A DNA stretch of 64,000 nucleotides, taken from assembly GCA_003223395.1 (NCBI GenBank), contig QHUZ01000052.1:24953-88952 (forward strand), written 5' to 3'. Under the pieces are notes generated by a model that saw only the letters and a program-made list of their open reading frames with translations, searched no databases and was not told where the DNA came from. The position numbers were made by a program, and so were the translations under genes. The first letter of the stretch is position 1. Every line of letters begins with the position of its first letter. Source of the DNA: Gemmatimonadota bacterium (GTDB lineage Bacteria; Gemmatimonadota; Gemmatimonadetes; Gemmatimonadales; GWC2-71-9). Of the stretch, positions 1-64,000 are shown one piece after another.

Positions 1-50
1 GGCGTCAGCGCGCGGTATTCCGGAATCGCGGGGAATGGGGGTCCGCGCAT
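1..50 (-). CDS. 5' end of a gene running off the window (MRGPPFPAIPEYRALT...), product undetermined
   Basis: ATG at 50-48, 1 bp after the selD stop; only 16 codons visible. Confidence 0.4.
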   Translation of the reverse strand, partial: MRGPPFPAIPEYRALT

Positions 51-51
51 T

Positions 52-1107
52 TCAGGTCACCGTCATCGCGCCTGCCACACCGCGCGTGAGACGGCCGATT
101 CGCGCGGCCGCGGGAGTCCCCTCGCGCTCCAAGGCGGCGACCAGCGCGCCCGCGCGGTCGGGATCCACGGCGATCAATAGACCACCGGACGTCTGCGCGT
201 CGAACAGCAGAACGCGAATCGCCTCGGGGACCTCGGCGCCGAACTTCACGTCAGGTGCGACCGTGTCACGATTGCGTTTCGAACCGCCCGGAATCGCCCC
301 CCGCTCGGCGAGCGCGACGGCAGTGGGGAACAGCGGGATGACTGCCGCATCGAGCTCGGCTGCCAGACCGCTCGCGGCGAGCATGTTGTGTAAGTGACCC
401 AGCAGGCCGAAGCCCGTCACGTCGGTCGCGGCGTGCACGCCGCCTCCGGTCGCGCGCATCGCGCGGGCGGCGCCGGCGTTCAAGGTCGCCATTGACGTGA
501 CGGCAGCGCTGATGTCGGCCGCCGTTGCGAGATCCCGTTTCAAGGCCGTCGTGAGCACGCCCGTTCCGATCGGCTTGGTCAGCACGAGGGCATCGCCGGC
601 GCGGGCGCGCGCGAGCGTGACGACCCGGTGGGGATGCACTTCACCGATCGCGACCATGCCGTACTTGGGTTCGGGATCGTCCACCGAATGGCCGCCGAGT
701 ACGAAGGCGCCCGCTTCCTTCGCGATGTCGGCGCCGCCGCGCAGCACGTCGCCCAGCAGCTCGTAGGGCAATTTGTCCCGCGGCCAGCCGACGAGATTCA
801 GCGCGAGCAGCGGTGTCCCGCCCATCGCATAGACGTCCGAGAACGCATTGGCGGCCGCGATTCGTCCGAAGTCGTACGCATCGTCCACAATGGGCGTGAA
901 GAAATCGACCGTCGCCACGATCGCGCGATCCGGTGTCAGCTGATACACGGCGGCGTCGTCCCGCGTCGAAGCATCGACGAGGATGCGTGGATCGGTGATT
1001 GTCGGCACGTGGCGCAAGACCTGCGCCAACTCGGCGGGGCCGAGCTTGCAGGCTCAGCCGGCGCCGTGCGAGTAGCTGGTGAGGCGCACGATGGATTGCG
1101 TGGACAT
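52..1107 (-). CDS. selD: selenide, water dikinase (selenophosphate synthetase), selenocysteine-containing
   Basis: DDAAVY, TVDFFTP, DAQTSGGLL motifs. Reading upstream of the track ORF gives MSTQSIVRLTSYSHGAG-UGA-ACKLGPAEL, the SelD U/C-x-x-K active site, with UGA at codon 18. Confidence 0.95.
1010..1028 (-). promoter_or_regulatory. bacterial SECIS element
   Basis: mRNA UGGCGCA-GGUCU-UGCGCCA hairpin starting 25 nt after the UGA; apical GGUCU resembles the E. coli fdhF SECIS. Confidence 0.75.
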
Positions 1108-1128
1108 CGTGCGCGGAAGATGAGGGGT

Positions 1129-3132
1129 CTACCGGAGCGCCGCTACCTCCGCGGGGACCCGATCCAGCTCCCGATACTCGAAGCGCACGACTCCATCAGC
1201 GTCGAGGACAAAATAGGAGGGTGTGCCCCACTGGCTGAACGCGCGGCTCGCCTCCCGCCACGCGTCGGCGTAGACGGGGAATGTGAGTTTCTGGTCCGCG
1301 AGGAACCGCTGCAAGTCGTCCGAGACGCGCTCGTCCGTGATCGTCACGATGGCCACACCCTGTTTCCGCAGCCGACCGGTCAGACGCTCCAACGCGGGCA
1401 GCTCCTCCAACGACGGGCCGCAATGGCGGGACCAGAAGGCGACGAATGTCACGCGACCGCGCGTGAGCGTGTCGAGGCGCACCGCGCTGCCACCGGCTCG
1501 TTCCAGCCGCGCTTCCGGAGGGAGGCCTCGACGGACCGCCATGTCCAGCAGGCGGCGGCGCATCTCGCTGCGGCCCTCCTGAACGAGCCGCGCCCACTCG
1601 GCTGAGTCGACCGGGACTCCGGTGAGCTCCTCCGTCGCCGGATCGGCGGCCACAAGCCCCAGCAATCGAAGGGCGCCCGCCGTGTCGCCGACTGAGAGTT
1701 GGATCTGCGCGACGCGGCGGAACAGTGTGACATCCCAACCCTCCCCCACGGCCAGCCGGAGTGTGTCGAGACCCGCCGCCGTTCGGCCGCTCGCCACCAG
1801 CGCGTCGCCCAACGCGACCAGAATCTGGCGCGCGCTCGCGGCGTTGACGGCACGCTGCTCCTCCACGGTGCGCTCGAGCGCTCGCCGCGAGTCGTTCAGC
1901 ATCTGAAGACCCTCGAGGTGGCGGCGCAACCGCCGCATGCCCTCCTCGCGGAGGGCGGGATAGCGCGTGAACACCGTCGCAATCCACGAAGAATCGCGCG
2001 GGTTCATCACGAGGTAGTGATCCGCCCAGCGCACGAGGCCCGCGGAATCTCCCACGCGCTGCGCCATGCTCCACCCCACGTTGACCAGGTTGCCGTGTGC
2101 CGGACCTGCTTCGTCCCACAGGCGGTCCAGGTCGGCCAGCGCCCGCACTGAGTCCTTGTCTTTCCACGCGCGGGCCCCGATGGCGAGCGCGCGATTTTGG
2201 ACGGCCAATGGCGACGTAGGTGCCTCTCGCTCCAGGCGACTGCGCCAAAACGCCTCGCGGACGCTGTCTCCCACGTCCATGGCGTACCAGAACATGTCTC
2301 CGAGGTCGTCGCCTGTGAGGGACGCGCGACGCGCGAGCCGGTCGTGAAAGGCCTTCAGGCGGGTCCTGTGTCCGTCGAGAGCGCTGTCCAGGTGCGATTG
2401 ACCGAGCACATACTTCTCGTAAAAGAACAGGTTCGACCAGCTGCCGACGCGGTCGGGATACAGGGCTGCCACCTGACGCGCCGTCTCGTAGCCCTCTTCC
2501 CAGTTCCGACCCATCATGTCGTTTTCACGCTGCTTCAGGGCGTCGAACGTCGGCCGGCCCTCGGGGTCGTGGACCAGCAGTTCCCATAAGCGACGTCCGT
2601 TGCTGTCAACGATCCGGCCGTCCGCGTCCTCCACCGCGAAGGCGGCGTACACGACCGAGTCCGGCAAGCGAAGGTTGGTTCGGAACAATCCGCCTCCGGC
2701 GCGCGTCAGCTGAGCGGCGACTGCCTGCCTCGTCGTGCGCTGGTAGGCGTCGTCACGCGTGCTGCGGTAACGCACTCTGAGGATGAGCCGGTCGCGGCCG
2801 GTAAGAGTGCTGGGCGCGCGATATGTGACCTGCACCGTCGCGCCAGCGCGAGGCGTCGCCGGCGTGAATGTGAGCTCACCTTGGATATCGCCCGCTGTCA
2901 GCGTTGCCGCCGGCCAGGCGAACCAAAGTCCTGCGCCTGCTGCAAGAACCAGAACGGCTGCTGCGGCGACTCGCCAGCGGGCTGACGCACGGAGCGGATC
3001 GGCGAGCGGCAGAATGACGTGCTCGTTGGCCGCGAGGCGCTCGTGAATGCGCTCGAGCAGGTCGGGGGACGCCGCTGCACTCGGCAACCGAGCGATCGCC
3101 GTCTTCATCTCGTGGATCCAGGAATCGTTCAC
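1129..3132 (-). CDS. membrane-anchored anti-sigma-like protein with helical-repeat region and C-terminal TlpA/redoxin domain
   Basis: Short N-terminal domain plus TM helix (VAAAAVLVLAAGAGLWFAW); C-terminal FVAFWSRHCGPSLEELP...GTPSYFVLD thioredoxin fold; 4-bp overlap with the upstream ECF sigma gene. Confidence 0.7.
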   Translation of the reverse strand: MNDSWIHEMKTAIARLPSAAASPDLLERIHERLAANEHVILPLADPLRASARWRVAAAAVLVLAAGAGLWFAWPAATLTAGDIQGELTFTPATPRAGATVQVTYRAPSTLTGRDRLILRVRYRSTRDDAYQRTTRQAVAAQLTRAGGGLFRTNLRLPDSVVYAAFAVEDADGRIVDSNGRRLWELLVHDPEGRPTFDALKQRENDMMGRNWEEGYETARQVAALYPDRVGSWSNLFFYEKYVLGQSHLDSALDGHRTRLKAFHDRLARRASLTGDDLGDMFWYAMDVGDSVREAFWRSRLEREAPTSPLAVQNRALAIGARAWKDKDSVRALADLDRLWDEAGPAHGNLVNVGWSMAQRVGDSAGLVRWADHYLVMNPRDSSWIATVFTRYPALREEGMRRLRRHLEGLQMLNDSRRALERTVEEQRAVNAASARQILVALGDALVASGRTAAGLDTLRLAVGEGWDVTLFRRVAQIQLSVGDTAGALRLLGLVAADPATEELTGVPVDSAEWARLVQEGRSEMRRRLLDMAVRRGLPPEARLERAGGSAVRLDTLTRGRVTFVAFWSRHCGPSLEELPALERLTGRLRKQGVAIVTITDERVSDDLQRFLADQKLTFPVYADAWREASRAFSQWGTPSYFVLDADGVVRFEYRELDRVPAEVAALR

Positions 3133-3686
3133 GCTCCACCTCCCAACGCACGCCGCAGCGCGCGCACCGCGCGGTGCAACCGCACCTCACTCGTTCCCGT
3201 GCGGATGCCGAGCAACCTCCCGATCTCCGCGTGGGAGAATCCCTCGACCTCCTTCAGCACGAACACCATTCGCAGGTCGTCCGGAAGTGCGGCGATGGCG
3301 CCTTCGAGATCCCAGCGAACTTCAGGCGTTTCTGACACGGCGGTTTGCTCACCGGCGAGATCGAGAGCGACCTCATGCCGGCGGGTGCGTCGCCGAACCC
3401 GGTCGAGAGCCAGCCGCACCGTCACGGTGCGCAACCACGCACCGAAGCTGCCTCGCTCGGCGTAACGCCGAACCGCCATTGGCAAACCCACGAACAAATC
3501 CTGCACGACATCCTCCGCGTCGACGGCAGATCCCGTTATGCGACGCGCGAGATTCAAGAGCGCACTTGCGTGCCGGTGGAAGAGGGCATCCAGCGCGTCC
3601 AGATCACCGGTAGACAAGCGCTGAACGAGCGCCGCATCGTCGGAGCGTTCACTCGCGAATGGAATCGACGGCTCTGATACTGGCAC
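3129..3686 (-). CDS. ECF RNA polymerase sigma-70 factor
   Basis: DAEDVVQDLF (region 2); EGFSHAEIG...GTSEVRLHRA (region 4). Confidence 0.9.
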   Translation of the reverse strand: MPVSEPSIPFASERSDDAALVQRLSTGDLDALDALFHRHASALLNLARRITGSAVDAEDVVQDLFVGLPMAVRRYAERGSFGAWLRTVTVRLALDRVRRRTRRHEVALDLAGEQTAVSETPEVRWDLEGAIAALPDDLRMVFVLKEVEGFSHAEIGRLLGIRTGTSEVRLHRAVRALRRALGGGA

Positions 3687-3705
3687 AGCGGTCTCTTAGA
3701 AGAGA

Positions 3706-3731
3706 AACGTACGGCGGGGAGGAAACCTTAC
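3706..3731 (-). promoter_or_regulatory. possible ECF-type autoregulatory promoter
   Basis: GTAAG-N17-CGTT on the minus strand just upstream of the sigma gene. Confidence 0.3.
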
Positions 3732-3744
3732 AGGTCGAAGATAC

Positions 3745-4119
3745 CTACGAGAGGCGCCAGGCGAGCAGGGACCCGGCCACAAGATATCGGACAATGTCGA
3801 AACACGTGCCAGCGATCACGACCCGGGGGGGCACGGGATCCTGACCCCACCTCGGGCCGCTCGCGAGCCCACCAAGCAAAAGGAAGAGCAGCCACCACTC
3901 ACTGCTGCCCAATGAGTCGAACCACAACGAGGCGAGCAGCGTCAAAAGACCCGCTTCGATGACACGCCATCTCAAGACGCGCAGACGAGTGGCGGTATAA
4001 ACCGGTCCGGTAGGAGGCAGTTGCGTCAGCTTGGCGATGAGATAGCCGCTTGCAAACGTCGTCATGACAAAGCAGATGACGATCAGGAGCCACGCGACGA
4101 CTAGCCGGCCGAGCGTCAC
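3745..4119 (-). CDS. hypothetical small integral membrane protein
   Basis: 124 aa with about 4 hydrophobic segments; starts 1 bp after the upstream stop. Confidence 0.6.
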   Translation of the reverse strand: MTLGRLVVAWLLIVICFVMTTFASGYLIAKLTQLPPTGPVYTATRLRVLRWRVIEAGLLTLLASLWFDSLGSSEWWLLFLLLGGLASGPRWGQDPVPPRVVIAGTCFDIVRYLVAGSLLAWRLS

Positions 4120-4120
4120 C

Positions 4121-5827
4121 CTAGCGCGACCCGCGGTATCCTGGACCCCGGAGTCCCCGACCCGGACGCGCGTCCGTCATCTGCCCATGCTTCAAAACCA
4201 TGCGCCCATTCACGAACACGTACTCGATGCCGACCGAAGTCTGGTGCGGCTGCTCGAACGTCGCGCGGTCGATCACGGTGACCGGATTGAACACGGTGAT
4301 GTCGGCGTACATCCCGGGTCGCAACAGGCCGCGATCGGCGAGACCGACGCGCTGCGCCGCGAGCGACGTCATCTTCCGCACTGCGAACTCCAGCGGGAAC
4401 AGCTTCAGATCGCGTGAGTAGCGGCCGAGGATGCGCGGAAAACTGCCGTAGGCGCGCGGGTGCGCGGACTGCGTGCCGAGCGGTCCGTCGGGCGCCACGC
4501 CGCCGAAATCGGTATTCACCGCCATCCACCACTGTTTCATCCCGGCCTGCACGTCGGGCTCATTCATGATTGCATAGACTGCGTCGGTGCGATGACCGCC
4601 TTCGGCGAGGACGATGTCGAAGACCGTCTCGACCGTATCCCGATGGTGCATCGCGGCAATCTGGGCGACCGTCTTGCCCTGCATGTAGCGCAACGAATCC
4701 TGAAACGTGCCGGTGATCAGAACGCCGGTGCCGCCGCCCGCCGCGACGAAGAAGCTTTCCGTCTGTGGGTTGACGATTTCTCGGTGCAGCCGGGTGCGGG
4801 TCGCTGGATCGCGCAGCCGGATGAGCAGCGAGTCCCAGCCTCCACTCTCGGCCCACGTAGGAATCGACGCATCGAGTGAGGTCGCGGCGCGGATATACGG
4901 ATACTGGTCAGCAGTCACGTCGAGCCCGGCCGCACGCGCGGAATCGATTTTCGCGAGCACGCGGGGCATCTGTCCCCAGCTTCGACGTCCCGAGAGCTTG
5001 AGATGCGACACCTCGGCCGGAATCTGCGCTTCCTTGGCGATCCGGAAGACTTCGTTCAGCGCCTCGTCGATATGCTGGCCTTCATCCCGCATGTGGGACG
5101 CATAGATGCCGCCGTGCCGGCTGGCGGCGCGCGCGAGCGCGATCAGCTCGTCGGTCTTGGAATAGCTCGCGGGCGCGTATTCGAGCGCCGTCCACACGCC
5201 CAGCGCGCCTTGCTCCATCAGCGTGTCGACGATCGCCGTCATGTGCGCGAGCTCCGCCGGAGTCGGGTCGCGATTCTCATTGCCGACCACAGCGAGGCGC
5301 ACCTGCGTCGCGCCGACGAAGGTCGCGATGTTGAGCGCCACGCGTTGCCGCTCGAGCTGTGCGAAGTAGCCGTTCAAGTCACGCCAGTCTTCGCGGTAAT
5401 GCCATTTCTTCATGGCGTCGGAATCGTCCTGCACCAGCCTGTCGGTGAGCGGCGCGACCGAGCCGCCCTCGCCCGTCACTTCCGTCGTGATGCCCTGCGT
5501 CACCTTCGAGAAGACGCGGTTGTCGATCAGCGCGTTGATCTCGGACTGGCCCATCATGTCGATGAAGCCGGGGGCGACGACGAGCCCGCTCACGTCCACT
5601 GTGTCCTTCGCCGTCGCGGTGCCGAGAAAACCGACTGCAGCGACGCGGTCTCCGCGGATCGCGACGTCGCCGCGGTAGCGCGGGTTGCCGCTGCCGTCGA
5701 TGATCCAGCCGCCCTTCAGGACCACGTCGTAAGGCCCGTCGGCGCTATGCGCCGGCGTTCCCCTCCCGCAGCCGGTGAGCAATAAGAGGAGGAGCAGACG
5801 GCCGATGGCCGATGGCGTTGTTGTCAT
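4121..5827 (-). CDS. D-aminoacylase / N-acyl-D-amino-acid deacylase family amidohydrolase, putative lipoprotein
   Basis: VAPGFID, QGITTEVTGEGGS, HMRDEG, HPRAYGSFPR motifs; ATGA overlap at 5824-5827; LLTGC lipobox. Confidence 0.85.
   Translation of the reverse strand: MTTTPSAIGRLLLLLLLTGCGRGTPAHSADGPYDVVLKGGWIIDGSGNPRYRGDVAIRGDRVAAVGFLGTATAKDTVDVSGLVVAPGFIDMMGQSEINALIDNRVFSKVTQGITTEVTGEGGSVAPLTDRLVQDDSDAMKKWHYREDWRDLNGYFAQLERQRVALNIATFVGATQVRLAVVGNENRDPTPAELAHMTAIVDTLMEQGALGVWTALEYAPASYSKTDELIALARAASRHGGIYASHMRDEGQHIDEALNEVFRIAKEAQIPAEVSHLKLSGRRSWGQMPRVLAKIDSARAAGLDVTADQYPYIRAATSLDASIPTWAESGGWDSLLIRLRDPATRTRLHREIVNPQTESFFVAAGGGTGVLITGTFQDSLRYMQGKTVAQIAAMHHRDTVETVFDIVLAEGGHRTDAVYAIMNEPDVQAGMKQWWMAVNTDFGGVAPDGPLGTQSAHPRAYGSFPRILGRYSRDLKLFPLEFAVRKMTSLAAQRVGLADRGLLRPGMYADITVFNPVTVIDRATFEQPHQTSVGIEYVFVNGRMVLKHGQMTDARPGRGLRGPGYRGSR
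5797..5817 (-). repeat. 3 x 7-bp tandem array in signal-peptide n-region
   Basis: gacggcc gatggcc gatggcg. Confidence 0.45.
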
Positions 5828-7206
5828 TTCCATGTCGCTCTCAGGGAGTCCGGCCGGATCATCCGGCCGCGGATCATGACCAGCGCGATGTTGCGCGTGG
5901 CCGCGATGTTGCTGATGGGGTTGCCGTTGAGCACCACGAGGTCGGCGACTTTGCCGGGCGCGAGCATGCCGAGTGAATCCGCATGCAACAGCTGCGCGCC
6001 GCGGCGCGTGGCGGCGGTGATCGCTTCGAGCGGCGTGAGCCCGGCGCCGACCAGCAGCGCCATCTCTTCGTGCAGCGAATACCCGGGAATCAGCAGTTGA
6101 TTGGCGGCGTCCGAGCCCGCCGCAATCGCGCCGCCGGCCCGCTTGTACTCGCGGACGAATTGATCCTGCCGCCGGCGCGAGCGCCGGAACGCGTCGAAAT
6201 CCGCCGAGCGCCATCCGGTGCGGCGCAGCAGGCTGGGCACGTTGCGGACACTCTGGGCGCTCTCGGGCACGTCCTCCATCCCGGGGCGCGTGAGCAGAAT
6301 CGGGTTATCGAGCCGGGCAAGCATGTCGTGCACCACCAGCGTGGGGACGATCGCGACCTTCGTCTGCGCGAGCGCGCGCGCGGTGCGGGCGATGGTGCTC
6401 GAATCGAGGCTCGCCCAGCCCTTTTCTTCAACCGTCCAACCGGTCAGGAAGCTGGTGTGCGCGTTTGCGTAGGTCTGGTCGCCCGTGGCGGCCTGGACGA
6501 CGCCGGCCATGTGCTCGATCGAGATGACGCCCATGCGCGCCGCTGTCAACGCGTCGGTTTTCCCCAGGTGCGCCGCTACCGGTAGATGGAGTTTCTCCGC
6601 CTCGTCGAGCAGCGGCCGCAGCAGGCTTGGCGTGATCTTCGTGTAGACCTTGAGGTAATCCACGCCGGCGACGGCATGTTGATCGACCGCGCGCCGTGCC
6701 TGGTCCGGCGTCGCGACGCCCGTTGCGTTGGGATAGGTCGTCGGCGTGCCGTCGATCATGGCGCCCGCGCTGAACATGCGCGGGCCCAGGATCGATCCGA
6801 GATTCAGCTCGTTCTTGAGCGTGAGCACGGTGTCGGTGCCGCCGTGCAGATCGCGCACGGTCGTGACGCCCCACGCGACGTAGCGTCCCGTCGCCCACCG
6901 CTCCACATGGGCGTGTGCATCGATCAGACCCGGGATGATGGTCTTGCCGACCAGGTTGATGCGCTCGGCGTTCGTCGGAACCGGGATTTCGTTGACGCGG
7001 GCGATCGTTTCGATGTGCCCGTTGCGAATGATGATCAGGGCGTCCCGCTTCGGCGCGCCACCCGCACCGTCGATCAGCGTCGCGCCCTCGAGCGCGATGA
7101 CGCGATCCCGGGTGACGCCCAACCTTTCGCCGACCTTGCTGCAACTGGCAACCAGCACGAGTCCCAGCAGAACGGCCGTCCGGCCGTGAGGCCGTCCGGC
7201 CGTCAT
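5824..7206 (-). CDS. amidohydrolase family protein, putative lipoprotein
   Basis: IIPGLIDAHAH, SIEH, AGSDA, GKVADLVVL motifs; LVASC lipobox. Confidence 0.85.
   Translation of the reverse strand: MTAGRPHGRTAVLLGLVLVASCSKVGERLGVTRDRVIALEGATLIDGAGGAPKRDALIIIRNGHIETIARVNEIPVPTNAERINLVGKTIIPGLIDAHAHVERWATGRYVAWGVTTVRDLHGGTDTVLTLKNELNLGSILGPRMFSAGAMIDGTPTTYPNATGVATPDQARRAVDQHAVAGVDYLKVYTKITPSLLRPLLDEAEKLHLPVAAHLGKTDALTAARMGVISIEHMAGVVQAATGDQTYANAHTSFLTGWTVEEKGWASLDSSTIARTARALAQTKVAIVPTLVVHDMLARLDNPILLTRPGMEDVPESAQSVRNVPSLLRRTGWRSADFDAFRRSRRRQDQFVREYKRAGGAIAAGSDAANQLLIPGYSLHEEMALLVGAGLTPLEAITAATRRGAQLLHADSLGMLAPGKVADLVVLNGNPISNIAATRNIALVMIRGRMIRPDSLRATWK
7173..7204 (-). repeat. 4 x 8-bp tandem array directly after the start codon
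   Basis: cggccgtc cggccgtg aggccgtc cggccgtc, encoding TAGRPHGRTA. Confidence 0.75.
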
Positions 7207-7652
7207 TTCGAATCCGATGACGTGTGGTCGTGCAAGATCCGCCAGCGATCTCCCTGCCGTTGGAGCACCAAGGTAAACGGTCCGCTGGCGACCACCGAAT
7301 CCCGCTTCGACAACTTGAACCGGGCAGTTGCATATGCGAAATCGGGTGTGAGCACGCGCACGCGCAGCTCATCAAACGAAAGCGAATCCCGCGACTTCCC
7401 CGGTGCGAAGTAGTTCGCCTGGTACCGATCGTACATCTTCTGCCAGCCGTACATGACATGACCGCCTGCCATGTAGCTGGTCAACGAGTCGTTCGCGTAG
7501 TCGCCCATGAAGCCGGTGAGATCGCCACGATTCCAATCGGACGCCGAGCGCTGCAGCATCGCGGCGATTTCTTTCGGTGGATCGCCGAGCGGAATTGCGG
7601 GGGCTCGGCACGCGATCAGTGCCACGAGTACGGCGTACGGCGCACGGCGCAC
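7203..7652 (-). CDS. NTF2-like / DUF4440 family lipoprotein
   Basis: AGGAGG-N6-GTG start; WNRGDLTGFM...WRILHDHTS NTF2 signature. Confidence 0.8.
   Translation of the reverse strand: MRRAPYAVLVALIACRAPAIPLGDPPKEIAAMLQRSASDWNRGDLTGFMGDYANDSLTSYMAGGHVMYGWQKMYDRYQANYFAPGKSRDSLSFDELRVRVLTPDFAYATARFKLSKRDSVVASGPFTLVLQRQGDRWRILHDHTSSDSK
7628..7652 (-). repeat. 3.5 x 7-bp GTRCGCC array beginning at the start codon
   Basis: GTGCGCC GTGCGCC GTACGCC GTAC; same unit as at 23771 and 49649. Confidence 0.8.
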
Positions 7653-7671
7653 GATTTGCCTCCTAACGTGG

Positions 7672-7706
7672 CCCGCGGGAGCGTCTCGTCGAGACGCTCC
7701 CGCGGG
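7672..7706. terminator. GC-rich hairpin (terminator-like or REP-like)
   Basis: 16-bp perfect inverted repeat cccgcgggagcgtctc-gtc-gagacgctcccgcggg downstream of the 80-aa gene; no U tract. Confidence 0.5.
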
Positions 7707-7723
7707 TGACATAGCGAACGGTG

Positions 7724-7966
7724 TTAGCGGCGGCGTTTCTTCTTGCCTGCCTTTTTCTTTTTCGCCGGCTTCTTCCGTGCCTTCGGCCGCGCCTTCTTCT
7801 TGGCGGCTTTCTTTTTCTTCTTGGCCTTCGGCTTGGAAGATGGGCGCGAGTCTTCGTCCGGCATCGACGATGGCATCGGCGCAGGCGTGGGCGCCGACGG
7901 GAACATCGGCTCCATGAAGCCCGGTCCGGGCCAACTACTCTCCGTTACATCCATCTGCTCAAGCAT
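7724..7966 (-). CDS. small disordered protein with Lys/Ala/Arg-rich histone H1-like tail
   Basis: AGGAG Shine-Dalgarno; tail KPKAKKKKKAAKKKARPKARKKPAKKKKAGKKKRRR. Confidence 0.65.
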   Translation of the reverse strand: MLEQMDVTESSWPGPGFMEPMFPSAPTPAPMPSSMPDEDSRPSSKPKAKKKKKAAKKKARPKARKKPAKKKKAGKKKRRR

Positions 7967-8102
7967 CGGATCTTCTCCTATGCTGATAGGTGCGGGGGCG
8001 TCGTGGGTGGCCTATAGCTTACCGCGGGATTCAGACCTCGCAAGTGACACGGACTACCGCGTTTTAGGTCCCCGCTGGTGGGGGCGATTGTGACAAGTTG
8101 GC

Positions 8103-8132
8103 TTGACAACGGCATTTAGCCGGACACACATT
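8103..8132 (+). promoter_or_regulatory. sigma70-type promoter, probably leaderless
   Basis: TTGACA-N18-CACATT, then 8 nt to ATG 8141, no SD. Confidence 0.45.
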
Positions 8133-8140
8133 CGCCACCC

Positions 8141-10423
8141 ATGATACGACGCGGACTCATCGTCGCGCTCGCGTGCGTCGCGCCGGGCGCAGCGGCGGCG
8201 CAGAACGTCTCCGAAGTCCAGGTCGCCCCTCCAACGGTGACCATCCGCGTCGGGGAACGCAGTGGTTTGCTCGCCACGGCGTTCGATCGCATCGGGAATG
8301 TCATCCCCACCGTCCGCATCATCTGGTCGTCCAACAACGTCAACATCGCGAAGGTCGATAACAGCGGCACGGTCACGGGGGTCGCCAACGGCGTGGCCAT
8401 CATCGAGGCCCGCGTAGGCGCCCGCCGCGGCCAGGCCGCGGTCCAGGTCACGGGGGGAGCCGCTCCTGCTCCGCCAGCTGCCCCCCCGGCCGGTCCGCCC
8501 GCGCCGCCCCCACCCCCCCCGGGTCCGGACCCATTTGCGGGGCAACCGCCGGGCAGTGGACCGGCCGCGGCGCTGCGGCTCGAGCCGGGGGTCGTCTACC
8601 TGCTGCCGTCGGAGAATTGGCGCGTCTCCCCGCGGGCACTGCGGGAGGACGGTTCTCCGGCGGCGCCCGTCATGGTCGTCTGGACGTCGTTGAGCCCGGC
8701 CGTGGCGAGCGTCGATCAAAGTGGGAATGTAGTAGCGCTCTCGCCTGGTCAGGGCACGATCCAGGCGACCGCTTCGGGCGCTGGGGGGCTCACTGCAACC
8801 GCGCCGGTGGTCGTGCAGCAGGCGGAATTCACGGTGCGGGAGGGCTCACCCCTGATGCTCTCGCCGGGCGAAGTCGACACGGTGCACGTGGTCGTCGCCG
8901 CGCAGAGCAACCGGACGGTCAATCCGCTCGTGTTGCAGTGGTCGTCCAGCGATCAGAGCGTGGCGCGCGTCAGCCTCGCGGGCGCGGTGACCGCAGCCGG
9001 GCCGGGCAAAGCGATCCTGACCGTCTCAGGGTTGCTACAGAGCAAGAGCATCGAAGTGTCGGTCCATCCAGTGGTGGCCAAGCTCACAGTTCTCCCCAGG
9101 CTCTCGGAGGAGGTTCAGGTACCACTGACCGGCAGCACTAAATTCGAGGCGCACGCCCTCACGGCCGACAACGCACCGGTTCCGGAAGCGCCTTTCCGTT
9201 GGACCGTCACGGATCCTGGGATCGCGAGCTTCGACGTGAAGACCGGACTCCTGACGGGTCGCGCGGTGGGGAAGACGCAGCTGATGGTGCGGGGGCCGGG
9301 CGCTGGTCTCGTCGTGACCTGGAGTGTCAGCGTGATCGCCGGCTCGGTGAAGTTCACCGAGGCCCGCGTGGGGCTCGGAGTGAATCAGCGGCGCACCCTG
9401 CGCGCCAACTACGCCGACGACCAGGGGAACGTGCTCGGCCCCGCCTCCAACCTCACCTGGAACAGCGACAGTCCGCAGGTCGCGACCGTGGGGGAAGACG
9501 GCACGGTTGCCGGCGCCGGGTATGGGCATGCGAAGATCACGGCCAGTGCCCCTGGCGGGAAGACCGCAGTCGCGGACGTGTACGTCGTCGGCGAGATCCT
9601 CGTCGCCAGCTCGCGGGGGAACCCGCCCGGCAAGTTCCAGCTCTATGCCGTGGACCGCTCCAACCTCGCCCAGCTCACGAAGCTCACCCCCGACACGACG
9701 TCGGCGAGCGATCCGGCCTTCTCTCCCGATGGCTCGCGCATCGCATTCGTTTCCCAGCGCGATGGCAACCCCGAGATCTACGTGATGAACGCGGACGGGA
9801 CGGGGTCCACGCGGATCACGAACGACCCGCAGGCCGATGGCCGGCCGTCGTTCACGCCGGACGGCCAGGCGTTGGTCTTCCATTCCGCGCGGACCGCGGG
9901 GAAACAGCAGATCTGGTTCGTCAATGTGGATGGCGCCGGCCTGACTCAGCTGACCCGCGACTCGGTCAACGCCATGCCCACAGTGTCGCCCGACGGGCAG
10001 ACCATCGCGTACGTCTCGACGCGCAACAAAGAGTCGCACATCTGGCTAATGGCGCGGGATGGCTCCAATCAACGGCAGTTCACGCGCGGCCTGCAGCAGC
10101 GCGAGTCCGACCCCCGTTTCCTGCGCGATGGCGCCCTGGCCTATCTCGCGGAGCGGCGTGAAAACAACCGCACCGTTCAGCAGGTGATGCGAGCCGATCT
10201 CGCGACGGGTGCGACGACGGCGATCACGGGCACGGACCTGGCGATTGCCTCGTTTGCGGTCTCGCCCGCCGGCGACCTGGTCGCGCTCGTCGTGAACGCC
10301 GAGCCGCAGAACCGCCGCAATCCCACGTATCGCGTGTACATCCAGCCGGTGAGCTCCGCGACGCCGATCCCCGTACCCGCCACGGGGACGGAGCAGATGA
10401 TTACGCCGACGTTCCGGCCCTAG
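8141..10423 (+). CDS. secreted protein with multiple Big_2 Ig-like domains and TolB-like PD40 beta-propeller
   Basis: Signal peptide; repeated W-S-S...VA.V...G.V motifs; PAFSPDGSRIAFVS repeats. Confidence 0.85.
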   Translation: MIRRGLIVALACVAPGAAAAQNVSEVQVAPPTVTIRVGERSGLLATAFDRIGNVIPTVRIIWSSNNVNIAKVDNSGTVTGVANGVAIIEARVGARRGQAAVQVTGGAAPAPPAAPPAGPPAPPPPPPGPDPFAGQPPGSGPAAALRLEPGVVYLLPSENWRVSPRALREDGSPAAPVMVVWTSLSPAVASVDQSGNVVALSPGQGTIQATASGAGGLTATAPVVVQQAEFTVREGSPLMLSPGEVDTVHVVVAAQSNRTVNPLVLQWSSSDQSVARVSLAGAVTAAGPGKAILTVSGLLQSKSIEVSVHPVVAKLTVLPRLSEEVQVPLTGSTKFEAHALTADNAPVPEAPFRWTVTDPGIASFDVKTGLLTGRAVGKTQLMVRGPGAGLVVTWSVSVIAGSVKFTEARVGLGVNQRRTLRANYADDQGNVLGPASNLTWNSDSPQVATVGEDGTVAGAGYGHAKITASAPGGKTAVADVYVVGEILVASSRGNPPGKFQLYAVDRSNLAQLTKLTPDTTSASDPAFSPDGSRIAFVSQRDGNPEIYVMNADGTGSTRITNDPQADGRPSFTPDGQALVFHSARTAGKQQIWFVNVDGAGLTQLTRDSVNAMPTVSPDGQTIAYVSTRNKESHIWLMARDGSNQRQFTRGLQQRESDPRFLRDGALAYLAERRENNRTVQQVMRADLATGATTAITGTDLAIASFAVSPAGDLVALVVNAEPQNRRNPTYRVYIQPVSSATPIPVPATGTEQMITPTFRP

Positions 10424-10436
10424 ATTTCAGGCGCCC

Positions 10437-11486
10437 ATGCGCGCCTGCGTTCTCACCGCCACCGGCGGAATAGACAAACTCGCCATCATCGATGTTCCTG
10501 ACGCCTCCGCGCCCGGGGCGGGAGAGGTGCGCGTCCGCATTCGCGCCGCGGCTCTGAACCACCTCGATTTGTTCGTCGCAGACGGACTTCCGGGCGGGGG
10601 GACCGCGGAGCGCTTTCCGTTTGTCGTCGGCGCCGACGGCGCCGGGGTTGTCGAAACCGTCGGCCCCGGCGTCACCAACGTGCAGCCCGCCGATCGGGTG
10701 CTCATCAATCCGGGCATCTCCGATTGCACGTGCGAATTCTGCCGCGCGGGCGAGCATTCGCTCTGCGTGAACTATCGACTCTTGGGCGAACACCTCCCGG
10801 GGACAATGGCCGAGCTGGTGACGGTACCGGCGCAAAACGTGGTGCGCGGGCCCAACCTGTCCCCGGCGCTCACCTGGGCGGAAGCCGCGGCGTTCTCGCT
10901 TGTGACGCTGACCGCCTGGCGGATGCTCGTGACACGGGCGCAGCTCAAGGCCGGCGAGACGGCGCTCATTTGGGGAATCGGCGGGGGCGTGTCCTTGACC
11001 GCGATGCGCATCGCCAAGCTCGTCGGCGCGCGGGTCATCGTGACCTCCTCGGACGACGCCAAACTTGCCGCGGCGAAGCAGCTCGGCGCGGATGTGACCC
11101 TCAACCACCGCACCCAACAGGTGGCCGCCGAGGTGCGTGCCCTGACCAACAAGCGCGGCGTGGATGTCGTGGTCGAGAATGTCGGAGCCGCGACGTGGGA
11201 CGACTCGCTCCGCTGTCTCCGGCGCGGGGGCCGACTGGTGACCTGTGGTGCGACATCCGGGCCGCAGGTCCATCTCGATCTGCGGCGGGTGTTCTGGCAT
11301 CATTGGAGCATCCTGGGTTCGACGATGGGGAATGCGGCGGAGTACGCGGAGGTCGTCGGACGGCTGGCGAAGGGAGAGTTGCGACCGGTTGTCGATCGCG
11401 TCTATCCGCTGGACCACGCACGAGATGCATACGAGCGATTGGCCCGGGGCGAGCAGCTCGGTAAGCTGGTCGTGGAGTTGCCTTAA
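10437..11486 (+). CDS. zinc-binding alcohol dehydrogenase / quinone oxidoreductase (MDR family)
   Basis: ALNHLD, CTCEFC...C structural Zn site, GIGGGV. Confidence 0.88.
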   Translation: MRACVLTATGGIDKLAIIDVPDASAPGAGEVRVRIRAAALNHLDLFVADGLPGGGTAERFPFVVGADGAGVVETVGPGVTNVQPADRVLINPGISDCTCEFCRAGEHSLCVNYRLLGEHLPGTMAELVTVPAQNVVRGPNLSPALTWAEAAAFSLVTLTAWRMLVTRAQLKAGETALIWGIGGGVSLTAMRIAKLVGARVIVTSSDDAKLAAAKQLGADVTLNHRTQQVAAEVRALTNKRGVDVVVENVGAATWDDSLRCLRRGGRLVTCGATSGPQVHLDLRRVFWHHWSILGSTMGNAAEYAEVVGRLAKGELRPVVDRVYPLDHARDAYERLARGEQLGKLVVELP

Positions 11487-11492
11487 AGAGCC

Positions 11493-11518
11493 TAAGTATT
11501 TAATTTTTATCATCTTAC
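11493..11518. promoter_or_regulatory. AT-rich gyrA upstream element, IHF-like site
   Basis: taagtatttaatt matches the reverse IHF consensus YAANNNNTTGATW with one mismatch. Confidence 0.3.
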
Positions 11519-11540
11519 ACCTCTCCGATACCGATCTCAC

Positions 11541-14063
11541 ATGACAGGACCGAACGTCCGCGAACGGATACTCCCTCGCCTGATCGAGGACGAGCTCAAA
11601 GAGTCGTTCCTCGACTATTCGATGAGCGTCATCGTGCAGCGCGCGCTGCCCGATGTCCGCGACGGCCTGAAGCCCGTGCACCGCCGGATCCTCTACGCGA
11701 TGAACGAGCTGGGGCTCGTTCCCGGCCGTCCGTACAAGAAGAGCGCGACGGTCGTGGGTGATGTGCTCGGCAAGTACCATCCTCATGGCGACGTCGCGCT
11801 GTACGACACCCTGGTGCGGATGGTCCAGGATTTCTCCCTGCGCTACCCGCTGGTAGATGGGCAGGGGAATTTCGGATCGGTCGACGGCGACTCCGCTGCG
11901 GCGTACCGCTACACCGAAGCGCGCCTCACCCGCGTCGCGATGACGATGCTGGAGGACATCGACAAGAACACCGTCGCGTTCGTCCCGAACTTCGACGACC
12001 GGCTGCAGGAGCCGACGGTGCTGCCCGGCCGGCTGCCCAACCTGCTCGTCAACGGTTCCGCGGGCATCGCGGTCGGCATGACCACGAACATCCCGCCGCA
12101 CAACCTGAGCGAGGTCGTGCAGGCCGTGGTGCATCTGGTGGACCACCCGACCGCGACGATCAAGGACATCAGGAAGTTCATCAAAGGCCCCGACTTCCCG
12201 ACCGGGGCGATCATCTACGGCCGCGACGGGATCAAGGAGTGTTACGAGAAGGGTCGTGGGCGCATCGTCATCCGTGCTCGCGCCATCGCGGAAGAGAAGG
12301 AATCGACCGGCAAGCAACAGATCGTCGTCACCGAGTTCCCCTATCAGGTCAGTCCCGAGCGCGTGCACGAGCAGATTCGCGACCTCGCGCTCGCCAAAAA
12401 ACTCGAAGGCATCAGCGACGTCCGGAACGAGTCCGATAAGGAAGGGATCCGGCTCGTGATCGAGCTGAAGCGCGACGTCATACCCATGGTCGTGCTCAAT
12501 CAGCTCTACAAGCACACGCAGATGCAGCAGACGTTCGGCGCCATCATGCTGGCCCTGGTGGACGGTACGCCGAAGGAGCTGACACTCCTCGAGCTGCTGC
12601 AGCACTTCATCGAGCACCGCCATACCGTCATCACCCGGCGCACCGAGTTCGAGCTGCAGCGTGCGCAGGATCGCGAGCACATCCTCGAAGGCTTGAAGAT
12701 CGCCGTCGACAACATCGACGAAGTCATCAAGCTCATCAAGAAATCGAAGGACACACCGAGCGCCGATGCGGCGTTGCGGAAGCGGTTCAAGCTGTCGGAG
12801 AAGCAGTCGGCCGAAATCCTCAACATGCGGCTGGCGCGGCTCACCGCTCTGGAGATCACGAAGCTCGAGGAGGAGCTGAAGGACGTCCGCAAATTCATCA
12901 AGGAGTGCAGGGAGATCCTGGCCTCCAAGCCGCGGCGCATGAAGATCCTGAAGGAAGAGCTCACCGAGCTGGCGCACGGCTTCGGCGACGAGCGGCGCAC
13001 GGAGATCGTGGCCGATCAGGGCGAGTTCTCGATCGAGGACCTGATCGCCGAAGAGGACATGGTGATCACCGTGTCCCACGCCGGCTACATCAAGCGGCTT
13101 CCCGTCTCGGCGTACCGGCGGCAGCGGCGCGGCGGCAAGGGCGTGATCGCCGCCCACCAGAAGGAAGACGACTGGGTCGAGCACCTCTTCATCGCGTCGA
13201 CGCACGACTACGTGATGTTCTTCACCGAACAGGGGCAGTGTTACTGGCTCAAGGTGCACGAGATCGGACAGGCGGCGCGTGCCGCGCGCGGCAAGCCGAT
13301 CCTGTCGTGCGTCGCCATGAAGCCCGACGAGCGGCTCGCCGCGCTGGTGCCCGTGCGGGAGTTCTCCGAAGATCAGTTCCTGCTGTTCACCACGAAGGAC
13401 GGCGTGGTCAAGAAGACGGTGCTGTCGGAGTTTGGGAACCCGCGCTCGGTCGGCATTCGCGCCATCAACATCGAGAAGGGCGACGAGCTGATCGACGTGC
13501 AGGTCACGGACGGCAAGAACGACATCGTGCTGGCGACCGGGCACGGCATGAGCATCCGCTTCCACGAGAAAGACGTGCGCGACATGGGCCGCACGGCGAC
13601 CGGCGTCAAGGGCATCGCGCTCGACAAGAAAGACCACGTCATCGACATGGTCGTCGTGCGCCGCAAGTCCACGCTGCTCACCGTGACCGAGAAGGGGATG
13701 GGCAAGCGCTCGGAGCTGGATGAATACCGCGTGCAGCATCGCGGCGGCCGCGGCATCATCACGCTGAAACGCAACGAGAAGACCGGCGACATCGTGGCGT
13801 TGAAAGAGGTGCTGCCCGACGACGAGCTGATGATGATCACCAAGAAGGGGATCATGATCCGGGTACCGGTTGAGGGGATCCGCATTTCCGGCCGCAACAC
13901 CCAGGGCGTGAAGGTCATGAACCTGACGCCGGGCGACCTCGTCGTCGATGTGGCGCGTGTCGTGAAAGAAGATGAAGACGAGGAGATCGACGAGGACGAG
14001 CACGAGACGCCGCCACCCAAGTCCAAGTCCAAGCCCAAGCCCAAGCCGAAGCCCAAGAAGTAG
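11541..14063 (+). CDS. gyrA: DNA gyrase subunit A
   Basis: [31 protein letters not shown], GyrA box QRRGGKG. Confidence 0.97.
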
Positions 14064-14064
14064 C

Positions 14065-15000
14065 GTGGTCACTTCCCAGGACATCCAGGAAGCCGCAGCC
14101 GGCCTGCGGGGCATCGCGCGCCGCACTCCGCTCCTCTATGTCGAGGAGTTGGGCGCCCATCTCAAGCTCGAGAACGAACAGCCGATCGGCGCGTTCAAGA
14201 TCCGCGGCGCCTACAACGCCATCCGGAAACTCCCCGACGCCGTGCGCAAGCGCGGCGTCATCACGTTTTCGTCGGGAAATCACGGGCAGGCGGTGGCGTA
14301 CGCCGCGAAGCAATTCGGCGTGCGGGCGGTGATCGTGATGCCGGAAACGACGCCCGCGGTGAAAGTCGACGGGGTCAAGAAGTGGGGCGGGGAGGTCGTC
14401 TTCGCGGGCCGCACGTCCGAGGATCGGCGCATCAAGGCGGAGGAGATCGCCCGCACGGAACAGCTCGCGATCGTACCGCCGTTCGATCATCCCGACATCG
14501 TGGCGGGCCAGGCGACCGTCGCGCTCGAAATCGTCGAGCAGCTTCCTGAGGTCGAGACGGTGGTCGTCCCGGTAGGCGGCGGCGGCCTGATTTCGGGCGT
14601 CGTGACGGGTCTCACCGCAGCGGGCAGCAAGGCCGCGGTGTGGGGGGTCGAGCCGGCCGGCGCGCCCAAGCTGCACCACTCGCTCGCGGCCGGAACAGTC
14701 GTCCATCTCGAGCGCACCAGCAGCATCGCCGACGGTCTGATCACGCTCAACGTCGGCGACGTGCCGTTTGCCGAGCTGACGCGGGAGAAAGACCGGCTGC
14801 GGGGGGTCGTCCTGGTGGAGGATGACAGTATCCGCGCCGCCGTGCAGTTTCTATGGCGCACCTGCCGACTCGCGGTCGAGCCGTCGGGCGCGGCCACGAC
14901 GGCGGCCCTCCTCGCCGGCGCGGTGCCACGCTCCCGCACCACGGTGCTCGTGGTCAGCGGTGGCAACGTGGATCGCTCGCTTCTCGAGGCAACGGATTGA
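14065..15000 (+). CDS. threonine/serine ammonia-lyase (PLP, fold type II)
   Basis: GAFKIRGA, SSGNHGQA, PVGGGGL, EPSGA, SGGN; GTG 1 bp after the gyrA stop. Confidence 0.9.
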   Translation: MVTSQDIQEAAAGLRGIARRTPLLYVEELGAHLKLENEQPIGAFKIRGAYNAIRKLPDAVRKRGVITFSSGNHGQAVAYAAKQFGVRAVIVMPETTPAVKVDGVKKWGGEVVFAGRTSEDRRIKAEEIARTEQLAIVPPFDHPDIVAGQATVALEIVEQLPEVETVVVPVGGGGLISGVVTGLTAAGSKAAVWGVEPAGAPKLHHSLAAGTVVHLERTSSIADGLITLNVGDVPFAELTREKDRLRGVVLVEDDSIRAAVQFLWRTCRLAVEPSGAATTAALLAGAVPRSRTTVLVVSGGNVDRSLLEATD

Positions 15001-16436
15001 TGGCTGGTCCCGCTACGCGAGTCCTGGTCGCCGACGACGACGCCTCGTTGGTCCAGACGCTGACCTGGATCCTGAAGGAAAACGGATACGAGGTCGCGGT
15101 CTGCCCTGGAGGCGACGGACTCTTCGCGAAGCTCGAGGAGATCAAGCCCGCGATCCTGCTGCTCGATATCATGATGCCCAAGGTGGACGGGCTGCAGCTG
15201 CTCGAGCGGCTCAAGCAGGACGAGCGCTACCGCGACCTGCCGGTGCTCATGGTGTCGTCCATGCCGCCGGAAGAAGCGACCGTCCGCGCGCTCGGCCTCG
15301 GCGCGGCCGACTTCATCTCCAAGCCGTTCCGGGTGCGGGAGCTGCTCGCGCGCGTCGAAGCGCACATCCGGGTCGGCCGCGCGCTCGCGCAGGCGCGGGA
15401 GGAAGCGCGCAGCCGGGCCGCGATGGTGGACATCCTTCACGAGGTGACCGACTCCCTCAAGCCGGACGAGATGTACCACATCCTCGCCCGCCGGGTGGCC
15501 CGCGCGCTCAACATCTCCAAATGCTCGATGGTGCTCGCGAAGCCCGGCGATCACCAGGGCGTGGTCGTGGCCGCGTATGAAAACCCGATGCTGCGCAATC
15601 TCCAGATCGAGCTGGCGCGCTACCCCGAGATCCGGAAGGCCGTGTCGAGCGGCCGGCTCGTCCTGGTCGAAGACGTGGCGACCGATCCTCTCTATGAAGA
15701 AGAACGGCGCCGCTGGGAGCGGGACGCGATCAAGGTGCCCACGCGCTCGGCCGTCGCCCTGCCGTTCTGGATGAAGGACCAGCAGATCGGCGTCTTCTTC
15801 CTGCGGACGACCGGCGACGATCCGCCGCTCACCCGGGCGGACGCGCAGTTCGCCGAGACGGTCATCAAGACGGCGGTATCCGCAATCGAGAAGGCCTACG
15901 ACTTCGAGAGCGCCGTGTCGGACAAGCAGCGGCTCGAGAAGCTCGCTTCCACCGACGCGCTGACCGGGTGCATGAACCGGCGCGCCCTGGCCGAGGCGCT
16001 GGCGCAGGAGCTGGACCGCGCGCGGCGTTACAGCCTGGCGCTGACGATCCTGCTCGCGGACATCGATCGTTTCAAATCGATCAACGACACGCGCGGCCAC
16101 ATCGCCGGCGACTCGGTGCTGCGGCAGGTCGGCGAGCTGCTGCGGCGCGAGGCGCGCTCGGTCGACATCGTGGCGCGGTATGGCGGCGAGGAGTTCGTCG
16201 TCGTGATGCCGGAGACGGCGCCGCACGGCGCCACGATCTTTGCCGAGCGCGTGCGCATGCGCGTCGCGAACCGGGACTTCGCCGACCCCGGATCCGATCC
16301 GATCCAGCTCACAGTCAGCATCGGACTCGCATCGTTCCCGGACGATCGCGTCCACAGCGCGGACAGTTTCGTGTCGCTCGCCGATCAGGCCCTCTATCGC
16401 GCCAAGAACGAAGGGCGCAACTTGGTCCGGCAATGA
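15000..16436 (+). CDS. response-regulator diguanylate cyclase (REC-GAF-GGDEF)
   Basis: LVADDD...LLDIMMP...KPF receiver; RSVD I-site; RYGGEEF. Confidence 0.92.
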   Translation: MAGPATRVLVADDDASLVQTLTWILKENGYEVAVCPGGDGLFAKLEEIKPAILLLDIMMPKVDGLQLLERLKQDERYRDLPVLMVSSMPPEEATVRALGLGAADFISKPFRVRELLARVEAHIRVGRALAQAREEARSRAAMVDILHEVTDSLKPDEMYHILARRVARALNISKCSMVLAKPGDHQGVVVAAYENPMLRNLQIELARYPEIRKAVSSGRLVLVEDVATDPLYEEERRRWERDAIKVPTRSAVALPFWMKDQQIGVFFLRTTGDDPPLTRADAQFAETVIKTAVSAIEKAYDFESAVSDKQRLEKLASTDALTGCMNRRALAEALAQELDRARRYSLALTILLADIDRFKSINDTRGHIAGDSVLRQVGELLRREARSVDIVARYGGEEFVVVMPETAPHGATIFAERVRMRVANRDFADPGSDPIQLTVSIGLASFPDDRVHSADSFVSLADQALYRAKNEGRNLVRQ

Positions 16437-17575
16437 GCGAGCGCCGCTGCCCGAAATGCGGATCCGTGTATACCGACGCAGGCGCCCGCTTTTGTCCGAA
16501 GGACGGCAGCATGCTCGTGGAAATCCAGGCCCGGAAGCCCGCGGCTCCCCCTTCCCCCAAAGCGAGCGGGGGAAGCGGCACCGGCGTCCGGACACCGCTG
16601 CCGCCGGGGAAAGCCGGTCTCGACCGCGCCTCGAGTCTGTCCAATCAGATCCTGGACGCCCGCTATCAGGTGATGAAGAAGCTGGGCGAGGGTGGGATGT
16701 CGTATGTCTATCTCGCCAAGGAAATCTCGACCGGCGACACCGTCGCGATCAAAGTTCTCTCGCCGCGGCTAGCGTCGGACAAGAGCTCCGTCGAGCGCCT
16801 GCGGCGCGAAGCGGGACTCGCAATGCGGCTCGATCATCCCAACGTCTGCCGCATCCTGCGACTCGGCGAATCGGAAGACGGGCTGATCTATCTGGTGATG
16901 CCGTTCCTGAAGGGCGAACTGCTGTCCGACCGGGAAGTGCGCGGCGGCCCGATGGACATGACGCTCGGCGTGACGTTGCTCAAGCAGATGTGCGCCGGCC
17001 TGCATCATGCCCATGAGCTGCAGATCATTCATCGCGACCTGAAGCCCGAGAACGTCATGCTGGTGCCGGACGACGACGGCGGGGGGGGCGGAGGGGGCGC
17101 GGGGGGCGTCGAGCGCGCTGTGGTGATGGACTTCGGTCTTGCCAAGGAGCGGCGCGCCGATCCGGCGATCGCCAAGCTGACCGCGACGGGGATCATCCTG
17201 GGCACGCCCGAGTTCATGAGTCCCGAGCAGATCCGCGGCAAACCGCTCGACGCGCGCAGCGACATCTACGCCCTCGGCATCGTGGCGTTCGAGATGTTCA
17301 CCGGCAAGCTGCCGTTCTCGGGCCGCAACGCGCAGGAAATGATGATCGCGCGGCTGCGGAGCCAGCCCATCGCGATCCGCACCCTGCGTACCGACGTCCC
17401 CGACACGGTCGAGAAAGCACTCGCCAAGGCACTGCAGACGAATCCGGACAACCGCTTCTCGACCGCGATCGAGTTTGCTGAAGCGCTGACGGGCTCTGCC
17501 CCCTCGTCGGGCGGCGGCGGCGGCGGCGGGGGCGGCGGCGGATTCCTCGGCAAGCTGAAGGAAAAGTTTTCGTGA
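16433..17575 (+). CDS. Hanks-type Ser/Thr protein kinase with N-terminal zinc ribbon
   Basis: CPKC...CPKD; LGEGGM, HRDLKPEN, DFG, GTPEFMSPEQ. Confidence 0.92.
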   Translation: MSERRCPKCGSVYTDAGARFCPKDGSMLVEIQARKPAAPPSPKASGGSGTGVRTPLPPGKAGLDRASSLSNQILDARYQVMKKLGEGGMSYVYLAKEISTGDTVAIKVLSPRLASDKSSVERLRREAGLAMRLDHPNVCRILRLGESEDGLIYLVMPFLKGELLSDREVRGGPMDMTLGVTLLKQMCAGLHHAHELQIIHRDLKPENVMLVPDDDGGGGGGGAGGVERAVVMDFGLAKERRADPAIAKLTATGIILGTPEFMSPEQIRGKPLDARSDIYALGIVAFEMFTGKLPFSGRNAQEMMIARLRSQPIAIRTLRTDVPDTVEKALAKALQTNPDNRFSTAIEFAEALTGSAPSSGGGGGGGGGGGFLGKLKEKFS

Positions 17576-17579
17576 GGCC

Positions 17580-18671
17580 GTGAAGCGGTTCCCCGCGTTC
17601 GACCCACCGGAGTACGTCGACTGGAAACCGGATCCCGCGCTGGTGCGCGCGTTCCGGTCGACGCTCGAGACGAATCCAGAACGCGCCCGGATCGTGTCCA
17701 CCCTGACTCCCGACTCCAAGCTCCAGCTTTATCGCGGCCTGCTGCGCGCCCGGCTGCATGACGTCGAGCTGAAGCGCTGGGTTCGCACCGGCGTGATTTC
17801 TAAAGCGTGGCTGGGGACCGGCGAAGAAGCGACGACGGTCGGCCCGGTCCACGCACTCGAGCGCGGCATGGACATCGTCGCGCCGATGATCCGCAACGCC
17901 GCCGCCTGCTGCGAGATGGGGATGCCGCTCGCCGACATGCTGCGCGCGTATCTCGCGACGGCGGACTCTCCGAGCGCCGGGCGCGACCTCCATGTCGGCT
18001 CGTTCCGGCACGGGGTGCTCCAGCCGATCTCGCATGTCGGTGACATGGTTCCCGTGATCACGGGGATCGCACTCACCTTCAAGATCAAGCGCGAGCCGCG
18101 GGTGGCAATGACCTGGGTCGGCGATGGGTCGACCAAGACGGCCGCCGCGCACGAAGGGACGAACTTCGCGGCGGTACAACGCGTCCCCGCGATCTTCATC
18201 ATCGAGAACAATCAGGTCGCGTTGGGTACGCGCCTCGAGCAGCACCATCTGCCTGCCGACTTCAAGGATTGGCCCGCCAGCTACGGCGTGTGGGGCGCCT
18301 CGTTCGACGGCAACAACGTGCTCGACGCGTACGCCGTCACACGAATCGCGGCCGAGCGGTGTCGCAGTGGTAACGGGCCGGCGCTGTTGATCGCGGAAAC
18401 GTTCCGGATGGGCGGCCACGCCACGCACGACGAGCGCGAGGCTCGGGATACGTTTCCGGCTGAGCTGTTTCGCTCGTGGGGGAAGCGCGATCCCATTGGT
18501 CTCTATGAGGAGTACTTGAAGGAAGACGGCGTGAAGGCCAAGCAGCTCGGCGAGGTCGAGGCTGACGTGACGGCGCAAGTCGCCAAGGCCGCCGAGGAGG
18601 CGATCGCGAGTCGGGAAAGGATGCCGAAGGCGGAGAGCGCGTTGGATGGGGTGTATGCGAACGGTCGGTAG
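17580..18671 (+). CDS. TPP-dependent 2-oxoacid dehydrogenase E1 alpha subunit
   Basis: GDGS...ENNQ TPP motif; RMGGHATHD. Confidence 0.88.
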   Translation: MKRFPAFDPPEYVDWKPDPALVRAFRSTLETNPERARIVSTLTPDSKLQLYRGLLRARLHDVELKRWVRTGVISKAWLGTGEEATTVGPVHALERGMDIVAPMIRNAAACCEMGMPLADMLRAYLATADSPSAGRDLHVGSFRHGVLQPISHVGDMVPVITGIALTFKIKREPRVAMTWVGDGSTKTAAAHEGTNFAAVQRVPAIFIIENNQVALGTRLEQHHLPADFKDWPASYGVWGASFDGNNVLDAYAVTRIAAERCRSGNGPALLIAETFRMGGHATHDEREARDTFPAELFRSWGKRDPIGLYEEYLKEDGVKAKQLGEVEADVTAQVAKAAEEAIASRERMPKAESALDGVYANGR

Positions 18672-20250
18672 CATGCTCGCGGCGTTGCTCCTGTCGGGGC
18701 CGGCAGTGGCGCAGCGAAGCGGGATCGATGTGAAGAGCTACTGGTTCTTCGTCACGCTTCCCGATTCAGGGCGCGAGATCCACGTCGCGGCCGTGGTGAC
18801 TTTCGAACATCAGGTCCCTGGAGACAGCGTGCTCGCGCTCAATCTCGTCGGCATGACTATTGACTCGGTGAAGGTCTTGGTCCCCACGCGTGGCGGCTTG
18901 AGTAGAGAATTCACGTATGACGGCCGCGTGCTCCGTATCCCTCTACGGCCTCAGCCGGCGACGATAATCGCGGTAGTAGGTTACCACGGCACTCCGCAAG
19001 ATGGCTTGATCATCGGCTCGAACGCACGCGGCCGCCGCGTCGCCTTCGCCGATAACTGGCCGGAGCGAGGGCGCTTCTGGCTCCCCACTGTCGATCGCCC
19101 GAGCGACAAGGCGATGACGCGGTTCTCGATCCGGGCCCCGGCGGTGTGGCGCGTGGTTGCGAACGGGAAGTTGACCCCGGGGGAGGGCGGTCGTGAGTGG
19201 GACGAATCGCATCCGATCCCCACTTACACCATGGTCATCGGCGCCAATGAGTTCACAGTCAGTACGCACCGCCCGGTGATCACCGGCCGCGACACGATCC
19301 CCATCGAAGTCTGGACCTACCCTGAGGACTCGGCGTTCGCCGACTCCGTCCCGTTTCGGCGTGCGACGGAGATTGTCGAGGTGATGCAGCGATTGATCGG
19401 GCCCTTCCCCTACGAGAAGCTCGCGCACGTGCAATCGTCCACGAAATTCGGCGGGATGGAGAACTCGAGCGCCATCTTCTACGCCGAGAAGCCGTACGTC
19501 GAGCGGCGGATGGGCGAGGGCGTCGTTCGGCACGAGACCTCGCACCAGTGGTTCGGCGATGCGGTCACGGAGCGCGACTGGCCCGATATCTGGCTCTCCG
19601 AAGGATTCGCCACCTATTTCGATGGCGTCATCGGCGCTGCGCTGGACGGTGACACGGTGCTTGTAAACAGCATGCGTGCGAATGCCGAGTCGTACTTCAA
19701 ATCCGACGTCACCGACCGCCCGATCGTGGACTCGGGCTATGCGGCCGATCCGATCAAGCTCCTGAACGCGAACAGCTATCCCAAGGGCGCGTGGGTGCTG
19801 CACATGCTCCGCGGCACGATCGGCGATTCGGCCTTCTTTCGCGGGCTCCGCAGCTACTACCGCACCTACCGGGACTCGACCGCAACGAGTGAAGACTTCC
19901 AGCGCGTAATAGAGAAGGAGGCCCGAGCGAATCTTGGTTGGTTCTTCCACCAATGGCTGTACCAACCGGGGTACCCGCAGCTCGATGTGACCTGGCAATA
20001 CGACGCGGGAGCGAGGAAAGTGCTTCTGGGTATCACCCAACGCCAAAAACCGGAGTGGGGTCTCTTCCGACTCCCGCAACTGACGCTCGAGTTCCGCGGA
20101 GCGAACGGCGCGACGGTGCGGCGCGACGTCGCCGTCACGGGCGACAGTCGCGAGACCACCACTCGCGTCGACCTGCCGTTCGCGCCTACCGAGGTCCGCG
20201 TGGACCCGGACGGCAAGCTGCTGCTGCGAGTCACCATCGGTCGGAGGTAA
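18655..20250 (+). CDS. M1 family zinc aminopeptidase, secreted
   Basis: GGMEN, HETSHQWFG...WLSEGFA, YPKGAWVLHML. Confidence 0.92.
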   Translation: MRTVGSMLAALLLSGPAVAQRSGIDVKSYWFFVTLPDSGREIHVAAVVTFEHQVPGDSVLALNLVGMTIDSVKVLVPTRGGLSREFTYDGRVLRIPLRPQPATIIAVVGYHGTPQDGLIIGSNARGRRVAFADNWPERGRFWLPTVDRPSDKAMTRFSIRAPAVWRVVANGKLTPGEGGREWDESHPIPTYTMVIGANEFTVSTHRPVITGRDTIPIEVWTYPEDSAFADSVPFRRATEIVEVMQRLIGPFPYEKLAHVQSSTKFGGMENSSAIFYAEKPYVERRMGEGVVRHETSHQWFGDAVTERDWPDIWLSEGFATYFDGVIGAALDGDTVLVNSMRANAESYFKSDVTDRPIVDSGYAADPIKLLNANSYPKGAWVLHMLRGTIGDSAFFRGLRSYYRTYRDSTATSEDFQRVIEKEARANLGWFFHQWLYQPGYPQLDVTWQYDAGARKVLLGITQRQKPEWGLFRLPQLTLEFRGANGATVRRDVAVTGDSRETTTRVDLPFAPTEVRVDPDGKLLLRVTIGRR

Positions 20251-20253
20251 CCA

Positions 20254-21348
20254 ATGTGCCAGCGTGTGTTGTTCGTCGCATTACTCGCCATCGCCTGCAA
20301 CGGAACTCCCGCGCGTGGCCAGGGGCAGGCGCGGAGCGACGATGCGCTCCGCGTGCCGCCTGGGTTCAAGATCGCGGTGTTTGCGGAGAATCTCCAAGGC
20401 GTCCGATTCATGACGCTCGGCCCTGGTAACGCGATCTACGCCTCGCAGCCGGGCCCCGGCCTGATCGTCAGGCTGACCGACGCGAATCATGACGGCGTCG
20501 CCGACAGCGTGGTGACGATCGCGAGTGGATTGAAAGGGCCCTTCGGCATCGCCTTCCGGGGCGACACCATGTACGTCGCTGAGGAGACCGAGCTCGTTCG
20601 CTTCGATCCTGGCTCCCGGGCACCGGTCCGAATGATGCTCCTGCCGAGTGGCGGCCATTCGACCCGGACGATCGTCTTCGGGCCCGACGGCAAGCTGTAC
20701 CTGGCCGTGGGCTCCTCGTGCAATCTCTGCGACGAGGGCAAGGACTCGATGCGGGCGGCGGTCACGCAGCTCAACACCGATGGCTCGGGCGGCCGCATCT
20801 TCGCGAAGGGCCTGCGCAACACGGTCGGCATGGCATTCAATCCCAAGACGGGTGAGCTGTGGGGCGGGAACAACGACCGCGACAATCTCGGCGATGACCT
20901 GCCGCCCGAGCACATCAACATCATCAAGGACGGCCGCAACTATGGCTGGCCCGACTGCTATCTCCCCGGCAAACCCAACCCCGAGTATGGATCAGCGAAC
21001 TGCTCGAATGTCGAGCCGCCGGCGATCACGGTGCAGGCGCACTCCGCACCGCTCGGGCTCGCGTTCTACACCGGCACGCAGTTCCCGCGGGAGTATCGCG
21101 GCGACGCGTTCGTCACGTTGCACGGCTCGTGGAATCGGTCGGTGCCGACCGGGGCGAAGGTCGTGCGCGTCGAAGTAGACAGCACCGGCCATCGTGCTGT
21201 GGGTGTGGAAGATTTCATTGTCGGCTGGCAGCGTCCCGATGGCTCGCGCTGGGGGCGGCCGGTGGGACTGTTGGTGCTTCCTGATGGATCTCTGCTCGTG
21301 AGTGACGATCGCGCCGACAAAATCTGGAGGGTGACCTATGGACGGTAA
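20254..21348 (+). CDS. PQQ-dependent glucose/sorbosone dehydrogenase family lipoprotein
   Basis: GSSCN, GLRN, HSAPLGLAFY, HGSWNR, GRPVG. Confidence 0.88.
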   Translation: MCQRVLFVALLAIACNGTPARGQGQARSDDALRVPPGFKIAVFAENLQGVRFMTLGPGNAIYASQPGPGLIVRLTDANHDGVADSVVTIASGLKGPFGIAFRGDTMYVAEETELVRFDPGSRAPVRMMLLPSGGHSTRTIVFGPDGKLYLAVGSSCNLCDEGKDSMRAAVTQLNTDGSGGRIFAKGLRNTVGMAFNPKTGELWGGNNDRDNLGDDLPPEHINIIKDGRNYGWPDCYLPGKPNPEYGSANCSNVEPPAITVQAHSAPLGLAFYTGTQFPREYRGDAFVTLHGSWNRSVPTGAKVVRVEVDSTGHRAVGVEDFIVGWQRPDGSRWGRPVGLLVLPDGSLLVSDDRADKIWRVTYGR

Positions 21349-22156
21349 TACGGCGGCGGAGGGCGGCGAGAGGCGGCGAATGGCGGCAAAGGCTGTGCTG
21401 GTGGCTGGCGTGGGAATTCTAGCGACAGCGGCGATGAATTTGCCGCCCTCCGCCGTCCTTCGCCGCCTCTCGCCGCCCGACATTCACTCAGAGTACGTCA
21501 AGTTCCTCTCCGGCAAGGACACAGTGACGGCCTACATCGCCTACCCCGAGCGCCCGCAACCGGCGCCTGCGGTGATCGTCATCCACGAGATCTTCGGCAT
21601 GTCGGATTTCATCCGGCAGACGACCGAACAGCTGGCGAAGGATGGTTTCGTCGCCATCGCGCCCGACCTGTTGTCACGTCGGGGCGGCACGCCCGCGACA
21701 CCCGACTCCGCGCGCAAGCTTATCGCAACATTGAACCCCGATACCGTGACCCAGGATCTCGATGCGACCCGGGCCTATCTCAACAAGCTGAAACCGGTAC
21801 GCTCCGGTGAGATCGGCATCATCGGCTTCTGCTGGGGTGGCGGCCAGAGCTTCCGGTACGCGACGAACACGCCGCAGCTCAAGGCGTTCGTGGTGTGTTA
21901 CGGTCCGAGTCCCAATGCGGCCGACATGGGGAAGATCCGCGCGAAAGGGCTCGGGGTCTACGCGGAGAACGACGCACGCATCAACGCGGGGTTGCCCGAT
22001 GCCGCAGCGGCCATGAAGGCCGCAGGCAAGGACTATCCCTATGCCGTCTATCCGGGCGTGGGGCACGGGTTCTTGCGGACGCGCGAAAAACCGGAGGTGG
22101 CAGACAGCGCGTGGAATGCCGCGATCCGGTTCTTTCGGGCGCAGCTGAAGAGCTAA
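21338..22156 (+). CDS. dienelactone hydrolase family protein
   Basis: HEIFG, GFCWGG nucleophile elbow, HGF; GGAGG SD. Confidence 0.9.
   Translation: MDGNTAAEGGERRRMAAKAVLVAGVGILATAAMNLPPSAVLRRLSPPDIHSEYVKFLSGKDTVTAYIAYPERPQPAPAVIVIHEIFGMSDFIRQTTEQLAKDGFVAIAPDLLSRRGGTPATPDSARKLIATLNPDTVTQDLDATRAYLNKLKPVRSGEIGIIGFCWGGGQSFRYATNTPQLKAFVVCYGPSPNAADMGKIRAKGLGVYAENDARINAGLPDAAAAMKAAGKDYPYAVYPGVGHGFLRTREKPEVADSAWNAAIRFFRAQLKS
21352..21477. repeat. inverted 4+4 array of 10-bp GGCGGCRRRN units, in frame
   Basis: ggcggcggag ggcggcgaga ggcggcgaat ggcggcaaag; 46-bp spacer; atttgccgcc ctccgccgtc cttcgccgcc tctcgccgcc. Confidence 0.85.
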
Positions 22157-23481
22157 CGGCGCGCGGCCTCGGTCAGGTAGGCGCGCGCCCGATCGAGCAC
22201 CGCGTCGCGCCCGGCCAACACGTCCTCGACCCGTACCGCCACGGGGATTTGCGGCGCGATCCCCGTCGGCACGAACTCCTTGCCGTCGGGGAACGCGTCC
22301 CGCGCTGCGGTTACGCGCACCTTCCAGCCACCCGACAGCGTCCGCACCACCGTCTGTCCCGTACTCCCGGCGGACGACTCGCCGAAGGTCGGTCCGCGGC
22401 CGCCCGCCTGAAACGCGACAAGGAAGTCCTCGGCCGGACCGGCGGTGCGTGGCGACATGAGGACCGCCACCGGCCCCGTGTATGCGGCGTGCTCGTGGGT
22501 TGGCGGCGGCCAGATCATGCCTGACGGCGTGCTGACCCAGAGACTGGTGGAATCGGGACGGTACAAGGGCATGCGTTGCCGCGCCGAGAGGAAGGGACGC
22601 TCGATGAGCCGGGACAGGAGCGCATAGCTGTTATCACGGCCATCGACCGTCCAGGTCGCCTCCCGCAGATCGACGATCAGGCCGCGATGTCGCGGTCCTT
22701 CGCGGACGGCAGCGCCGATCGCGCGGTCGAATTGACTGACGACATCCGGATCTACGAACGAGGTCACCCGGACCCAGATTGCGCCGTCGGGCAGCGTATC
22801 GAGTTCGAGGGCGTGAGGCTCGATCGGCCAGCGCGCCGCCAAGGGCACGCTACGCGTGAGGCTCGCGCCGCGCTCGGCGCCACCAGGGAGGCGCAGCACG
22901 AGCAGCAACGCGGTGCCGCGCTCGCCTTCCAGCATCCGGACGACCGCCCGCTCCCAGCGGCTCGCATCGTTCGCGGCCGAGACTTCCGGCAACACGGAGT
23001 CGCGGATCCACTGCGCCGCGGGGACGCCCTGCACTGCAAGGACTTCCGCCAGCCGCTCGGGACGGGCGACTCGCATCTCGTCGTTTACGGCATAGTCCAT
23101 AATGAAGGGCCGCCGCTCGATGCTGCGCAGTTCGAGCGGGGGGCGTGCAATGCGGTTCGCGATGCTCGACGGCGGCAGGATCTCGAGCTGGCCGTCGTTC
23201 AACAGCGCGCCCCAACGCCGCAACCGATGGAAGTATTGCAGGTCGGTGGGAGCGGGACGTGCTTGCGTAGCCGTGACTGTCGCCGCGAAGGCCGAGTCCC
23301 AATTCGCGCGGACGGCGTCCCAGTAGGCATAGTTGTAGCGCGCTTCGGCCCACAGGCCAGCGGCGATCAACTGTCGCTCGACGGGATTCGCGCGCTGCGC
23401 CACGAGCGGCGCGGGGGCGGGGGCGGGGGCGGCGAGCAGCACCGGGAACCACACTGACAACCACGGCGTACGGGATGGCAT
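22153..23481 (-). CDS. S41 family peptidase-like secreted protein
   Basis: LIVDLR, PVAVLMSPRTAGPAEDF, GESSAGSTG, GIAP; the usual SxxE serine position reads G/P, so activity is uncertain. Confidence 0.75.
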   Translation of the reverse strand: MPSRTPWLSVWFPVLLAAPAPAPAPLVAQRANPVERQLIAAGLWAEARYNYAYWDAVRANWDSAFAATVTATQARPAPTDLQYFHRLRRWGALLNDGQLEILPPSSIANRIARPPLELRSIERRPFIMDYAVNDEMRVARPERLAEVLAVQGVPAAQWIRDSVLPEVSAANDASRWERAVVRMLEGERGTALLLVLRLPGGAERGASLTRSVPLAARWPIEPHALELDTLPDGAIWVRVTSFVDPDVVSQFDRAIGAAVREGPRHRGLIVDLREATWTVDGRDNSYALLSRLIERPFLSARQRMPLYRPDSTSLWVSTPSGMIWPPPTHEHAAYTGPVAVLMSPRTAGPAEDFLVAFQAGGRGPTFGESSAGSTGQTVVRTLSGGWKVRVTAARDAFPDGKEFVPTGIAPQIPVAVRVEDVLAGRDAVLDRARAYLTEAARR

Positions 23482-24515
23482 GGCCATAATTTATCTGTTG
23501 CTGTTCGCAGCGCCCCAAGTGCTGCTGTACCTCTACCTGCGCGAGCGCCTGCCGCTCTCGGCGCGCCGCTGGCTCACGCTCGTCTTTGTCGTCTTCAACA
23601 TCCCCTGGGGCATCGTCGCCGTGCGGATGTTCTCGGGCAGCCTGTGGGGCATCAGCCGCGTCCCCTACATCGCGCCCTGGATCGCGTGGCAGTTTCTGGG
23701 CTGGATATTCTGTGGCCTGGTCACTCTCTACCTGCTAGGCAAGGGAGCGGTGTGGCTGGTGGGCAAAGTCGTGCGCCGTACGCCGTACGCCGTGCGCCGG
23801 GAATCCGAGCAGTCCGAGCAGTCCGGCGCACAGCTCACGGCGCACGGCGCACGCATTTCACGCCGCAAGTTCTTGGTCCGGGCCACATATGCAGCAGACC
23901 AATGCGCTGGGTGCGGATCTAATCGTGCAGACGGGTGACATGATCGACATCTCGCAGTCGTACATCCCGGACTACGTGCGCGCGTTTCGTGATCTCCAGG
24001 CGCCGCTGGGCGTCGTCACCGTGCTCGGCAATCACGATCGGTACACGGGCCAGGACGCCGTCATTCGCGGTGTGAAGGATGCGGGGCAGGTGTTCGTGAA
24101 GAATGGCGTCCACGTGATCGAGCGCGGCGCCGCCGCGATCGCACTCGTGGGAATCGACGACCCCCACGCCTGGCGCGCCGACGATCCGCAGGACGATGAC
24201 ATCGACGCGGCGCTCCGCCTTACTCCATCCGCCAAGGACGCGTTCCGGATCCTGCTCGCCCACCGGCCCGGCGCATTCGACGGCGCCGCGCCGCGTGGCA
24301 TTCCACTCACGCTGGCCGGCCACATCCACGGCGGGCAGTTTTATCTGCCGGTGATCGGTTGGTCCCCTGGCCGGCTGATCACGAAATACGTGATGGGCCA
24401 TTTCACGCAGGGCACGAGTCAGCTCTACGTCAGCCGTGGCATCGGCGTGGTGGGCGTGCCATTGCGGGTGTTTGTGCCGCCGGAAATCGCGTTGTTTGAA
24501 CTACGTCGGGCGTAG
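23480..24515 (+). pseudogene. membrane-anchored metallophosphoesterase (YkuE-like), internal deletion plus frameshift near 23889
   Basis: N-terminal TM part and SRRKFL in one frame; TGD, GNHD, GHIHGGQ in another frame; first DxH motif absent. May be an assembly error. Confidence 0.7.
23771..23852. repeat. inverted 4+4 array of 7-bp GTRCGCC units, in frame
   Basis: gtgcgcc gtacgcc gtacgcc gtgcgcc; 26-bp spacer; ggcgcac agctcac ggcgcac ggcgcac. Confidence 0.85.
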
Positions 24516-24527
24516 TCGTTCGTGTGG

Positions 24528-24555
24528 GTAGGGGCGCAGCATGCTGCGCCCCTAC
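24528..24555. repeat. GTAG-type REP palindrome, copy 1
   Basis: Perfect 28-bp palindrome gtaggggcgcagcatgctgcgcccctac between convergent genes. Confidence 0.9.
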
Positions 24556-24561
24556 ACTCAC

Positions 24562-25137
24562 TCACACACTTATGGCTTTCCATGCCGCTTCGATTACTAA
24601 TCGGGCACCTGTGTCTCCGGGCTTCCACTCCCCCGCAACGACCTTTTCCAACGCATGGCTGATCGCCGCCAACCAAACGCCTGCCCAGATCTCTACCGCC
24701 CCCGCCCGCACCGAGCCCTGCGCCTTTCCCTCGGCAACAATCCGTTCCAGCGTTAACCGAAACTCGCGCTCGGTCCTCCGGCTTTCGTCGTCGAGTATGG
24801 CTCCGGGCGGCTCGAGCAGCCCGAGCTTCACGACGGCGGTGTCGTGAGCCGCTCCCTCGATCAGCCCCTGCGCGACCGCGGTTAACTGTGCGCGGGCGGG
24901 CCCGGCATCGCGGTCCCGGGTAGTTTCCTGGACGAGCTTCGTCGCCCACCGCTGCGCCGCGCGATACATCTCATTGAAGAGCTGCTGCTTGCTCGCGAAA
25001 TGCCGATAAATCGTTCCTTCGGCGATGCCCGCCTTCTTCGCGATCTGCGCCGTCGTCGTGTCGTGGTAGCCGCGGGTGGTGAAGAGCTCGAGGGCCGTTC
25101 TGATCAGTCGCTGCCGCGTCAGTTCGGTTGCGGTCAC
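24562..25137 (-). CDS. TetR/AcrR family transcriptional regulator
   Basis: TTTAQIAKKAGIAEGTIYRHFASKQQL HTH. Confidence 0.92.
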   Translation of the reverse strand: MTATELTRQRLIRTALELFTTRGYHDTTTAQIAKKAGIAEGTIYRHFASKQQLFNEMYRAAQRWATKLVQETTRDRDAGPARAQLTAVAQGLIEGAAHDTAVVKLGLLEPPGAILDDESRRTEREFRLTLERIVAEGKAQGSVRAGAVEIWAGVWLAAISHALEKVVAGEWKPGDTGARLVIEAAWKAISV

Positions 25138-25203
25138 GGCTGCGAATCTACTAGCTTTCCGGCCGTTTCATCTCCCATCGATCATTTTGGAGGCGTTGCC
25201 GCG

Positions 25204-26340
25204 ATGCGCATGCTCGTGCTGGGCGCTGGTCTGCAGGGTTCTGCCTGCGCGTACGATCTCCTGCAGCGCCCTGACGTCAAGCGCGTCACGCTCGCCGATC
25301 TGAATCCCCGCCGCGTGGCCGCGTTCCTCAAGAAGAAAACGGACAAACGCCTCGTCGTGTCGCGTCTCGACGCGAAGAGTCACCCGCGGCTGCGGAAGCT
25401 GATGCGGGGTCACGACGCCGTCATGAACGCGCTGCCGTACTACTTCAACTATCCGGTTGCGAAAGCTGCCGTTGCCATGGGGCTACACTGCGCCGACCTG
25501 GGCGGCAACACCGAAATCGTCCAAAAGCAGAAGACGCTGCACGCCGCCGCCCAGAAGAAACGGGTCTCGATCATTCCCGACTGCGGTCTCGCCCCCGGAA
25601 TGGTCAACATCATCGCGGCCGAGGGGATCCGGCGCGTCGGAGACGCCGAGAGCGTCAAGATTTTTGTTGGCGGTCTGCCGCAAAAGCCCGAGCCGCCGCT
25701 CAACTATCAGATCGTCTACTCGCTCGAGGGTGCGCTCGATTACTACACGACGCCGTCGTGGGTGCTGCGCGAGGGCCGGCCCGAGCGCGTGGATGCCTTG
25801 TCGGAGCTCGAGGATGTGGACTTCCCGAGCCCCGTCGGGACACTCGAGGCATTTCACACCGGTGGCGGCATCTCGACCATGCCTTGGGCGTATCAGGGCA
25901 AGGTGCGCACCATGGAGTACAAGACCCTCCGCTACCCTGGCCACGTCGCGATCATGCGACCAATCCGCGAGATGGGACTCCTGTCGGTGGAGCCGGTAAA
26001 GATGAAAGGCACGGAGATCGTGCCGCGCGACGCGTTCATCGCCGCGGTGTCGCCCCAGCTCACCAAGCCCAACGGCCGCGACCTCGTTGCGCTGCGGGTG
26101 GAAGTGCAGGGGAGGAGCGGCAAGCGCGTGGCTTGGCAGCTGCTCGACTATTTCGACGAGGCGACGGGGATCAGCGCGATGATGCGGACGACCGGGTATT
26201 CGCTCGCGATCACCGGCGTCATGCAGGTAGACGGCCGAATCAGGTCAGCAGGCGTGTATACGCCGGATGAGGCGGTTCCCTTTCAGGCGTATGTGGACGA
26301 ATTGAAGCGGCGTGGCGTCGAAATTCGAGAAGTCCGCTAG
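25204..26340 (+). CDS. saccharopine dehydrogenase / lysine 6-dehydrogenase family
   Basis: VLGAGLQG, DLGGN, CGLAPG, EYKTLRYPGH, SAMMRTTG. Confidence 0.9.
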   Translation: MRMLVLGAGLQGSACAYDLLQRPDVKRVTLADLNPRRVAAFLKKKTDKRLVVSRLDAKSHPRLRKLMRGHDAVMNALPYYFNYPVAKAAVAMGLHCADLGGNTEIVQKQKTLHAAAQKKRVSIIPDCGLAPGMVNIIAAEGIRRVGDAESVKIFVGGLPQKPEPPLNYQIVYSLEGALDYYTTPSWVLREGRPERVDALSELEDVDFPSPVGTLEAFHTGGGISTMPWAYQGKVRTMEYKTLRYPGHVAIMRPIREMGLLSVEPVKMKGTEIVPRDAFIAAVSPQLTKPNGRDLVALRVEVQGRSGKRVAWQLLDYFDEATGISAMMRTTGYSLAITGVMQVDGRIRSAGVYTPDEAVPFQAYVDELKRRGVEIREVR

Positions 26341-27479
26341 AAGGTCCAGGCGGTCGCGAACGTGACCTGAGCTCCCTCCGAGCCTTTGCCCGCCTCCACC
26401 AGAACTAGCGTGTTTCGCAGGAGAGCCAGTGCCACGCCGCCACCCCACGCGGCATGCAGGCCCTGCCGCGTGAGCCGAACCGCCTCGCCCGGAGCGAAGA
26501 CTCGGCCCGCATCGTAGAAGGCTATGAGCTTGAGCTCCAGCAGCCGCGGCGACCACAGGATGCCGTACCGAGCCTCGATGCCGCCGACGATCTTGCCGGG
26601 CCCGACAAAGCGTCCGTCGTAATAGCCGCGCAGCGACCGAAATCCTCCCAGCGCGACGACCGGCCCCTCACTCGTTTCCATCGTCTGCTGGACCGCGAGC
26701 GGCGCGGTGCCGGTGACGCGCTCGCCGCCGATCCGCCCCGCGAGCACCAGCCGTTGGAGCGGATGCACATACGCGTGGAACGACGCGCTCGTCCGCGTAT
26801 AGCCCCGCCCCCGGCCGACCAGCGCTTCGGCGAAGACGCCGCGGTGCGGATCCACCTCGAGATCGCGCAGGTCGAAGACGACGCCGACGCGTCCGACGGC
26901 GTCGTTGAACGGCGAGTCATCGACAAGACCGGCGGTGCGGTCGCGCTTGAAAACGCTTTCGCCAGGCAGCTGACGGAAATCGGTGTGTTCGAACGTGCCA
27001 CCCACGAGCACGCGCAACGGGCCGGTCACTTTGCGTTGCACCGTGAGTCGCGCCCCATCAGTCCTGCGGCTGACACGGTAAAAGTACGAGCGCCCCACTC
27101 CCTTGGTGCTATCGCGCGCGTACAGCGTGCCGTTGCCCTGCCCGAAATAACCGAGGCGATTGGCGCGGGTCAGGCTGAGCGTCAGACCGATCCGCCAACC
27201 GTCCCAGTAGGCGGGCGCCTGGGCATCGACGATGAAGGCGTGGCTCCCCTGCGTACTCGCGCCGACATCGAAGGCGATGCGCCCGAAACTCGGCTCCGGG
27301 CGCTCGACGAAGCCAATCGGGCTCGACCAGTCGTAGTGCCCGGCCAGCCAGAATCCATCCGCGGAGCTGTAATAGACGAATGGGTAGACATGATCGACCC
27401 AGTTGTGTTTTGGATTTGGCTCCTGCGCCGCGAGTGGCGAAGCCAGCGCGAGGAGGAGAAGCCCTATGCGCGTGTGAAT
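26337..27479 (-). CDS. Omp85/BamA-TamA-type outer-membrane beta-barrel (no POTRA); start codon uncertain (ATT 27479 or ATA 27467)
   Basis: LGGFRSLRGY..GRF motif, FYDAGRV, terminal Phe; signal peptide RIGLLLLALASPLAA. Confidence 0.75.
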   Translation of the reverse strand: MHTRIGLLLLALASPLAAQEPNPKHNWVDHVYPFVYYSSADGFWLAGHYDWSSPIGFVERPEPSFGRIAFDVGASTQGSHAFIVDAQAPAYWDGWRIGLTLSLTRANRLGYFGQGNGTLYARDSTKGVGRSYFYRVSRRTDGARLTVQRKVTGPLRVLVGGTFEHTDFRQLPGESVFKRDRTAGLVDDSPFNDAVGRVGVVFDLRDLEVDPHRGVFAEALVGRGRGYTRTSASFHAYVHPLQRLVLAGRIGGERVTGTAPLAVQQTMETSEGPVVALGGFRSLRGYYDGRFVGPGKIVGGIEARYGILWSPRLLELKLIAFYDAGRVFAPGEAVRLTRQGLHAAWGGGVALALLRNTLVLVEAGKGSEGAQVTFATAWTF

Positions 27480-28513
27480 AGGTAGGCCGTATCGCGGATC
27501 TTGGCTTCCACCCCGTCGTGCACCGCGAAATGATTGGGATAGAGCGACGCGGCGCCGAACTCTCCCCGCTTGGTCACCGCGTAGAACACGAGGTCGAACT
27601 TGGGCTTGGCCTGCGCGTCCAGCAGCCGCGCCTCGGTCTTGGCGACGACGCGCTTCAGCGTCTCCAGACACGCATCCGTCGGTTTCATGCCGCGGCGCAG
27701 GTGCTCGACCGTCAGGAACCCGCCGCACACCTTGATGTTCGCCTCGCCGAGTCCCGTCGATCCCGCCGCGCCGACGTCGTTGTCGCAGTACTGCCCGGCG
27801 CCGATGATCGGCGAGTCGCCCACGCGGCCGGGAATCTTCCAGGAAAGGCCGGCGGTCGTCGTGACGGAGGAGAGGTCGCCCTGCGGCGTCACGGCGTCGC
27901 AATTGATCGTCCCGGTTTTCGTGACGACCAGGTGATCCGAATCCGGCACGTCCAGATAGTTGTCCGTGGGGCTCAAGTTGGCGCGCCAGCGCAGCCACGC
28001 CTCGCGCGAATGCTCGGTCAGCAGATCTTCTTCCTTGAAGCCGTACGAGAGCGCGAAGCGCTTGGCGCCTTCCCCGACCAGAAAGATGTGGGTCGTGTAC
28101 TTGAGGATCAGCTTCGCGACTTCGGAAGGAGTCTTGATGTTCTCGAGCGCACCGACCGCCCCCGCCCGCTTGGTGGGACCGTGCATGCACGAGGCATCGA
28201 GCTGCACCACGCCGTCCGCGTTGGGCAGGCCACCATAGCCGACGGAATCGTCGTTGGGATCGAGCTCCTGGATCTTCACGCCTTCGATCACGGCGTCGAG
28301 CGTGTCCGCGCCCTGCATCAGCGTGTCGAACGCTTTTTGCACGGCGCGCAGGCCGTTGGCACTCGCGATCGCGACGGGCTTGGCCGCCCAGCGGGACTGT
28401 GGCGGCAGCGGACGGGGCGGGCGCATCGGATGCGGAATTGCCATGACTGCACTCGCGGTGACGCCACTCGCGGCGGACCGCAGGAACTCGCGACGCGAGA
28501 GAGATTCGAGCAT
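27464..28513 (-). CDS. Tat-exported N(4)-(beta-N-acetylglucosaminyl)-L-asparaginase / Ntn-hydrolase
   Basis: SRREFL Tat motif; SVGYGGLPN, QLDASCM, GRVGDSPIIGAG. Confidence 0.9.
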   Translation of the reverse strand: MLESLSRREFLRSAASGVTASAVMAIPHPMRPPRPLPPQSRWAAKPVAIASANGLRAVQKAFDTLMQGADTLDAVIEGVKIQELDPNDDSVGYGGLPNADGVVQLDASCMHGPTKRAGAVGALENIKTPSEVAKLILKYTTHIFLVGEGAKRFALSYGFKEEDLLTEHSREAWLRWRANLSPTDNYLDVPDSDHLVVTKTGTINCDAVTPQGDLSSVTTTAGLSWKIPGRVGDSPIIGAGQYCDNDVGAAGSTGLGEANIKVCGGFLTVEHLRRGMKPTDACLETLKRVVAKTEARLLDAQAKPKFDLVFYAVTKRGEFGAASLYPNHFAVHDGVEAKIRDTAYLFTRA

Positions 28514-28567
28514 GCACGGTTTTAGCCACTCGTCTTGCGGCTGTCAACTTGCTATCGTTTGCACCCC

Positions 28568-29275
28568 ATGGAGCTTTCGCTCGTCGTCCCCGCGTACAAC
28601 GAGCGGGATAACCTCGCACCGCTGCTCGCCGAGATCGCGGCCGCCCTCACAGGCCGGAGCTACGAGGTCATCGTCGTGGACGACGGCTCGACCGACGGCA
28701 CATTGGCGGAGCTCAAGTCGCTCCGGCAGCGGTATCCCCAGCTGCACGTCATCGCGTTCGAGCGCAACGCCGGTCAGACCGCCGCGTTCGCGGCCGGGTT
28801 TCGGGCCGCGCGCGCGCCGGTGGTCGTCACCCTGGACGCCGACCTGCAAAACGATCCTGCCGATATTCCGGCGCTCGTGGACACCCTGCAGCGGACGGGG
28901 ACAACGGCGGTGGCGGGCTATCGGGCCGCGCGGCGGGACACGCCGTGGAAGCGACTGCAAAGCCGGATCGCCAATGGCGTGCGCAATCGGCTCAACGGAG
29001 AAGTCATCCGGGACACGGGCTGCTCGCTCAAAGCCTTTCGTACCGAGGCTCTGCGCGCCTTGCCCCTGTTCACGGGGATGCATCGTTTTCTCCCGACGCT
29101 GATCAAGATGCAGGGCGGTACGGTGACTGAAGCGCCGGTGGGGCACCGGCCGCGGAAACATGGCGTCACGAAGTACGGTATGTGGAATCGCGTGTGGCGG
29201 TCGCTGCAGGATGCGTTTGCGGTGCGCTGGATGCAGCGTCGGGCGTTGCGGTACCGCGTGCGGGAGGAGCTCTAA
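28568..29275 (+). CDS. glycosyltransferase family 2 (polyprenol-phosphate sugar synthase-like)
   Basis: VVPAYNE, DDGSTD, LDADLQNDP, DTGCSLK. Confidence 0.92.
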   Translation: MELSLVVPAYNERDNLAPLLAEIAAALTGRSYEVIVVDDGSTDGTLAELKSLRQRYPQLHVIAFERNAGQTAAFAAGFRAARAPVVVTLDADLQNDPADIPALVDTLQRTGTTAVAGYRAARRDTPWKRLQSRIANGVRNRLNGEVIRDTGCSLKAFRTEALRALPLFTGMHRFLPTLIKMQGGTVTEAPVGHRPRKHGVTKYGMWNRVWRSLQDAFAVRWMQRRALRYRVREEL

Positions 29276-29626
29276 ATGACCGATAGCACACACGAGCAGT
29301 GGCTCGTGCAGATCGATGCCGAGCTGGACGGTGAGCTGTCGCTCGTCGAGCGCGCGGCGCTCGCCAAGCATCTGGCGACGTGCTCGCACTGCGCCGGCGC
29401 ACGGGCGAGCCACTTGGAAGTCCGTGTCGCCCTGGCACGCTCGGCCGGGAATCCGCACGCGTTCGTCGTGCCCCGCCCGGCGATCCGCGGCGGCACGCTC
29501 GCGCTCTGGGTGTTCGTGGCGCTGGTGACGGGACTCCTCGCGGGATGGGTTGCGGACCGCCGCTGGGGCGGGCCGGGCGGAGGCGCTACACTCGAGGAGT
29601 CGCGTGGGACTGTCGTCGTTCACTAG
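29276..29626 (+). CDS. zf-HC2 (ZAS) domain membrane protein, anti-sigma-like
   Basis: LDGELS...HLATCSHC followed by one TM helix. Confidence 0.75.
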   Translation: MTDSTHEQWLVQIDAELDGELSLVERAALAKHLATCSHCAGARASHLEVRVALARSAGNPHAFVVPRPAIRGGTLALWVFVALVTGLLAGWVADRRWGGPGGGATLEESRGTVVVH

Positions 29627-30464
29627 CGCCATGCTCGCGCTGTCCGCGCTGCAGGGGCCAGGCACCCGGCTCACGTATCGCATTCGGGTCATCGAGCCTG
29701 CCGCCGTCGCGCCGCGTACGCTCGCGAGCGGCGCGGTCAGCGGCCCGCTCGATAGCGACATGCGCCTGAGACTCCGCACCGACACGGCCGAGGTCGAAGC
29801 GCTGTTTCAGGTGACACCGACGGTCGGCGATACCGTGACACTCGGCGGTGAGTTCTATACACGACGGCAGGTGGGCCGCTCGCGCCGGGGGCTGCCGTTG
29901 TGGGAAGAAGACACCTACCGGCGGGTCGTGCGGCTGGCGTGGAGCGATACGGCGCGAGTCTATCCGTTCGGCGTGGGTGCGTCGCCTCGTCCGCACCCCC
30001 GGGCGTTGTGGGTCGAGTTGATTCTCCAGCGCGAGTTTGCGGGAGGCGAGGCGCGGGCCGCGGAAGAGTTCGATCTGGTCGATTCGACGCGCGACTTCCG
30101 TCTCGAGGCGGTCGTCCGCCCCAGACGCGCGCGCGTGGTCCTCAACCTGGTGCGCGGCGACACGGTCAGCGCGCCGCGCGGCATCGACCTGATTCCCGAG
30201 GAGCCCCCGCGGGTCGTGCAGCTCGTGCTCAAGGGGCGCGCCACGACGCTGGTGGTGAGTCTCACGCGTCCCGACCCGGCGCGCTCGATGCGCGACCGCG
30301 CGCTCGCGCTCGACGCCGACGTCGTCTGCCTGCGGGTCTCGCAGCCCGCCGTGCTGCAGCCATTCGGCACGATCTGCGGGCGCCTCAACAACGTCGCGCG
30401 CCAGCTGCCCCTCCCGACGGGTGACACGCTCGCCGCCACGTTTGCCTGGCCCGGTCCGCGCTGA
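29604..30464 (+). CDS. hypothetical secreted protein
   Basis: GAGGAG SD before GTG 29604; overlaps both neighbouring genes. Confidence 0.6.
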   Translation: MGLSSFTSAMLALSALQGPGTRLTYRIRVIEPAAVAPRTLASGAVSGPLDSDMRLRLRTDTAEVEALFQVTPTVGDTVTLGGEFYTRRQVGRSRRGLPLWEEDTYRRVVRLAWSDTARVYPFGVGASPRPHPRALWVELILQREFAGGEARAAEEFDLVDSTRDFRLEAVVRPRRARVVLNLVRGDTVSAPRGIDLIPEEPPRVVQLVLKGRATTLVVSLTRPDPARSMRDRALALDADVVCLRVSQPAVLQPFGTICGRLNNVARQLPLPTGDTLAATFAWPGPR

Positions 30465-31525
30465 TGGCCTCACGCAAGAAGCGGCTCGACCCCGCGATCT
30501 TCCACCTTCCCGTCGACAAGATGCGGGAAGGCTATTACTCCGACAAATACTTCGTTCGCGCGCGCGAGCTGCTGCGGAAGGATCACCACCGGCCTCGCGT
30601 CACGATGCAGGTCTTCGGAAAATCGCACGCGTACCTCGGCGGCATCGATGAGGCGATCGCGATTTTGAAACTGTGCGCGGAACGCTGGGACGAGCTGGTG
30701 GTCCAGGCGCTGTACGATGGCGACGAGATCCAGCCGTGGGAGACCGTGCTCCTCATCGAAGGCCCGTACGACGCCTTCGCCGTCCTGGAGACGCTCTATC
30801 TCGGCGTGCTCGCCCGGCGCACGCGCGTGGGGACGAACACGCGGCAGGTCGTCGAGGCCGCGAAGCCGAAAGAGGTGATGTTCTTCCCCGCGCGGCACGA
30901 TCACTGGCTGGTGCAGACCGGCGACGGCTATGCCGCCCACATCGCCGGCGCCATCGGCGTGTCCACCGACGCCCAGGCGTCGTGGTGGGGCTCCGAAGGG
31001 ATCGGCACCGTGCCGCACGCGCTCATTGCCGCCTACGACGGCGACACCGTCCTCGCGTCGCGCAAGTTCGCCGAGCAAAGTGATCCGTCGATTCGCCTCA
31101 TTACGCTGGTGGATTTCGACAACGACTGCGTCGGGACGTCACTCGCGGTCGCGCGCGAGCTCGGCGACCGGCTGTACGGCGTCCGGCTCGACACGTCGGA
31201 GACGCTCGTGGACAAATCGGTCATCCCCCAGATGGGAACGTTCAAGCCGACCGGCGTGAACCCGCAGCTCGCCTGGAACGTGCGGCGCGCGCTGGACGCG
31301 GAGGGCTTCAAACACGTGCGGATCGTTGTCTCGGGCGGCTTCACCGTCGACAAGATCCGGCAGTTCGAGGAGCAGGGCGTGCCGGTCGACGCGTACGGCG
31401 TGGGCTCGAGCCTGTTCCAGGGCCGGTTCGATTTCACGGCCGATGTCGTGATGCTCGAGGGGAAGCCGTGCGCGAAAGTCGGCAGGTCGTACCGGCCGAA
31501 TCCACGATTGGAACGGGTGACGTAG
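30464..31525 (+). CDS. nicotinate phosphoribosyltransferase-like protein (QPRT/NAPRT fold)
   Basis: YSDKYF, GTVPHALI, GVRLDTS, IVVSGGF, YGVGS. Confidence 0.82.
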   Translation: MASRKKRLDPAIFHLPVDKMREGYYSDKYFVRARELLRKDHHRPRVTMQVFGKSHAYLGGIDEAIAILKLCAERWDELVVQALYDGDEIQPWETVLLIEGPYDAFAVLETLYLGVLARRTRVGTNTRQVVEAAKPKEVMFFPARHDHWLVQTGDGYAAHIAGAIGVSTDAQASWWGSEGIGTVPHALIAAYDGDTVLASRKFAEQSDPSIRLITLVDFDNDCVGTSLAVARELGDRLYGVRLDTSETLVDKSVIPQMGTFKPTGVNPQLAWNVRRALDAEGFKHVRIVVSGGFTVDKIRQFEEQGVPVDAYGVGSSLFQGRFDFTADVVMLEGKPCAKVGRSYRPNPRLERVT

Positions 31526-31544
31526 GCGCGCTGGAAGGGCGGAT

Positions 31545-31572
31545 GTAGGAGCGCAGCATGCTGCGCCCCTAC
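31545..31572. repeat. GTAG-type REP palindrome, copy 2
   Basis: gtaggagcgcagcatgctgcgcccctac, 1 mismatch to copy 1. Confidence 0.88.
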
Positions 31573-31613
31573 CCACATTTGTTCCAACGCCCCTCCGCAC
31601 TGTTCAGCGCATC

Positions 31614-31668
31614 TTGCGTGGCACTCCCCGCCTGCATAATTTTCCGTTCAAATGAATAATCATGCATC
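31614..31668 (+). promoter_or_regulatory. arg operon promoter with tandem ARG boxes
   Basis: TTGCGT-N17-TAATTT; ccTGCATaattTTCCGtt and aaTGAATaatcATGCAtc spaced 2 bp apart, the second covering the argC ATG. Confidence 0.7.
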
Positions 31669-32611
31669 CATCCCGGTCGGCGTACTGGGTGCGTCCGGCT
31701 ATGTCGGTCAGGAGCTGCTGCGCCTGTTGCACGGCCATCCGGATGCCACGGTCGCGTTTGCGACCGCCGAGTCCGCGGCCGGTGAGTGGGTCGATGGGCA
31801 CGAGCTGATCAAGGCGGATGACGCGCCGTGGCAGCAGGCCGAGATCATCTTGTCGGCGTTGCCGCACGGCGTGTCGGCGCGCTACGTCCGCGAGGCGCGC
31901 GCCGGTGGCAAACGCACCGTGGATCTCTCGGCCGACTTCCGGCTCTCCCCCGACGCCGTGTACGGTCTCACCGAATTCACGCGCCCGCGGCTCGCCGACG
32001 CCGAGCTCGTCGCCAACCCCGGATGTTATCCGACGGCCGCACTGCTCGCGTTGATCCCGCTCGCGCAGCTCGGGCTGATCGATGCGTCGCGTGAGGTCAT
32101 CATCGACGCGGCGTCCGGTGTCACGGGTGCCGGACGCAATCCCAAGCGCGAGCTCCTCTTCGGCGAAGTCACCGAGGACTATCGCGCGTACGCGATCGGC
32201 AACACCCACCGCCATCTCGCCGAGCTGAAGCAGGCGTTGTCGCGCGAGGGGGGCTTCACCGGCGACCTCGTCTTCACGCCGCACCTCCTGCCGGTGAAGC
32301 GCGGCATCCTGGAAACGATCCATGTGCCGCTCACGCGGGTGCTCGATCAGGCGACGGCCGAAGGACTGTACAGCGCCACCTACGACGCCGAGCCGTGCGT
32401 GCAGGTGATGCATGGCGCGCTGCCGTCGCTCAAAGACGTCGTCTATCGGAATCGCGTGGCGATCGGCGTAGCCGAAGTCGTCGATGTTCGCCGGCCGCGG
32501 CTGACGGTCATCGCCGCGATCGACAACCTCGTCAAAGGTGCGGCGGGGCAGGCGATCCAGAACATGAACGTGATGCTCGGACTTCCCGAAACGGCGGGAC
32601 TCGCGTGCTGA
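31652..32611 (+). CDS. argC: N-acetyl-gamma-glutamyl-phosphate reductase
   Basis: GASGYVG, ANPGCYPT, SGVTGAGR, DNLVKGAAGQAIQN. Confidence 0.95.
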   Translation: MNNHASIPVGVLGASGYVGQELLRLLHGHPDATVAFATAESAAGEWVDGHELIKADDAPWQQAEIILSALPHGVSARYVREARAGGKRTVDLSADFRLSPDAVYGLTEFTRPRLADAELVANPGCYPTAALLALIPLAQLGLIDASREVIIDAASGVTGAGRNPKRELLFGEVTEDYRAYAIGNTHRHLAELKQALSREGGFTGDLVFTPHLLPVKRGILETIHVPLTRVLDQATAEGLYSATYDAEPCVQVMHGALPSLKDVVYRNRVAIGVAEVVDVRRPRLTVIAAIDNLVKGAAGQAIQNMNVMLGLPETAGLAC

Positions 32612-33387
32612 ACGTGCGCGTCGTGAAGATCGGCGGCAACGAGCTCGATCGGCCCGAATGGGTCGCCGAGTGTGCTCGCGCCTTGAGCACGATCGGTCCC
32701 GCCGTGGTCGTCCACGGCGGTGGCCGGGCGGTGAGCGACTGGTCGCGCCGGCTCGGCTTGCCGGTCGAGCAGCGTGACGGCTTGCGCGTGACGACGCCGG
32801 AGATCGCACAACTAGTCGAGATGGTGCTCGGCGGCCCGATGAATCGGCTGCTCGTGACCGCGCTGCGCACTGCCGGGCTCGATGCGATCGGACTGTCGGG
32901 CGTTGACGGCGGCCTCCTGACCGCCCAGCCGCTCCAGAACGGCACGGCCTTGGGCGAGGTTGGGGAGATCGTGAGCGTGCGGGCGTCGCTGCTGCAGAGT
33001 CTGCTGCTCGCGGGGCTCACGCCGGTGGTGGCGCCGGTCGCCCCCTCGGTCAGCGCTCCCGTGCGGCCGCTCAACGTGAATGCCGACCAGGCCGCGGCGG
33101 CTATTGCCGCAGCCCTGGGCGCGCACGAGCTGCTGTTCGTCTCCGATGTCCCCGGCGTGACGATCGAAGGCGTCACCCAGCCTACCCTTGCGGCGGCCGA
33201 AATTGAGACAATGATTGAAGGGGCCGTAGCGACCGGCGGTATGGCCGCCAAGCTGCGTGCCGCCGCGCAGGCGTTGGGGGCGGGTGTACGGGCCGTACGG
33301 ATTGGCGATCTCGATATGTTCGCGCACGCCACCGCCGGCACCCGCCTTCTCGCGGCTCCTCCAGCGACCGCACGGCAACCCGCGTGA
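32605..33387 (+). CDS. argB: acetylglutamate kinase
   Basis: VVKIGG, VHGGG, GLRVT, NVNAD, GGMAAKL. Confidence 0.92.
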   Translation: MLNVRVVKIGGNELDRPEWVAECARALSTIGPAVVVHGGGRAVSDWSRRLGLPVEQRDGLRVTTPEIAQLVEMVLGGPMNRLLVTALRTAGLDAIGLSGVDGGLLTAQPLQNGTALGEVGEIVSVRASLLQSLLLAGLTPVVAPVAPSVSAPVRPLNVNADQAAAAIAAALGAHELLFVSDVPGVTIEGVTQPTLAAAEIETMIEGAVATGGMAAKLRAAAQALGAGVRAVRIGDLDMFAHATAGTRLLAAPPATARQPA

Positions 33388-34324
33388 CAACTCCGCTGAC
33401 GACTGCAGACGCCACGGCATTGCTGGGCGTCTATGCGCGCGTCGGGCCGCTGTTCGTCGCCGGCGAAGGCTCGGAGCTGATCGCCGAGGACGGTACGCGC
33501 TACCTCGACTTCGTCGCCGGTATCGCGGTCAACGCCCTGGGTTACAACAGCCCGGTCATCCGCGAAGCCGCGCTGCGCGCGCTGGACACGGGACTGATCC
33601 ACGTCTCGAACCTGTATCGCACCGAACCCGGCGAACGGCTGGCGGCCGAGCTGACGAAGGCATTCGGCGGCCAGGTCTTCCTCTGTAACTCGGGCGCCGA
33701 GGCGAACGAGGGCGCGTTCAAGTTCGCGCGCAAATGGTCGAAGAAGACCGAGATCGTCGCGTTCAGCGGCTCGTTCCATGGCCGGCTGTTCGCTTCCCTC
33801 GCTGCTACCGATCGCCCCGACTATCGCCGCCCGTTCGAGCCGCTGCTGGGCGGCGTGCAGATCATTCCGCTGGGCGACATCGAAGCCGCGACTCGCGCCA
33901 TCACGAAAGAGCGCACCGCTGCCGTCATCATCGAGCCGGTGCAGGGCGAGGGGGGCGTTCGCAGCGTCGCAGATGAGTTTCTGGTCTTCTTACGGAAACG
34001 GTGCAGTGAAACGGCCACCGCATTGATCTTCGACGAAGTGCAGTGCGGCCTCGGGCGCACCGGGACGCGAAGGGCGAGTGGCTGGGGACGCAGCTAAACA
34101 GACTCGCCGCGCGCTCACCCCGCGTGCGCGAAGCGCGGGGCCGCGGTCTGATGTGGGGCCTCGAGCTCAACGAAGTCGCCGCCCCGGTCGTCGCCGCGGC
34201 GCGCGAGCGTCACCTCCTGATTCTGACCGCAGGGCCGACCGTGATACGCATCGTTCCGCCTCTCACGATCACGCGTGAGGAGCTCGAGCGCGGTGTCACG
34301 ATCCTCGAAGAGGTGCTTGCGTGA
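33384..34324 (+). pseudogene. argD: acetylornithine aminotransferase with internal deletion plus frameshift near 34067
   Basis: NSGAEANE, FHGR, FDEVQCGLGRTG, then a jump to the C-terminal RGRGLMWG...IRIVPPL in another frame; PLP-lysine segment absent. May be an assembly error. Confidence 0.75.
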
Positions 34325-34821
34325 CCGGTCTGTCCATCAAGCCGCGCCGCGCTCCCCAGCCCGAAGCAACGCTGCGCCCAGCCACCCTCGCGGACGTCGC
34401 CGCGATGGAAGCATTGATGGCGCCGTTCGTGGTGACGGGCGACCTGCTGCCGCGCTCGAACTACGATCTCTGCCGGCATATCAAGGAGTACGTCGTCGCG
34501 CTGGCTCCCGATGGGAACCTCGTCGGCACCGGGAGTCTCAAGGTCTACAGCACGCAGCTGGCGGAGATCGCCGGGCTCGCCGTACGCGACGACCAGCAGG
34601 GCCGCGGGGTGGGCAAGGCGCTGGTCGAAGCGCTGCTCGTAGACGCGCGCGCGCACGGATTGGACGAGGTGTTCGGCCTGACGCGCAAACCCCTGTTCTT
34701 CTTGAGGCTTGGCTTCCGCGTCGCCGAAAAGGAGCAATTCCCGCTCAAGGTCTGGGCCGACTGCACGCGGTGCCCCCGGCAGCACGCCTGCGATGAGGTG
34801 GCGGTAGCGCTGAAGCTTTAG
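34321..34821 (+). CDS. argA: short GNAT-type N-acetylglutamate synthase
   Basis: LLPRS, LAEI..LAV...QGRGVG, P.KVWADC..C; position in the arg operon. Confidence 0.8.
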   Translation: MTGLSIKPRRAPQPEATLRPATLADVAAMEALMAPFVVTGDLLPRSNYDLCRHIKEYVVALAPDGNLVGTGSLKVYSTQLAEIAGLAVRDDQQGRGVGKALVEALLVDARAHGLDEVFGLTRKPLFFLRLGFRVAEKEQFPLKVWADCTRCPRQHACDEVAVALKL

Positions 34822-34843
34822 CCCCGTCTAGATTTCCCGTCCC

Positions 34844-35515
34844 ATGCCCACTTCTCGCGTCATTTTCTGGGACGTTGACACCCAGTACGACTTCATGAAG
34901 GCCGACGGCAAGCTGTACGTGCCCGACGCCGAGCAGCTCATCCCCAATCTCCGGAAGCTCACGGACTACGCCCACGGGCACGGCATCCGTATCGTGGCCA
35001 GCGCCGACGATCACGTCCGAGAGCACCCCGAGATCTCGGCCACGCCGGACTGGAAGACGACCTTTCCGCCGCATTGCCTGCGGGGGACGCCCGGACAACG
35101 GAAGATCGCCGAGACCGCCCTGCGGGATCCGCTGGTGATCGAGCCGGAGCCTCAGGACGCCACGGCGCTCGCCACGCGGGTGCGCAACCATCGTGGCGAC
35201 ATCCTCTTTCATAAGCACCGTTTCGACGTCTTCTCCAACCCCAATGTCCTTCCGGTACTAGACGCGCTGAATCCGCACGACATCGTTCTCTACGGCGTCG
35301 CGCTGGACGTCTGCGACAAGTACGCGATCGAAGGGCTGCTGCAACACCGCCCCCAGGTCCGCCTGTTTGCGGTGGTGGACGCCATGAAGCCGATCGACCG
35401 CGACGTCGCCGAGCATCTGCTCAAAGAGTGGGGCGAGGAGGGTGTACGGTTGGTGAAGACCAGTGAGGTCGTCGTGGGCGGTCTGGTCGAAGAGCTGGAG
35501 CGGGCGAGCGCATGA
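34844..35515 (+). CDS. nicotinamidase / isochorismatase-family cysteine hydrolase
   Basis: DVDTQYDF, FPPHC..GT.G, GVALDVC. Confidence 0.82.
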   Translation: MPTSRVIFWDVDTQYDFMKADGKLYVPDAEQLIPNLRKLTDYAHGHGIRIVASADDHVREHPEISATPDWKTTFPPHCLRGTPGQRKIAETALRDPLVIEPEPQDATALATRVRNHRGDILFHKHRFDVFSNPNVLPVLDALNPHDIVLYGVALDVCDKYAIEGLLQHRPQVRLFAVVDAMKPIDRDVAEHLLKEWGEEGVRLVKTSEVVVGGLVEELERASA

Positions 35516-36624
35516 CATCGACGGCATCGGTTCCAACCCACGCGGTAGCTGTGCCCACATTCGGCAAGTTCTTCCTCCCGGGACCGACAGACGTTCATCC
35601 CGAGGTTCTGGAGGCCATGATCCGGCCCATGGTCGGGCATCGTTCGGGGGCGATGGAGAAGCTGCTCCAGAACGTCGCGCCGAAGCTCGGCGCCGTGGCT
35701 CGCACGAGTCGCCCTGTCTTCATCGGCACGAACTCGGCGACCGGCTTCATGGAGATGGCCGTGCGCAACGGCGTCCGGCGCCGCGCGCTGTCGCTCGTCA
35801 ACGGCGCCTTCAGCGAGCGGTTCGCCGGTATCGTCGGTGCGTGCGGCAAAGAGTGCATCCGGCTCGACGTCCCGCTCGGCGCGGCGGTCGAACCCGACAT
35901 GCTGCGCGACGCGTTGAAGCGCACGCCCGTGGACGCCGTCACGTGCGTCCACTCCGAGACGTCCACCGGCGTTCTACAAGATGTCGCCGGCTACGCCGCG
36001 GTCGTCCAGGAATTCGATGACGTCCTGCTGCTCGTCGACTGCGTCACCTCGATGGTGGGCTCCCCGGTCGAGACCGATGCCTGGAAGCTCGACTTCGCGT
36101 TCACCGGGTCGCAAAAGGCTCTCGCGCTTCCGCCCGGGCTCGCGCTCGGCGTGGCGTCGGAAGGGATGGTCGAGCGCGCCAAGACGCTCGAGGAGCGCGG
36201 TGCCTACTTCGATTTGATCAGCTTCCTGACGGCAACGACCAAATTTCAGCCGACCAACACACCCGCGATCTCACTGCTCTACGCGCTCGAGGTACAGCTC
36301 GGGCGGATCGAGCGCGAGGGCGGCATCGAAGCACGCTGGAAACGGCACGACGCCATGCGGCGGCGCGTCGAAACGTGGGCTCCCGAGCACGGCATCAAGT
36401 TCCTGCCGGGCGAAGGGCGCCACAGTTGGACGGTGTCCTGCCTCCGGCTCCCCGAGGGGAAACACTCCAAGGATGTGGTCGGCGTGCTGAAGCAACAGGG
36501 ATGGACGATCGGGGCCGGCTACGGCGCCCTGAAAGACTCCACCATCCGCATCGGGCACATGGGCGATCACACCGTCGCCGCGCTGGACGACCTGTTGCCG
36601 TTGATCGCTCGGGCGCTGGAATGA
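35512..36624 (+). CDS. class V aminotransferase (serine-pyruvate / phosphoserine aminotransferase type)
   Basis: PGPT, HSETSTG, GSQKALALPPG, RIGHMG; directly upstream of serA. Confidence 0.9.
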   Translation: MTSTASVPTHAVAVPTFGKFFLPGPTDVHPEVLEAMIRPMVGHRSGAMEKLLQNVAPKLGAVARTSRPVFIGTNSATGFMEMAVRNGVRRRALSLVNGAFSERFAGIVGACGKECIRLDVPLGAAVEPDMLRDALKRTPVDAVTCVHSETSTGVLQDVAGYAAVVQEFDDVLLLVDCVTSMVGSPVETDAWKLDFAFTGSQKALALPPGLALGVASEGMVERAKTLEERGAYFDLISFLTATTKFQPTNTPAISLLYALEVQLGRIEREGGIEARWKRHDAMRRRVETWAPEHGIKFLPGEGRHSWTVSCLRLPEGKHSKDVVGVLKQQGWTIGAGYGALKDSTIRIGHMGDHTVAALDDLLPLIARALE

Positions 36625-38228
36625 CGTGGCGCGTCGTCGTCGCCGATCGGGTGGCGAAAAGCGGTCTCGACCTGCTGTCCAATACATCTGACATCGAAGT
36701 CGTGGACGTCGCGGGCAAGCCGGCGGAGCTGGATAAGGCGATCGCGGGCGCGCACGCGCTGATCGTGCGCAGCGAAACGCGCGTGACGGCGCCGCTGATG
36801 GCCCGCGCGCCGAACCTGCGCGTCGTCGCGCGCGCAGGCACCGGCGTTGACACGATCGATGTCCCGGCCGCGACGCGCCGGGGCATTGCGGTCATGAATA
36901 CTCCCGGCGCCAACACCGTCAGCGCCGGCGAGCACGCGATGGGTCTCCTGCTCGCGCTGGTCCGGCGCATATCGGACGCCGCAGCCGCCATGCGGCGCGG
37001 GGAATGGGACCGCAAGCGCTTCGAAGGGACCGAGCTGCGCGGCAAGACGATCGGCGTCGTGGGCCTGGGGCGGATCGGCGGCCACGTCGCCCAGCTGGCG
37101 CGCGCGTTCGGCATGCAGGTGGTCGGTCACGATCCGTACTTGCCGCCCGAGCGCGCCAGCGAAATGCACGTCCGCCTGCTCCCGATCGATCAGCTGCTCC
37201 GCGCGGCTGACGTCGTCACCCTGCATGTCGCGCTGACCGACCAGACGCACCATCTCATCGACGCGAACCGCCTCAAGCTGATGAAGCCGACCGCCGTGCT
37301 GATCAACACGGCGCGCGGGGAGCTGGTGGACGAAGCGGCACTGGCGGACGCGATCAAGGAAAAGCGCATCGGCGGCGCGGCCATCGACGTGTTCGCGGTC
37401 GAGCCGCTGCCCGCGGACTCGCCGCTCCGGTCGCTCGATCGCGTGATCCTGACGCCGCACCTCGCCGCCTCGACCGCCGAGGCCCAGGAGCGCGTGGCGA
37501 TGGAGATCTGCAGCGCCGTCCGGGAGGCACTGGTCGCGGGCGACCTCTCGTTCGCGATCAACGTGCCCGGGATGGGCGGAGACCTGCTGCGCCGGTTGGC
37601 GCCGCTCCTCGATCTGGCCCGCCGCCTCGGCCGCCTGGCGCTGGCCCTGGCGGATGGAACCGTGAAAGCGGTCGAAGTCGCCTACGGCGGCAAGGAAGAG
37701 GCGGCGCAGCGGCCGGTGCTCGTTTCCGCGCTGGAGGGGCTCCTTGCAGCGATGAACGCCGGCCCCGTGAGCCTGGTGAATGCGCAGGTGCTGGCCGAAG
37801 AGAAGGGCATCAAGCTCGGCACGAAGACGGGTGCGCCGGAGGCGGGCTTCGAGACGTCAATCGGTGTGAAGGTTGACACCGCCCGGGGACGCGTGCGCGT
37901 CACCGGAGCGCTCATCGGCGGCAGCCACGGCCGTGTCATCCGGATCGACGACTATCACGTTGACGTCGCTCCCGATGGCTGGATGCTGGTGATCCGTAAC
38001 CGCGACGTGCCGGGCGTGATCGGCCGAGTCGGCTCGGCGCTCGGGAGCGCCGGCATCAACATCGCGAGCTACCATCAAGCCCGCCGCTCGTCCCCGACCG
38101 CCGACGGTGGACCCGCGGACGCGCTTGCCGCGATCAACGTCGATCAGGCGCTGACCAACGGCGTGCTCGACAAGCTGCAGGGATTGCCGGATGTGCTAGA
38201 CGTCCGGCTGGCGAACTTCGGAGATTAG
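36621..38228 (+). CDS. serA: D-3-phosphoglycerate dehydrogenase (ASB plus ACT domains)
   Basis: RAGTGVD, GLGRIG, NTARG, TPHLAAST, C-terminal NRDVPGVIG ACT domain. Confidence 0.93.
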   Translation: MTWRVVVADRVAKSGLDLLSNTSDIEVVDVAGKPAELDKAIAGAHALIVRSETRVTAPLMARAPNLRVVARAGTGVDTIDVPAATRRGIAVMNTPGANTVSAGEHAMGLLLALVRRISDAAAAMRRGEWDRKRFEGTELRGKTIGVVGLGRIGGHVAQLARAFGMQVVGHDPYLPPERASEMHVRLLPIDQLLRAADVVTLHVALTDQTHHLIDANRLKLMKPTAVLINTARGELVDEAALADAIKEKRIGGAAIDVFAVEPLPADSPLRSLDRVILTPHLAASTAEAQERVAMEICSAVREALVAGDLSFAINVPGMGGDLLRRLAPLLDLARRLGRLALALADGTVKAVEVAYGGKEEAAQRPVLVSALEGLLAAMNAGPVSLVNAQVLAEEKGIKLGTKTGAPEAGFETSIGVKVDTARGRVRVTGALIGGSHGRVIRIDDYHVDVAPDGWMLVIRNRDVPGVIGRVGSALGSAGINIASYHQARRSSPTADGGPADALAAINVDQALTNGVLDKLQGLPDVLDVRLANFGD

Positions 38229-38296
38229 CGGTCCTCAAAGCAGGACCTGCTTTCACCGTACATTCCGCGACGGATCCGTAAATCAAGGAGCAAAGC

Positions 38297-40534
38297 ATGA
38301 GAGTCGTGTTCGGTCTGCTGACGCTGTTCACATCGGTGCTCCCACCGGCTGCGGCGCAGGTCCCGGACAACGTCAACGAGATGCTGCGCCGCATTTACGC
38401 CTCGGCGGATTTCGCGCCGCAGCGCTTCGGACCGGCGCGGTGGATCGAAACCGGTACCGCCTATACCACGGTGGAGAAGTCCGACATCGTGCGCTACGAG
38501 ACCTCCACCGGCACTCGCAGCATCTATGTCTCGGGCAGCCAGCTCACACCGGTCGGCTCAAGCGAAGCCCTCGACATCGATGACTACGGATGGTCGGCCG
38601 ATGGCAACCTGTTGCTGCTTTTCACCAACACTCAGCGCGTGTGGCGGCAGAATACCCGCGGCGACTACTGGGTGCTCAATCGAAAGACCGGCGCGCTGAA
38701 ACAGCTCGGCGGACCGAGCGCCCCGCCGTCCTCGCTCATGTATGCCAAGTTTTCACCCGCCGGCGATCGCGTGGCCTATGTGCGGCAGGGAAACGTCTAC
38801 GTGGAGCGGCTGTCGGACGGCGCAATCACGGCCCTGACGAGCGATGCCGACTCGCTCCACGTGAACGGCATGACCGACTGGGTTTACGAGGAGGAGTTCG
38901 ACCTCCGAGACGCCTTCCGCTGGTCACCCGACGGTTCGAAGATCGCCTATTGGCGGTTCGACATGACGGGCCTCGGCACCTATTTCCTCGTCAACGACAC
39001 CGACTCGCTCTATCCGAAAATCACGCCGATTCAATATCCCAAGGTCGGGACCACGAACTCGGCGGTGCGCGCCGGCGTCGTCGGTGCCGATGGCGGCCCC
39101 ACGACGTGGCTCCAGATCCCTGACGACCCGCGCGAGAACTATCTCCCGCGCATGGAATGGGCGGGACCGAGCGAGCTGATCCTCCAGCGGATGAACCGGC
39201 TGCAGAACACCGACCGCGTCATGCTGGCGGATGCGGCAACGGGAGCGACCCGGACAGTCCTGACCGAGCGCGACACTGCCTGGGTCGACGTCGTGGACGA
39301 AATCGAGTGGCTCGCGAAGGGAACCGAGTTCCTGTGGACGAGTGAACGCGACGGCTGGAGGCACGTCTATCGCGTCAGCCGCGACGGGAAGCGAGTCACG
39401 AACATCACGCCCGGCAACTTCGACGTCGTCGACGTCGCGGCCGTGGACGAGCCTAGTCAGTGGCTCTACTACATCGCCTCTCCCGAAAACGCGACCCAGC
39501 GCTACCTATACCGAACTCGGCTCGATGGAAAACAGTCCGCCGTGCGGGTGTCGCCGGCCAACGCGCCGGGGACGCACTCCTACCGGATCTCCCCCGACGC
39601 CCGCTGGGCCTTTCACACCTACTCACACTTCGACAGCCCCGCGGTGATCGAGTTGGTCCAGTTGCCGTCTCACCGGGTCGTGCGCACCCTCGTCGACAAT
39701 GCCAAACAGCGGGCGGTGGTGGCGCCGTTCATCACGCGTCCCGGTGAATTCTTCAAGCTGCCGGTCTCCGATGGCGTCACCCTCGATGGCTGGATGGTCA
39801 AGCCCGCGCATTTCGACTCGACCAAGGCTTATCCGCTGCTGATGTACGTCTACGGCGAGCCGGCGGGCCAGACTGCCCAGGACTCCTGGGGCGGCGGTCA
39901 CTTGTGGGAACACATGATCGCGGATCAGGGCTACGTGGTGGCCACGGTGGACAATCGCGGTACGCCGTCGCCGCGCGGACGCGCGTGGCGAAAGGTGGTC
40001 TACGGGGCGATCGGCGTCCTGTCGAGCCGGGAGCAAGCGGACGCGGTGCGGGCCCTCACCGGATCGCGCCGCTATCTCGACCCCGCGCGCGTCGCGATCT
40101 GGGGCTGGAGCGGCGGCGGATCGAGCACGCTGCAGGCGATGTTTCGGTACCCCGACGTCTACCAGGTCGGCATGTCCGTGGCGCCCGTCCCGGATGAGCG
40201 TCTCTACGACACGATTTATCAGGAGCGCTACATGGGGCTCCTGGCCAGCCCGGCGGACAGCGCGCGCTACCAGCGTGCCTCTCCGATCAATCAGGCCGAG
40301 GGGCTCAAGGGACGCCTGCTGATCGTGCATGGCTCCGGCGACGACAACGTGCATTACCAGGGCACGGAACGGCTGGTGAACCGCCTGGTCGCGCTCGACA
40401 AGCCATTCGACTTCATGGCATATCCCAATCGCTCGCATTGCATCTGCGAGGGCCGCGGCACGACGCTGCACATTTTCTCGCTGCTCACCCGGTATTTGCT
40501 CGAGCATCTTCCCGCCGGGCCGAGGACGCGTTGA
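38297..40534 (+). CDS. S9 family dipeptidyl peptidase IV
   Basis: DWVYEEE, GWSGGG, HGSGDDNVH. Confidence 0.93.
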   Translation: MRVVFGLLTLFTSVLPPAAAQVPDNVNEMLRRIYASADFAPQRFGPARWIETGTAYTTVEKSDIVRYETSTGTRSIYVSGSQLTPVGSSEALDIDDYGWSADGNLLLLFTNTQRVWRQNTRGDYWVLNRKTGALKQLGGPSAPPSSLMYAKFSPAGDRVAYVRQGNVYVERLSDGAITALTSDADSLHVNGMTDWVYEEEFDLRDAFRWSPDGSKIAYWRFDMTGLGTYFLVNDTDSLYPKITPIQYPKVGTTNSAVRAGVVGADGGPTTWLQIPDDPRENYLPRMEWAGPSELILQRMNRLQNTDRVMLADAATGATRTVLTERDTAWVDVVDEIEWLAKGTEFLWTSERDGWRHVYRVSRDGKRVTNITPGNFDVVDVAAVDEPSQWLYYIASPENATQRYLYRTRLDGKQSAVRVSPANAPGTHSYRISPDARWAFHTYSHFDSPAVIELVQLPSHRVVRTLVDNAKQRAVVAPFITRPGEFFKLPVSDGVTLDGWMVKPAHFDSTKAYPLLMYVYGEPAGQTAQDSWGGGHLWEHMIADQGYVVATVDNRGTPSPRGRAWRKVVYGAIGVLSSREQADAVRALTGSRRYLDPARVAIWGWSGGGSSTLQAMFRYPDVYQVGMSVAPVPDERLYDTIYQERYMGLLASPADSARYQRASPINQAEGLKGRLLIVHGSGDDNVHYQGTERLVNRLVALDKPFDFMAYPNRSHCICEGRGTTLHIFSLLTRYLLEHLPAGPRTR

Positions 40535-41313
40535 CGCTGATCGCAGTGACGCGCGCGGTAAGTCCGACGATCGCCGAGTGCGAGCTGACCCACCTGGCTC
40601 GCGAGCCCATCGACGTCGCCAAAGCCGTGGCTGAGCACGCCGTCTATGAAGAGACGTTGCGGTCGTGCGGCGCGACGATTGTACACGCGCCGGCGGAGCC
40701 GGCATTGCCGGACGCCGTGTTTGTAGAGGACACGGCGCTGGTGTTCGCTGAGACGGCGGTGATGACGAGGCCCGGGGCGCCGGTGCGCCGGCGCGAAGTC
40801 GAGTCTATGGCCAACGTCTTGAGCGCGTACCGGCCACTGTTTGTCATTCAGCCACCCGGCACGCTCGATGGCGGGGATGTGATGGTCGTGGGACAAAAGA
40901 TTTACGTCGGCCTGTCGTCACGCACGAACCACGAGGGGTTTGCCCAGCTCGACACGCACCTCAGCGAGTGGGGCTATGAAGTGATCCCCGTTCCCCTGAC
41001 CGGCTGTCTCCATCTGAAGAGCGCCGTGACGCAGGTGGCGGATAATCTGCTGCTAATCAATGACCGCTGGGTGAGTCCGGAGTGCTTTGGGTCCATGGAG
41101 ATGGTGACTGTTGCGCCAGGCGAACCCGATGCCGCCAATGCCTTGCTGATCGAGGCCGCGGTGATTTACCCGACACACCATCCTGCAACGGCTGAGCGGC
41201 TGGATCGCGCGGGCGTGCGCGTGGTCCCGGTCCCATGCGGAGAGCTCGCCAAGGCCGAAAGTGGTGTGACGTGCTGCAGCGTGGTGTTTGAGGCGGCAGG
41301 TCGCCCTTCATGA
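40531..41313 (+). CDS. dimethylarginine dimethylaminohydrolase (DDAH) family
   Basis: PDAVFVED, LDGGD, HLKS, GVTCCS; TTGA overlap. Confidence 0.88.
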   Translation: MTLIAVTRAVSPTIAECELTHLAREPIDVAKAVAEHAVYEETLRSCGATIVHAPAEPALPDAVFVEDTALVFAETAVMTRPGAPVRRREVESMANVLSAYRPLFVIQPPGTLDGGDVMVVGQKIYVGLSSRTNHEGFAQLDTHLSEWGYEVIPVPLTGCLHLKSAVTQVADNLLLINDRWVSPECFGSMEMVTVAPGEPDAANALLIEAAVIYPTHHPATAERLDRAGVRVVPVPCGELAKAESGVTCCSVVFEAAGRPS

Positions 41314-42215
41314 ATCACTCGTTCCAAGTCGCTCTTGTCTTGGGACTGGTCCACGGACCCACACTCGCTGCCCAGGACCTGCCAGCGGGCAAGCTGCCTG
41401 CCTGCGACACCAATGCCCCGCAGTCCTTCCCGTGCGTGACGCCGTTCGACACGCCACCCGTACTCCTCAATGTGCCCCAGCCGGGCGGCGGCGCGCGCAA
41501 AACGCCGCGCGTGTGGGTGTACGTCACCGAGAGCGGGGTCGTCACAGCCACCCAAATCGCGCGGCCTGCCGGACTCGATTTCGATGTCGCCGCGATCGCT
41601 CTCGGGAAGCAGCTCCGATTCACCCCGGCCTCGCGCGGCGGTCACCCGGTGGGTGTCTGGTTCGTCGTGCCTATCACCACGGAAGCGGCACCGACGCCCT
41701 GTTCTGACATGGCCGTGCCGATCAGCGCCGGATGGGCGAGGTTCGCAGACTCCGAGCACCTCGAGCGGCCGGAGCTGGGGACGCTGTACCGCTATCACGG
41801 CTTCGAGCCCATCGCGGGGCTCACGCTGGATGTGTTCATCTACCCCCAGACCGGGTGGCCGTCCCTCGAAGAACAGGTTCAGGCGTTCCCAAAAGCGTTG
41901 GACCTGATGCAACAACGTGGTGAATTGTCTGCTTACGAGGTGCTGGGCAGGGACGAGGTGAAGGTGAAGGTGCGCAGCGCGCGACTTGGTCGAGAAATCA
42001 CGATCCACGGGTTCGGCGTCCGCGTGAGACTGCGGGAAGGCTCTGGACAGGAATTCAATTCGTACTTCGCGGTGTTTCCTGAGGAGCAAAAGTACATCAA
42101 GTTTCGCGTGACCTACCCGTCCGGCCCGCGCGTGCAAGGCACTATCGACGATTTCGTGAAGCAAGTTCTCGAAGCGCGCGCCGCCGAGCCCGCGCACTGC
42201 GTTAGCCCGTCCTAA
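41310..42215 (+). CDS. secreted protein with TonB C-terminal-like domain plus unknown domain
   Basis: Signal peptide; VYVTESGVV...FDVAA...LRFTPA..GGHPV. Confidence 0.6.
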
Positions 42216-44335
42216 TCCGCCGCCTGCTGTTCGGTTCGCGCCGTCGCTTCATCCGCCAACAATCGGAATGACTTCACGGCGCCGGTGAGCCGGTCGGCCG
42301 CTTCGGCGAGCTGATTCGCCGACGAGGCGATTTCTTCCGTCGACGCGCTTTGTTCTTCGCCCGACGCAGCGAGCTCCTCGGCGGACGCGAGGAGCGTGTC
42401 GGTCTGGCCGGCGATGGTGCCCAGCCGGTTCGCGATCTCTTCGACGAGCGAGCGCAGCTCACCTGCCGACTGCGCAATCTCGCGGCTCCAGGCATCGTTG
42501 GCATCGGCCTCGCTCGCCACGGTCGCCAGGCCCTGAGCCGCGGTCTGCGACGCTTCTCGCACAGCCGCGCCTCCCTCCGCCAGCCGTACGAGCCGGTCGC
42601 GAGTCGCCTGTACGCGCGTCAGCACGCCGCGCACCGTGTCGGCCGTCGCGCCGGCTGCCGCCGCGGCCACCGACGCCAGCTTCCGCACCTCGTCGGCGAC
42701 GACGGCGAATCCGCGTCCCTGCGGCCCGGCACGCGCCGCCTCGATCGCGGCATTGAGCGCGAGCATGTTCGTCTGAGTCGCGACCGCCTTGGTCTGGGCG
42801 ACGAACGTCTGGATCTTTGCCGTCGCCTGTGCCAGCGCCTCGGCTTCCTCGGCGCCTTTCGCGACCTCGTCGGCGAGTTTGGCGAGACGCACCGTGCTCT
42901 GGTCCAGCCCGTCCTTGTGGCGTCGCGCCAGCGCCGCCAAGTCGGTGTTGCGGCGGGCGGCTTCGTCCGCCCCCCCGGCGAGCTTTGCCGCGATCTGGAG
43001 AATCCGCGCCGCGTCGTCCGCGGCGGCGCGCACCAGTTGCGCCTGTTCCCCGGCGCGCCGGGAAAGGTCCTGCGACGTCGAGGCCATCTCCTCGGTCGAC
43101 GCGCTCATCTCTTCGGTCGACGCGGAGATCTCGGTCGCCATCGCTGCCGCTTCGTCGGCGGCGGCGCGGATGGCGCCGACGAGCCGCCGCAGCGCGACCA
43201 CCATCGAATGCACCGATGACATAAGGTCGGCGACTTCGCTGGCCTCGGCACGGTGCGTCGTGACAGTGACGGACAGATCACCTCCGGCGACGCGGCTCGC
43301 AATCGCACCCGCGGCGCGCACCGGGTCAGTGACAAGGCGGCCGAGCCGGTGCGCCAGCCAGAACAAGGCGCCGACGACCACGGCAGCGACGAGCAAAGCG
43401 CCGACCCAGATCGTGACCTGGGTCGTTCGGGCGGCAGCGAACGCCATGCTCGCCGGTTCACGATAGAGCACCCACCACTTTCCCTCATTCGCCGGCACTG
43501 AGACAACGAGCTCGCGCTCACTCCGCGTCGTCGCGATGTGGGCGGTGACCGCTTGAGCCTGGAATGGGATCTTGTCCTTGTCGGGAAGGGCTTGCAGCAG
43601 CAGAGTCGGATCGCGCGAGACGAGCACGGTGCCGTCCCCCGTCACCACCTCGAGATATGCCCCGCGGCCCGCGAGCTCTTCGGTGCCAAGCAGCCTGGTC
43701 AACCGTTCGAGGCTGAACAGCGCCTGCAACACGCCGATCGGCCGATTGTCCCGCGGGCCACGGATGGCGACGTCGAATTCGAGCGCCGTTTCTCTACCGG
43801 TCGAATCCGACTGGGGGTCGCCCTCGTACGCTCCGTCCCGCATCGCGCGTTGCCACCAGACCTCGTCACGCTGCACGAAATCCGGAGCTTGACCCGACAG
43901 CAAGACGTTGAGCCCGTGACTTTCGGTGACGTTCAGTGCCGAGAAGTCCGAGATCGCTGTGTAGGATCGGAGATAGTCCCGCAGCTCGGGGTCACCTCCC
44001 AGCGCCCGCGACGCGTCGAACGTGGCTTCGAGCGTGGGGATCGACAGCCTGTCCAGGCCGCGAGCGCTGGCATCCTGGCCCGCTAGCCGGACCCTCGTGA
44101 CGAGCTGGGGCATGCTCGCCAAGGACGCAACTTCGTGGTGTCTTTCCTTGAGATACTGCGAGACGATCGCCGCGACCCGCGTGGCGACATCGCGGCCACG
44201 CACATCAGCCTGCTGCTCCAGGACGCCACCGACGCGATTGCTGGTGAGCCACGCGACAGACACGACGAGCAGGACGGCCGCGCCGGCCCCTGAAATCAAG
44301 AAGCTTTGGCGGAGTTGCTGTGATTTAATGGCCAT
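42212..44335 (-). CDS. methyl-accepting chemotaxis protein (Cache-HAMP-MA)
   Basis: Two TM helices; [32 protein letters not shown]. Confidence 0.93.
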
Positions 44336-44381
44336 TCGGATGGTTGTGTGCTAAGGTACTGCTCTAACTAGATTTTGCGCA

Positions 44382-46061
44382 ATGAAATCTACAATTCCGA
44401 TCCGGATGGTCGTCGCGTTGCTGATGGTCGCGGCCCCCGCGGCCCCGGCGGCCCCCGCGGCCCCCGCGCTGACCGCGCAAGCGACGCGACCCGTCGAAGT
44501 GCGGCTCGACTCGATCTTCGCTGCGTGGAATTCCGACACGTCGGCTGGTTGTGTGCTCGGAGTCGCGCAAAACGGGAATACGGTCATCGAGCGTGCCTGG
44601 GGAAGAGCGGACATCGAGCGCGGGGTCGCGCTCACGCCCGCGAGCATTCTCGAAGCGGGCTCGGTTTCCAAACAGTTCACAGCGGCCGCCGTGTTGTTGC
44701 TGGCGCGTGACGGGCGACTGACACTCGACGACGAGATTCACCGCTGGCTGCCGGAGTTGCCGGACTACGGGACACCGGTCACGCTGCGCCAGTTGCTGCA
44801 TCACACCTCAGGAATGCGGGACTGGGGCTCCATCGCCGCCATTGAAGGCTGGCCTCGCAATACGCGCGCGCTGGATCACGCGTACGTGTTGGCGATCACG
44901 CGCCGTTTGCGCGAGCTCAACTTCCCGCCCGGCAGCGAATACGACTACAGCAACACCAACTTCAACCTGCTCGCGATGGTCGTGGAGCGCGCCTCCGGCA
45001 AACCGTTCCCCACCTTCACCCGGGAACGGATCTTCGTTCCGCTCGGCATGACCCACAGCAGCTGGCGGGACGACGCCACACGTCTGGTGAAAGGACGCGC
45101 GCTGTCGTATTCGCTGCTCGACGGAGCGTGGCATAGCGAACGCGCAATCGAAAGCATCTATGGCAACTGCTGTTTGCTGACGACGGTCGGCGATCTGCTG
45201 AAATGGAACGCCGCGTTCGACAGCACGCGCCTCGGCGGTGCCGGATTCCGCGAGGAACAGGAGCGACAGGGCGTGCTCACGAACGGCCGGCGGATCAGCT
45301 ACGCGGCGGGGTTGTTCGTCACCGACTATCGCGGTGAGCCCGTCGTCATGCACGACGGCGCGACCGCCGGCTATCGCGCATTTCTCGCGCGCTTCCCGCG
45401 CGCGCGACTTGCCGTCGCAATGCTGTGTAACGCGGGGAATGTCGACCCTTCCGACCTGGGGTATGCCGCGGCCGCGCAGTTTCTTCCGCCAGCCGCTCCG
45501 GCAGCGCCCGCAGTAGCCCCGACGCGTCGGACGGTCCCACCGGCAGCCATCGCCGATAAGGCGGGACTGTACCGCAACCTTCGTAGCATGGTCCCTCAGC
45601 GCTTCGCGGTGACCAACGGCAAACTGATGATGGAGTCAGGGATCGAACTTGTCCCGCAAAGCCCCACAGTCTTCGTTGCGGCTGCCGGCGGCAATCGTGT
45701 CCTCTTTGATCGTCGGACTGATGGGCACTACGACTTGCGCGTTGCGACACCCACCGCGGACACCGTGCAGGCCGGCTGGGTCGATGCGCCGGACACGAAC
45801 CGGCAGGCCCTCGCCGGATTCGTCGGCTCATACTCCAGCGATGAAGCCAATACGACTGTCGAAGTGCGAGCGGACTCGACGGGCGGCTGTCTGATCCTGC
45901 ACCGCGAACCCGATCTCCACCTGGCGCTGCGACCTGCCTACCGCGATGGCTTCAGAGGTGCGGGCGGGATGTTTGTCTTCGTCCGCAATGCCGCGGGACA
46001 AGTCACCGAGATGCGATACACGACTGATCGAGTCCGCAACCTGCGTTTCGTGCGCCAATAA
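44382..46061 (+). CDS. beta-lactamase-related serine hydrolase
   Basis: GSVSKQF (SxxK), LLHHTSG, YSN, HDG. Confidence 0.9.
   Translation: MKSTIPIRMVVALLMVAAPAAPAAPAAPALTAQATRPVEVRLDSIFAAWNSDTSAGCVLGVAQNGNTVIERAWGRADIERGVALTPASILEAGSVSKQFTAAAVLLLARDGRLTLDDEIHRWLPELPDYGTPVTLRQLLHHTSGMRDWGSIAAIEGWPRNTRALDHAYVLAITRRLRELNFPPGSEYDYSNTNFNLLAMVVERASGKPFPTFTRERIFVPLGMTHSSWRDDATRLVKGRALSYSLLDGAWHSERAIESIYGNCCLLTTVGDLLKWNAAFDSTRLGGAGFREEQERQGVLTNGRRISYAAGLFVTDYRGEPVVMHDGATAGYRAFLARFPRARLAVAMLCNAGNVDPSDLGYAAAAQFLPPAAPAAPAVAPTRRTVPPAAIADKAGLYRNLRSMVPQRFAVTNGKLMMESGIELVPQSPTVFVAAAGGNRVLFDRRTDGHYDLRVATPTADTVQAGWVDAPDTNRQALAGFVGSYSSDEANTTVEVRADSTGGCLILHREPDLHLALRPAYRDGFRGAGGMFVFVRNAAGQVTEMRYTTDRVRNLRFVRQ
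44430..44465 (+). repeat. 4 x 9-bp tandem array in signal peptide
   Basis: gcggccccc gcggccccg gcggccccc gcggccccc = (AAP)4. Confidence 0.7.
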
Positions 46062-46078
46062 GCTTAGTTTTCGGCGTC

Positions 46079-48496
46079 ATGCGAGACACCCCGAGTTACG
46101 ATCCCGCGGCGATCGAAGCGCGCTGGCAAGCGCGCTGGGTGGAGCGCCATACCAACGAGCCCGATCTCGATCGGGCCGCGCGGCCGTTCTACAACCTCAT
46201 GATGTTCCCCTATCCGTCGGCGGAGGGGTTACACGTCGGCAACATGTTTGCGTTCACGGGCGCGGACATCTACGGCCGGTTCAAGCGGCTCCAGGGCTAC
46301 GCCGTGTTCGAGCCGATGGGGTTCGATGCGTTCGGGATCCATTCCGAGAACTACGCGCTCACCATCGGGACGAATCCGGCCAAGCTGATCCCGCAGAACA
46401 TCGCCACCTTCCGCCGCCAGCTCCGCCGGTTCGGCGGGATGTTCGACTGGCGACACGAGCTGTCAACCACCGATCCCGCCTACTACAAGTGGACGCAGTG
46501 GCTTTTTCTCCAGCTCTTCAAGGCCGGGCTCGCGTACAAGAAGCGGGCGGCGGTGAACTGGTGTCCCAAAGACAAGACAGTGCTTGCGAACGAGCAGGTC
46601 ATCGACGGCCGCTGCGAGCGGTGCGACACGCCGGTCGAGCAACGCTTCCTCGACCAGTGGTTCTTTCGCATCACGAACTACGCCGAGCGCCTCCTCGAAA
46701 ACCTCCCGAACCTGGACTGGTCTTCCTCCACCGTCCTCCTTCAGAAGAACTGGATCGGCCGGAGCGAAGGGGCGGACCTCGTCTTCGAGACGCCCAGCGG
46801 CAAGAAGCTCACCGTGTTCACGACCCGTCCCGACACGGTGTTCGGCGCGACCTATTTGGTCCTCGCGCCGGAGCACCCGCTCGTTGACGAGCTCACCGCG
46901 GTCGAGCACCGCACGAGAGTCAAGGCATATCAGCGGGAGGTGCAGTCCAAGGACGTCGTGTCGCGGCGGGTCGGTGAAAAGACGAAGACCGGTGTCTTCA
47001 TCGGCTCCTACGCCCGCAATCCGGCGACGGGTGAAGCGATCCCGATCTGGATTGCCGACTACGTCCTGATGGAGTACGGCACCGGCGCCATCATGGCGGT
47101 CCCGGCGCACGACAAGCGGGACTTCGAGTTCGCCACGCAATTCAAGCTCCCGATCCGACAGGTCGTCGCGGTCCCGGGAGAGACGTTGCCGATTGTCTCG
47201 GAGAACGGCGCGCTCATGAACTCGGGGCCGTTCGACGGCGTGTCGTGCGGCGAGGGGGCGCGCAAGATCGTCGCCTGGCTCGCCGAGCGCGGGCTCGCGA
47301 CGCCGCGCGTCCAATACCGGCTGCACGACTGGTGTATCTCGCGGCAACGCTACTGGGGTCCTCCAATCCCCATCATGTACTGTGAGAAATGTGGCGTCGT
47401 CCCGGTGCCGGAGAAGGACCTGCCGGTCCAGCTCCCCCTCATCGACGATTTCCGCCCCGACGATACCGGAGTGAGCCCGCTCGCACGGCACGAAGAGTGG
47501 TACTTCGTCAAATGTCCCCAATGCGGCGGCAAGGCGCGGCGCGAGACCGACGTCTCCGACACGTTCCTCGATTCGGCGTGGTACCACCTTCGCTACCCGT
47601 CCACGGAATTCCACGACCGGCCCTTCGATCCGGCGAGGACCAAGAAGTGGCTCCCGGTCAGCAGCTACATCGGCGGGAATGAGCACGCCGTCTTACATCT
47701 GTTGTATTCGCGCTTTGTCTGCATGGTGTTGGCCGACCTTGGCCATCTCCATTTCGACACGCCATACCCGAAATTCCGCGCCCACGGCCTGATCGTGAAG
47801 GACGGCGCCAAGATGTCGAAGTCGCGCGGCAACGTCGTCGTTCCGGACACCTACATCCAGCAGTGGGGTGCCGACACCTTCCGCATGTACTTGATGTTCC
47901 TCGGCCCCTTCCAGGAGGGCGGCGACTTCCGAGACTCAGGAATCGTGGGCCAGCGCCGGTTTTTGGAGAAGGTCTGGGCATTGGTGCATGAAGCGGCGGC
48001 GGCAACGGGTCGAGGCGGCGAAGGGGCGGCGGCAGAATCTGTCGCGCAAAAGCTGCATCGCACCATCCGGAAAGTCGGGGCCGACACGGAAGCCCTGCAG
48101 TACAACACCGCGATTGCGGCGATGATGGAGTACGTGAATGAACTGCGGGAGCGGGGAGCGGGGAGTAGGGAGCTGATGGAGCCCCTCGTGATCATGCTCG
48201 CGCCCTACGCGCCGCACATTGCCGAAGAGATGTGGGAGCTGCTCGGACACGACACGTCTGTGTTCGACGCCACATGGCCCACGCACGACGAGCGCTTGGC
48301 CTCAGCGGGCGACGTCGAGATCGCGGTGCAGGTGAATGGCAAGCTTCGGTCGCGTCTCACGGTGCCGCGCGGCATGGCCGAGAAAGACGTGCTCGACCGC
48401 GTGCTCGCGGATGAAGCGGTGAAGAAGTTTGTGGACGGCCAGAAAGTGAAGAAGGTGATCTACGTGCAGGACCGCCTCGTCAACCTGGTCGTTTAG
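46079..48496 (+). CDS. leuS: leucine--tRNA ligase
   Basis: MFPYPS..GLHVGN, TTRPDT editing domain, KMSKS, VQVNGKLR. Confidence 0.97.
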   Translation: MRDTPSYDPAAIEARWQARWVERHTNEPDLDRAARPFYNLMMFPYPSAEGLHVGNMFAFTGADIYGRFKRLQGYAVFEPMGFDAFGIHSENYALTIGTNPAKLIPQNIATFRRQLRRFGGMFDWRHELSTTDPAYYKWTQWLFLQLFKAGLAYKKRAAVNWCPKDKTVLANEQVIDGRCERCDTPVEQRFLDQWFFRITNYAERLLENLPNLDWSSSTVLLQKNWIGRSEGADLVFETPSGKKLTVFTTRPDTVFGATYLVLAPEHPLVDELTAVEHRTRVKAYQREVQSKDVVSRRVGEKTKTGVFIGSYARNPATGEAIPIWIADYVLMEYGTGAIMAVPAHDKRDFEFATQFKLPIRQVVAVPGETLPIVSENGALMNSGPFDGVSCGEGARKIVAWLAERGLATPRVQYRLHDWCISRQRYWGPPIPIMYCEKCGVVPVPEKDLPVQLPLIDDFRPDDTGVSPLARHEEWYFVKCPQCGGKARRETDVSDTFLDSAWYHLRYPSTEFHDRPFDPARTKKWLPVSSYIGGNEHAVLHLLYSRFVCMVLADLGHLHFDTPYPKFRAHGLIVKDGAKMSKSRGNVVVPDTYIQQWGADTFRMYLMFLGPFQEGGDFRDSGIVGQRRFLEKVWALVHEAAAATGRGGEGAAAESVAQKLHRTIRKVGADTEALQYNTAIAAMMEYVNELRERGAGSRELMEPLVIMLAPYAPHIAEEMWELLGHDTSVFDATWPTHDERLASAGDVEIAVQVNGKLRSRLTVPRGMAEKDVLDRVLADEAVKKFVDGQKVKKVIYVQDRLVNLVV
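48147..48174 (+). repeat. 4 x 7-bp tandem array inside leuS
   Basis: gggagcg gggagcg gggagta gggagct, encoding RERGAGSREL. Confidence 0.7.
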
Positions 48497-49599
48497 AGAG
48501 TTTTGGCAACCAGATCACCGACAAGGTAGCCGACGGCCGCAACTCCCATTCCAATCACAAACATGTCGATGCCGCTGCGGATCACGCCGCGGCCGGTGAA
48601 GAAGCTGCGGGCGGCCCCCACGGCGAAGTGCGACACCATCGCGATCGAGAACGCCAGCCAGATGGCGACGCGTCCCTGCAGCACGAGGAACGGAAAAACA
48701 GGAATGAAGGCGCCGACCGCGGTGGCCACCCCGGTGATCCACCCCTCGCGGAACGGCGTCGAGTGCGCCTCGCCGATCTTCAGCTCATCCCGCACCTGCT
48801 CGCCCAGCGCGCGCACTGGATCGCGCATCACTTCCTCGGCGATGCGCCGTGCCGTACGCGCGTCCACGCCTTTCGCTTCATACTGCAGCGCCATCTCTTC
48901 CATCTCGACTTCCGGCATCAGGCGAATCTCTTCCTTCTCCATCGCGATCTCGTGCTCCCACACCTCTTGCTCGCTCTTCGCGGCCAGATAGCCGGACGAT
49001 CCCATCGACAGCGCGTCCGCGATCATGCCGGCCACGCCCGAGATCAGGATGACGTGCGGCTGCACCGCCGCGCCGATCACGCCAGCCACCAGTCCGAAGT
49101 TTGCCGTGAGCCCGTCGTTGAAGCCGTACACGACGTTGCGCAGGAAGCCGCCCGAGCCCGTCTTGTGCCACGGCTCGGCGCCCTTGCCGGAGAGATCCGC
49201 GAGCGTCCCGGCGTGCGCGGCCGATTCCTTGGCGAGCTGCAACGAGACTTCCTGCGCGTCCGGAAGGCTCGATTCCTTGTGGAGGGTGAGGTACCCCTTT
49301 ACTTCTTCGCCCTCCTCGCGGAGCAGCAGCGGCAGCAAGTACCGCGTCCCGAAGCGCCGTCCGAACCACGCGCGGAGTTTCGCGTTCAGCGACGGCCGGG
49401 CGTGATCGACCTGATGGCCATGCTCGGCGAGCAACTTGGTCCACATCTGCACGTGGCGCTCTTCTACGCCCGCGAGCTTGATGTAGACCTCTTTGCGGTG
49501 CGGATCGGATTCCTGTCCGGCGAGCGCGAGGTAGAGGTAGGCGGCGTCGGCTTCATCCTGCCAGTGATGCAGCCACTCTTTCACGTCTGCTTGCGGCAT
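48493..49599 (-). CDS. VIT1/CCC1 transporter with N-terminal ferritin/rubrerythrin-like domain
   Basis: E..H (EERH, ESAAH); LRNVVYGFNDGL, ALSMG. Confidence 0.88.
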   Translation of the reverse strand: MPQADVKEWLHHWQDEADAAYLYLALAGQESDPHRKEVYIKLAGVEERHVQMWTKLLAEHGHQVDHARPSLNAKLRAWFGRRFGTRYLLPLLLREEGEEVKGYLTLHKESSLPDAQEVSLQLAKESAAHAGTLADLSGKGAEPWHKTGSGGFLRNVVYGFNDGLTANFGLVAGVIGAAVQPHVILISGVAGMIADALSMGSSGYLAAKSEQEVWEHEIAMEKEEIRLMPEVEMEEMALQYEAKGVDARTARRIAEEVMRDPVRALGEQVRDELKIGEAHSTPFREGWITGVATAVGAFIPVFPFLVLQGRVAIWLAFSIAMVSHFAVGAARSFFTGRGVIRSGIDMFVIGMGVAAVGYLVGDLVAKTL

Positions 49600-49648
49600 G
49601 CCCCAAGATATCCCACCGCACCTCAAGTGACTACCGGGTAATTACTTA

Positions 49649-49729
49649 GTGCGCCGTGAGCCGTGCGGTGTGCGCCTGACTGCACGTCGAAACCGTCTTC
49701 CGGCGCACGGCGTACTGCGCACGGCGCAC
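49649..49729. repeat. inverted 4+4 array of 7-bp GTRCGCC units, intergenic
   Basis: gtgcgcc gtgagcc gtgcggt gtgcgcc; 25-bp spacer; ggcgcac ggcgtac tgcgcac ggcgcac. Confidence 0.85.
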
Positions 49730-49735
49730 GCCGTT

Positions 49736-49763
49736 GCGACGCTCTATCTCCAGACCGCATCTA
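49736..49763 (+). promoter_or_regulatory. possible ECF autoregulatory promoter
   Basis: GCGAC-N16-GCATCTA upstream of the sigma ATG. Confidence 0.3.
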
Positions 49764-49775
49764 ACTTTTCGGACA

Positions 49776-50306
49776 ATGACCGTGTCTCTCGCCGTCCCGG
49801 ATGTCCTCGTCGCCCGTGCGCAAGCCGGAGATGAAGCAGCGCTCGAAGCCCTGTTCCGGGCCTTCGAGACGCCTGTCTACAATCTCGTCCGGCGCATGCT
49901 GCGGCGGCCCGAGGATGCCGAGGACGTGCTGCAGGAGACGTTCCTCGAGGTGGTGCGCAACATCAAGCAGTACCGCGGTGAAGGCCATCTCTGGGGTTGG
50001 ATTCGCCGCATCGCTTCGACCAAGGCATTGATGCGCATTCGTCGCGATCAAGTGCGGCAGACGGAGTCGCTGGACGAAGAACCGGGGAAGCCCGGGATGC
50101 ATATCGGCGCAAACCTCGACCTGGAGCGCGCATTCGAGCGGCTGTCCGAGACGTCCCGCGCGGTGGTGTGGTTGCACGACGTGGAAGGGTACACGCACGA
50201 GGAAATTGCGGAGCAGATGGGCAAATCGGTGAGCTTTTCCAAATCGCAGCTGGCGCGCGCCCATGCGCGTCTGCGGCGAATGCTGGATGAAGGAGCGCAC
50301 GCATGA
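49776..50306 (+). CDS. ECF RNA polymerase sigma-70 factor
   Basis: DAEDVLQETF; HDVEGYTHEEIA...SKSQLARA. Confidence 0.92.
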   Translation: MTVSLAVPDVLVARAQAGDEAALEALFRAFETPVYNLVRRMLRRPEDAEDVLQETFLEVVRNIKQYRGEGHLWGWIRRIASTKALMRIRRDQVRQTESLDEEPGKPGMHIGANLDLERAFERLSETSRAVVWLHDVEGYTHEEIAEQMGKSVSFSKSQLARAHARLRRMLDEGAHA

Positions 50307-50881
50307 TGCACTGTACGATGGAAGATCTGGGAGCCCTGCAGGCGGGTGAGGCGTCGGTGTGGGCACGCCGGCACATCACCACCTGCGCCGCATGTCAGGC
50401 GGAGCTGGAAGGGCTCTACCAGCGAATCGCGCAGCTCAAGGCGCTGCCGGCGCTGCGCCCGCCGCGCGATCGTTGGCCAGCCGTGAAGTCGGCGCTGCGC
50501 GCGCAGCGCTCTCGCCGCCGTCGCACATGGGGCGCATGGACCGGCAGTCTCGCGCTCGCCGCCACGATCGCTGCCGTCTTGCTGATGCAGCCGGGGACGC
50601 AAAGCACGGCTCACGCCGAGCTGACTCACGTGAAGCAGCAGTCGGCAACGCTGGAAGATTCTCTGCAGCGCTACGACACGGACGGCCGCGTTCTGAGCGG
50701 CCATGCCGCCGCGGTCGTGGCCGACCTCGAAGACCGTATTTCCATTCTCGATGGCACCCTCGTGCAGCGCGAACAGAGCGCCCAGGACGCCGAACTTTTG
50801 CAACTGTGGCAGGAGCGCGTTGGCCTGATGCGGGAGCTGATGAACGCCCGCGCGACGCGCGCTCGCTACGTCGGGCTCTGA
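50303..50881 (+). CDS. ZAS-type anti-sigma factor
   Basis: HITTCAAC, a TM helix, ATGA overlap with the sigma gene. Confidence 0.78.
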   Translation: MMHCTMEDLGALQAGEASVWARRHITTCAACQAELEGLYQRIAQLKALPALRPPRDRWPAVKSALRAQRSRRRRTWGAWTGSLALAATIAAVLLMQPGTQSTAHAELTHVKQQSATLEDSLQRYDTDGRVLSGHAAAVVADLEDRISILDGTLVQREQSAQDAELLQLWQERVGLMRELMNARATRARYVGL

Positions 50882-50900
50882 GAGCCTGGAGGAGAGCTAG

Positions 50901-51827
50901 ATGATTCGCAATTTGACTGTGGCAGTCCTCGCCGTCAGCCTGACCCTGCCGGCCGTTTCGGCCGCGCAGGGATCGCCGCGCCGGCCGAGCACGCGCCCGC
51001 GCGTGCGGGTCGAGACCCAGGGCGGACCGTTCGGTGTGTACGCGTTCGGCGACAAGCGCGGCCGCATCGGCGTGATCGTGGATACGAAGGCCAACGACGC
51101 GAGCGACAAAGTCGGCGCGCGCATCGAAGGGATCACCCCCGGCGGACCCGCCGAGAAGGCGGGCCTCAAGGCCGGCGACGTCATCACCCGCTTCAAAGGC
51201 ACGGCGCTCGGTGGGGCGACGTCGGAGGACGACGAGCGGTCAGGACCGGGCCTGAAGCTGATCGATCTCGCGCATGAGCTGGAGCCCGGCGACACGGTGC
51301 AGGTCGAGTACCGCCGCGGCAACGATGCGCGGAAGGCGACGCTCGTGGCTGAAGACCTCGGCGGTGGTGGCTGGACCGGATCGATGGAAATGCCCGACAT
51401 GCGCAACTTTAACGAACTGATGCCCAAGATGGAGATGGGACCGGGCGAGTTCATCTTCGGGGGCGTGTGGGGCGGGATCGAGCTCGTCAAGCTCAACCCC
51501 GATCTCGGCGAGTACTTCGGCACACGCGAGGGCGTGCTGGTGGTCCGGGCGCCGGAAGATTCCTCTTTGGCGCTGAAGGGCGGCGACGTCATCATCTCGA
51601 TCGGTGACCGCAAGCCGGCATCACCCGAGCAGGCGATGCGGATCCTGCGCTCCTACGACACCGGCGAGACCGTCACCCTCGACGTCCTGCGCAAGCAGCG
51701 ACACGTGACCGTGACCTGGAAGGTGCCGGACCGTGAGAGGACGATCTTCCGCCGGACGCCGGGGATGCACGAGGAGCCGAGCCGCTTCAGAGTTCGCGAT
51801 GTGATTCGGACGAGCCGGGCGATCTAA
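50901..51827 (+). CDS. secreted tandem-PDZ protein
   Basis: Signal peptide; GGPAEKAGLKAGDVI and LKGGDVIISIG. Confidence 0.85.
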   Translation: MIRNLTVAVLAVSLTLPAVSAAQGSPRRPSTRPRVRVETQGGPFGVYAFGDKRGRIGVIVDTKANDASDKVGARIEGITPGGPAEKAGLKAGDVITRFKGTALGGATSEDDERSGPGLKLIDLAHELEPGDTVQVEYRRGNDARKATLVAEDLGGGGWTGSMEMPDMRNFNELMPKMEMGPGEFIFGGVWGGIELVKLNPDLGEYFGTREGVLVVRAPEDSSLALKGGDVIISIGDRKPASPEQAMRILRSYDTGETVTLDVLRKQRHVTVTWKVPDRERTIFRRTPGMHEEPSRFRVRDVIRTSRAI

Positions 51828-51830
51828 GGC

Positions 51831-51891
51831 GGCGGAGAAGGGCGGCGAGGGGCGGCGCAAGGCGGCAAAACACCCGCCGCCCTTCGCCGCC
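51831..51891. repeat. 10-bp GGCGGCRRRN array (4 forward plus 2 inverted) between convergent genes, possible terminator
   Basis: ggcggagaag ggcggcgagg ggcggcgcaa ggcggcaaaa c acccgccgcc cttcgccgcc. Confidence 0.8.
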
Positions 51892-51895
51892 GTAA

Positions 51896-54580
51896 TTACC
51901 GGTTCGGCCCTATCAGTATTGCATTCGTCAGCATCTTCGCCGGCCCTCTCCAGAAAGCTCGGAACAGCGGATCACTGAGAAACAGCACGACTCGCCCATT
52001 CCCCTGGTTCTCGACCACCGCCCAGGTGCTGCCTTTGAGGAGGCGGGCGGTGTTGTCCGGCCAGGTGAACCCCGAGAGCACCAACGAGTCCACCGGATCG
52101 GTGAAGGTGACGACGTTCGCGCCTCCCTTCGAGGGCCGCCAGAAAGTGTCGCCGTCGATGAATAGCGGTATCCGGTTGCGGTCGTATCCCACGGTCAGCC
52201 AGTGTGTGGTATCCAGCGTCGCGCGGAAGATCGCGCCCGGGATCCACTCGGGCCGATTGCGCGGCGCTGCGGTGCTCGAGACCAGGGCGGGCTCGTTTCC
52301 GGCCGCCGCAGTGTCAGCCTTCGCGCCGCTGTCCGGTGCGACGCTCGCGATGCTCGAGAGCCCGACGTCCTTGTTCGCCGCAAGGTCACCCGCGCCACCG
52401 TACCCGATGAGTACGCCTCCTGAGCGCACCCACGTCTTCACCTTCTCGACGCCGTCATCGCCCAGTTCGCGCTTCATCCGGCCGCCACTGCCATCGGGAA
52501 TGATGAGCACGTTGAAGGATTGGAGATCTTCGACGCGACCGATCGAGCGCAGTGGGACAGGGGTGAACGCCACGTTGAGCTCACGGGCGAGGTAGTACCA
52601 CAACCAGCCGTAGCTCGTTTCAGAAATCCCATCGCCCGCCGCCACGAGGATCTTGGGGGCGTGCAGCCCAGCGACATCCTCGGAGCCGATGCCGGCGTCG
52701 CCGGTGTCGGGAAACGCCGTCTGGAGTGAGAAAACGGGCACGCCCAGGGCGGGCCCCAACGTGACAATGCGGTCGTGCAGACTGGCCGGGTTGCGCTGCA
52801 CGCGTGCGACGAATGTCCCCCGCGGATAGGTCCGGCCGCCGATGAGAATCGGTTGCCTGGTCACCGCCAGCTTGAAGTCTTCGGCCTCGAGTGCGAGTGC
52901 CAGCCGTGCCGCTCCCGGCCTGTCGTTCAGGAAGGCGTAGCCGCTGGCTGCGCGCGGGGGCGCCGGAGGTGGGGGCACGATCGAATCGCTGACCGCGTCC
53001 CCCCCGCCATCCCCCGCATCTTCCGTCCAGTAGGCGTCAAGATTGAACGACAGCGGCAACGACCAGGCGGTGATGTCGTAGAACCCGTAGTCCTCCTTGT
53101 CCGCGTCCTCGCCACGCCGCCGGTTGCGCTGAAATTTCCCGAGTTCTCGCTGCACGAACGATCGCTCCATGCTCGCCTGCGGTTCCAGCATGCCCTTCGC
53201 CAGACGCCGCTGCGGCTGGTTCAGGTCGATCACGTAACTACCGGCGGGGAACGTCCACGCGATCGCGGTCGTGCCCGGGCTGATGTAGGAATGCGCGACA
53301 CGCGAGGCGAGAGGCTGACGCAGGCGTGTCACCTCGATCCCGTTCCGGAGCAGCAACCCGATCACATGCGCTGTCGACTGGGGGTCGTTGCCCGCTACGA
53401 TCACGACGCGCTTCATCCGATCGGTCGCCGCTTCGGCCATCGCCGAGCGACGGAAGTCGTAATAGTCCTGCAACCGGGCCTGACGGTTCTTGGCCGTGGT
53501 CTCCAGCGTGGCCAGCGACGCGACAAAGTGGTGCGCGATGCCGTCGCGCAGCGTCGTGATCGTGCCATCATCGCGACGCTTCCTGAATTGCCGGCCGCCA
53601 TCAGTCTCGTACGTCATTCCGGTGGCGCCCTGGAACGTGGTCCATTCGTCCCAGTAGCCGACGTAGAAGAAGTCGAACACGCCGCCGACGTAGTACTGCC
53701 AGCCGTAGCGGTCGAACGCTGCTGCATTGCCGCGACCGTACGTCGCGAACCATTTCGTCGTCTGCGGTGGCAGGTTCATGTTCACCGCCTGCGCCACCGG
53801 CGGGAAGAAAAAGGACGACGTCGTGGAGTGATGGTCCACGAACACCTGCGGGCGCCAGCGCAGGATGCCGTCCATCATTGCCCGGACCTCGGGCTGGCTC
53901 TGCGCGAGCAAGTCGCGGTTCATGTCGAACCGGTAATGACTGTAGCGGCCGGTAACGCTCCAGGGCTCGCCCTGCTCGAAGGCCCAGGGGTGGTCGGCGC
54001 CGACGCCGACGGAGTTGTACCAGGCGGCGAAGCGCTCATGGCCATCGGGATTGGCCGAGGGGTTCAGCACGAGGACCACGGACTTCAGGATCTCGAGGGT
54101 CTGCGGCTCGTCCGATGCCGCGAGCTGGTAGGCGACCTGCATCGCGGCTTCGAAGCCCGCCGGTTCGTCGCCATGGACCGAGTACTGGAAGACCGCAACG
54201 GCAGGGCTTTGCGCCGCGATCGCCGCCGCCCGCGCCGCCGATGTCTTGCGCGGATCGGCCAGCTCCGCCAGTCCGGCGCGGATCTGGTCGAGCTTGGCGA
54301 GGTTTGCGGGATCGGAAATGATCAGCGCCCGGATGGGCCGGTACTCCGTCGTGCGGCCCCAGGTCTCGATCCGCACGCGGTCGCTCGCGGTGGCGACCAA
54401 GGTGTCGAGATAGTGCTGCATCACTGCGTACATGGTGTGCTGGTCGCCGGCGGCGTAGCCGGTGATCGCTTCGGGGCGCGGGACCGCAGGCCGGTAGGGG
54501 CCGCGGGAGTAGAAATCGAACGGCTCCTGGGCGCGGAGCGGGGACACCAGGCCGATCAGAAGGCACAGAACGGGGCGCAT
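51896..54580 (-). CDS. M14 family zinc carboxypeptidase
   Basis: SVHGDE, NPDG, FDMNRD, VDHH. Confidence 0.9.
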   Translation of the reverse strand: MRPVLCLLIGLVSPLRAQEPFDFYSRGPYRPAVPRPEAITGYAAGDQHTMYAVMQHYLDTLVATASDRVRIETWGRTTEYRPIRALIISDPANLAKLDQIRAGLAELADPRKTSAARAAAIAAQSPAVAVFQYSVHGDEPAGFEAAMQVAYQLAASDEPQTLEILKSVVLVLNPSANPDGHERFAAWYNSVGVGADHPWAFEQGEPWSVTGRYSHYRFDMNRDLLAQSQPEVRAMMDGILRWRPQVFVDHHSTTSSFFFPPVAQAVNMNLPPQTTKWFATYGRGNAAAFDRYGWQYYVGGVFDFFYVGYWDEWTTFQGATGMTYETDGGRQFRKRRDDGTITTLRDGIAHHFVASLATLETTAKNRQARLQDYYDFRRSAMAEAATDRMKRVVIVAGNDPQSTAHVIGLLLRNGIEVTRLRQPLASRVAHSYISPGTTAIAWTFPAGSYVIDLNQPQRRLAKGMLEPQASMERSFVQRELGKFQRNRRRGEDADKEDYGFYDITAWSLPLSFNLDAYWTEDAGDGGGDAVSDSIVPPPPAPPRAASGYAFLNDRPGAARLALALEAEDFKLAVTRQPILIGGRTYPRGTFVARVQRNPASLHDRIVTLGPALGVPVFSLQTAFPDTGDAGIGSEDVAGLHAPKILVAAGDGISETSYGWLWYYLARELNVAFTPVPLRSIGRVEDLQSFNVLIIPDGSGGRMKRELGDDGVEKVKTWVRSGGVLIGYGGAGDLAANKDVGLSSIASVAPDSGAKADTAAAGNEPALVSSTAAPRNRPEWIPGAIFRATLDTTHWLTVGYDRNRIPLFIDGDTFWRPSKGGANVVTFTDPVDSLVLSGFTWPDNTARLLKGSTWAVVENQGNGRVVLFLSDPLFRAFWRGPAKMLTNAILIGPNR

Positions 54581-54613
54581 GGTCTTCCGAATTTGAGGTT
54601 GTGCGAGATGTCG

Positions 54614-54641
54614 GTAGGGGCGCAGCATGCTGCGCCCCTAC
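54614..54641. repeat. GTAG-type REP palindrome, copy 3
   Basis: Identical to 24528-24555. Confidence 0.9.
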
Positions 54642-54669
54642 AAAAACCCGTGCAACATTTTCGACGTTT

Positions 54670-56589
54670 TTACGCGCGGCGTCGTGCCGCGGGCAATGCC
54701 TGATCGAAAGAAGCGAACTCGAATGGCTTGGGGACGCAAGGCCGCCCGGTACCGTCGAGGAAGCGGCGCATTTGCTCGTTCACGAGGTCCCCGGTCGTAA
54801 AGATCACGCGCTCGGCGTGGGTGGGGTCGTTGCTGCGCAGTCGCTCGAAGATCTGCTCGCCGGAGAGGTCCGGCATGCGCATATCCAGGATGACCGCGTC
54901 GTATTTCGATGCCTTGAGGCGAACGAGGGCGTCCTCGCCGCTGGCCGTGGTCTCGACATCATGGCCCTTGCCGGCCAGATAGCGCTGTAGCGACACGCGG
55001 ACCGAAGCCTCATCGTCCACCACGAGCACCCGCAGGCGGTCGCTCCCCGTGGGCTGGACGTGCGGGACGGCGGTGAGCTCCACTGAGGTCCGTGGCTCGG
55101 TGACCGGGATCTCGACCACGAACCGGGCACCGCCTTGCGGCGCGTTTTCCGCCCAGATCCGCCCCTCGTGCTCGCGCACGATGCCGAGCGAGATCGAGAG
55201 CCCGAGGCCCGTTCCCGAACCGGTCGGTTTGGTCGTGAAGAAGGGGTTGAAGATGCGCTCGATCAGGTTCGCCGGAATTCCGGCGCCGGTGTCCTCGATC
55301 TCGATCCGGATCGAGTCCGCGTTGCGCCGGGTGCGCACCGTGAGCCGGTGATGGTGGCCGTCCCGCTGCTCCATCGCCTGCTCGGCATTCGTGATGAGGT
55401 TCAGGAAGACCTGCTGCAACTGGTGCGCGTCGGCCATGGTGTCCGGGAGCGATTCGTCGTATTCACGCCGGACGTCGATGCCGCGGACGCGCAGCTCGTA
55501 GCCGCGTAGCTCGAGGGTGTCGTCCAGCACCTGGTTGAGTGCGGTTTGGACTTTTTCGGCTTTATGCTGGCGCGCAAAGGTCAGCAGGTTCTGTACGATA
55601 CGGCTGGCGCGGCGCGCCTCGCTGTAGATCGTCTCCGCCGCCGTGCGCTGATCGGGCGGGAAGCGTTTCTCGGCGAGCAGCAGTTGGGCGAACGCGGAGA
55701 TGCCGGCGAGCGGGTTGTTGAGCTCGTGCGCCACGCCGGAGACGAGCTGCCCGATCGCCGACATTTTTTCCGACTGGATGAGCTGTTCCTGCAGCATCTT
55801 CTGGTCGGTGACGTCGCGGATGAGACACAACACTTCCTCATCCTTCTGCGGCGTCGAGTAGGTGATCGCGATCGTGCGGACTTCGCCATCCTTACGGTAG
55901 AACTGCGACTCGAACAGGCCCGTTTCGCCGGCAAGCGCCTGCTGGAAGTGGCCCAGCGCCTTCGGGAGGTCGTCGTCAGGGAGCATTGGGGCGAACCATT
56001 GACCGACCAGCTCGTCGCGCTTGTATCCGGAGATGTTTTCCGCGGCGTGGTTCACCGTAGTGAAGCGGCCGTTCGCGTCGAGGGTGACGATCGCGTCGGA
56101 GGCCGATTCGACCAGGTGGCGGTAGCGCGCTTCCGAGCGTGCCAGCGTCTCCTGGGCGCGCTTGGGTTCTGTGATATCGCGAAGGGTGGCGACGGTGCCG
56201 ATGATCTCACCGTGCATGCGAAACGGACCGCTCGAAACGGCCACGTCGCGCTCTTCCCCGTTGCTGTGATTGACGATCCGCGTCTCGTACCGCTGCGTCT
56301 CCCCACCGAGGACGCGGTCCTCGCGCGAGGCGACGTGGGCTCGCTCGTTCGGCGACACGCTGTCGGCGATCGCCTGGCCGACGATATCGCCCACCTGCCA
56401 GCCCAGCATGTCGGCCCCGGCCTGGTTCGCGGCGAGAACCCGCCGATCGGTACCGGTGACCACGACGGCGTCCGGCAGGGCAGCCACGATGTCGGCTGCC
56501 GTCTGCAGCAAGTCGACCAGTGGACTCTTGCCTGCCGCAGTGCTTGCCCCAGTTCCTCGGGTCGGCGAGACGCGACGAGCTTTACTCAC
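54670..56589 (-). CDS. cytoplasmic hybrid histidine kinase (PAS-PAS-HisKA-HATPase-REC)
   Basis: GVAHELNNPL, NLITNA, PFFTTK..GSGTGLGL, VVDDE...LDMRMP; no TM segment. Confidence 0.93.
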   Translation of the reverse strand: MSKARRVSPTRGTGASTAAGKSPLVDLLQTAADIVAALPDAVVVTGTDRRVLAANQAGADMLGWQVGDIVGQAIADSVSPNERAHVASREDRVLGGETQRYETRIVNHSNGEERDVAVSSGPFRMHGEIIGTVATLRDITEPKRAQETLARSEARYRHLVESASDAIVTLDANGRFTTVNHAAENISGYKRDELVGQWFAPMLPDDDLPKALGHFQQALAGETGLFESQFYRKDGEVRTIAITYSTPQKDEEVLCLIRDVTDQKMLQEQLIQSEKMSAIGQLVSGVAHELNNPLAGISAFAQLLLAEKRFPPDQRTAAETIYSEARRASRIVQNLLTFARQHKAEKVQTALNQVLDDTLELRGYELRVRGIDVRREYDESLPDTMADAHQLQQVFLNLITNAEQAMEQRDGHHHRLTVRTRRNADSIRIEIEDTGAGIPANLIERIFNPFFTTKPTGSGTGLGLSISLGIVREHEGRIWAENAPQGGARFVVEIPVTEPRTSVELTAVPHVQPTGSDRLRVLVVDDEASVRVSLQRYLAGKGHDVETTASGEDALVRLKASKYDAVILDMRMPDLSGEQIFERLRSNDPTHAERVIFTTGDLVNEQMRRFLDGTGRPCVPKPFEFASFDQALPAARRRA

Positions 56590-57266
56590 GCGTGATAAGA
56601 CGCCTCCATGGAGACCTTCATCAAGCTCAGACTTTCCAATGCGACCTGGGTGACCTTTTCGGGGGTGTCGCTGTTCCCCCGCTTGACGCAGTCCTTGATA
56701 ATCTCCAGGGCATGAATTGGATGCTCATCGTCGTACTTGGCATGCTCCTCGAGCCACCAGCGACCCCGCGGTCCGATCTTCTCGTTCTTCGCGAGCCCTC
56801 GCAGCGCTTTTTCCGAGATTTTCTGGGCGACCCCTTCGACTGCGTAGTTCGTCGCCGAAACCGCCTGTCCGAATTCGGCATTGCGGCACATCTCGGTCAA
56901 GTAGGCGTGGAATTTCTTGACTGCCGGAATCATCGGTTCCGGTTCCTGGAACCGCTTCTTGTGAACGTTGAAGCCATCGCCCATGGCGCGCCACATCGCG
57001 TCGTGCCGCCGCTCGACGCGGATGTTGTCGGTGAAGAACTCACGCCCCATCGCGGGCGAGCGATCCAGCAGCATCTGCAGCCACTGGGGGAAGTCGCGAA
57101 TGATGGGATAGAACCCGACCAGGAAGTTCTGGATTTGCCCATCCACCAGTTGATTCTCGGATGCGTCAATAATCACCGGTGTATCGAGGATGGCCTGTCG
57201 GCTGGGCTCCAGCGTGGAATCCAGGTCCGCGACCCAAGGTGGGTGCGGGGTCACTTGCACTGACAT
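56586..57266 (-). CDS. heme-oxygenase-like di-iron protein (TenA/PqqC/CADD, HDO superfamily)
   Basis: Metal-ligand pattern E..H (NIRVERRH), E (NYAVEG), H...D..H (HAKYDDEH); GAGGAG SD. Confidence 0.78.
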   Translation of the reverse strand: MSVQVTPHPPWVADLDSTLEPSRQAILDTPVIIDASENQLVDGQIQNFLVGFYPIIRDFPQWLQMLLDRSPAMGREFFTDNIRVERRHDAMWRAMGDGFNVHKKRFQEPEPMIPAVKKFHAYLTEMCRNAEFGQAVSATNYAVEGVAQKISEKALRGLAKNEKIGPRGRWWLEEHAKYDDEHPIHALEIIKDCVKRGNSDTPEKVTQVALESLSLMKVSMEASYHA

Positions 57267-57394
57267 TACGGCTCCTCTCCCGGGCGCGGGCGTGGATAGC
57301 TAGTGTTCAACGTGGGGTGCAATGTACGGGCGAGGATGGAACATGCAAGCATAAGTCGGATAGTGACTTGGAGCACATCAGCAAAATGGGACAC

Positions 57395-57424
57395 TTGACA
57401 AGATATATCGTGTAAGAATATCGT
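57395..57424 (+). promoter_or_regulatory. sigma70 promoter with overlapping palindromic operator, likely PadR autoregulation
   Basis: TTGACA-N18-TATCGT; near-perfect palindrome ACAAGATATATCGTGT at 57398-57413. Confidence 0.6.
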
Positions 57425-57450
57425 CACGTAACATCTCACCAGAGGCAAAG

Positions 57451-58017
57451 ATGGGCGGGAAGTTCGGCTGGGAGGGGTTTGGTTTTGCGTTCGGACCCCG
57501 GGCATGGGGCTTTCGTGGGCGCGGACCCCGGAGTTGGCGGCGTCAGTGGTTCGGCGCCGGCGACATGAAATACGTCATTCTGAAGCTGCTGCGCGACAAG
57601 CCACGTCATGGATACGAAGTCATGAAGGAGTTGGAAGAGCGGATGCACGGCTGCTACACGCCGTCGCCGGGTACCATCTATCCAACCCTGCAGTGGCTCG
57701 AGGACGAGGGACTGGTCGTCGGGCGCGATGTCGAAGGTAAGAAGGTGTACGAAATCACCGACACAGGACGGGCGTTTTTGGACGAGCACAAGGACATCGT
57801 CGAAGAGATCTTCGATCGCGTAACCGAGACCGTGGAGCGCACGGTGGGTGGCTCGATGGTCGAGGTCAATCGGGCGTTGGGCCAGCTCGTGAAGGCAGTC
57901 TACCGGACCGGCTGGAAAGCCGAGACCGATGCGGCCCGCAAGGGCGTTGCTGAGATCCTGGCGAAGGCGACGGCGGAGATCGAGGCGTTAGGAGCGGCGC
58001 CGGCGGGTAAGGCCTAA
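57451..58017 (+). CDS. PadR family transcriptional regulator
   Basis: HGYEVMKELE...PSPGTIYPTL..LEDEG...KKVYEIT. Confidence 0.93.
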   Translation: MGGKFGWEGFGFAFGPRAWGFRGRGPRSWRRQWFGAGDMKYVILKLLRDKPRHGYEVMKELEERMHGCYTPSPGTIYPTLQWLEDEGLVVGRDVEGKKVYEITDTGRAFLDEHKDIVEEIFDRVTETVERTVGGSMVEVNRALGQLVKAVYRTGWKAETDAARKGVAEILAKATAEIEALGAAPAGKA

Positions 58018-59075
58018 CGCAACCACACCCAGATCGTCCCCGCGGGGCAGGTCGACCCCATCCCGAACGACGGCGATGAGGGTGTGATGCTCCACGGGAC
58101 GATGCTGGTGGGCGAGCGCGGGCGCCCCCCACGGTAAATCTCCACCGCCTCAACTTGATCTGCCGCGATCGCCGAGAGCGGCCACCCCGCCCCGTTTTGC
58201 CCGTCGATAAAGATGGCGTACCGGCGCAGCTCAGCCGGCCCGAAGCCTTTTGCCGTTGCGGACGGCGCGCGGGGTAAGGCGAGATCCAGCCGCAACTCCC
58301 GGAGCTCTGCGAGCTCTTCACGGGGAATAAAGACCGAGTTTCCGCCGCTGCAGCGCACCCGCCGTGATGCATGAGCGTCCCACGCCGCATCGAGCGTACC
58401 GCCAAAACCCGCCAGCCGGCCGATCCGGCGATTGCTCAACCCCTCAGGCACTGGGCCGAGCAGCAGCGAGACATCCAGCGCTTCGCCCACCGGTAACGTG
58501 ACCGCGTGCCGCAACGCGAAGTAGCCGCGCTTTCGGACCATGAGCATGAACGTTCCGGCCGTGACGGTCGGCAGGCTGAAGCGACCCAGGCTGTCCGTCG
58601 TCGTCGCGACCGCACCGCCGAGGACCACCACTTCCGCACCCGCGATCGGGCGATCATAGATGTCCGAAACCGTGCCGAGCACGCCGCTGCGGCGGCCGCG
58701 GATCACGATCGGTTTCAGCTCCTGTACCACGGGAGTCAAGCGTGGAGTGATTTCCGCTCCGGCGCTGTCGATGACAACAGTGACTTCGACGGGATTGAAG
58801 CCGAGCCGGCGGAAGAAAAACCGCTCCTCCCCTTGCTCGAGGCTATCGATCTGAAAGCGACCGTCTGCGCCGGTCAGCGTCTTTCGCCCGGCCGTCATGG
58901 CGAGAACCTGGACCTGATCGATCGGTTGGCCCGCGGTGTCGCGCACGATGCCACTGACCGTGCGGAGGTTGATTTGCGCCGGGAGAGCGCGAGCTGGTAA
59001 GAGGACAACGACGGCCGCAAGCGCGAGCGCGTAGCGTGACATACGAACCATTTTTACCCCGCGGCTCGTAGTCAT
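58014..59075 (-). CDS. secreted protein with two carboxypeptidase-regulatory-like domains and a plug-like C-terminus
   Basis: VSGIVRD..GQPI, T.DSLGRF repeats; QVEAVEIYRG; alternative start at 59042. Confidence 0.72.
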   Translation of the reverse strand: MTTSRGVKMVRMSRYALALAAVVVLLPARALPAQINLRTVSGIVRDTAGQPIDQVQVLAMTAGRKTLTGADGRFQIDSLEQGEERFFFRRLGFNPVEVTVVIDSAGAEITPRLTPVVQELKPIVIRGRRSGVLGTVSDIYDRPIAGAEVVVLGGAVATTTDSLGRFSLPTVTAGTFMLMVRKRGYFALRHAVTLPVGEALDVSLLLGPVPEGLSNRRIGRLAGFGGTLDAAWDAHASRRVRCSGGNSVFIPREELAELRELRLDLALPRAPSATAKGFGPAELRRYAIFIDGQNGAGWPLSAIAADQVEAVEIYRGGRPRSPTSIVPWSITPSSPSFGMGSTCPAGTIWVWLR

Positions 59076-60117
59076 GATCCCGCGCGTTCGCGCAGCTCCT
59101 GCAGCGCGCGAGCCACATAGACCCGGGTCATCTGCTTGCGCCAGGATAGATCGAAATCTGTGTTATCCATAGGCTTGGACGGTCGGTAGGCCGCTTCCGC
59201 CGCGGCCGCGATGGCTTCATCGGAGAGTGGTACGCCCTGGAGGGTAGCACCGGCTTCCGGGACTTCCTGCGGATAGCTCGCCACGCCACCCAGGACAATG
59301 CGTGCAGCGGCGACATTTTTTCCTTTCCACTGTATCCAGGCAGCGACGCCGAGCACCGGAAAATCGAACGAGCCACGCCGCCGCAGCTTGTGGTAGACGG
59401 CATCCCAGCTGTTGGGCGCGGGCAGACGCACGTCAACCAGGATTTCGTCGGGCTGCTTGGTGAGGTAATTGATCCCGTCATTGTGGTAGAACCGGCCAGC
59501 CGGGACGACGCGCTCACCCTGCGGTCCTACCAGGCGGTATTCGGCGCCAATCGCGACCATCACCGGAGCGACGTCCGACGAGCTGACGGCCCAGCAGCGC
59601 GGCGACGACGGCGCCACCCAGCAGATGTGGCCGTCCTTCTTCATGCAGAAGTCGATCGACTTCCCCAGCAGCGCGGCGACGACGGCGCCACCCAGCAGAT
59701 GTGGCCGTCCTTCTTCATGCAGAAGTCGATCGACTTCCGCCACTCGTAGCTCTGATTGTAGTAGTTGCAGCGCGTGTCGAGACACAGGTTGCCGCCGAGG
59801 GTGCCCATGTTGCGGAGTAGCGGCGTGGAGACGAGGCGGGCAGCGGTGGCGACGGCGGAATGTTGGAACGATGGAATGTTGGAAAGAGTGCTGAGGGTAA
59901 CACACGTTCCAACTTTCTCACGTTCCATCGTTCGCAGTTCCGGAATCCCCATCAGCGAAATGACTGTCTTCGGCTCCTGATGGCGCCGCTTCATGTTGGG
60001 ATAGAGGTCGGTACCGCCGGCGACGTACATGCCCTCGGGCCCCGCCTCGGCCTTCATCCGCAGCGCCTCGGCGAGTGAGCGCGGTTGGAGATATGTGAAT
60101 GAAGGCAGCCGAAGCAT
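59072..60117 (-). CDS. FAD-binding subunit of xanthine-dehydrogenase-family enzyme, 4-hydroxybenzoyl-CoA reductase beta-like; frame broken by a 74-bp duplication
   Basis: AGGTDL, RNMGTLGGN, Cys-rich insert CNYYNQ...C...C...C, RGSFDFP; removing one repeat copy gives a 323-aa ORF. Confidence 0.8.
59590..59737. repeat. exact 74-bp tandem duplication
   Basis: 59590-59663 equals 59664-59737. Confidence 0.92.
59857..59934. repeat. inverted 4+4 array of 8-bp GGAA-core units, in frame
   Basis: ggaatgtt ggaacgat ggaatgtt ggaaagag; 14-bp spacer; cacgttcc aactttct cacgttcc atcgttcg. Confidence 0.75.
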
Positions 60118-60126
60118 CGTTGCGCC

Positions 60127-60971
60127 TTAGCTCGACCAGGACGACACAACGATACATTGGGCACGCCAACCAGTGGTGCGGCGTTCCGCGCCACATTGAT
60201 ACTGTGCCCCGCCCGTACCGTGTGCGACGTCCACGTCGAAGAGGAATCGTGCCACCGAGATCGCCTTTCGAGTCTTCACTCGAATGTGATAGGGATCGTC
60301 CCCGGGCGGCGGCGGACGCTGACCCGGGACGTACATCATCGAACTGAAGGTCGGCGGGCAGCGACGGGATGGCAACACTGTGACGCCGCCCTTCTGGTTC
60401 AGACGAACGAGCCAACCGGCGTCGGGGTCGGCATTCTGGGTTCGGCCGGCTAGACACACGATCCTGGGCAGACTGTCCTTCCAGGCGCTGAGGTTGTCCA
60501 CGAGCGACGCCACCACCGCCTCCTCGGCGGAGTCAGCAGCGAGTGAATCCCAGGGAAGGTCAGCCACGACCGGCGGCGATCGTCGCCATCCGAGCGTCGT
60601 GCGGGGCGTGCCATCCGGGAGCGTGTCCCGAGCGAGGGTTACCGTCGTATCGAACTCAAAGACCCGAACGAGACGAGAAGTGTCTGGGGGCATCGGCTGA
60701 AACAGAAACTCGTGCGTGAGACGGACACGCACCCGCCGCGCGCAATGACTCGCCGGTGCAAAGCGCCAGCGCGTCACGGCGCGCTTGACGATGAAGTCAA
60801 ATCCGGGGTTCGGACTCCGGGCTACTCGGATGGAAGCGGGCTCAGGAAGCCCCGCGGTGTCCACCGTAAAGAGCACTCGCACTGGGCCGCCCACCCGCGC
60901 CTGCTGCAGGAGTTGCGGATACGACGGCGGAGCGTTGCCGGTAGGAAGGCAAATGCGAGAAGTCGCAGCAT
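60127..60971 (-). pseudogene. TonB C-terminal domain protein; signal peptide out of frame with the body (break near 60940)
   Basis: ATG 60971 gives MLRLLAFAFL; PPSYPQLLQQARVGGPVRVLFTVD...WRFAPA is in another frame with no ATG or GTG upstream of 60894. Confidence 0.55.
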
Positions 60972-60984
60972 CACGGACCTTACT

Positions 60985-62922
60985 CTAGTGCGACTTCTCT
61001 CGCTGCGCCAAACCAATGCCACGCACCGTCTCAGTCAACTTCACGAACTCGGCGCGATATCCGTCCGGGTCCCGCCCGCGCGCTTCGCGCGCGGCCGCAA
61101 TCACGTGGCCGAGATCGGCTTTCCCGCGGAAGTCCGAGTTGCGCAGTAACAGGCCAAACTCGGCGACAGCTGCCTGAAACTGAAAGTCCACCGAGGGCGT
61201 CTGACCGGCTTCAGCCAGCACCGGTTGCGACAGTAAGCGGCTCTCGTCCCCGTCCGGCCGCTTATAGCGCACCTTCACGAACAACAGCTCAGGACCGGCA
61301 GCGCTGGTCGGCTGGACATTGCGCCGCTGATACCGGAGCGAATCCGGCATCCGAATCGTCACGTCAGTGTTGACGCCGACCGGTACCACTTCGTAGAGCG
61401 CGGTGACGGAATGGCCGGACCCGATCTCTCCGGCGTCTTTCTTGTCATCCGCGAAGTCCTCGTTGCGCAGCAGCCGGTTCTCGTACCCGATGAGCCGGTA
61501 CGCGCGCACGCGCGCCGGATTCCACTCCACTTGGATCTTCACGTCCTTCGCGACGGTGTAGAGCGTGCCGCCGAGCTCGTGCACCAAGACCTTTTGGGCT
61601 TCGGCGATGTTGTCGAGGTAGGCGTAGTTGCCGTTCCCCTTGTCGGCGAGCTTTTCCATCTTGGCGGCCTGCAGATTACCCTCGCCTACGCCCAGCACTG
61701 TGAGGAAGACGCCGGTGCGACGCTTTTCCTCGATGAGCTGGACCATCTCCGCGTCGCTCGACGGGCCAATATTGAAATCGCCGTCGGTGGCGAGAATCAC
61801 CCGGTTGTTGCCGCCGCGGATGAAGTTGGCGACCGCTTCGTCGTAGGCGCGGCGAATTCCCTCGCCGCCCGCCGTGCTCCCCCCCGCCTCCAACCGCTCG
61901 ATCGCGTCGAGGATCTTGGTCTTCTGATCGCCCGATGTGGAGGGCAGGACCAGGCCGGCGGAGCCGGCGTACACGACGATCGCAACGCGGTCCCTGACGC
62001 GGAGCTGATTTACGAGCAGCCGCATTGCCGATTTCACGAGGGGCAGCTTGTTCGACGGCATCATCGAGCCCGAGACGTCGAGCAAGAACACAAAGTTCGA
62101 CGGTGGCAGGTTCTCGACATTGATCCGACGCGCCTGCAGCCCGATGCGGACCAGCTGATGCTGCGGCTTCCACGGCGCCGGTGCGACCTCGGTATGGATC
62201 GCCAGGGGGTCGTCACCTTCGGGCTCGGCGTAGTCGTAGGGGAAATAGTTCACGAGCTCTTCGATGCGGACTGCGTCGCGCGGCGGCAGCTGACCGTCCT
62301 GCATGATGAAGCGCCGCATGTTGCTGTACGAGGCGCGATCGACGTCGATCGAGAAGGTCGAGAGCGGATCGGCGGCGACGGCGATGAACTGATTCTCGAC
62401 GATCTCGTCGTACTGCTCGCGATTACCCGGCTGGCGTTGGTAGCGCCAGGCCTCAGTGCTGTCGTATGCCACACCGTCGACGACATAGAGTGCATCGGCT
62501 CGTGACATTGCGGCGGTGGCTCCGCGTATCCGAACGACGCCATTTGCCGCACGCGCTCCATACACTCCCGTCACGACCACCGCCTCCAAGGCGACTGCGC
62601 CCGGCGCGAGGCTCAGATCGACGGTGACCGTGGCGTTTGCTGTAACGCGAACGCCTTTTGCCTCGGCGGTGGTGTACCCGATCATCTTTGCACGCACCGT
62701 ATGCGTCCCTGTGGGGACGTTTGCGAGCTGGTAGAAGCCGCTGTCGTTCGTGATCGCGCTGAGCGACGTCCCCACAACGTCCACCATCGCGCTCTTGATG
62801 GGCTTGCCCTGCGGATCGCGCACGTGCCCGGCGATCCTGCCGGTTTCGACGATCGTGAGCGTTGTTGGTGCGGCGAGCATGCTGACGAGGAGGATGACGA
62901 AGCGAAGAGAAAGAACCGGCAC
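60985..62922 (-). CDS. YfbK-like von Willebrand factor A protein with N-terminal carboxypeptidase-regulatory-like domain
   Basis: GGAGG-GTG start; STFSIDVD.ASY, DVSGSM MIDAS, LATDGDFN, YRLIGYENR. Confidence 0.9.
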   Translation of the reverse strand: MPVLSLRFVILLVSMLAAPTTLTIVETGRIAGHVRDPQGKPIKSAMVDVVGTSLSAITNDSGFYQLANVPTGTHTVRAKMIGYTTAEAKGVRVTANATVTVDLSLAPGAVALEAVVVTGVYGARAANGVVRIRGATAAMSRADALYVVDGVAYDSTEAWRYQRQPGNREQYDEIVENQFIAVAADPLSTFSIDVDRASYSNMRRFIMQDGQLPPRDAVRIEELVNYFPYDYAEPEGDDPLAIHTEVAPAPWKPQHQLVRIGLQARRINVENLPPSNFVFLLDVSGSMMPSNKLPLVKSAMRLLVNQLRVRDRVAIVVYAGSAGLVLPSTSGDQKTKILDAIERLEAGGSTAGGEGIRRAYDEAVANFIRGGNNRVILATDGDFNIGPSSDAEMVQLIEEKRRTGVFLTVLGVGEGNLQAAKMEKLADKGNGNYAYLDNIAEAQKVLVHELGGTLYTVAKDVKIQVEWNPARVRAYRLIGYENRLLRNEDFADDKKDAGEIGSGHSVTALYEVVPVGVNTDVTIRMPDSLRYQRRNVQPTSAAGPELLFVKVRYKRPDGDESRLLSQPVLAEAGQTPSVDFQFQAAVAEFGLLLRNSDFRGKADLGHVIAAAREARGRDPDGYRAEFVKLTETVRGIGLAQREKSH

Positions 62923-62957
62923 GGTCCCTCCAGGGTGAGAGTGTCCTAGAGAGACGC

Positions 62958-64000
62958 CTAAACTCTGACGGGCTGCACAGCCTTGCCGTCTCCTCCTTCC
63001 CAGGGTGTGGGGACGCGAGTGGCCTCGGGCCACGCGATGTCGGGGAAATGCTCCGGACCGTAGCGTCCCGCCTCGCCTTTCTGCTTTCGGCGCAACGCTT
63101 TAAGCACCTTCTCCGGCGTGACCGGCACTTCGTCGACGCGGACTCCCACCGCGTCATACACAGCATTCGCCACGGCCGGCATGACGGGCAGCAACGGTCC
63201 CTGGCCGACTTCCTTCGCGCCGAAGGGGCCGTTCGGGTCGGGATCCTCGATCAGGTATGTGACGACGTCACACATTTCCAGCGTTGTAGGGCTCTTGTAT
63301 TCGAGCAAGGATGGGATCTTGTGGACCACTTTGAGATCGCCACGGTAGGTCATCTCCTCCATCAGCGCCTCGCCCAGGCCCATGTAGATCGAGCCCTCCA
63401 CCTGGCCGATTACCGACGCGGCGTTGATCGATCGACCGACGTCATGCGCGATCCAGATGGTGGGCACGCGCACGATACCGGTTTCGGGATCGACGTCCAC
63501 CTCGGCCACGCAGGCGCTGTAGGAATACGCCGGGGAGGGGCCGACGCCAGCGCCGCGGTATTTTCCTGCGCTCATCGGTGGCGTGTACGAACCGACCGTC
63601 CCAATCGTCCCTTCTGCGGCTTCTGCCAGCTGGATCGCCTCGGCGAACGCCATCCCACGCTTTCGATCTTTGGAGTCGAACACCCGGCCGTCAGCGAACG
63701 TCAGCCGCTCGACGGGGACCTCGAGCTTCTTGCTCGCGTGTAGCGCGAGGATCTGACGCGCGCGCTCGGCGGCCTGGAGGGCGGCGTTCCCGGTCATCAG
63801 GGTAACGCGGCTCGAATAGCTGCCGAGGTCCACCGGCGTCAGGTCGGTGTCGGCGGTGACGACCGCGATGTCGAACGGATCGATGCCGAGCACTTCGGCG
63901 ACGATGTAGGCGAGGATCGAATCCGATCCCTGCCCGATCTCTGTCGAACCGCAGAACACCGTCACGCCGCCGCCGCGGTCGCATTTCAGCTGCACGCCCG
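62958..64000 (-). CDS. molybdopterin-binding subunit of xanthine-dehydrogenase family (4-hydroxybenzoyl-CoA reductase alpha-like), 5' part outside the window
   Basis: EIGQGS, GSYSSRVT, GQVEG, GPFGAKEVGQ, ANAVYDAVG. Confidence 0.88.
   Translation of the reverse strand, partial: GVQLKCDRGGGVTVFCGSTEIGQGSDSILAYIVAEVLGIDPFDIAVVTADTDLTPVDLGSYSSRVTLMTGNAALQAAERARQILALHASKKLEVPVERLTFADGRVFDSKDRKRGMAFAEAIQLAEAAEGTIGTVGSYTPPMSAGKYRGAGVGPSPAYSYSACVAEVDVDPETGIVRVPTIWIAHDVGRSINAASVIGQVEGSIYMGLGEALMEEMTYRGDLKVVHKIPSLLEYKSPTTLEMCDVVTYLIEDPDPNGPFGAKEVGQGPLLPVMPAVANAVYDAVGVRVDEVPVTPEKVLKALRRKQKGEAGRYGPEHFPDIAWPEATRVPTPWEGGDGKAVQPVRV

What the first reader, a model, noticed from the sequence alone, without database searches (positions are those of the whole stretch)
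5797..59934. Window-wide pattern of four-unit tandem arrays with unrelated 7-10 bp units written into genes
Seen: arrays of exactly four units occur at 7173 (8-mer), 21352 and 21438 (10-mer), 23771 and 23825 (7-mer), 44430 (9-mer), 48147 (a different 7-mer), 49649 and 49702 (7-mer), 51831 (10-mer), and 59857 and 59903 (a different 8-mer). Three-to-3.5-unit arrays occur at 5797 and 7628. Units are unrelated between families, yet copy number and arm length (28-40 bp) are nearly constant, four loci are inverted 4+4 pairs, and most lie in frame in signal peptides or loops. Units of 7, 8 and 10 bp do not give peptide repeats, so this is a DNA-level pattern. Known parallels are cyanobacterial STRR heptamers and Rickettsia palindromic elements in coding sequences, neither with this multi-family fixed-copy design as far as I know. 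Inference: one trans-acting mechanism (templated repeat addition, or recombinase/nuclease site deposition) may generate them. No candidate enzyme is in this window.
Basis: partly seen in the sequence, partly recalled or inferred. Interest (0 to 1): 0.75.

Follow-up and report, generated by a model that had tools for sequence, protein, structure and literature searches.

The report
Four-unit repeat arms written into genes
This soil bacterium carries hundreds of short DNA elements, each about four copies of a 7-, 8- or 10-base unit; the same design brackets a family of small four-helix-bundle genes, and it has also been written into ordinary, even essential, genes without changing their length.

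Summary
Genome-wide (3.41 Mb Gemmatimonadales MAG), TRF arrays of period 7, 8 and 10 peak at four copies (99, 71, 24 against 10, 5.5, 2 in Markov simulations). Periods 6, 9 and 12 fall off monotonically. 65 of 259 arrays have an inverted partner within 200 nt (control 1 of 259).

In called genes there are 130 such arrays, against 11-16 after synonymous-codon shuffling, so the pattern is at DNA level.

The arrays form dispersed families with fixed ends. The same inverted roughly four-unit design brackets most of the genome's 13 PF05635 (23S-rRNA-IVS/Avd-like four-helix-bundle) genes, each with its own unit. It also brackets 55 of 80 homologues in other Gemmatimonadales (control 0 of 200).

Orthologous sites keep the slot but change the unit in both arms. 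Inside ORFs the change is length-neutral in 14 of 16 comparisons; folP shows a graded substitution series.

I read the arrays as solo and paired arms of IVS-like four-helix-bundle cassette families, spread by copying over existing sequence. The mechanism is not shown. No reverse transcriptase was found.

Earlier notes of this scan describe the cassettes and their solo arms in other genomes. The in-gene, length-neutral rewriting appeared in none of the notes my look-ups returned.

The parts
5797..5816 (-). Short array (GGCCGAT x2.4) just downstream of the stop codon of the minus-strand amidohydrolase gene. This is a 'slot' after a gene end.
   Evidence: In relatives the same slot holds CCGTCCGA x4 (G035), GGCTGAT x2.5 (G052), GACGACT (G050), an 8-mer array (G002) or nothing (G017).
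7173..7204 (-). Family C array (CGGCCGGA/GGACGGCC x4) forming codons 2-11 (MTAGRPHGRTAV...) of a lipoprotein-type signal peptide of the amidohydrolase gene.
   Evidence: It folds on itself at -29.1 kcal/mol, z -5.5. The orthologous site has the same length with the unit CGGCCGTC (G050, G017), CGGYCGGA (G052) or CGGTTGRG (G002); the array is absent, about 27 nt shorter, in G035.
7628..7653 (-). Family A array (GTGCGCC x3.4 on the gene strand) that begins at the GTG start codon behind an AGGAGG ribosome site. It encodes VRRAPYAV... of a lipoprotein precursor.
   Evidence: Relatives have GTGCGTC x3 (G002), GTGCGTG-like (G052) and GTGCGCM (G035), and no array in G050 and G017.
21352..21387 (+). 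Left arm of a 4+4 pair, family E (GGCGGCGRRR x3.6). It starts at codon 4-5 of a dienelactone-hydrolase-like gene, right after the upstream gene's stop.
   Evidence: The pair folds at -87.4 kcal/mol, z -6.5. The unit is that of the arms of the PF05635 cassette at G000:C42.
21442..21477 (+). Right arm of that pair. The two arms flank the hydrophobic core of the signal peptide.
   Evidence: The same slot holds 10-mer arms in G050 and G002, 8-mer GATGGGCG arms in G017 and G035, and 8-mer GGAAYGTT arms in G052.
23770..23799 (+). Left arm of a family A pair (GTGCGCC x4.3).
   Evidence: The pair folds at -59.2 kcal/mol, z -6.7.
23824..23853 (+). Right arm of that pair (GGCGCAC x4.3). The loop holds TCCGAGCAG x2.4.
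   Evidence: The slot holds CGTGCGT arms (G050), GGTGCGT arms (G017), 8-mer GGTTTGGC-type arms (G002), or the right arm only (G035). G000 lacks about 350 nt that follow in all four relatives.
44429..44468 (+). In-frame 9-mer repeat (AAP peptide repeat in a signal peptide). It is NOT part of the 7/8/10-nt class.
   Evidence: Period-9 arrays show no peak at four and are near the codon-shuffled count.
48147..48173 (+). GGGAGCG x3.9 inside leuS (encoding RERGAGSREL). It has four GGG tracts and no hairpin.
   Evidence: Fold z -1.0. 16 of 19 orthologues have the same length. The unit's last bases differ by genome (GGGAGCA, GGGAGCC; GGGAGTC x4 with amino-acid changes in G007). The array is absent and one codon shorter in G050 and G017.
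49649..49676 (+). Left arm of a family A pair in the divergent intergenic region between a ferritin-like/VIT gene (-) and an ECF sigma-factor gene (+).
   Evidence: The pair folds at -53.5 kcal/mol, z -4.5.
49701..49730 (+). Right arm of that pair (GGCGCAC x4.3).
   Evidence: Among 19 relatives the slot holds arms built of GGTGCGT (G033, G011, G036, G038, G043, G048), CGTGCGT (G039), GGTGCGC (G056, G007), GGAGCAC (G012), a 13-mer (G061), a long GCGTGGG array (G008) or a plain small hairpin (G050, G017, G052, G041).
51831..51892 (+). Family E array (x3.6) starting 3 nt after the TAA stop of a PDZ-domain gene. It is followed by about 1.8 inverted units and lies between convergent genes.
   Evidence: It folds at -48.5 kcal/mol, z -4.9.
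59857..59930 (-). 4+4 pair of 8-mers (GGAAYGWT, family B type) inside the ORF of a CoxM-like FAD-binding subunit. The arms flank the conserved strand VGTCVTLSTL.
   Evidence: It folds at -30.4 kcal/mol, z -5.1. The same slot has GGCGGATN arms, 21 nt longer, in G050, G017 and G052, and a CCGTCCGA right arm in G035. The unit is close to the arms of the PF05635 cassette at G000:C69.

Best explanation
The arrays are members of genome-wide families of short dispersed elements. One element is about four tandem copies of a 7-, 8- or 10-nt unit with family-specific ends. It occurs either alone (a solo arm) or as an inverted 4+4 pair that folds into a 28-40-bp stem. The same design forms the terminal arms of small cassettes that carry a PF05635 four-helix-bundle gene (23S-rRNA-intervening-sequence protein, a homologue of the DGR protein Avd). 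So the window's arrays are best read as gene-less and solo arms of such IVS-like cassette families.

They occupy fixed slots: directly after stop codons, at or just behind start codons, and in tolerant loops of ORFs.

Shown:
- The slot persists across species while the unit is replaced in all copies and in both arms.
- Inside ORFs this happens by substitution, with no change in length.
- It works against synonymous-codon preference and sometimes changes the amino acids.

Inferred:
- Sequence is copied non-reciprocally (gene conversion or template switching) from other family members or cassette arms onto stretches that already resemble an arm. This would fix both the length (four units, the modal arm) and the genome-specific 'dialect'.
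- Paired arms act as double-stranded RNA stems of the kind RNase III cuts in rRNA intervening sequences.
- The four-helix-bundle protein recognises its own unit.
For: Peak at four copies for periods 7, 8 and 10 only, about ten times the Markov null.

Inverted partners: 65 of 259 against 1 of 259.

Families share non-repeat ends. Family A reads TTCC(GGCGCAC)x4GC.TTT (n=41). Family E carries a GGCAAAGG end variant (n=22).

In-gene arrays: 130 observed, against 10-16 after codon shuffling and 11-16 after synonymous shuffling.

PF05635 genes in this genome: 13 genes. TRF finds arrays on both sides in 7 and on one side in 3. By eye I see them in 2 more, and 1 is doubtful. Each gene has its own unit of 7, 8, 10 or 14-16 nt.

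PF05635 genes elsewhere: in G002 and G017, arrays lie on both sides of 5 of 8 genes and on one side of 2 of 8. Among 80 Gemmatimonadales homologues, 55 carry an inverted array pair (47 of the 64 with full flanks); the control gives 0 of 200. 49 of 110 arms have 3.5-4.5 copies.

Dispersed copies of cassette units in this genome: GGAATGAT 16, AGGGCGGCGA 16, GGCTGAT 6, AGGTGTC 6, with reversed controls at 0.

Dialect: G002's cassette has GGACGGGC arms. G002 has 21 dispersed GGACGGGC arrays, against 0 in G000, G017 and G052. GGACGGCC dominates in those three.

Slot conservation with unit replacement is seen.

Length neutrality in ORFs: 14 of 16. folP has the same length in 30 genomes, with a graded series from HGERLMADGSRL to HGARLTAHGARL, and aligns without gaps to solved DHPS structures.

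Published precedent: the Coxiella IVS has an S23p ORF, a 28-bp terminal stem, 3+1 tandem heptamers and RNase III cleavage (PMC4990558; abstract and passages read).
Against: The two largest families in this genome have no PF05635 gene with matching arms in this assembly: GGCGCAC with 41 loci and GGACGGCC/GGACGGTC with 38 and 26 loci at the threshold used. G017 is 99% complete and has only four cassettes, none matching its commonest units. So a resident cassette is not needed for a family to persist.

Five of the 13 cassettes have no dispersed copies.

The dialect match rests on one genome (G002).

No conversion tract, donor or enzyme has been shown. Homology of 28-40 nt at about 75% identity is poor substrate for ordinary RecA recombination (my own knowledge).

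The solved relatives were deposited with five chains each, and the Xanthomonas one is described as a homopentamer (PMC4990558), which does not explain 'four'.

My gene calls come from a crude script of my own, so the coding/non-coding counts are approximate.

32 of 259 arrays have four GGG/CCC tracts and may be kept for a different reason, namely quadruplex formation.
Confidence: 0.55

Rival explanations
1. The arrays are quadruplex-forming simple sequence repeats. Four units are kept because an intramolecular G-quadruplex needs four G-tracts, as proposed for GGGAATC in Xanthomonas and GGGGAYT in Nostoc.
For: Rehm et al. [quoted passage not shown] Here the leuS array and G000:C79:100574 keep GGG tracts at 7-nt spacing while the loop bases change between genomes. 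The leuS array forms no hairpin. 32 of 259 arrays have at least 4 GGG/CCC runs.
Against: 227 of 259 arrays lack four GGG/CCC tracts. The largest families (GGCGCAC, GGACGGCC, GGAATGAT) have only GG. 65 arrays are paired with their complement and fold as long hairpins that would compete with a quadruplex. The same four-unit mode holds for 14-16-nt cassette arms and for units that are not G-rich.
Confidence: 0.15
2. The arrays are operator-like binding sites. Each four-helix-bundle protein is a sequence-specific DNA- or RNA-binding regulator, the arms around its gene are autoregulatory sites, and the dispersed arrays form its regulon. These sites would have evolved in place under selection, not by copying.
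For: Each PF05635 gene has its own unit on both sides. In-gene arrays arise by point substitutions, including amino-acid changes and rare codons. Arrays sit at gene starts and ends.
Against: Selection would have to change dozens of sites in step when a unit changes. The largest families have no resident protein gene. At one slot even the period changes, 10-mer against 8-mer, which point substitution does not easily give. No binding has been tested.
Confidence: 0.15
3. The arrays are a pure local mutational by-product. Replication slippage, transient misalignment and hairpin-templated strand switching create and homogenise tandem units and arms at fragile sites, with no family-level copying and no function.
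For: Units within an array and between the two arms change together. A new arm appears opposite an existing one (G000:C79:115614). An array lies next to a single pre-existing unit (G000:C66:106771). Both mechanisms are established sources of clustered mutations (my own knowledge).
Against: The same unit, with the same non-repeat ends, occurs at 16-41 unlinked loci in one genome. The copy number is not geometric. Single-unit slippage of 7, 8 or 10 nt would shift the frame in ORFs, yet ORF arrays are common and length-neutral. Dialects are genome-specific.
Confidence: 0.1
4. The pattern is chance or a codon-usage artefact of a GC-rich genome.
For: Ala/Arg/Gly-rich peptides in a 66% GC genome give GGC/GCG-rich DNA. 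Two-copy arrays occur at about the Markov expectation.
Against: Four-copy arrays are about ten times more frequent than in Markov, codon-shuffled and synonymous-shuffled nulls. Reversed-pattern controls give 0-1 hits.
Confidence: 0.01

Closest known systems
G-rich heptamer repeats of Xanthomonas (GGGAATC) and Nostoc (GGGGAYT), Rehm et al. 2015, PMC4692102
   Same: Dispersed tandem 7-nt units with a clear preference for four copies. They lie close to ORF starts and ends and are not tied to insertion sequences (passages read).
   Different: Here most units lack G-tracts. 8- and 10-nt units behave the same way. About a third of the arrays are read through in ORFs. A quarter have inverted partners. 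The design is tied to PF05635 genes, which that paper does not mention: a term search of its text gave 0 hits for Xcc0516, four-helix and intervening.
ORF-bearing intervening sequences (IVS) of 23S rRNA with an S23p/PF05635 gene (Coxiella, Leptospira), Warrier et al. 2016, PMC4990558
   Same: A small four-helix-bundle ORF lies between inverted termini that form a 28-bp stem. There are three tandem heptamers plus one degenerate copy at the 5' side. The stem is cut by RNase III (passages read). The cassettes here have the same layout.
   Different: Here nothing lies in rRNA. Most copies are gene-less pairs or solo arms. Many lie inside protein-coding frames. No processing has been tested.
REP/REPIN elements with their RAYT (Y1 transposase) genes
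   Same: Dispersed hairpin-forming repeats, singly and as inverted doublets, with a low-copy gene flanked by its own cognate repeats.
   Different: The flanked gene here is PF05635, not a Y1 transposase, and the arms are tandem arrays rather than palindromes. The genome's own three Y1-transposase-like genes are flanked by ordinary REP palindromes, not arrays. At some slots a REP palindrome in G017 replaces an array hairpin in G000.
DNA uptake sequences (DUS/USS) of Neisseriaceae and Pasteurellaceae (recalled, not read here)
   Same: A motif that enters ORFs by substitution without changing their length, occurs as inverted pairs between genes, and has lineage-specific 'dialects' at orthologous sites.
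   Different: Uptake sequences are single 9-12-mers of one family with thousands of copies. Here there are more than ten families of tandem units with tens of copies each. No link to transformation was tested.
Rickettsia palindromic elements (recalled, not read here)
   Same: Repeat elements found in frame within protein-coding genes.
   Different: As I recall them, those are insertions that add residues. Here 14 of 16 in-ORF arrays add nothing, and the folP array occupies conserved DHPS positions.
Diversity-generating retroelements (Avd + reverse transcriptase)
   Same: PF05635 proteins are homologues of Avd (weak PF22296 hit; PMC10053308 passages). DGRs overwrite a target with templated sequence of equal length.
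   Different: No reverse transcriptase domain in this genome. There is no template/variable repeat pair and no adenine-specific pattern.

Membership tests
Heptamer SSRs with four-unit preference (Rehm et al. 2015) | Tandem 7-nt units whose copy-number distribution peaks at four | tested here: met
   Period 7 gives 88/85/99/17/0 for 2-6 copies, against a monotonic Markov null of 103/44.5/10/2.5.
Heptamer SSRs with four-unit preference (Rehm et al. 2015) | Unit contains a G-tract of at least 3, so that four units can form a G-quadruplex | tested here: not met
   Only 32 of 259 arrays have at least 4 GGG/CCC runs. A subset such as leuS does meet it.
Heptamer SSRs with four-unit preference (Rehm et al. 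2015) | Under-represented in coding regions | tested here: inconclusive
   Read-through coding context for 83 of 256 arrays (32%), against 57% of random 30-mers. That is a depletion, yet it is about ten times more than the shuffled-gene nulls.
IVS-like PF05635 (four-helix-bundle) cassettes | A PF05635 ORF lies between inverted arms built of tandem units | tested here: met
   For the genome, not the window. There are 13 PF05635 genes. TRF finds arrays on both sides in 7 and on one side in 3, 2 more show them by eye, and 1 is doubtful. 55 of 80 homologues carry an inverted pair, control 0 of 200. No PF05635 gene lies in the window itself.
IVS-like PF05635 (four-helix-bundle) cassettes | Gene-less arrays share their unit with the arms of a cassette in the same genome | tested here: inconclusive
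   Met for GGAATGAT (16 loci), AGGGCGGCGA (16), GGCTGAT (6), AGGTGTC (6) and GGGGCGGTAG (4). Not met for GGCGCAC (41) or GGACGGCC/GGACGGTC (38/26). In G002 a cassette with a GGCGCAC arm and one with GGACGGGC arms exist.
IVS-like PF05635 (four-helix-bundle) cassettes | The stem is cleaved by RNase III | not testable with these tools
   Only the folding potential was computed.
REP/REPIN-RAYT | Repeats flank a Y1 (HUH) transposase gene | tested here: not met
   Three PF01797 hits are flanked by ordinary palindromes, with no 7/8/10-nt array of 3 or more copies within 4 kb.
Rickettsia-palindromic-element-like in-frame insertions | The element adds extra codons relative to orthologues that lack it | tested here: not met
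   No length difference in 14 of 16 in-ORF arrays against G017. folP has equal length in 30 genomes and aligns without gaps to PDB DHPS. Some start- or end-proximal arrays are indels of 24-30 nt.
Phase-variable contingency SSRs | Copy number varies between close relatives so as to shift the reading frame | tested here: not met
   In-ORF arrays keep both length and frame across genomes. The units are imperfect.
Diversity-generating retroelement | A reverse transcriptase gene is present | tested here: not met
   No PF00078 match in the 97.6%-complete assembly; the controls gave hits in 3 genomes.
GxxExxY (PF13366) nuclease cassettes noted elsewhere in this scan | A PF13366 gene lies between the arrays | tested here: not met
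   No PF13366 match in the genome.

The most novel reading that the evidence does not exclude
The Avd-like four-helix-bundle cassettes are the visible part of a templated DNA-rewriting system that works without a recognisable reverse transcriptase. Arm sequence, four units long, is copied over any chromosomal stretch that partly resembles it, including essential genes such as folP, tilS and leuS. This keeps length and frame and imposes a genome-specific 'dialect'. If so, this would be a natural short-patch genome editor, and it would explain the long-puzzling heptamer/STRR repeats.
Probability: 0.12. Interest if true: 0.9.

Novelty: new variant of a known kind. Interest (0 to 1): 0.68.

Why it matters
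Dispersed heptamer and octamer repeats (STRR, Xanthomonas GGGAATC) and the '23S rRNA intervening-sequence' four-helix-bundle proteins are both old, unexplained features of bacterial genomes. This genome gives quantitative evidence for four things:
- The repeats come as discrete four-unit elements in many families.
- They share their design, and for some families their unit, with the arms around the four-helix-bundle genes.
- They are maintained at fixed slots while their sequence is replaced.
- They are imposed on coding DNA against codon preference and protein conservation, without changing length.

The last point suggests a copying or selection process that acts on DNA or RNA inside essential genes. 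It is directly testable by protein-arm binding, RNase III mapping and population genomics. It also matters for annotation: start codons, signal peptides and gene ends in such genomes are partly built from these elements.

Tried and rejected
- **RAYT/REP link.** Three Y1-transposase-like genes were found, but they are flanked by ordinary palindromes. Rejected as the arrays' partner.
- **Reverse transcriptase or DGR.** None found.
- **PF13366 nuclease cassettes** (a lead from scan notes). None in this genome.
- **Rfam.** No family reaches its gathering score in the window.
- **Signal-peptide enrichment.** Not seen genome-wide: 15 of 43 against 871 of 2340.
- **Stop codon before 3'-side arrays.** In all 46 'gene reads toward array' cases the frame runs into the array. 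I ran no wrong-frame control for that side, so I draw nothing from it.
- **Anchor-based extraction of the leuS region.** This failed because the anchors were truncated. I replaced it with tblastn.
- **The search for related loci with the 20-sequence alignment.** A 4-sequence alignment worked but reached almost only Gemmatimonadales, so I did not test generality across phyla myself.
- **Assignment of arrays to cassette units at 1 mismatch or fewer.** This has a high chance background, 119 against 33 of 251. I rely on the stricter four-unit count instead.
- **Literature.** Two searches on the family names found 9 papers, and none of their titles, abstracts or read passages links the family to dispersed arrays. 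One search on STRR and small dispersed repeats found nothing closer. Subscription journals are not in the library, so 'not in print' means 'not found in these searches'.
- **Not attempted.** RNA-seq read laying, structure prediction and complex prediction.

Full report
**What the window is.** The window is G000:C109:24953-88952 of a 3.41-Mb, 123-contig assembly with 65.9% G+C. The assembly is 97.6% complete. Records of its close relatives are titled Gemmatimonadales MAGs.

**Checking the observation.** TRF finds the listed arrays at the listed places, with 3.4-4.4 copies. Three imperfect arms (49649, 59857, 59903) fall below TRF's score. They are plain in the sequence and pair with their partners.
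- Several 'families' are the same family. GGCGCAC occurs at 7628, 23770/23824 and 49649/49701. GGCGGCGAAG occurs at 21352/21442 and 51831.
- The 9-mer at 44429 is an in-frame AAP peptide repeat of a different kind.

**Is it more than chance?** Yes, on four tests.
- After removing overlapping rows, the genome-wide counts for 2/3/4/5/6 copies are: period 7, 88/85/99/17/0; period 8, 126/54/71/9/0; period 10, 151/33/24/0/1. Periods 9 (373/135/19/3/0) and 12 (278/38/4/1/1) fall monotonically, and period 6 (52/75/33/9/5) has no excess at four copies.
- Third-order Markov simulations (two replicates) give 10, 5.5 and 2 four-copy arrays for periods 7, 8 and 10, and fall monotonically.
- I took the 259 arrays of period 7, 8 or 10 with at least 3.3 copies. 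Of these, 65 have an inverted copy within 200 nt at 75% or more ungapped identity. The reversed, non-complemented control gives 1.
- In my called genes (2486 genes, 2.65 Mb) there are 130 such arrays. Codon shuffling within genes leaves 10, 11 and 16. Shuffling only synonymous codons, with every protein kept, leaves 16, 11 and 13. Period 6/9/12 arrays are largely kept by the synonymous shuffle: 78 observed against 62, 76 and 66.

**Anatomy of the families.** The arrays fall into families:
- GGCGCAC: 41 loci at 4 or fewer mismatches in 28 nt.
- GGACGGCC/GGACGGTC: 38 and 26 loci. These two counts probably overlap.
- GGAATGAT: 16 loci.
- The 10-mer AGGGCGGCGA: 16 loci.
- Smaller families, including GGGGGAC, GGGGAGC, GGCTGAT and AGGTGTC.

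Reversed controls give 0, except for units whose reverse is a rotation of themselves. Members share ends that are not part of the repeat. Family A reads TTCC-(GGCGCAC)x4-GC.TTT. Family E has a terminal GGCAAAGG variant. No fifth unit follows. These are therefore discrete elements of about 30-40 nt, not open-ended microsatellites.

The GGAATGAT family is mostly paired (17 of 21). The others are mostly solo.

**Context.** This rests on a simple codon-score test of my own. It is crude, and only 57% of random 30-mers score as read-through coding. By that test 83 of 256 arrays are read through in one frame, 114 have coding sequence on one side only, and 35 have it on neither.

At 5' sides, the true frame is open through the array, with a start codon at or before the array, in 64 of 68 cases. 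The two wrong frames give 4 and 21. There is no enrichment for hydrophobic N-termini: 15 of 43 against 871 of 2340.

In the window:
- Seven of the ten loci are translated or would be: 7173, 7628, 21352/21442, 44429, 48147 and 59857/59903, plus 23770/23824, which is translated in relatives.
- 49649/49701 lies between divergent genes.
- 51831 lies 3 nt after a stop codon, between convergent genes.
- 5797 lies just after a stop codon.

**Relatives: slots persist, units change.** The same genus holds family A in 10 of 18 genomes sampled. It is absent from 12 genomes of two other families of the order, and the reversed control gives 0-1.

At the divergent intergenic site 49610-49757, 19 relatives could be aligned:
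- Six have 4+4 hairpins of GGTGCGT.
- One has CGTGCGT, two GGTGCGC and one GGAGCAC.
- One has a 13-mer unit and one a long one-sided GCGTGGG array.
- Three have degraded arms, and the four closest relatives have only a small plain hairpin.

Both arms carry the changed unit, so the pairing is kept. The same holds at other slots:
- G000:C59:9042/9092: GGAAYGAT in G000, GGATGGGC in G017, G050 and G052, GGCCGTCC in G035, GGTTCGGC in G002.
- Window slots 5797, 7173, 7628 and 23770/23824.
- 21352/21442, where even the period differs: 10-mers in G000, G050 and G002, and 8-mers of two kinds in G017/G035 and G052.
- 59857/59903 inside the CoxM-like ORF.

**Inside genes: replacement, not insertion.** I fetched 400 kb of G017 and aligned every array that has an orthologous stretch.
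- Of 16 G000 arrays read through in ORFs, 14 show no length difference; the other two differ by -1 and -6 nt. In G017, 3 have the same unit, 3 are arrays of another unit, and 10 are not clearly arrays.
- Of 27 other arrays, 10 are indels of 12 nt or more.

folP:
- All 30 genomes examined have the same length.
- Their sequences form a graded series. It runs from CACGGTGAACGGCTGATGGCTGATGGCAGTCGG (HGERLMADGSR) through intermediates such as HGARLAADGAR and HGARLTADGAR. It ends at CACGGCGCACGGCTCACGGCGCACGGCGCACGC (HGARLTAHGAR) in G000 and G017.
- The commoner form is itself periodic with GGCTGAT. That is the unit of the arms of the G000:C48 cassette.
- The array segment aligns without gaps to solved dihydropteroate synthases 6OMZ and 6DAY.

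tilS has four 8-mers at one site in six genomes. The unit is CAGTCCGA, CGGTCGGA or CGGCCGGA, always at the same length.

leuS:
- 16 of 19 orthologues have the same length.
- GGG tracts are kept while the last unit bases vary.
- G007 has GGGAGTC four times, at the cost of three amino-acid changes.

Near gene ends there are true indels:
- Two clean 30-bp differences between G002 and G000.
- A 24-nt in-frame gain of an arm opposite an existing arm in a signal peptide.
- A 68-bp pair lying next to a single pre-existing GGCGCAC unit just before a GTG start.

**A gene partner.** I listed same-unit arrays within 3 kb. Several inverted pairs about 450-500 bp apart turned up, each with its own unit. 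Three of them enclose homologous ORFs of about 120 aa, and a fourth encloses a frameshifted copy. These are PF05635 (E 2.4e-32), with a weak bAvd hit.

The genome has 13 such genes: 14 hits, one gene being split in two. TRF finds arrays on both sides of 7 and on one side of 3. I see them by eye in 2 more (C48, C106), and one is doubtful (C57). Units are 7, 8, 10 or 14-16 nt long, and each gene has its own.

The layout is: arm, about 100 nt, gene, about 50-85 nt, inverted arm.

In G002 and G017, 5 of 8 genes have arrays on both sides and 2 of 8 on one side. One G002 gene is followed by a perfect TTCC(GGCGCAC)x4GC element, with the other side cut off by the contig end. The orthologous cassettes G000:C8 and G017:C34 carry different arms, the 8-mer AAGACGCC against the 9-mer CGCAGCAGA.

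Among 80 homologous loci from other Gemmatimonadales records, 55 have an inverted array pair. That is 47 of the 64 with at least 400 nt on both sides, and all 64 have at least one array. Random G000 windows of the same geometry give 0 of 200. Periods are mostly 8 (21 loci) and 10 (23 loci). 49 of 110 arms have 3.5-4.5 copies, with a tail up to 15.

A profile of these proteins matches XCC0516 (2GSC, E 4.8e-35) and 2RLD, both deposited with five chains.

**How strong is the link between cassettes and dispersed arrays?** It is partial.
- Units of five cassettes have 4-16 dispersed four-unit copies. Five cassettes have none.
- The two largest families have no matching cassette in this assembly.
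- G017's commonest units match none of its four cassettes.
- One dialect test agrees. G002 has a cassette with GGACGGGC arms and 21 GGACGGGC arrays. The other four genomes give 0, 0, 0 and 4. The GGACGGCC form gives 13, 10, 7, 6 and 4 in G000, G035, G052, G017 and G002.

**Other candidates.** No reverse transcriptase and no PF13366 nuclease were found. The three Y1-transposase-like genes sit between ordinary REP palindromes. No Rfam family hits the window.

**Reading.** The arrays are the window's share of a genome-wide class of four-unit elements. They have the same build as the arms of PF05635 cassettes, and those cassettes have the build of ORF-bearing rRNA intervening sequences. For comparison, the Coxiella IVS has a 28-bp terminal stem, 3+1 tandem heptamers and RNase III cleavage (PMC4990558; abstract and passages read).

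The four-unit preference for heptamers is in print for Xanthomonas and Nostoc, where it is ascribed to quadruplexes (PMC4692102; abstract and passages read). That reading fits only 32 of 259 arrays here.

The in-ORF arrays are length-neutral, go against codon preference and sometimes change the protein. Unit replacement is slot-wise, and one dialect matches its cassette. These points make me favour non-reciprocal copying from family members over independent selection or purely local slippage. No step of that copying is shown, and I put it at roughly one in three. The class assignment I put at about 0.55.

**Earlier notes of this scan.** I found the cassette link, before reading the notes. They describe the same cassette design and its solo arms in many other genomes and phyla, so that part is not new to the scan. 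In print I could not find it. None of the notes those look-ups returned mentions the in-gene, length-neutral rewriting or the graded folP series.

**Unpublished genomes.** G009 and G018 contribute only extra rows: family-A counts, one row each (L007), and one row (L116). No conclusion depends on them.

**Limits.**
- The gene calls and coding contexts come from my own simple scripts.
- The genome and most relatives are fragmented MAGs, in which repeats often break contigs, so missing cassettes may simply be unassembled.
- The relatives are 74-89% identical in DNA (up to 95% over short stretches), so the direction of change at a slot is inferred only loosely.
- Nothing here tests RNA, protein binding or processing.

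Noticed in passing
window 59590-59738: A perfect 74-bp tandem duplication (2.0 copies, 100% match) lies inside the CoxM-like FAD-binding subunit gene and would shift its frame. All five relatives searched have a single copy, as shown by overlapping subject coordinates. It is either a very recent duplication or an assembly artefact.
   Followed up: partly
window 23853-23890: About 350 nt that follow the 23770/23824 pair in G050, G017, G035 and G002 are missing in G000. They encode the N-terminal part of a metallophosphoesterase (RRQFL... to ...HLSDVHAG). The G000 gene therefore starts truncated, directly beside the array pair.
   Followed up: partly
window 44340-46064: The serine-hydrolase (beta-lactamase-family) gene with the AAP 9-mer repeat has no counterpart at this locus in the 49 relatives searched. 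Their alignments jump from query position 1340 to 3065. Weaker matches to it lie elsewhere in some genomes.
   Followed up: no
G000:C79:47741-47772 (outside the window): A palindromic element of about 30 nt has dozens of 100%-identical copies, matching on both strands, in G017, G035, G050 and G052. It is a REP-like family distinct from the tandem arrays. At several slots G017 carries the palindrome TAGGGGCGCAGCATGCTGCGCCCCTA where G000 has a GGAATGAT hairpin.
   Followed up: partly
G000:C91:8021-8362, C116:13643-13978, C83:7499-7762 (outside the window): Three Y1-transposase (PF01797) genes are each flanked on both sides by their own REP-type palindromes. These look like classical RAYT/REP systems coexisting with the tandem-array families.
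   Followed up: partly
G000:C123:53281-53595 and G017:C8:54413-54727 (outside the window): One PF05635 cassette, with 15-nt units (CGTCAAAAGGAAAGG type), sits directly next to a tRNA-like sequence in both genomes. The same unit is conserved between them, unlike most other cassettes.
   Followed up: no
window 7660-7715: A perfect GC-rich hairpin (CCCGCGGGAGCGTCTC ... GAGACGCTCCCGCGGG) lies just upstream of the ribosome-binding site of the lipoprotein gene that starts with the family A array. It is conserved in all five relatives.
   Followed up: no
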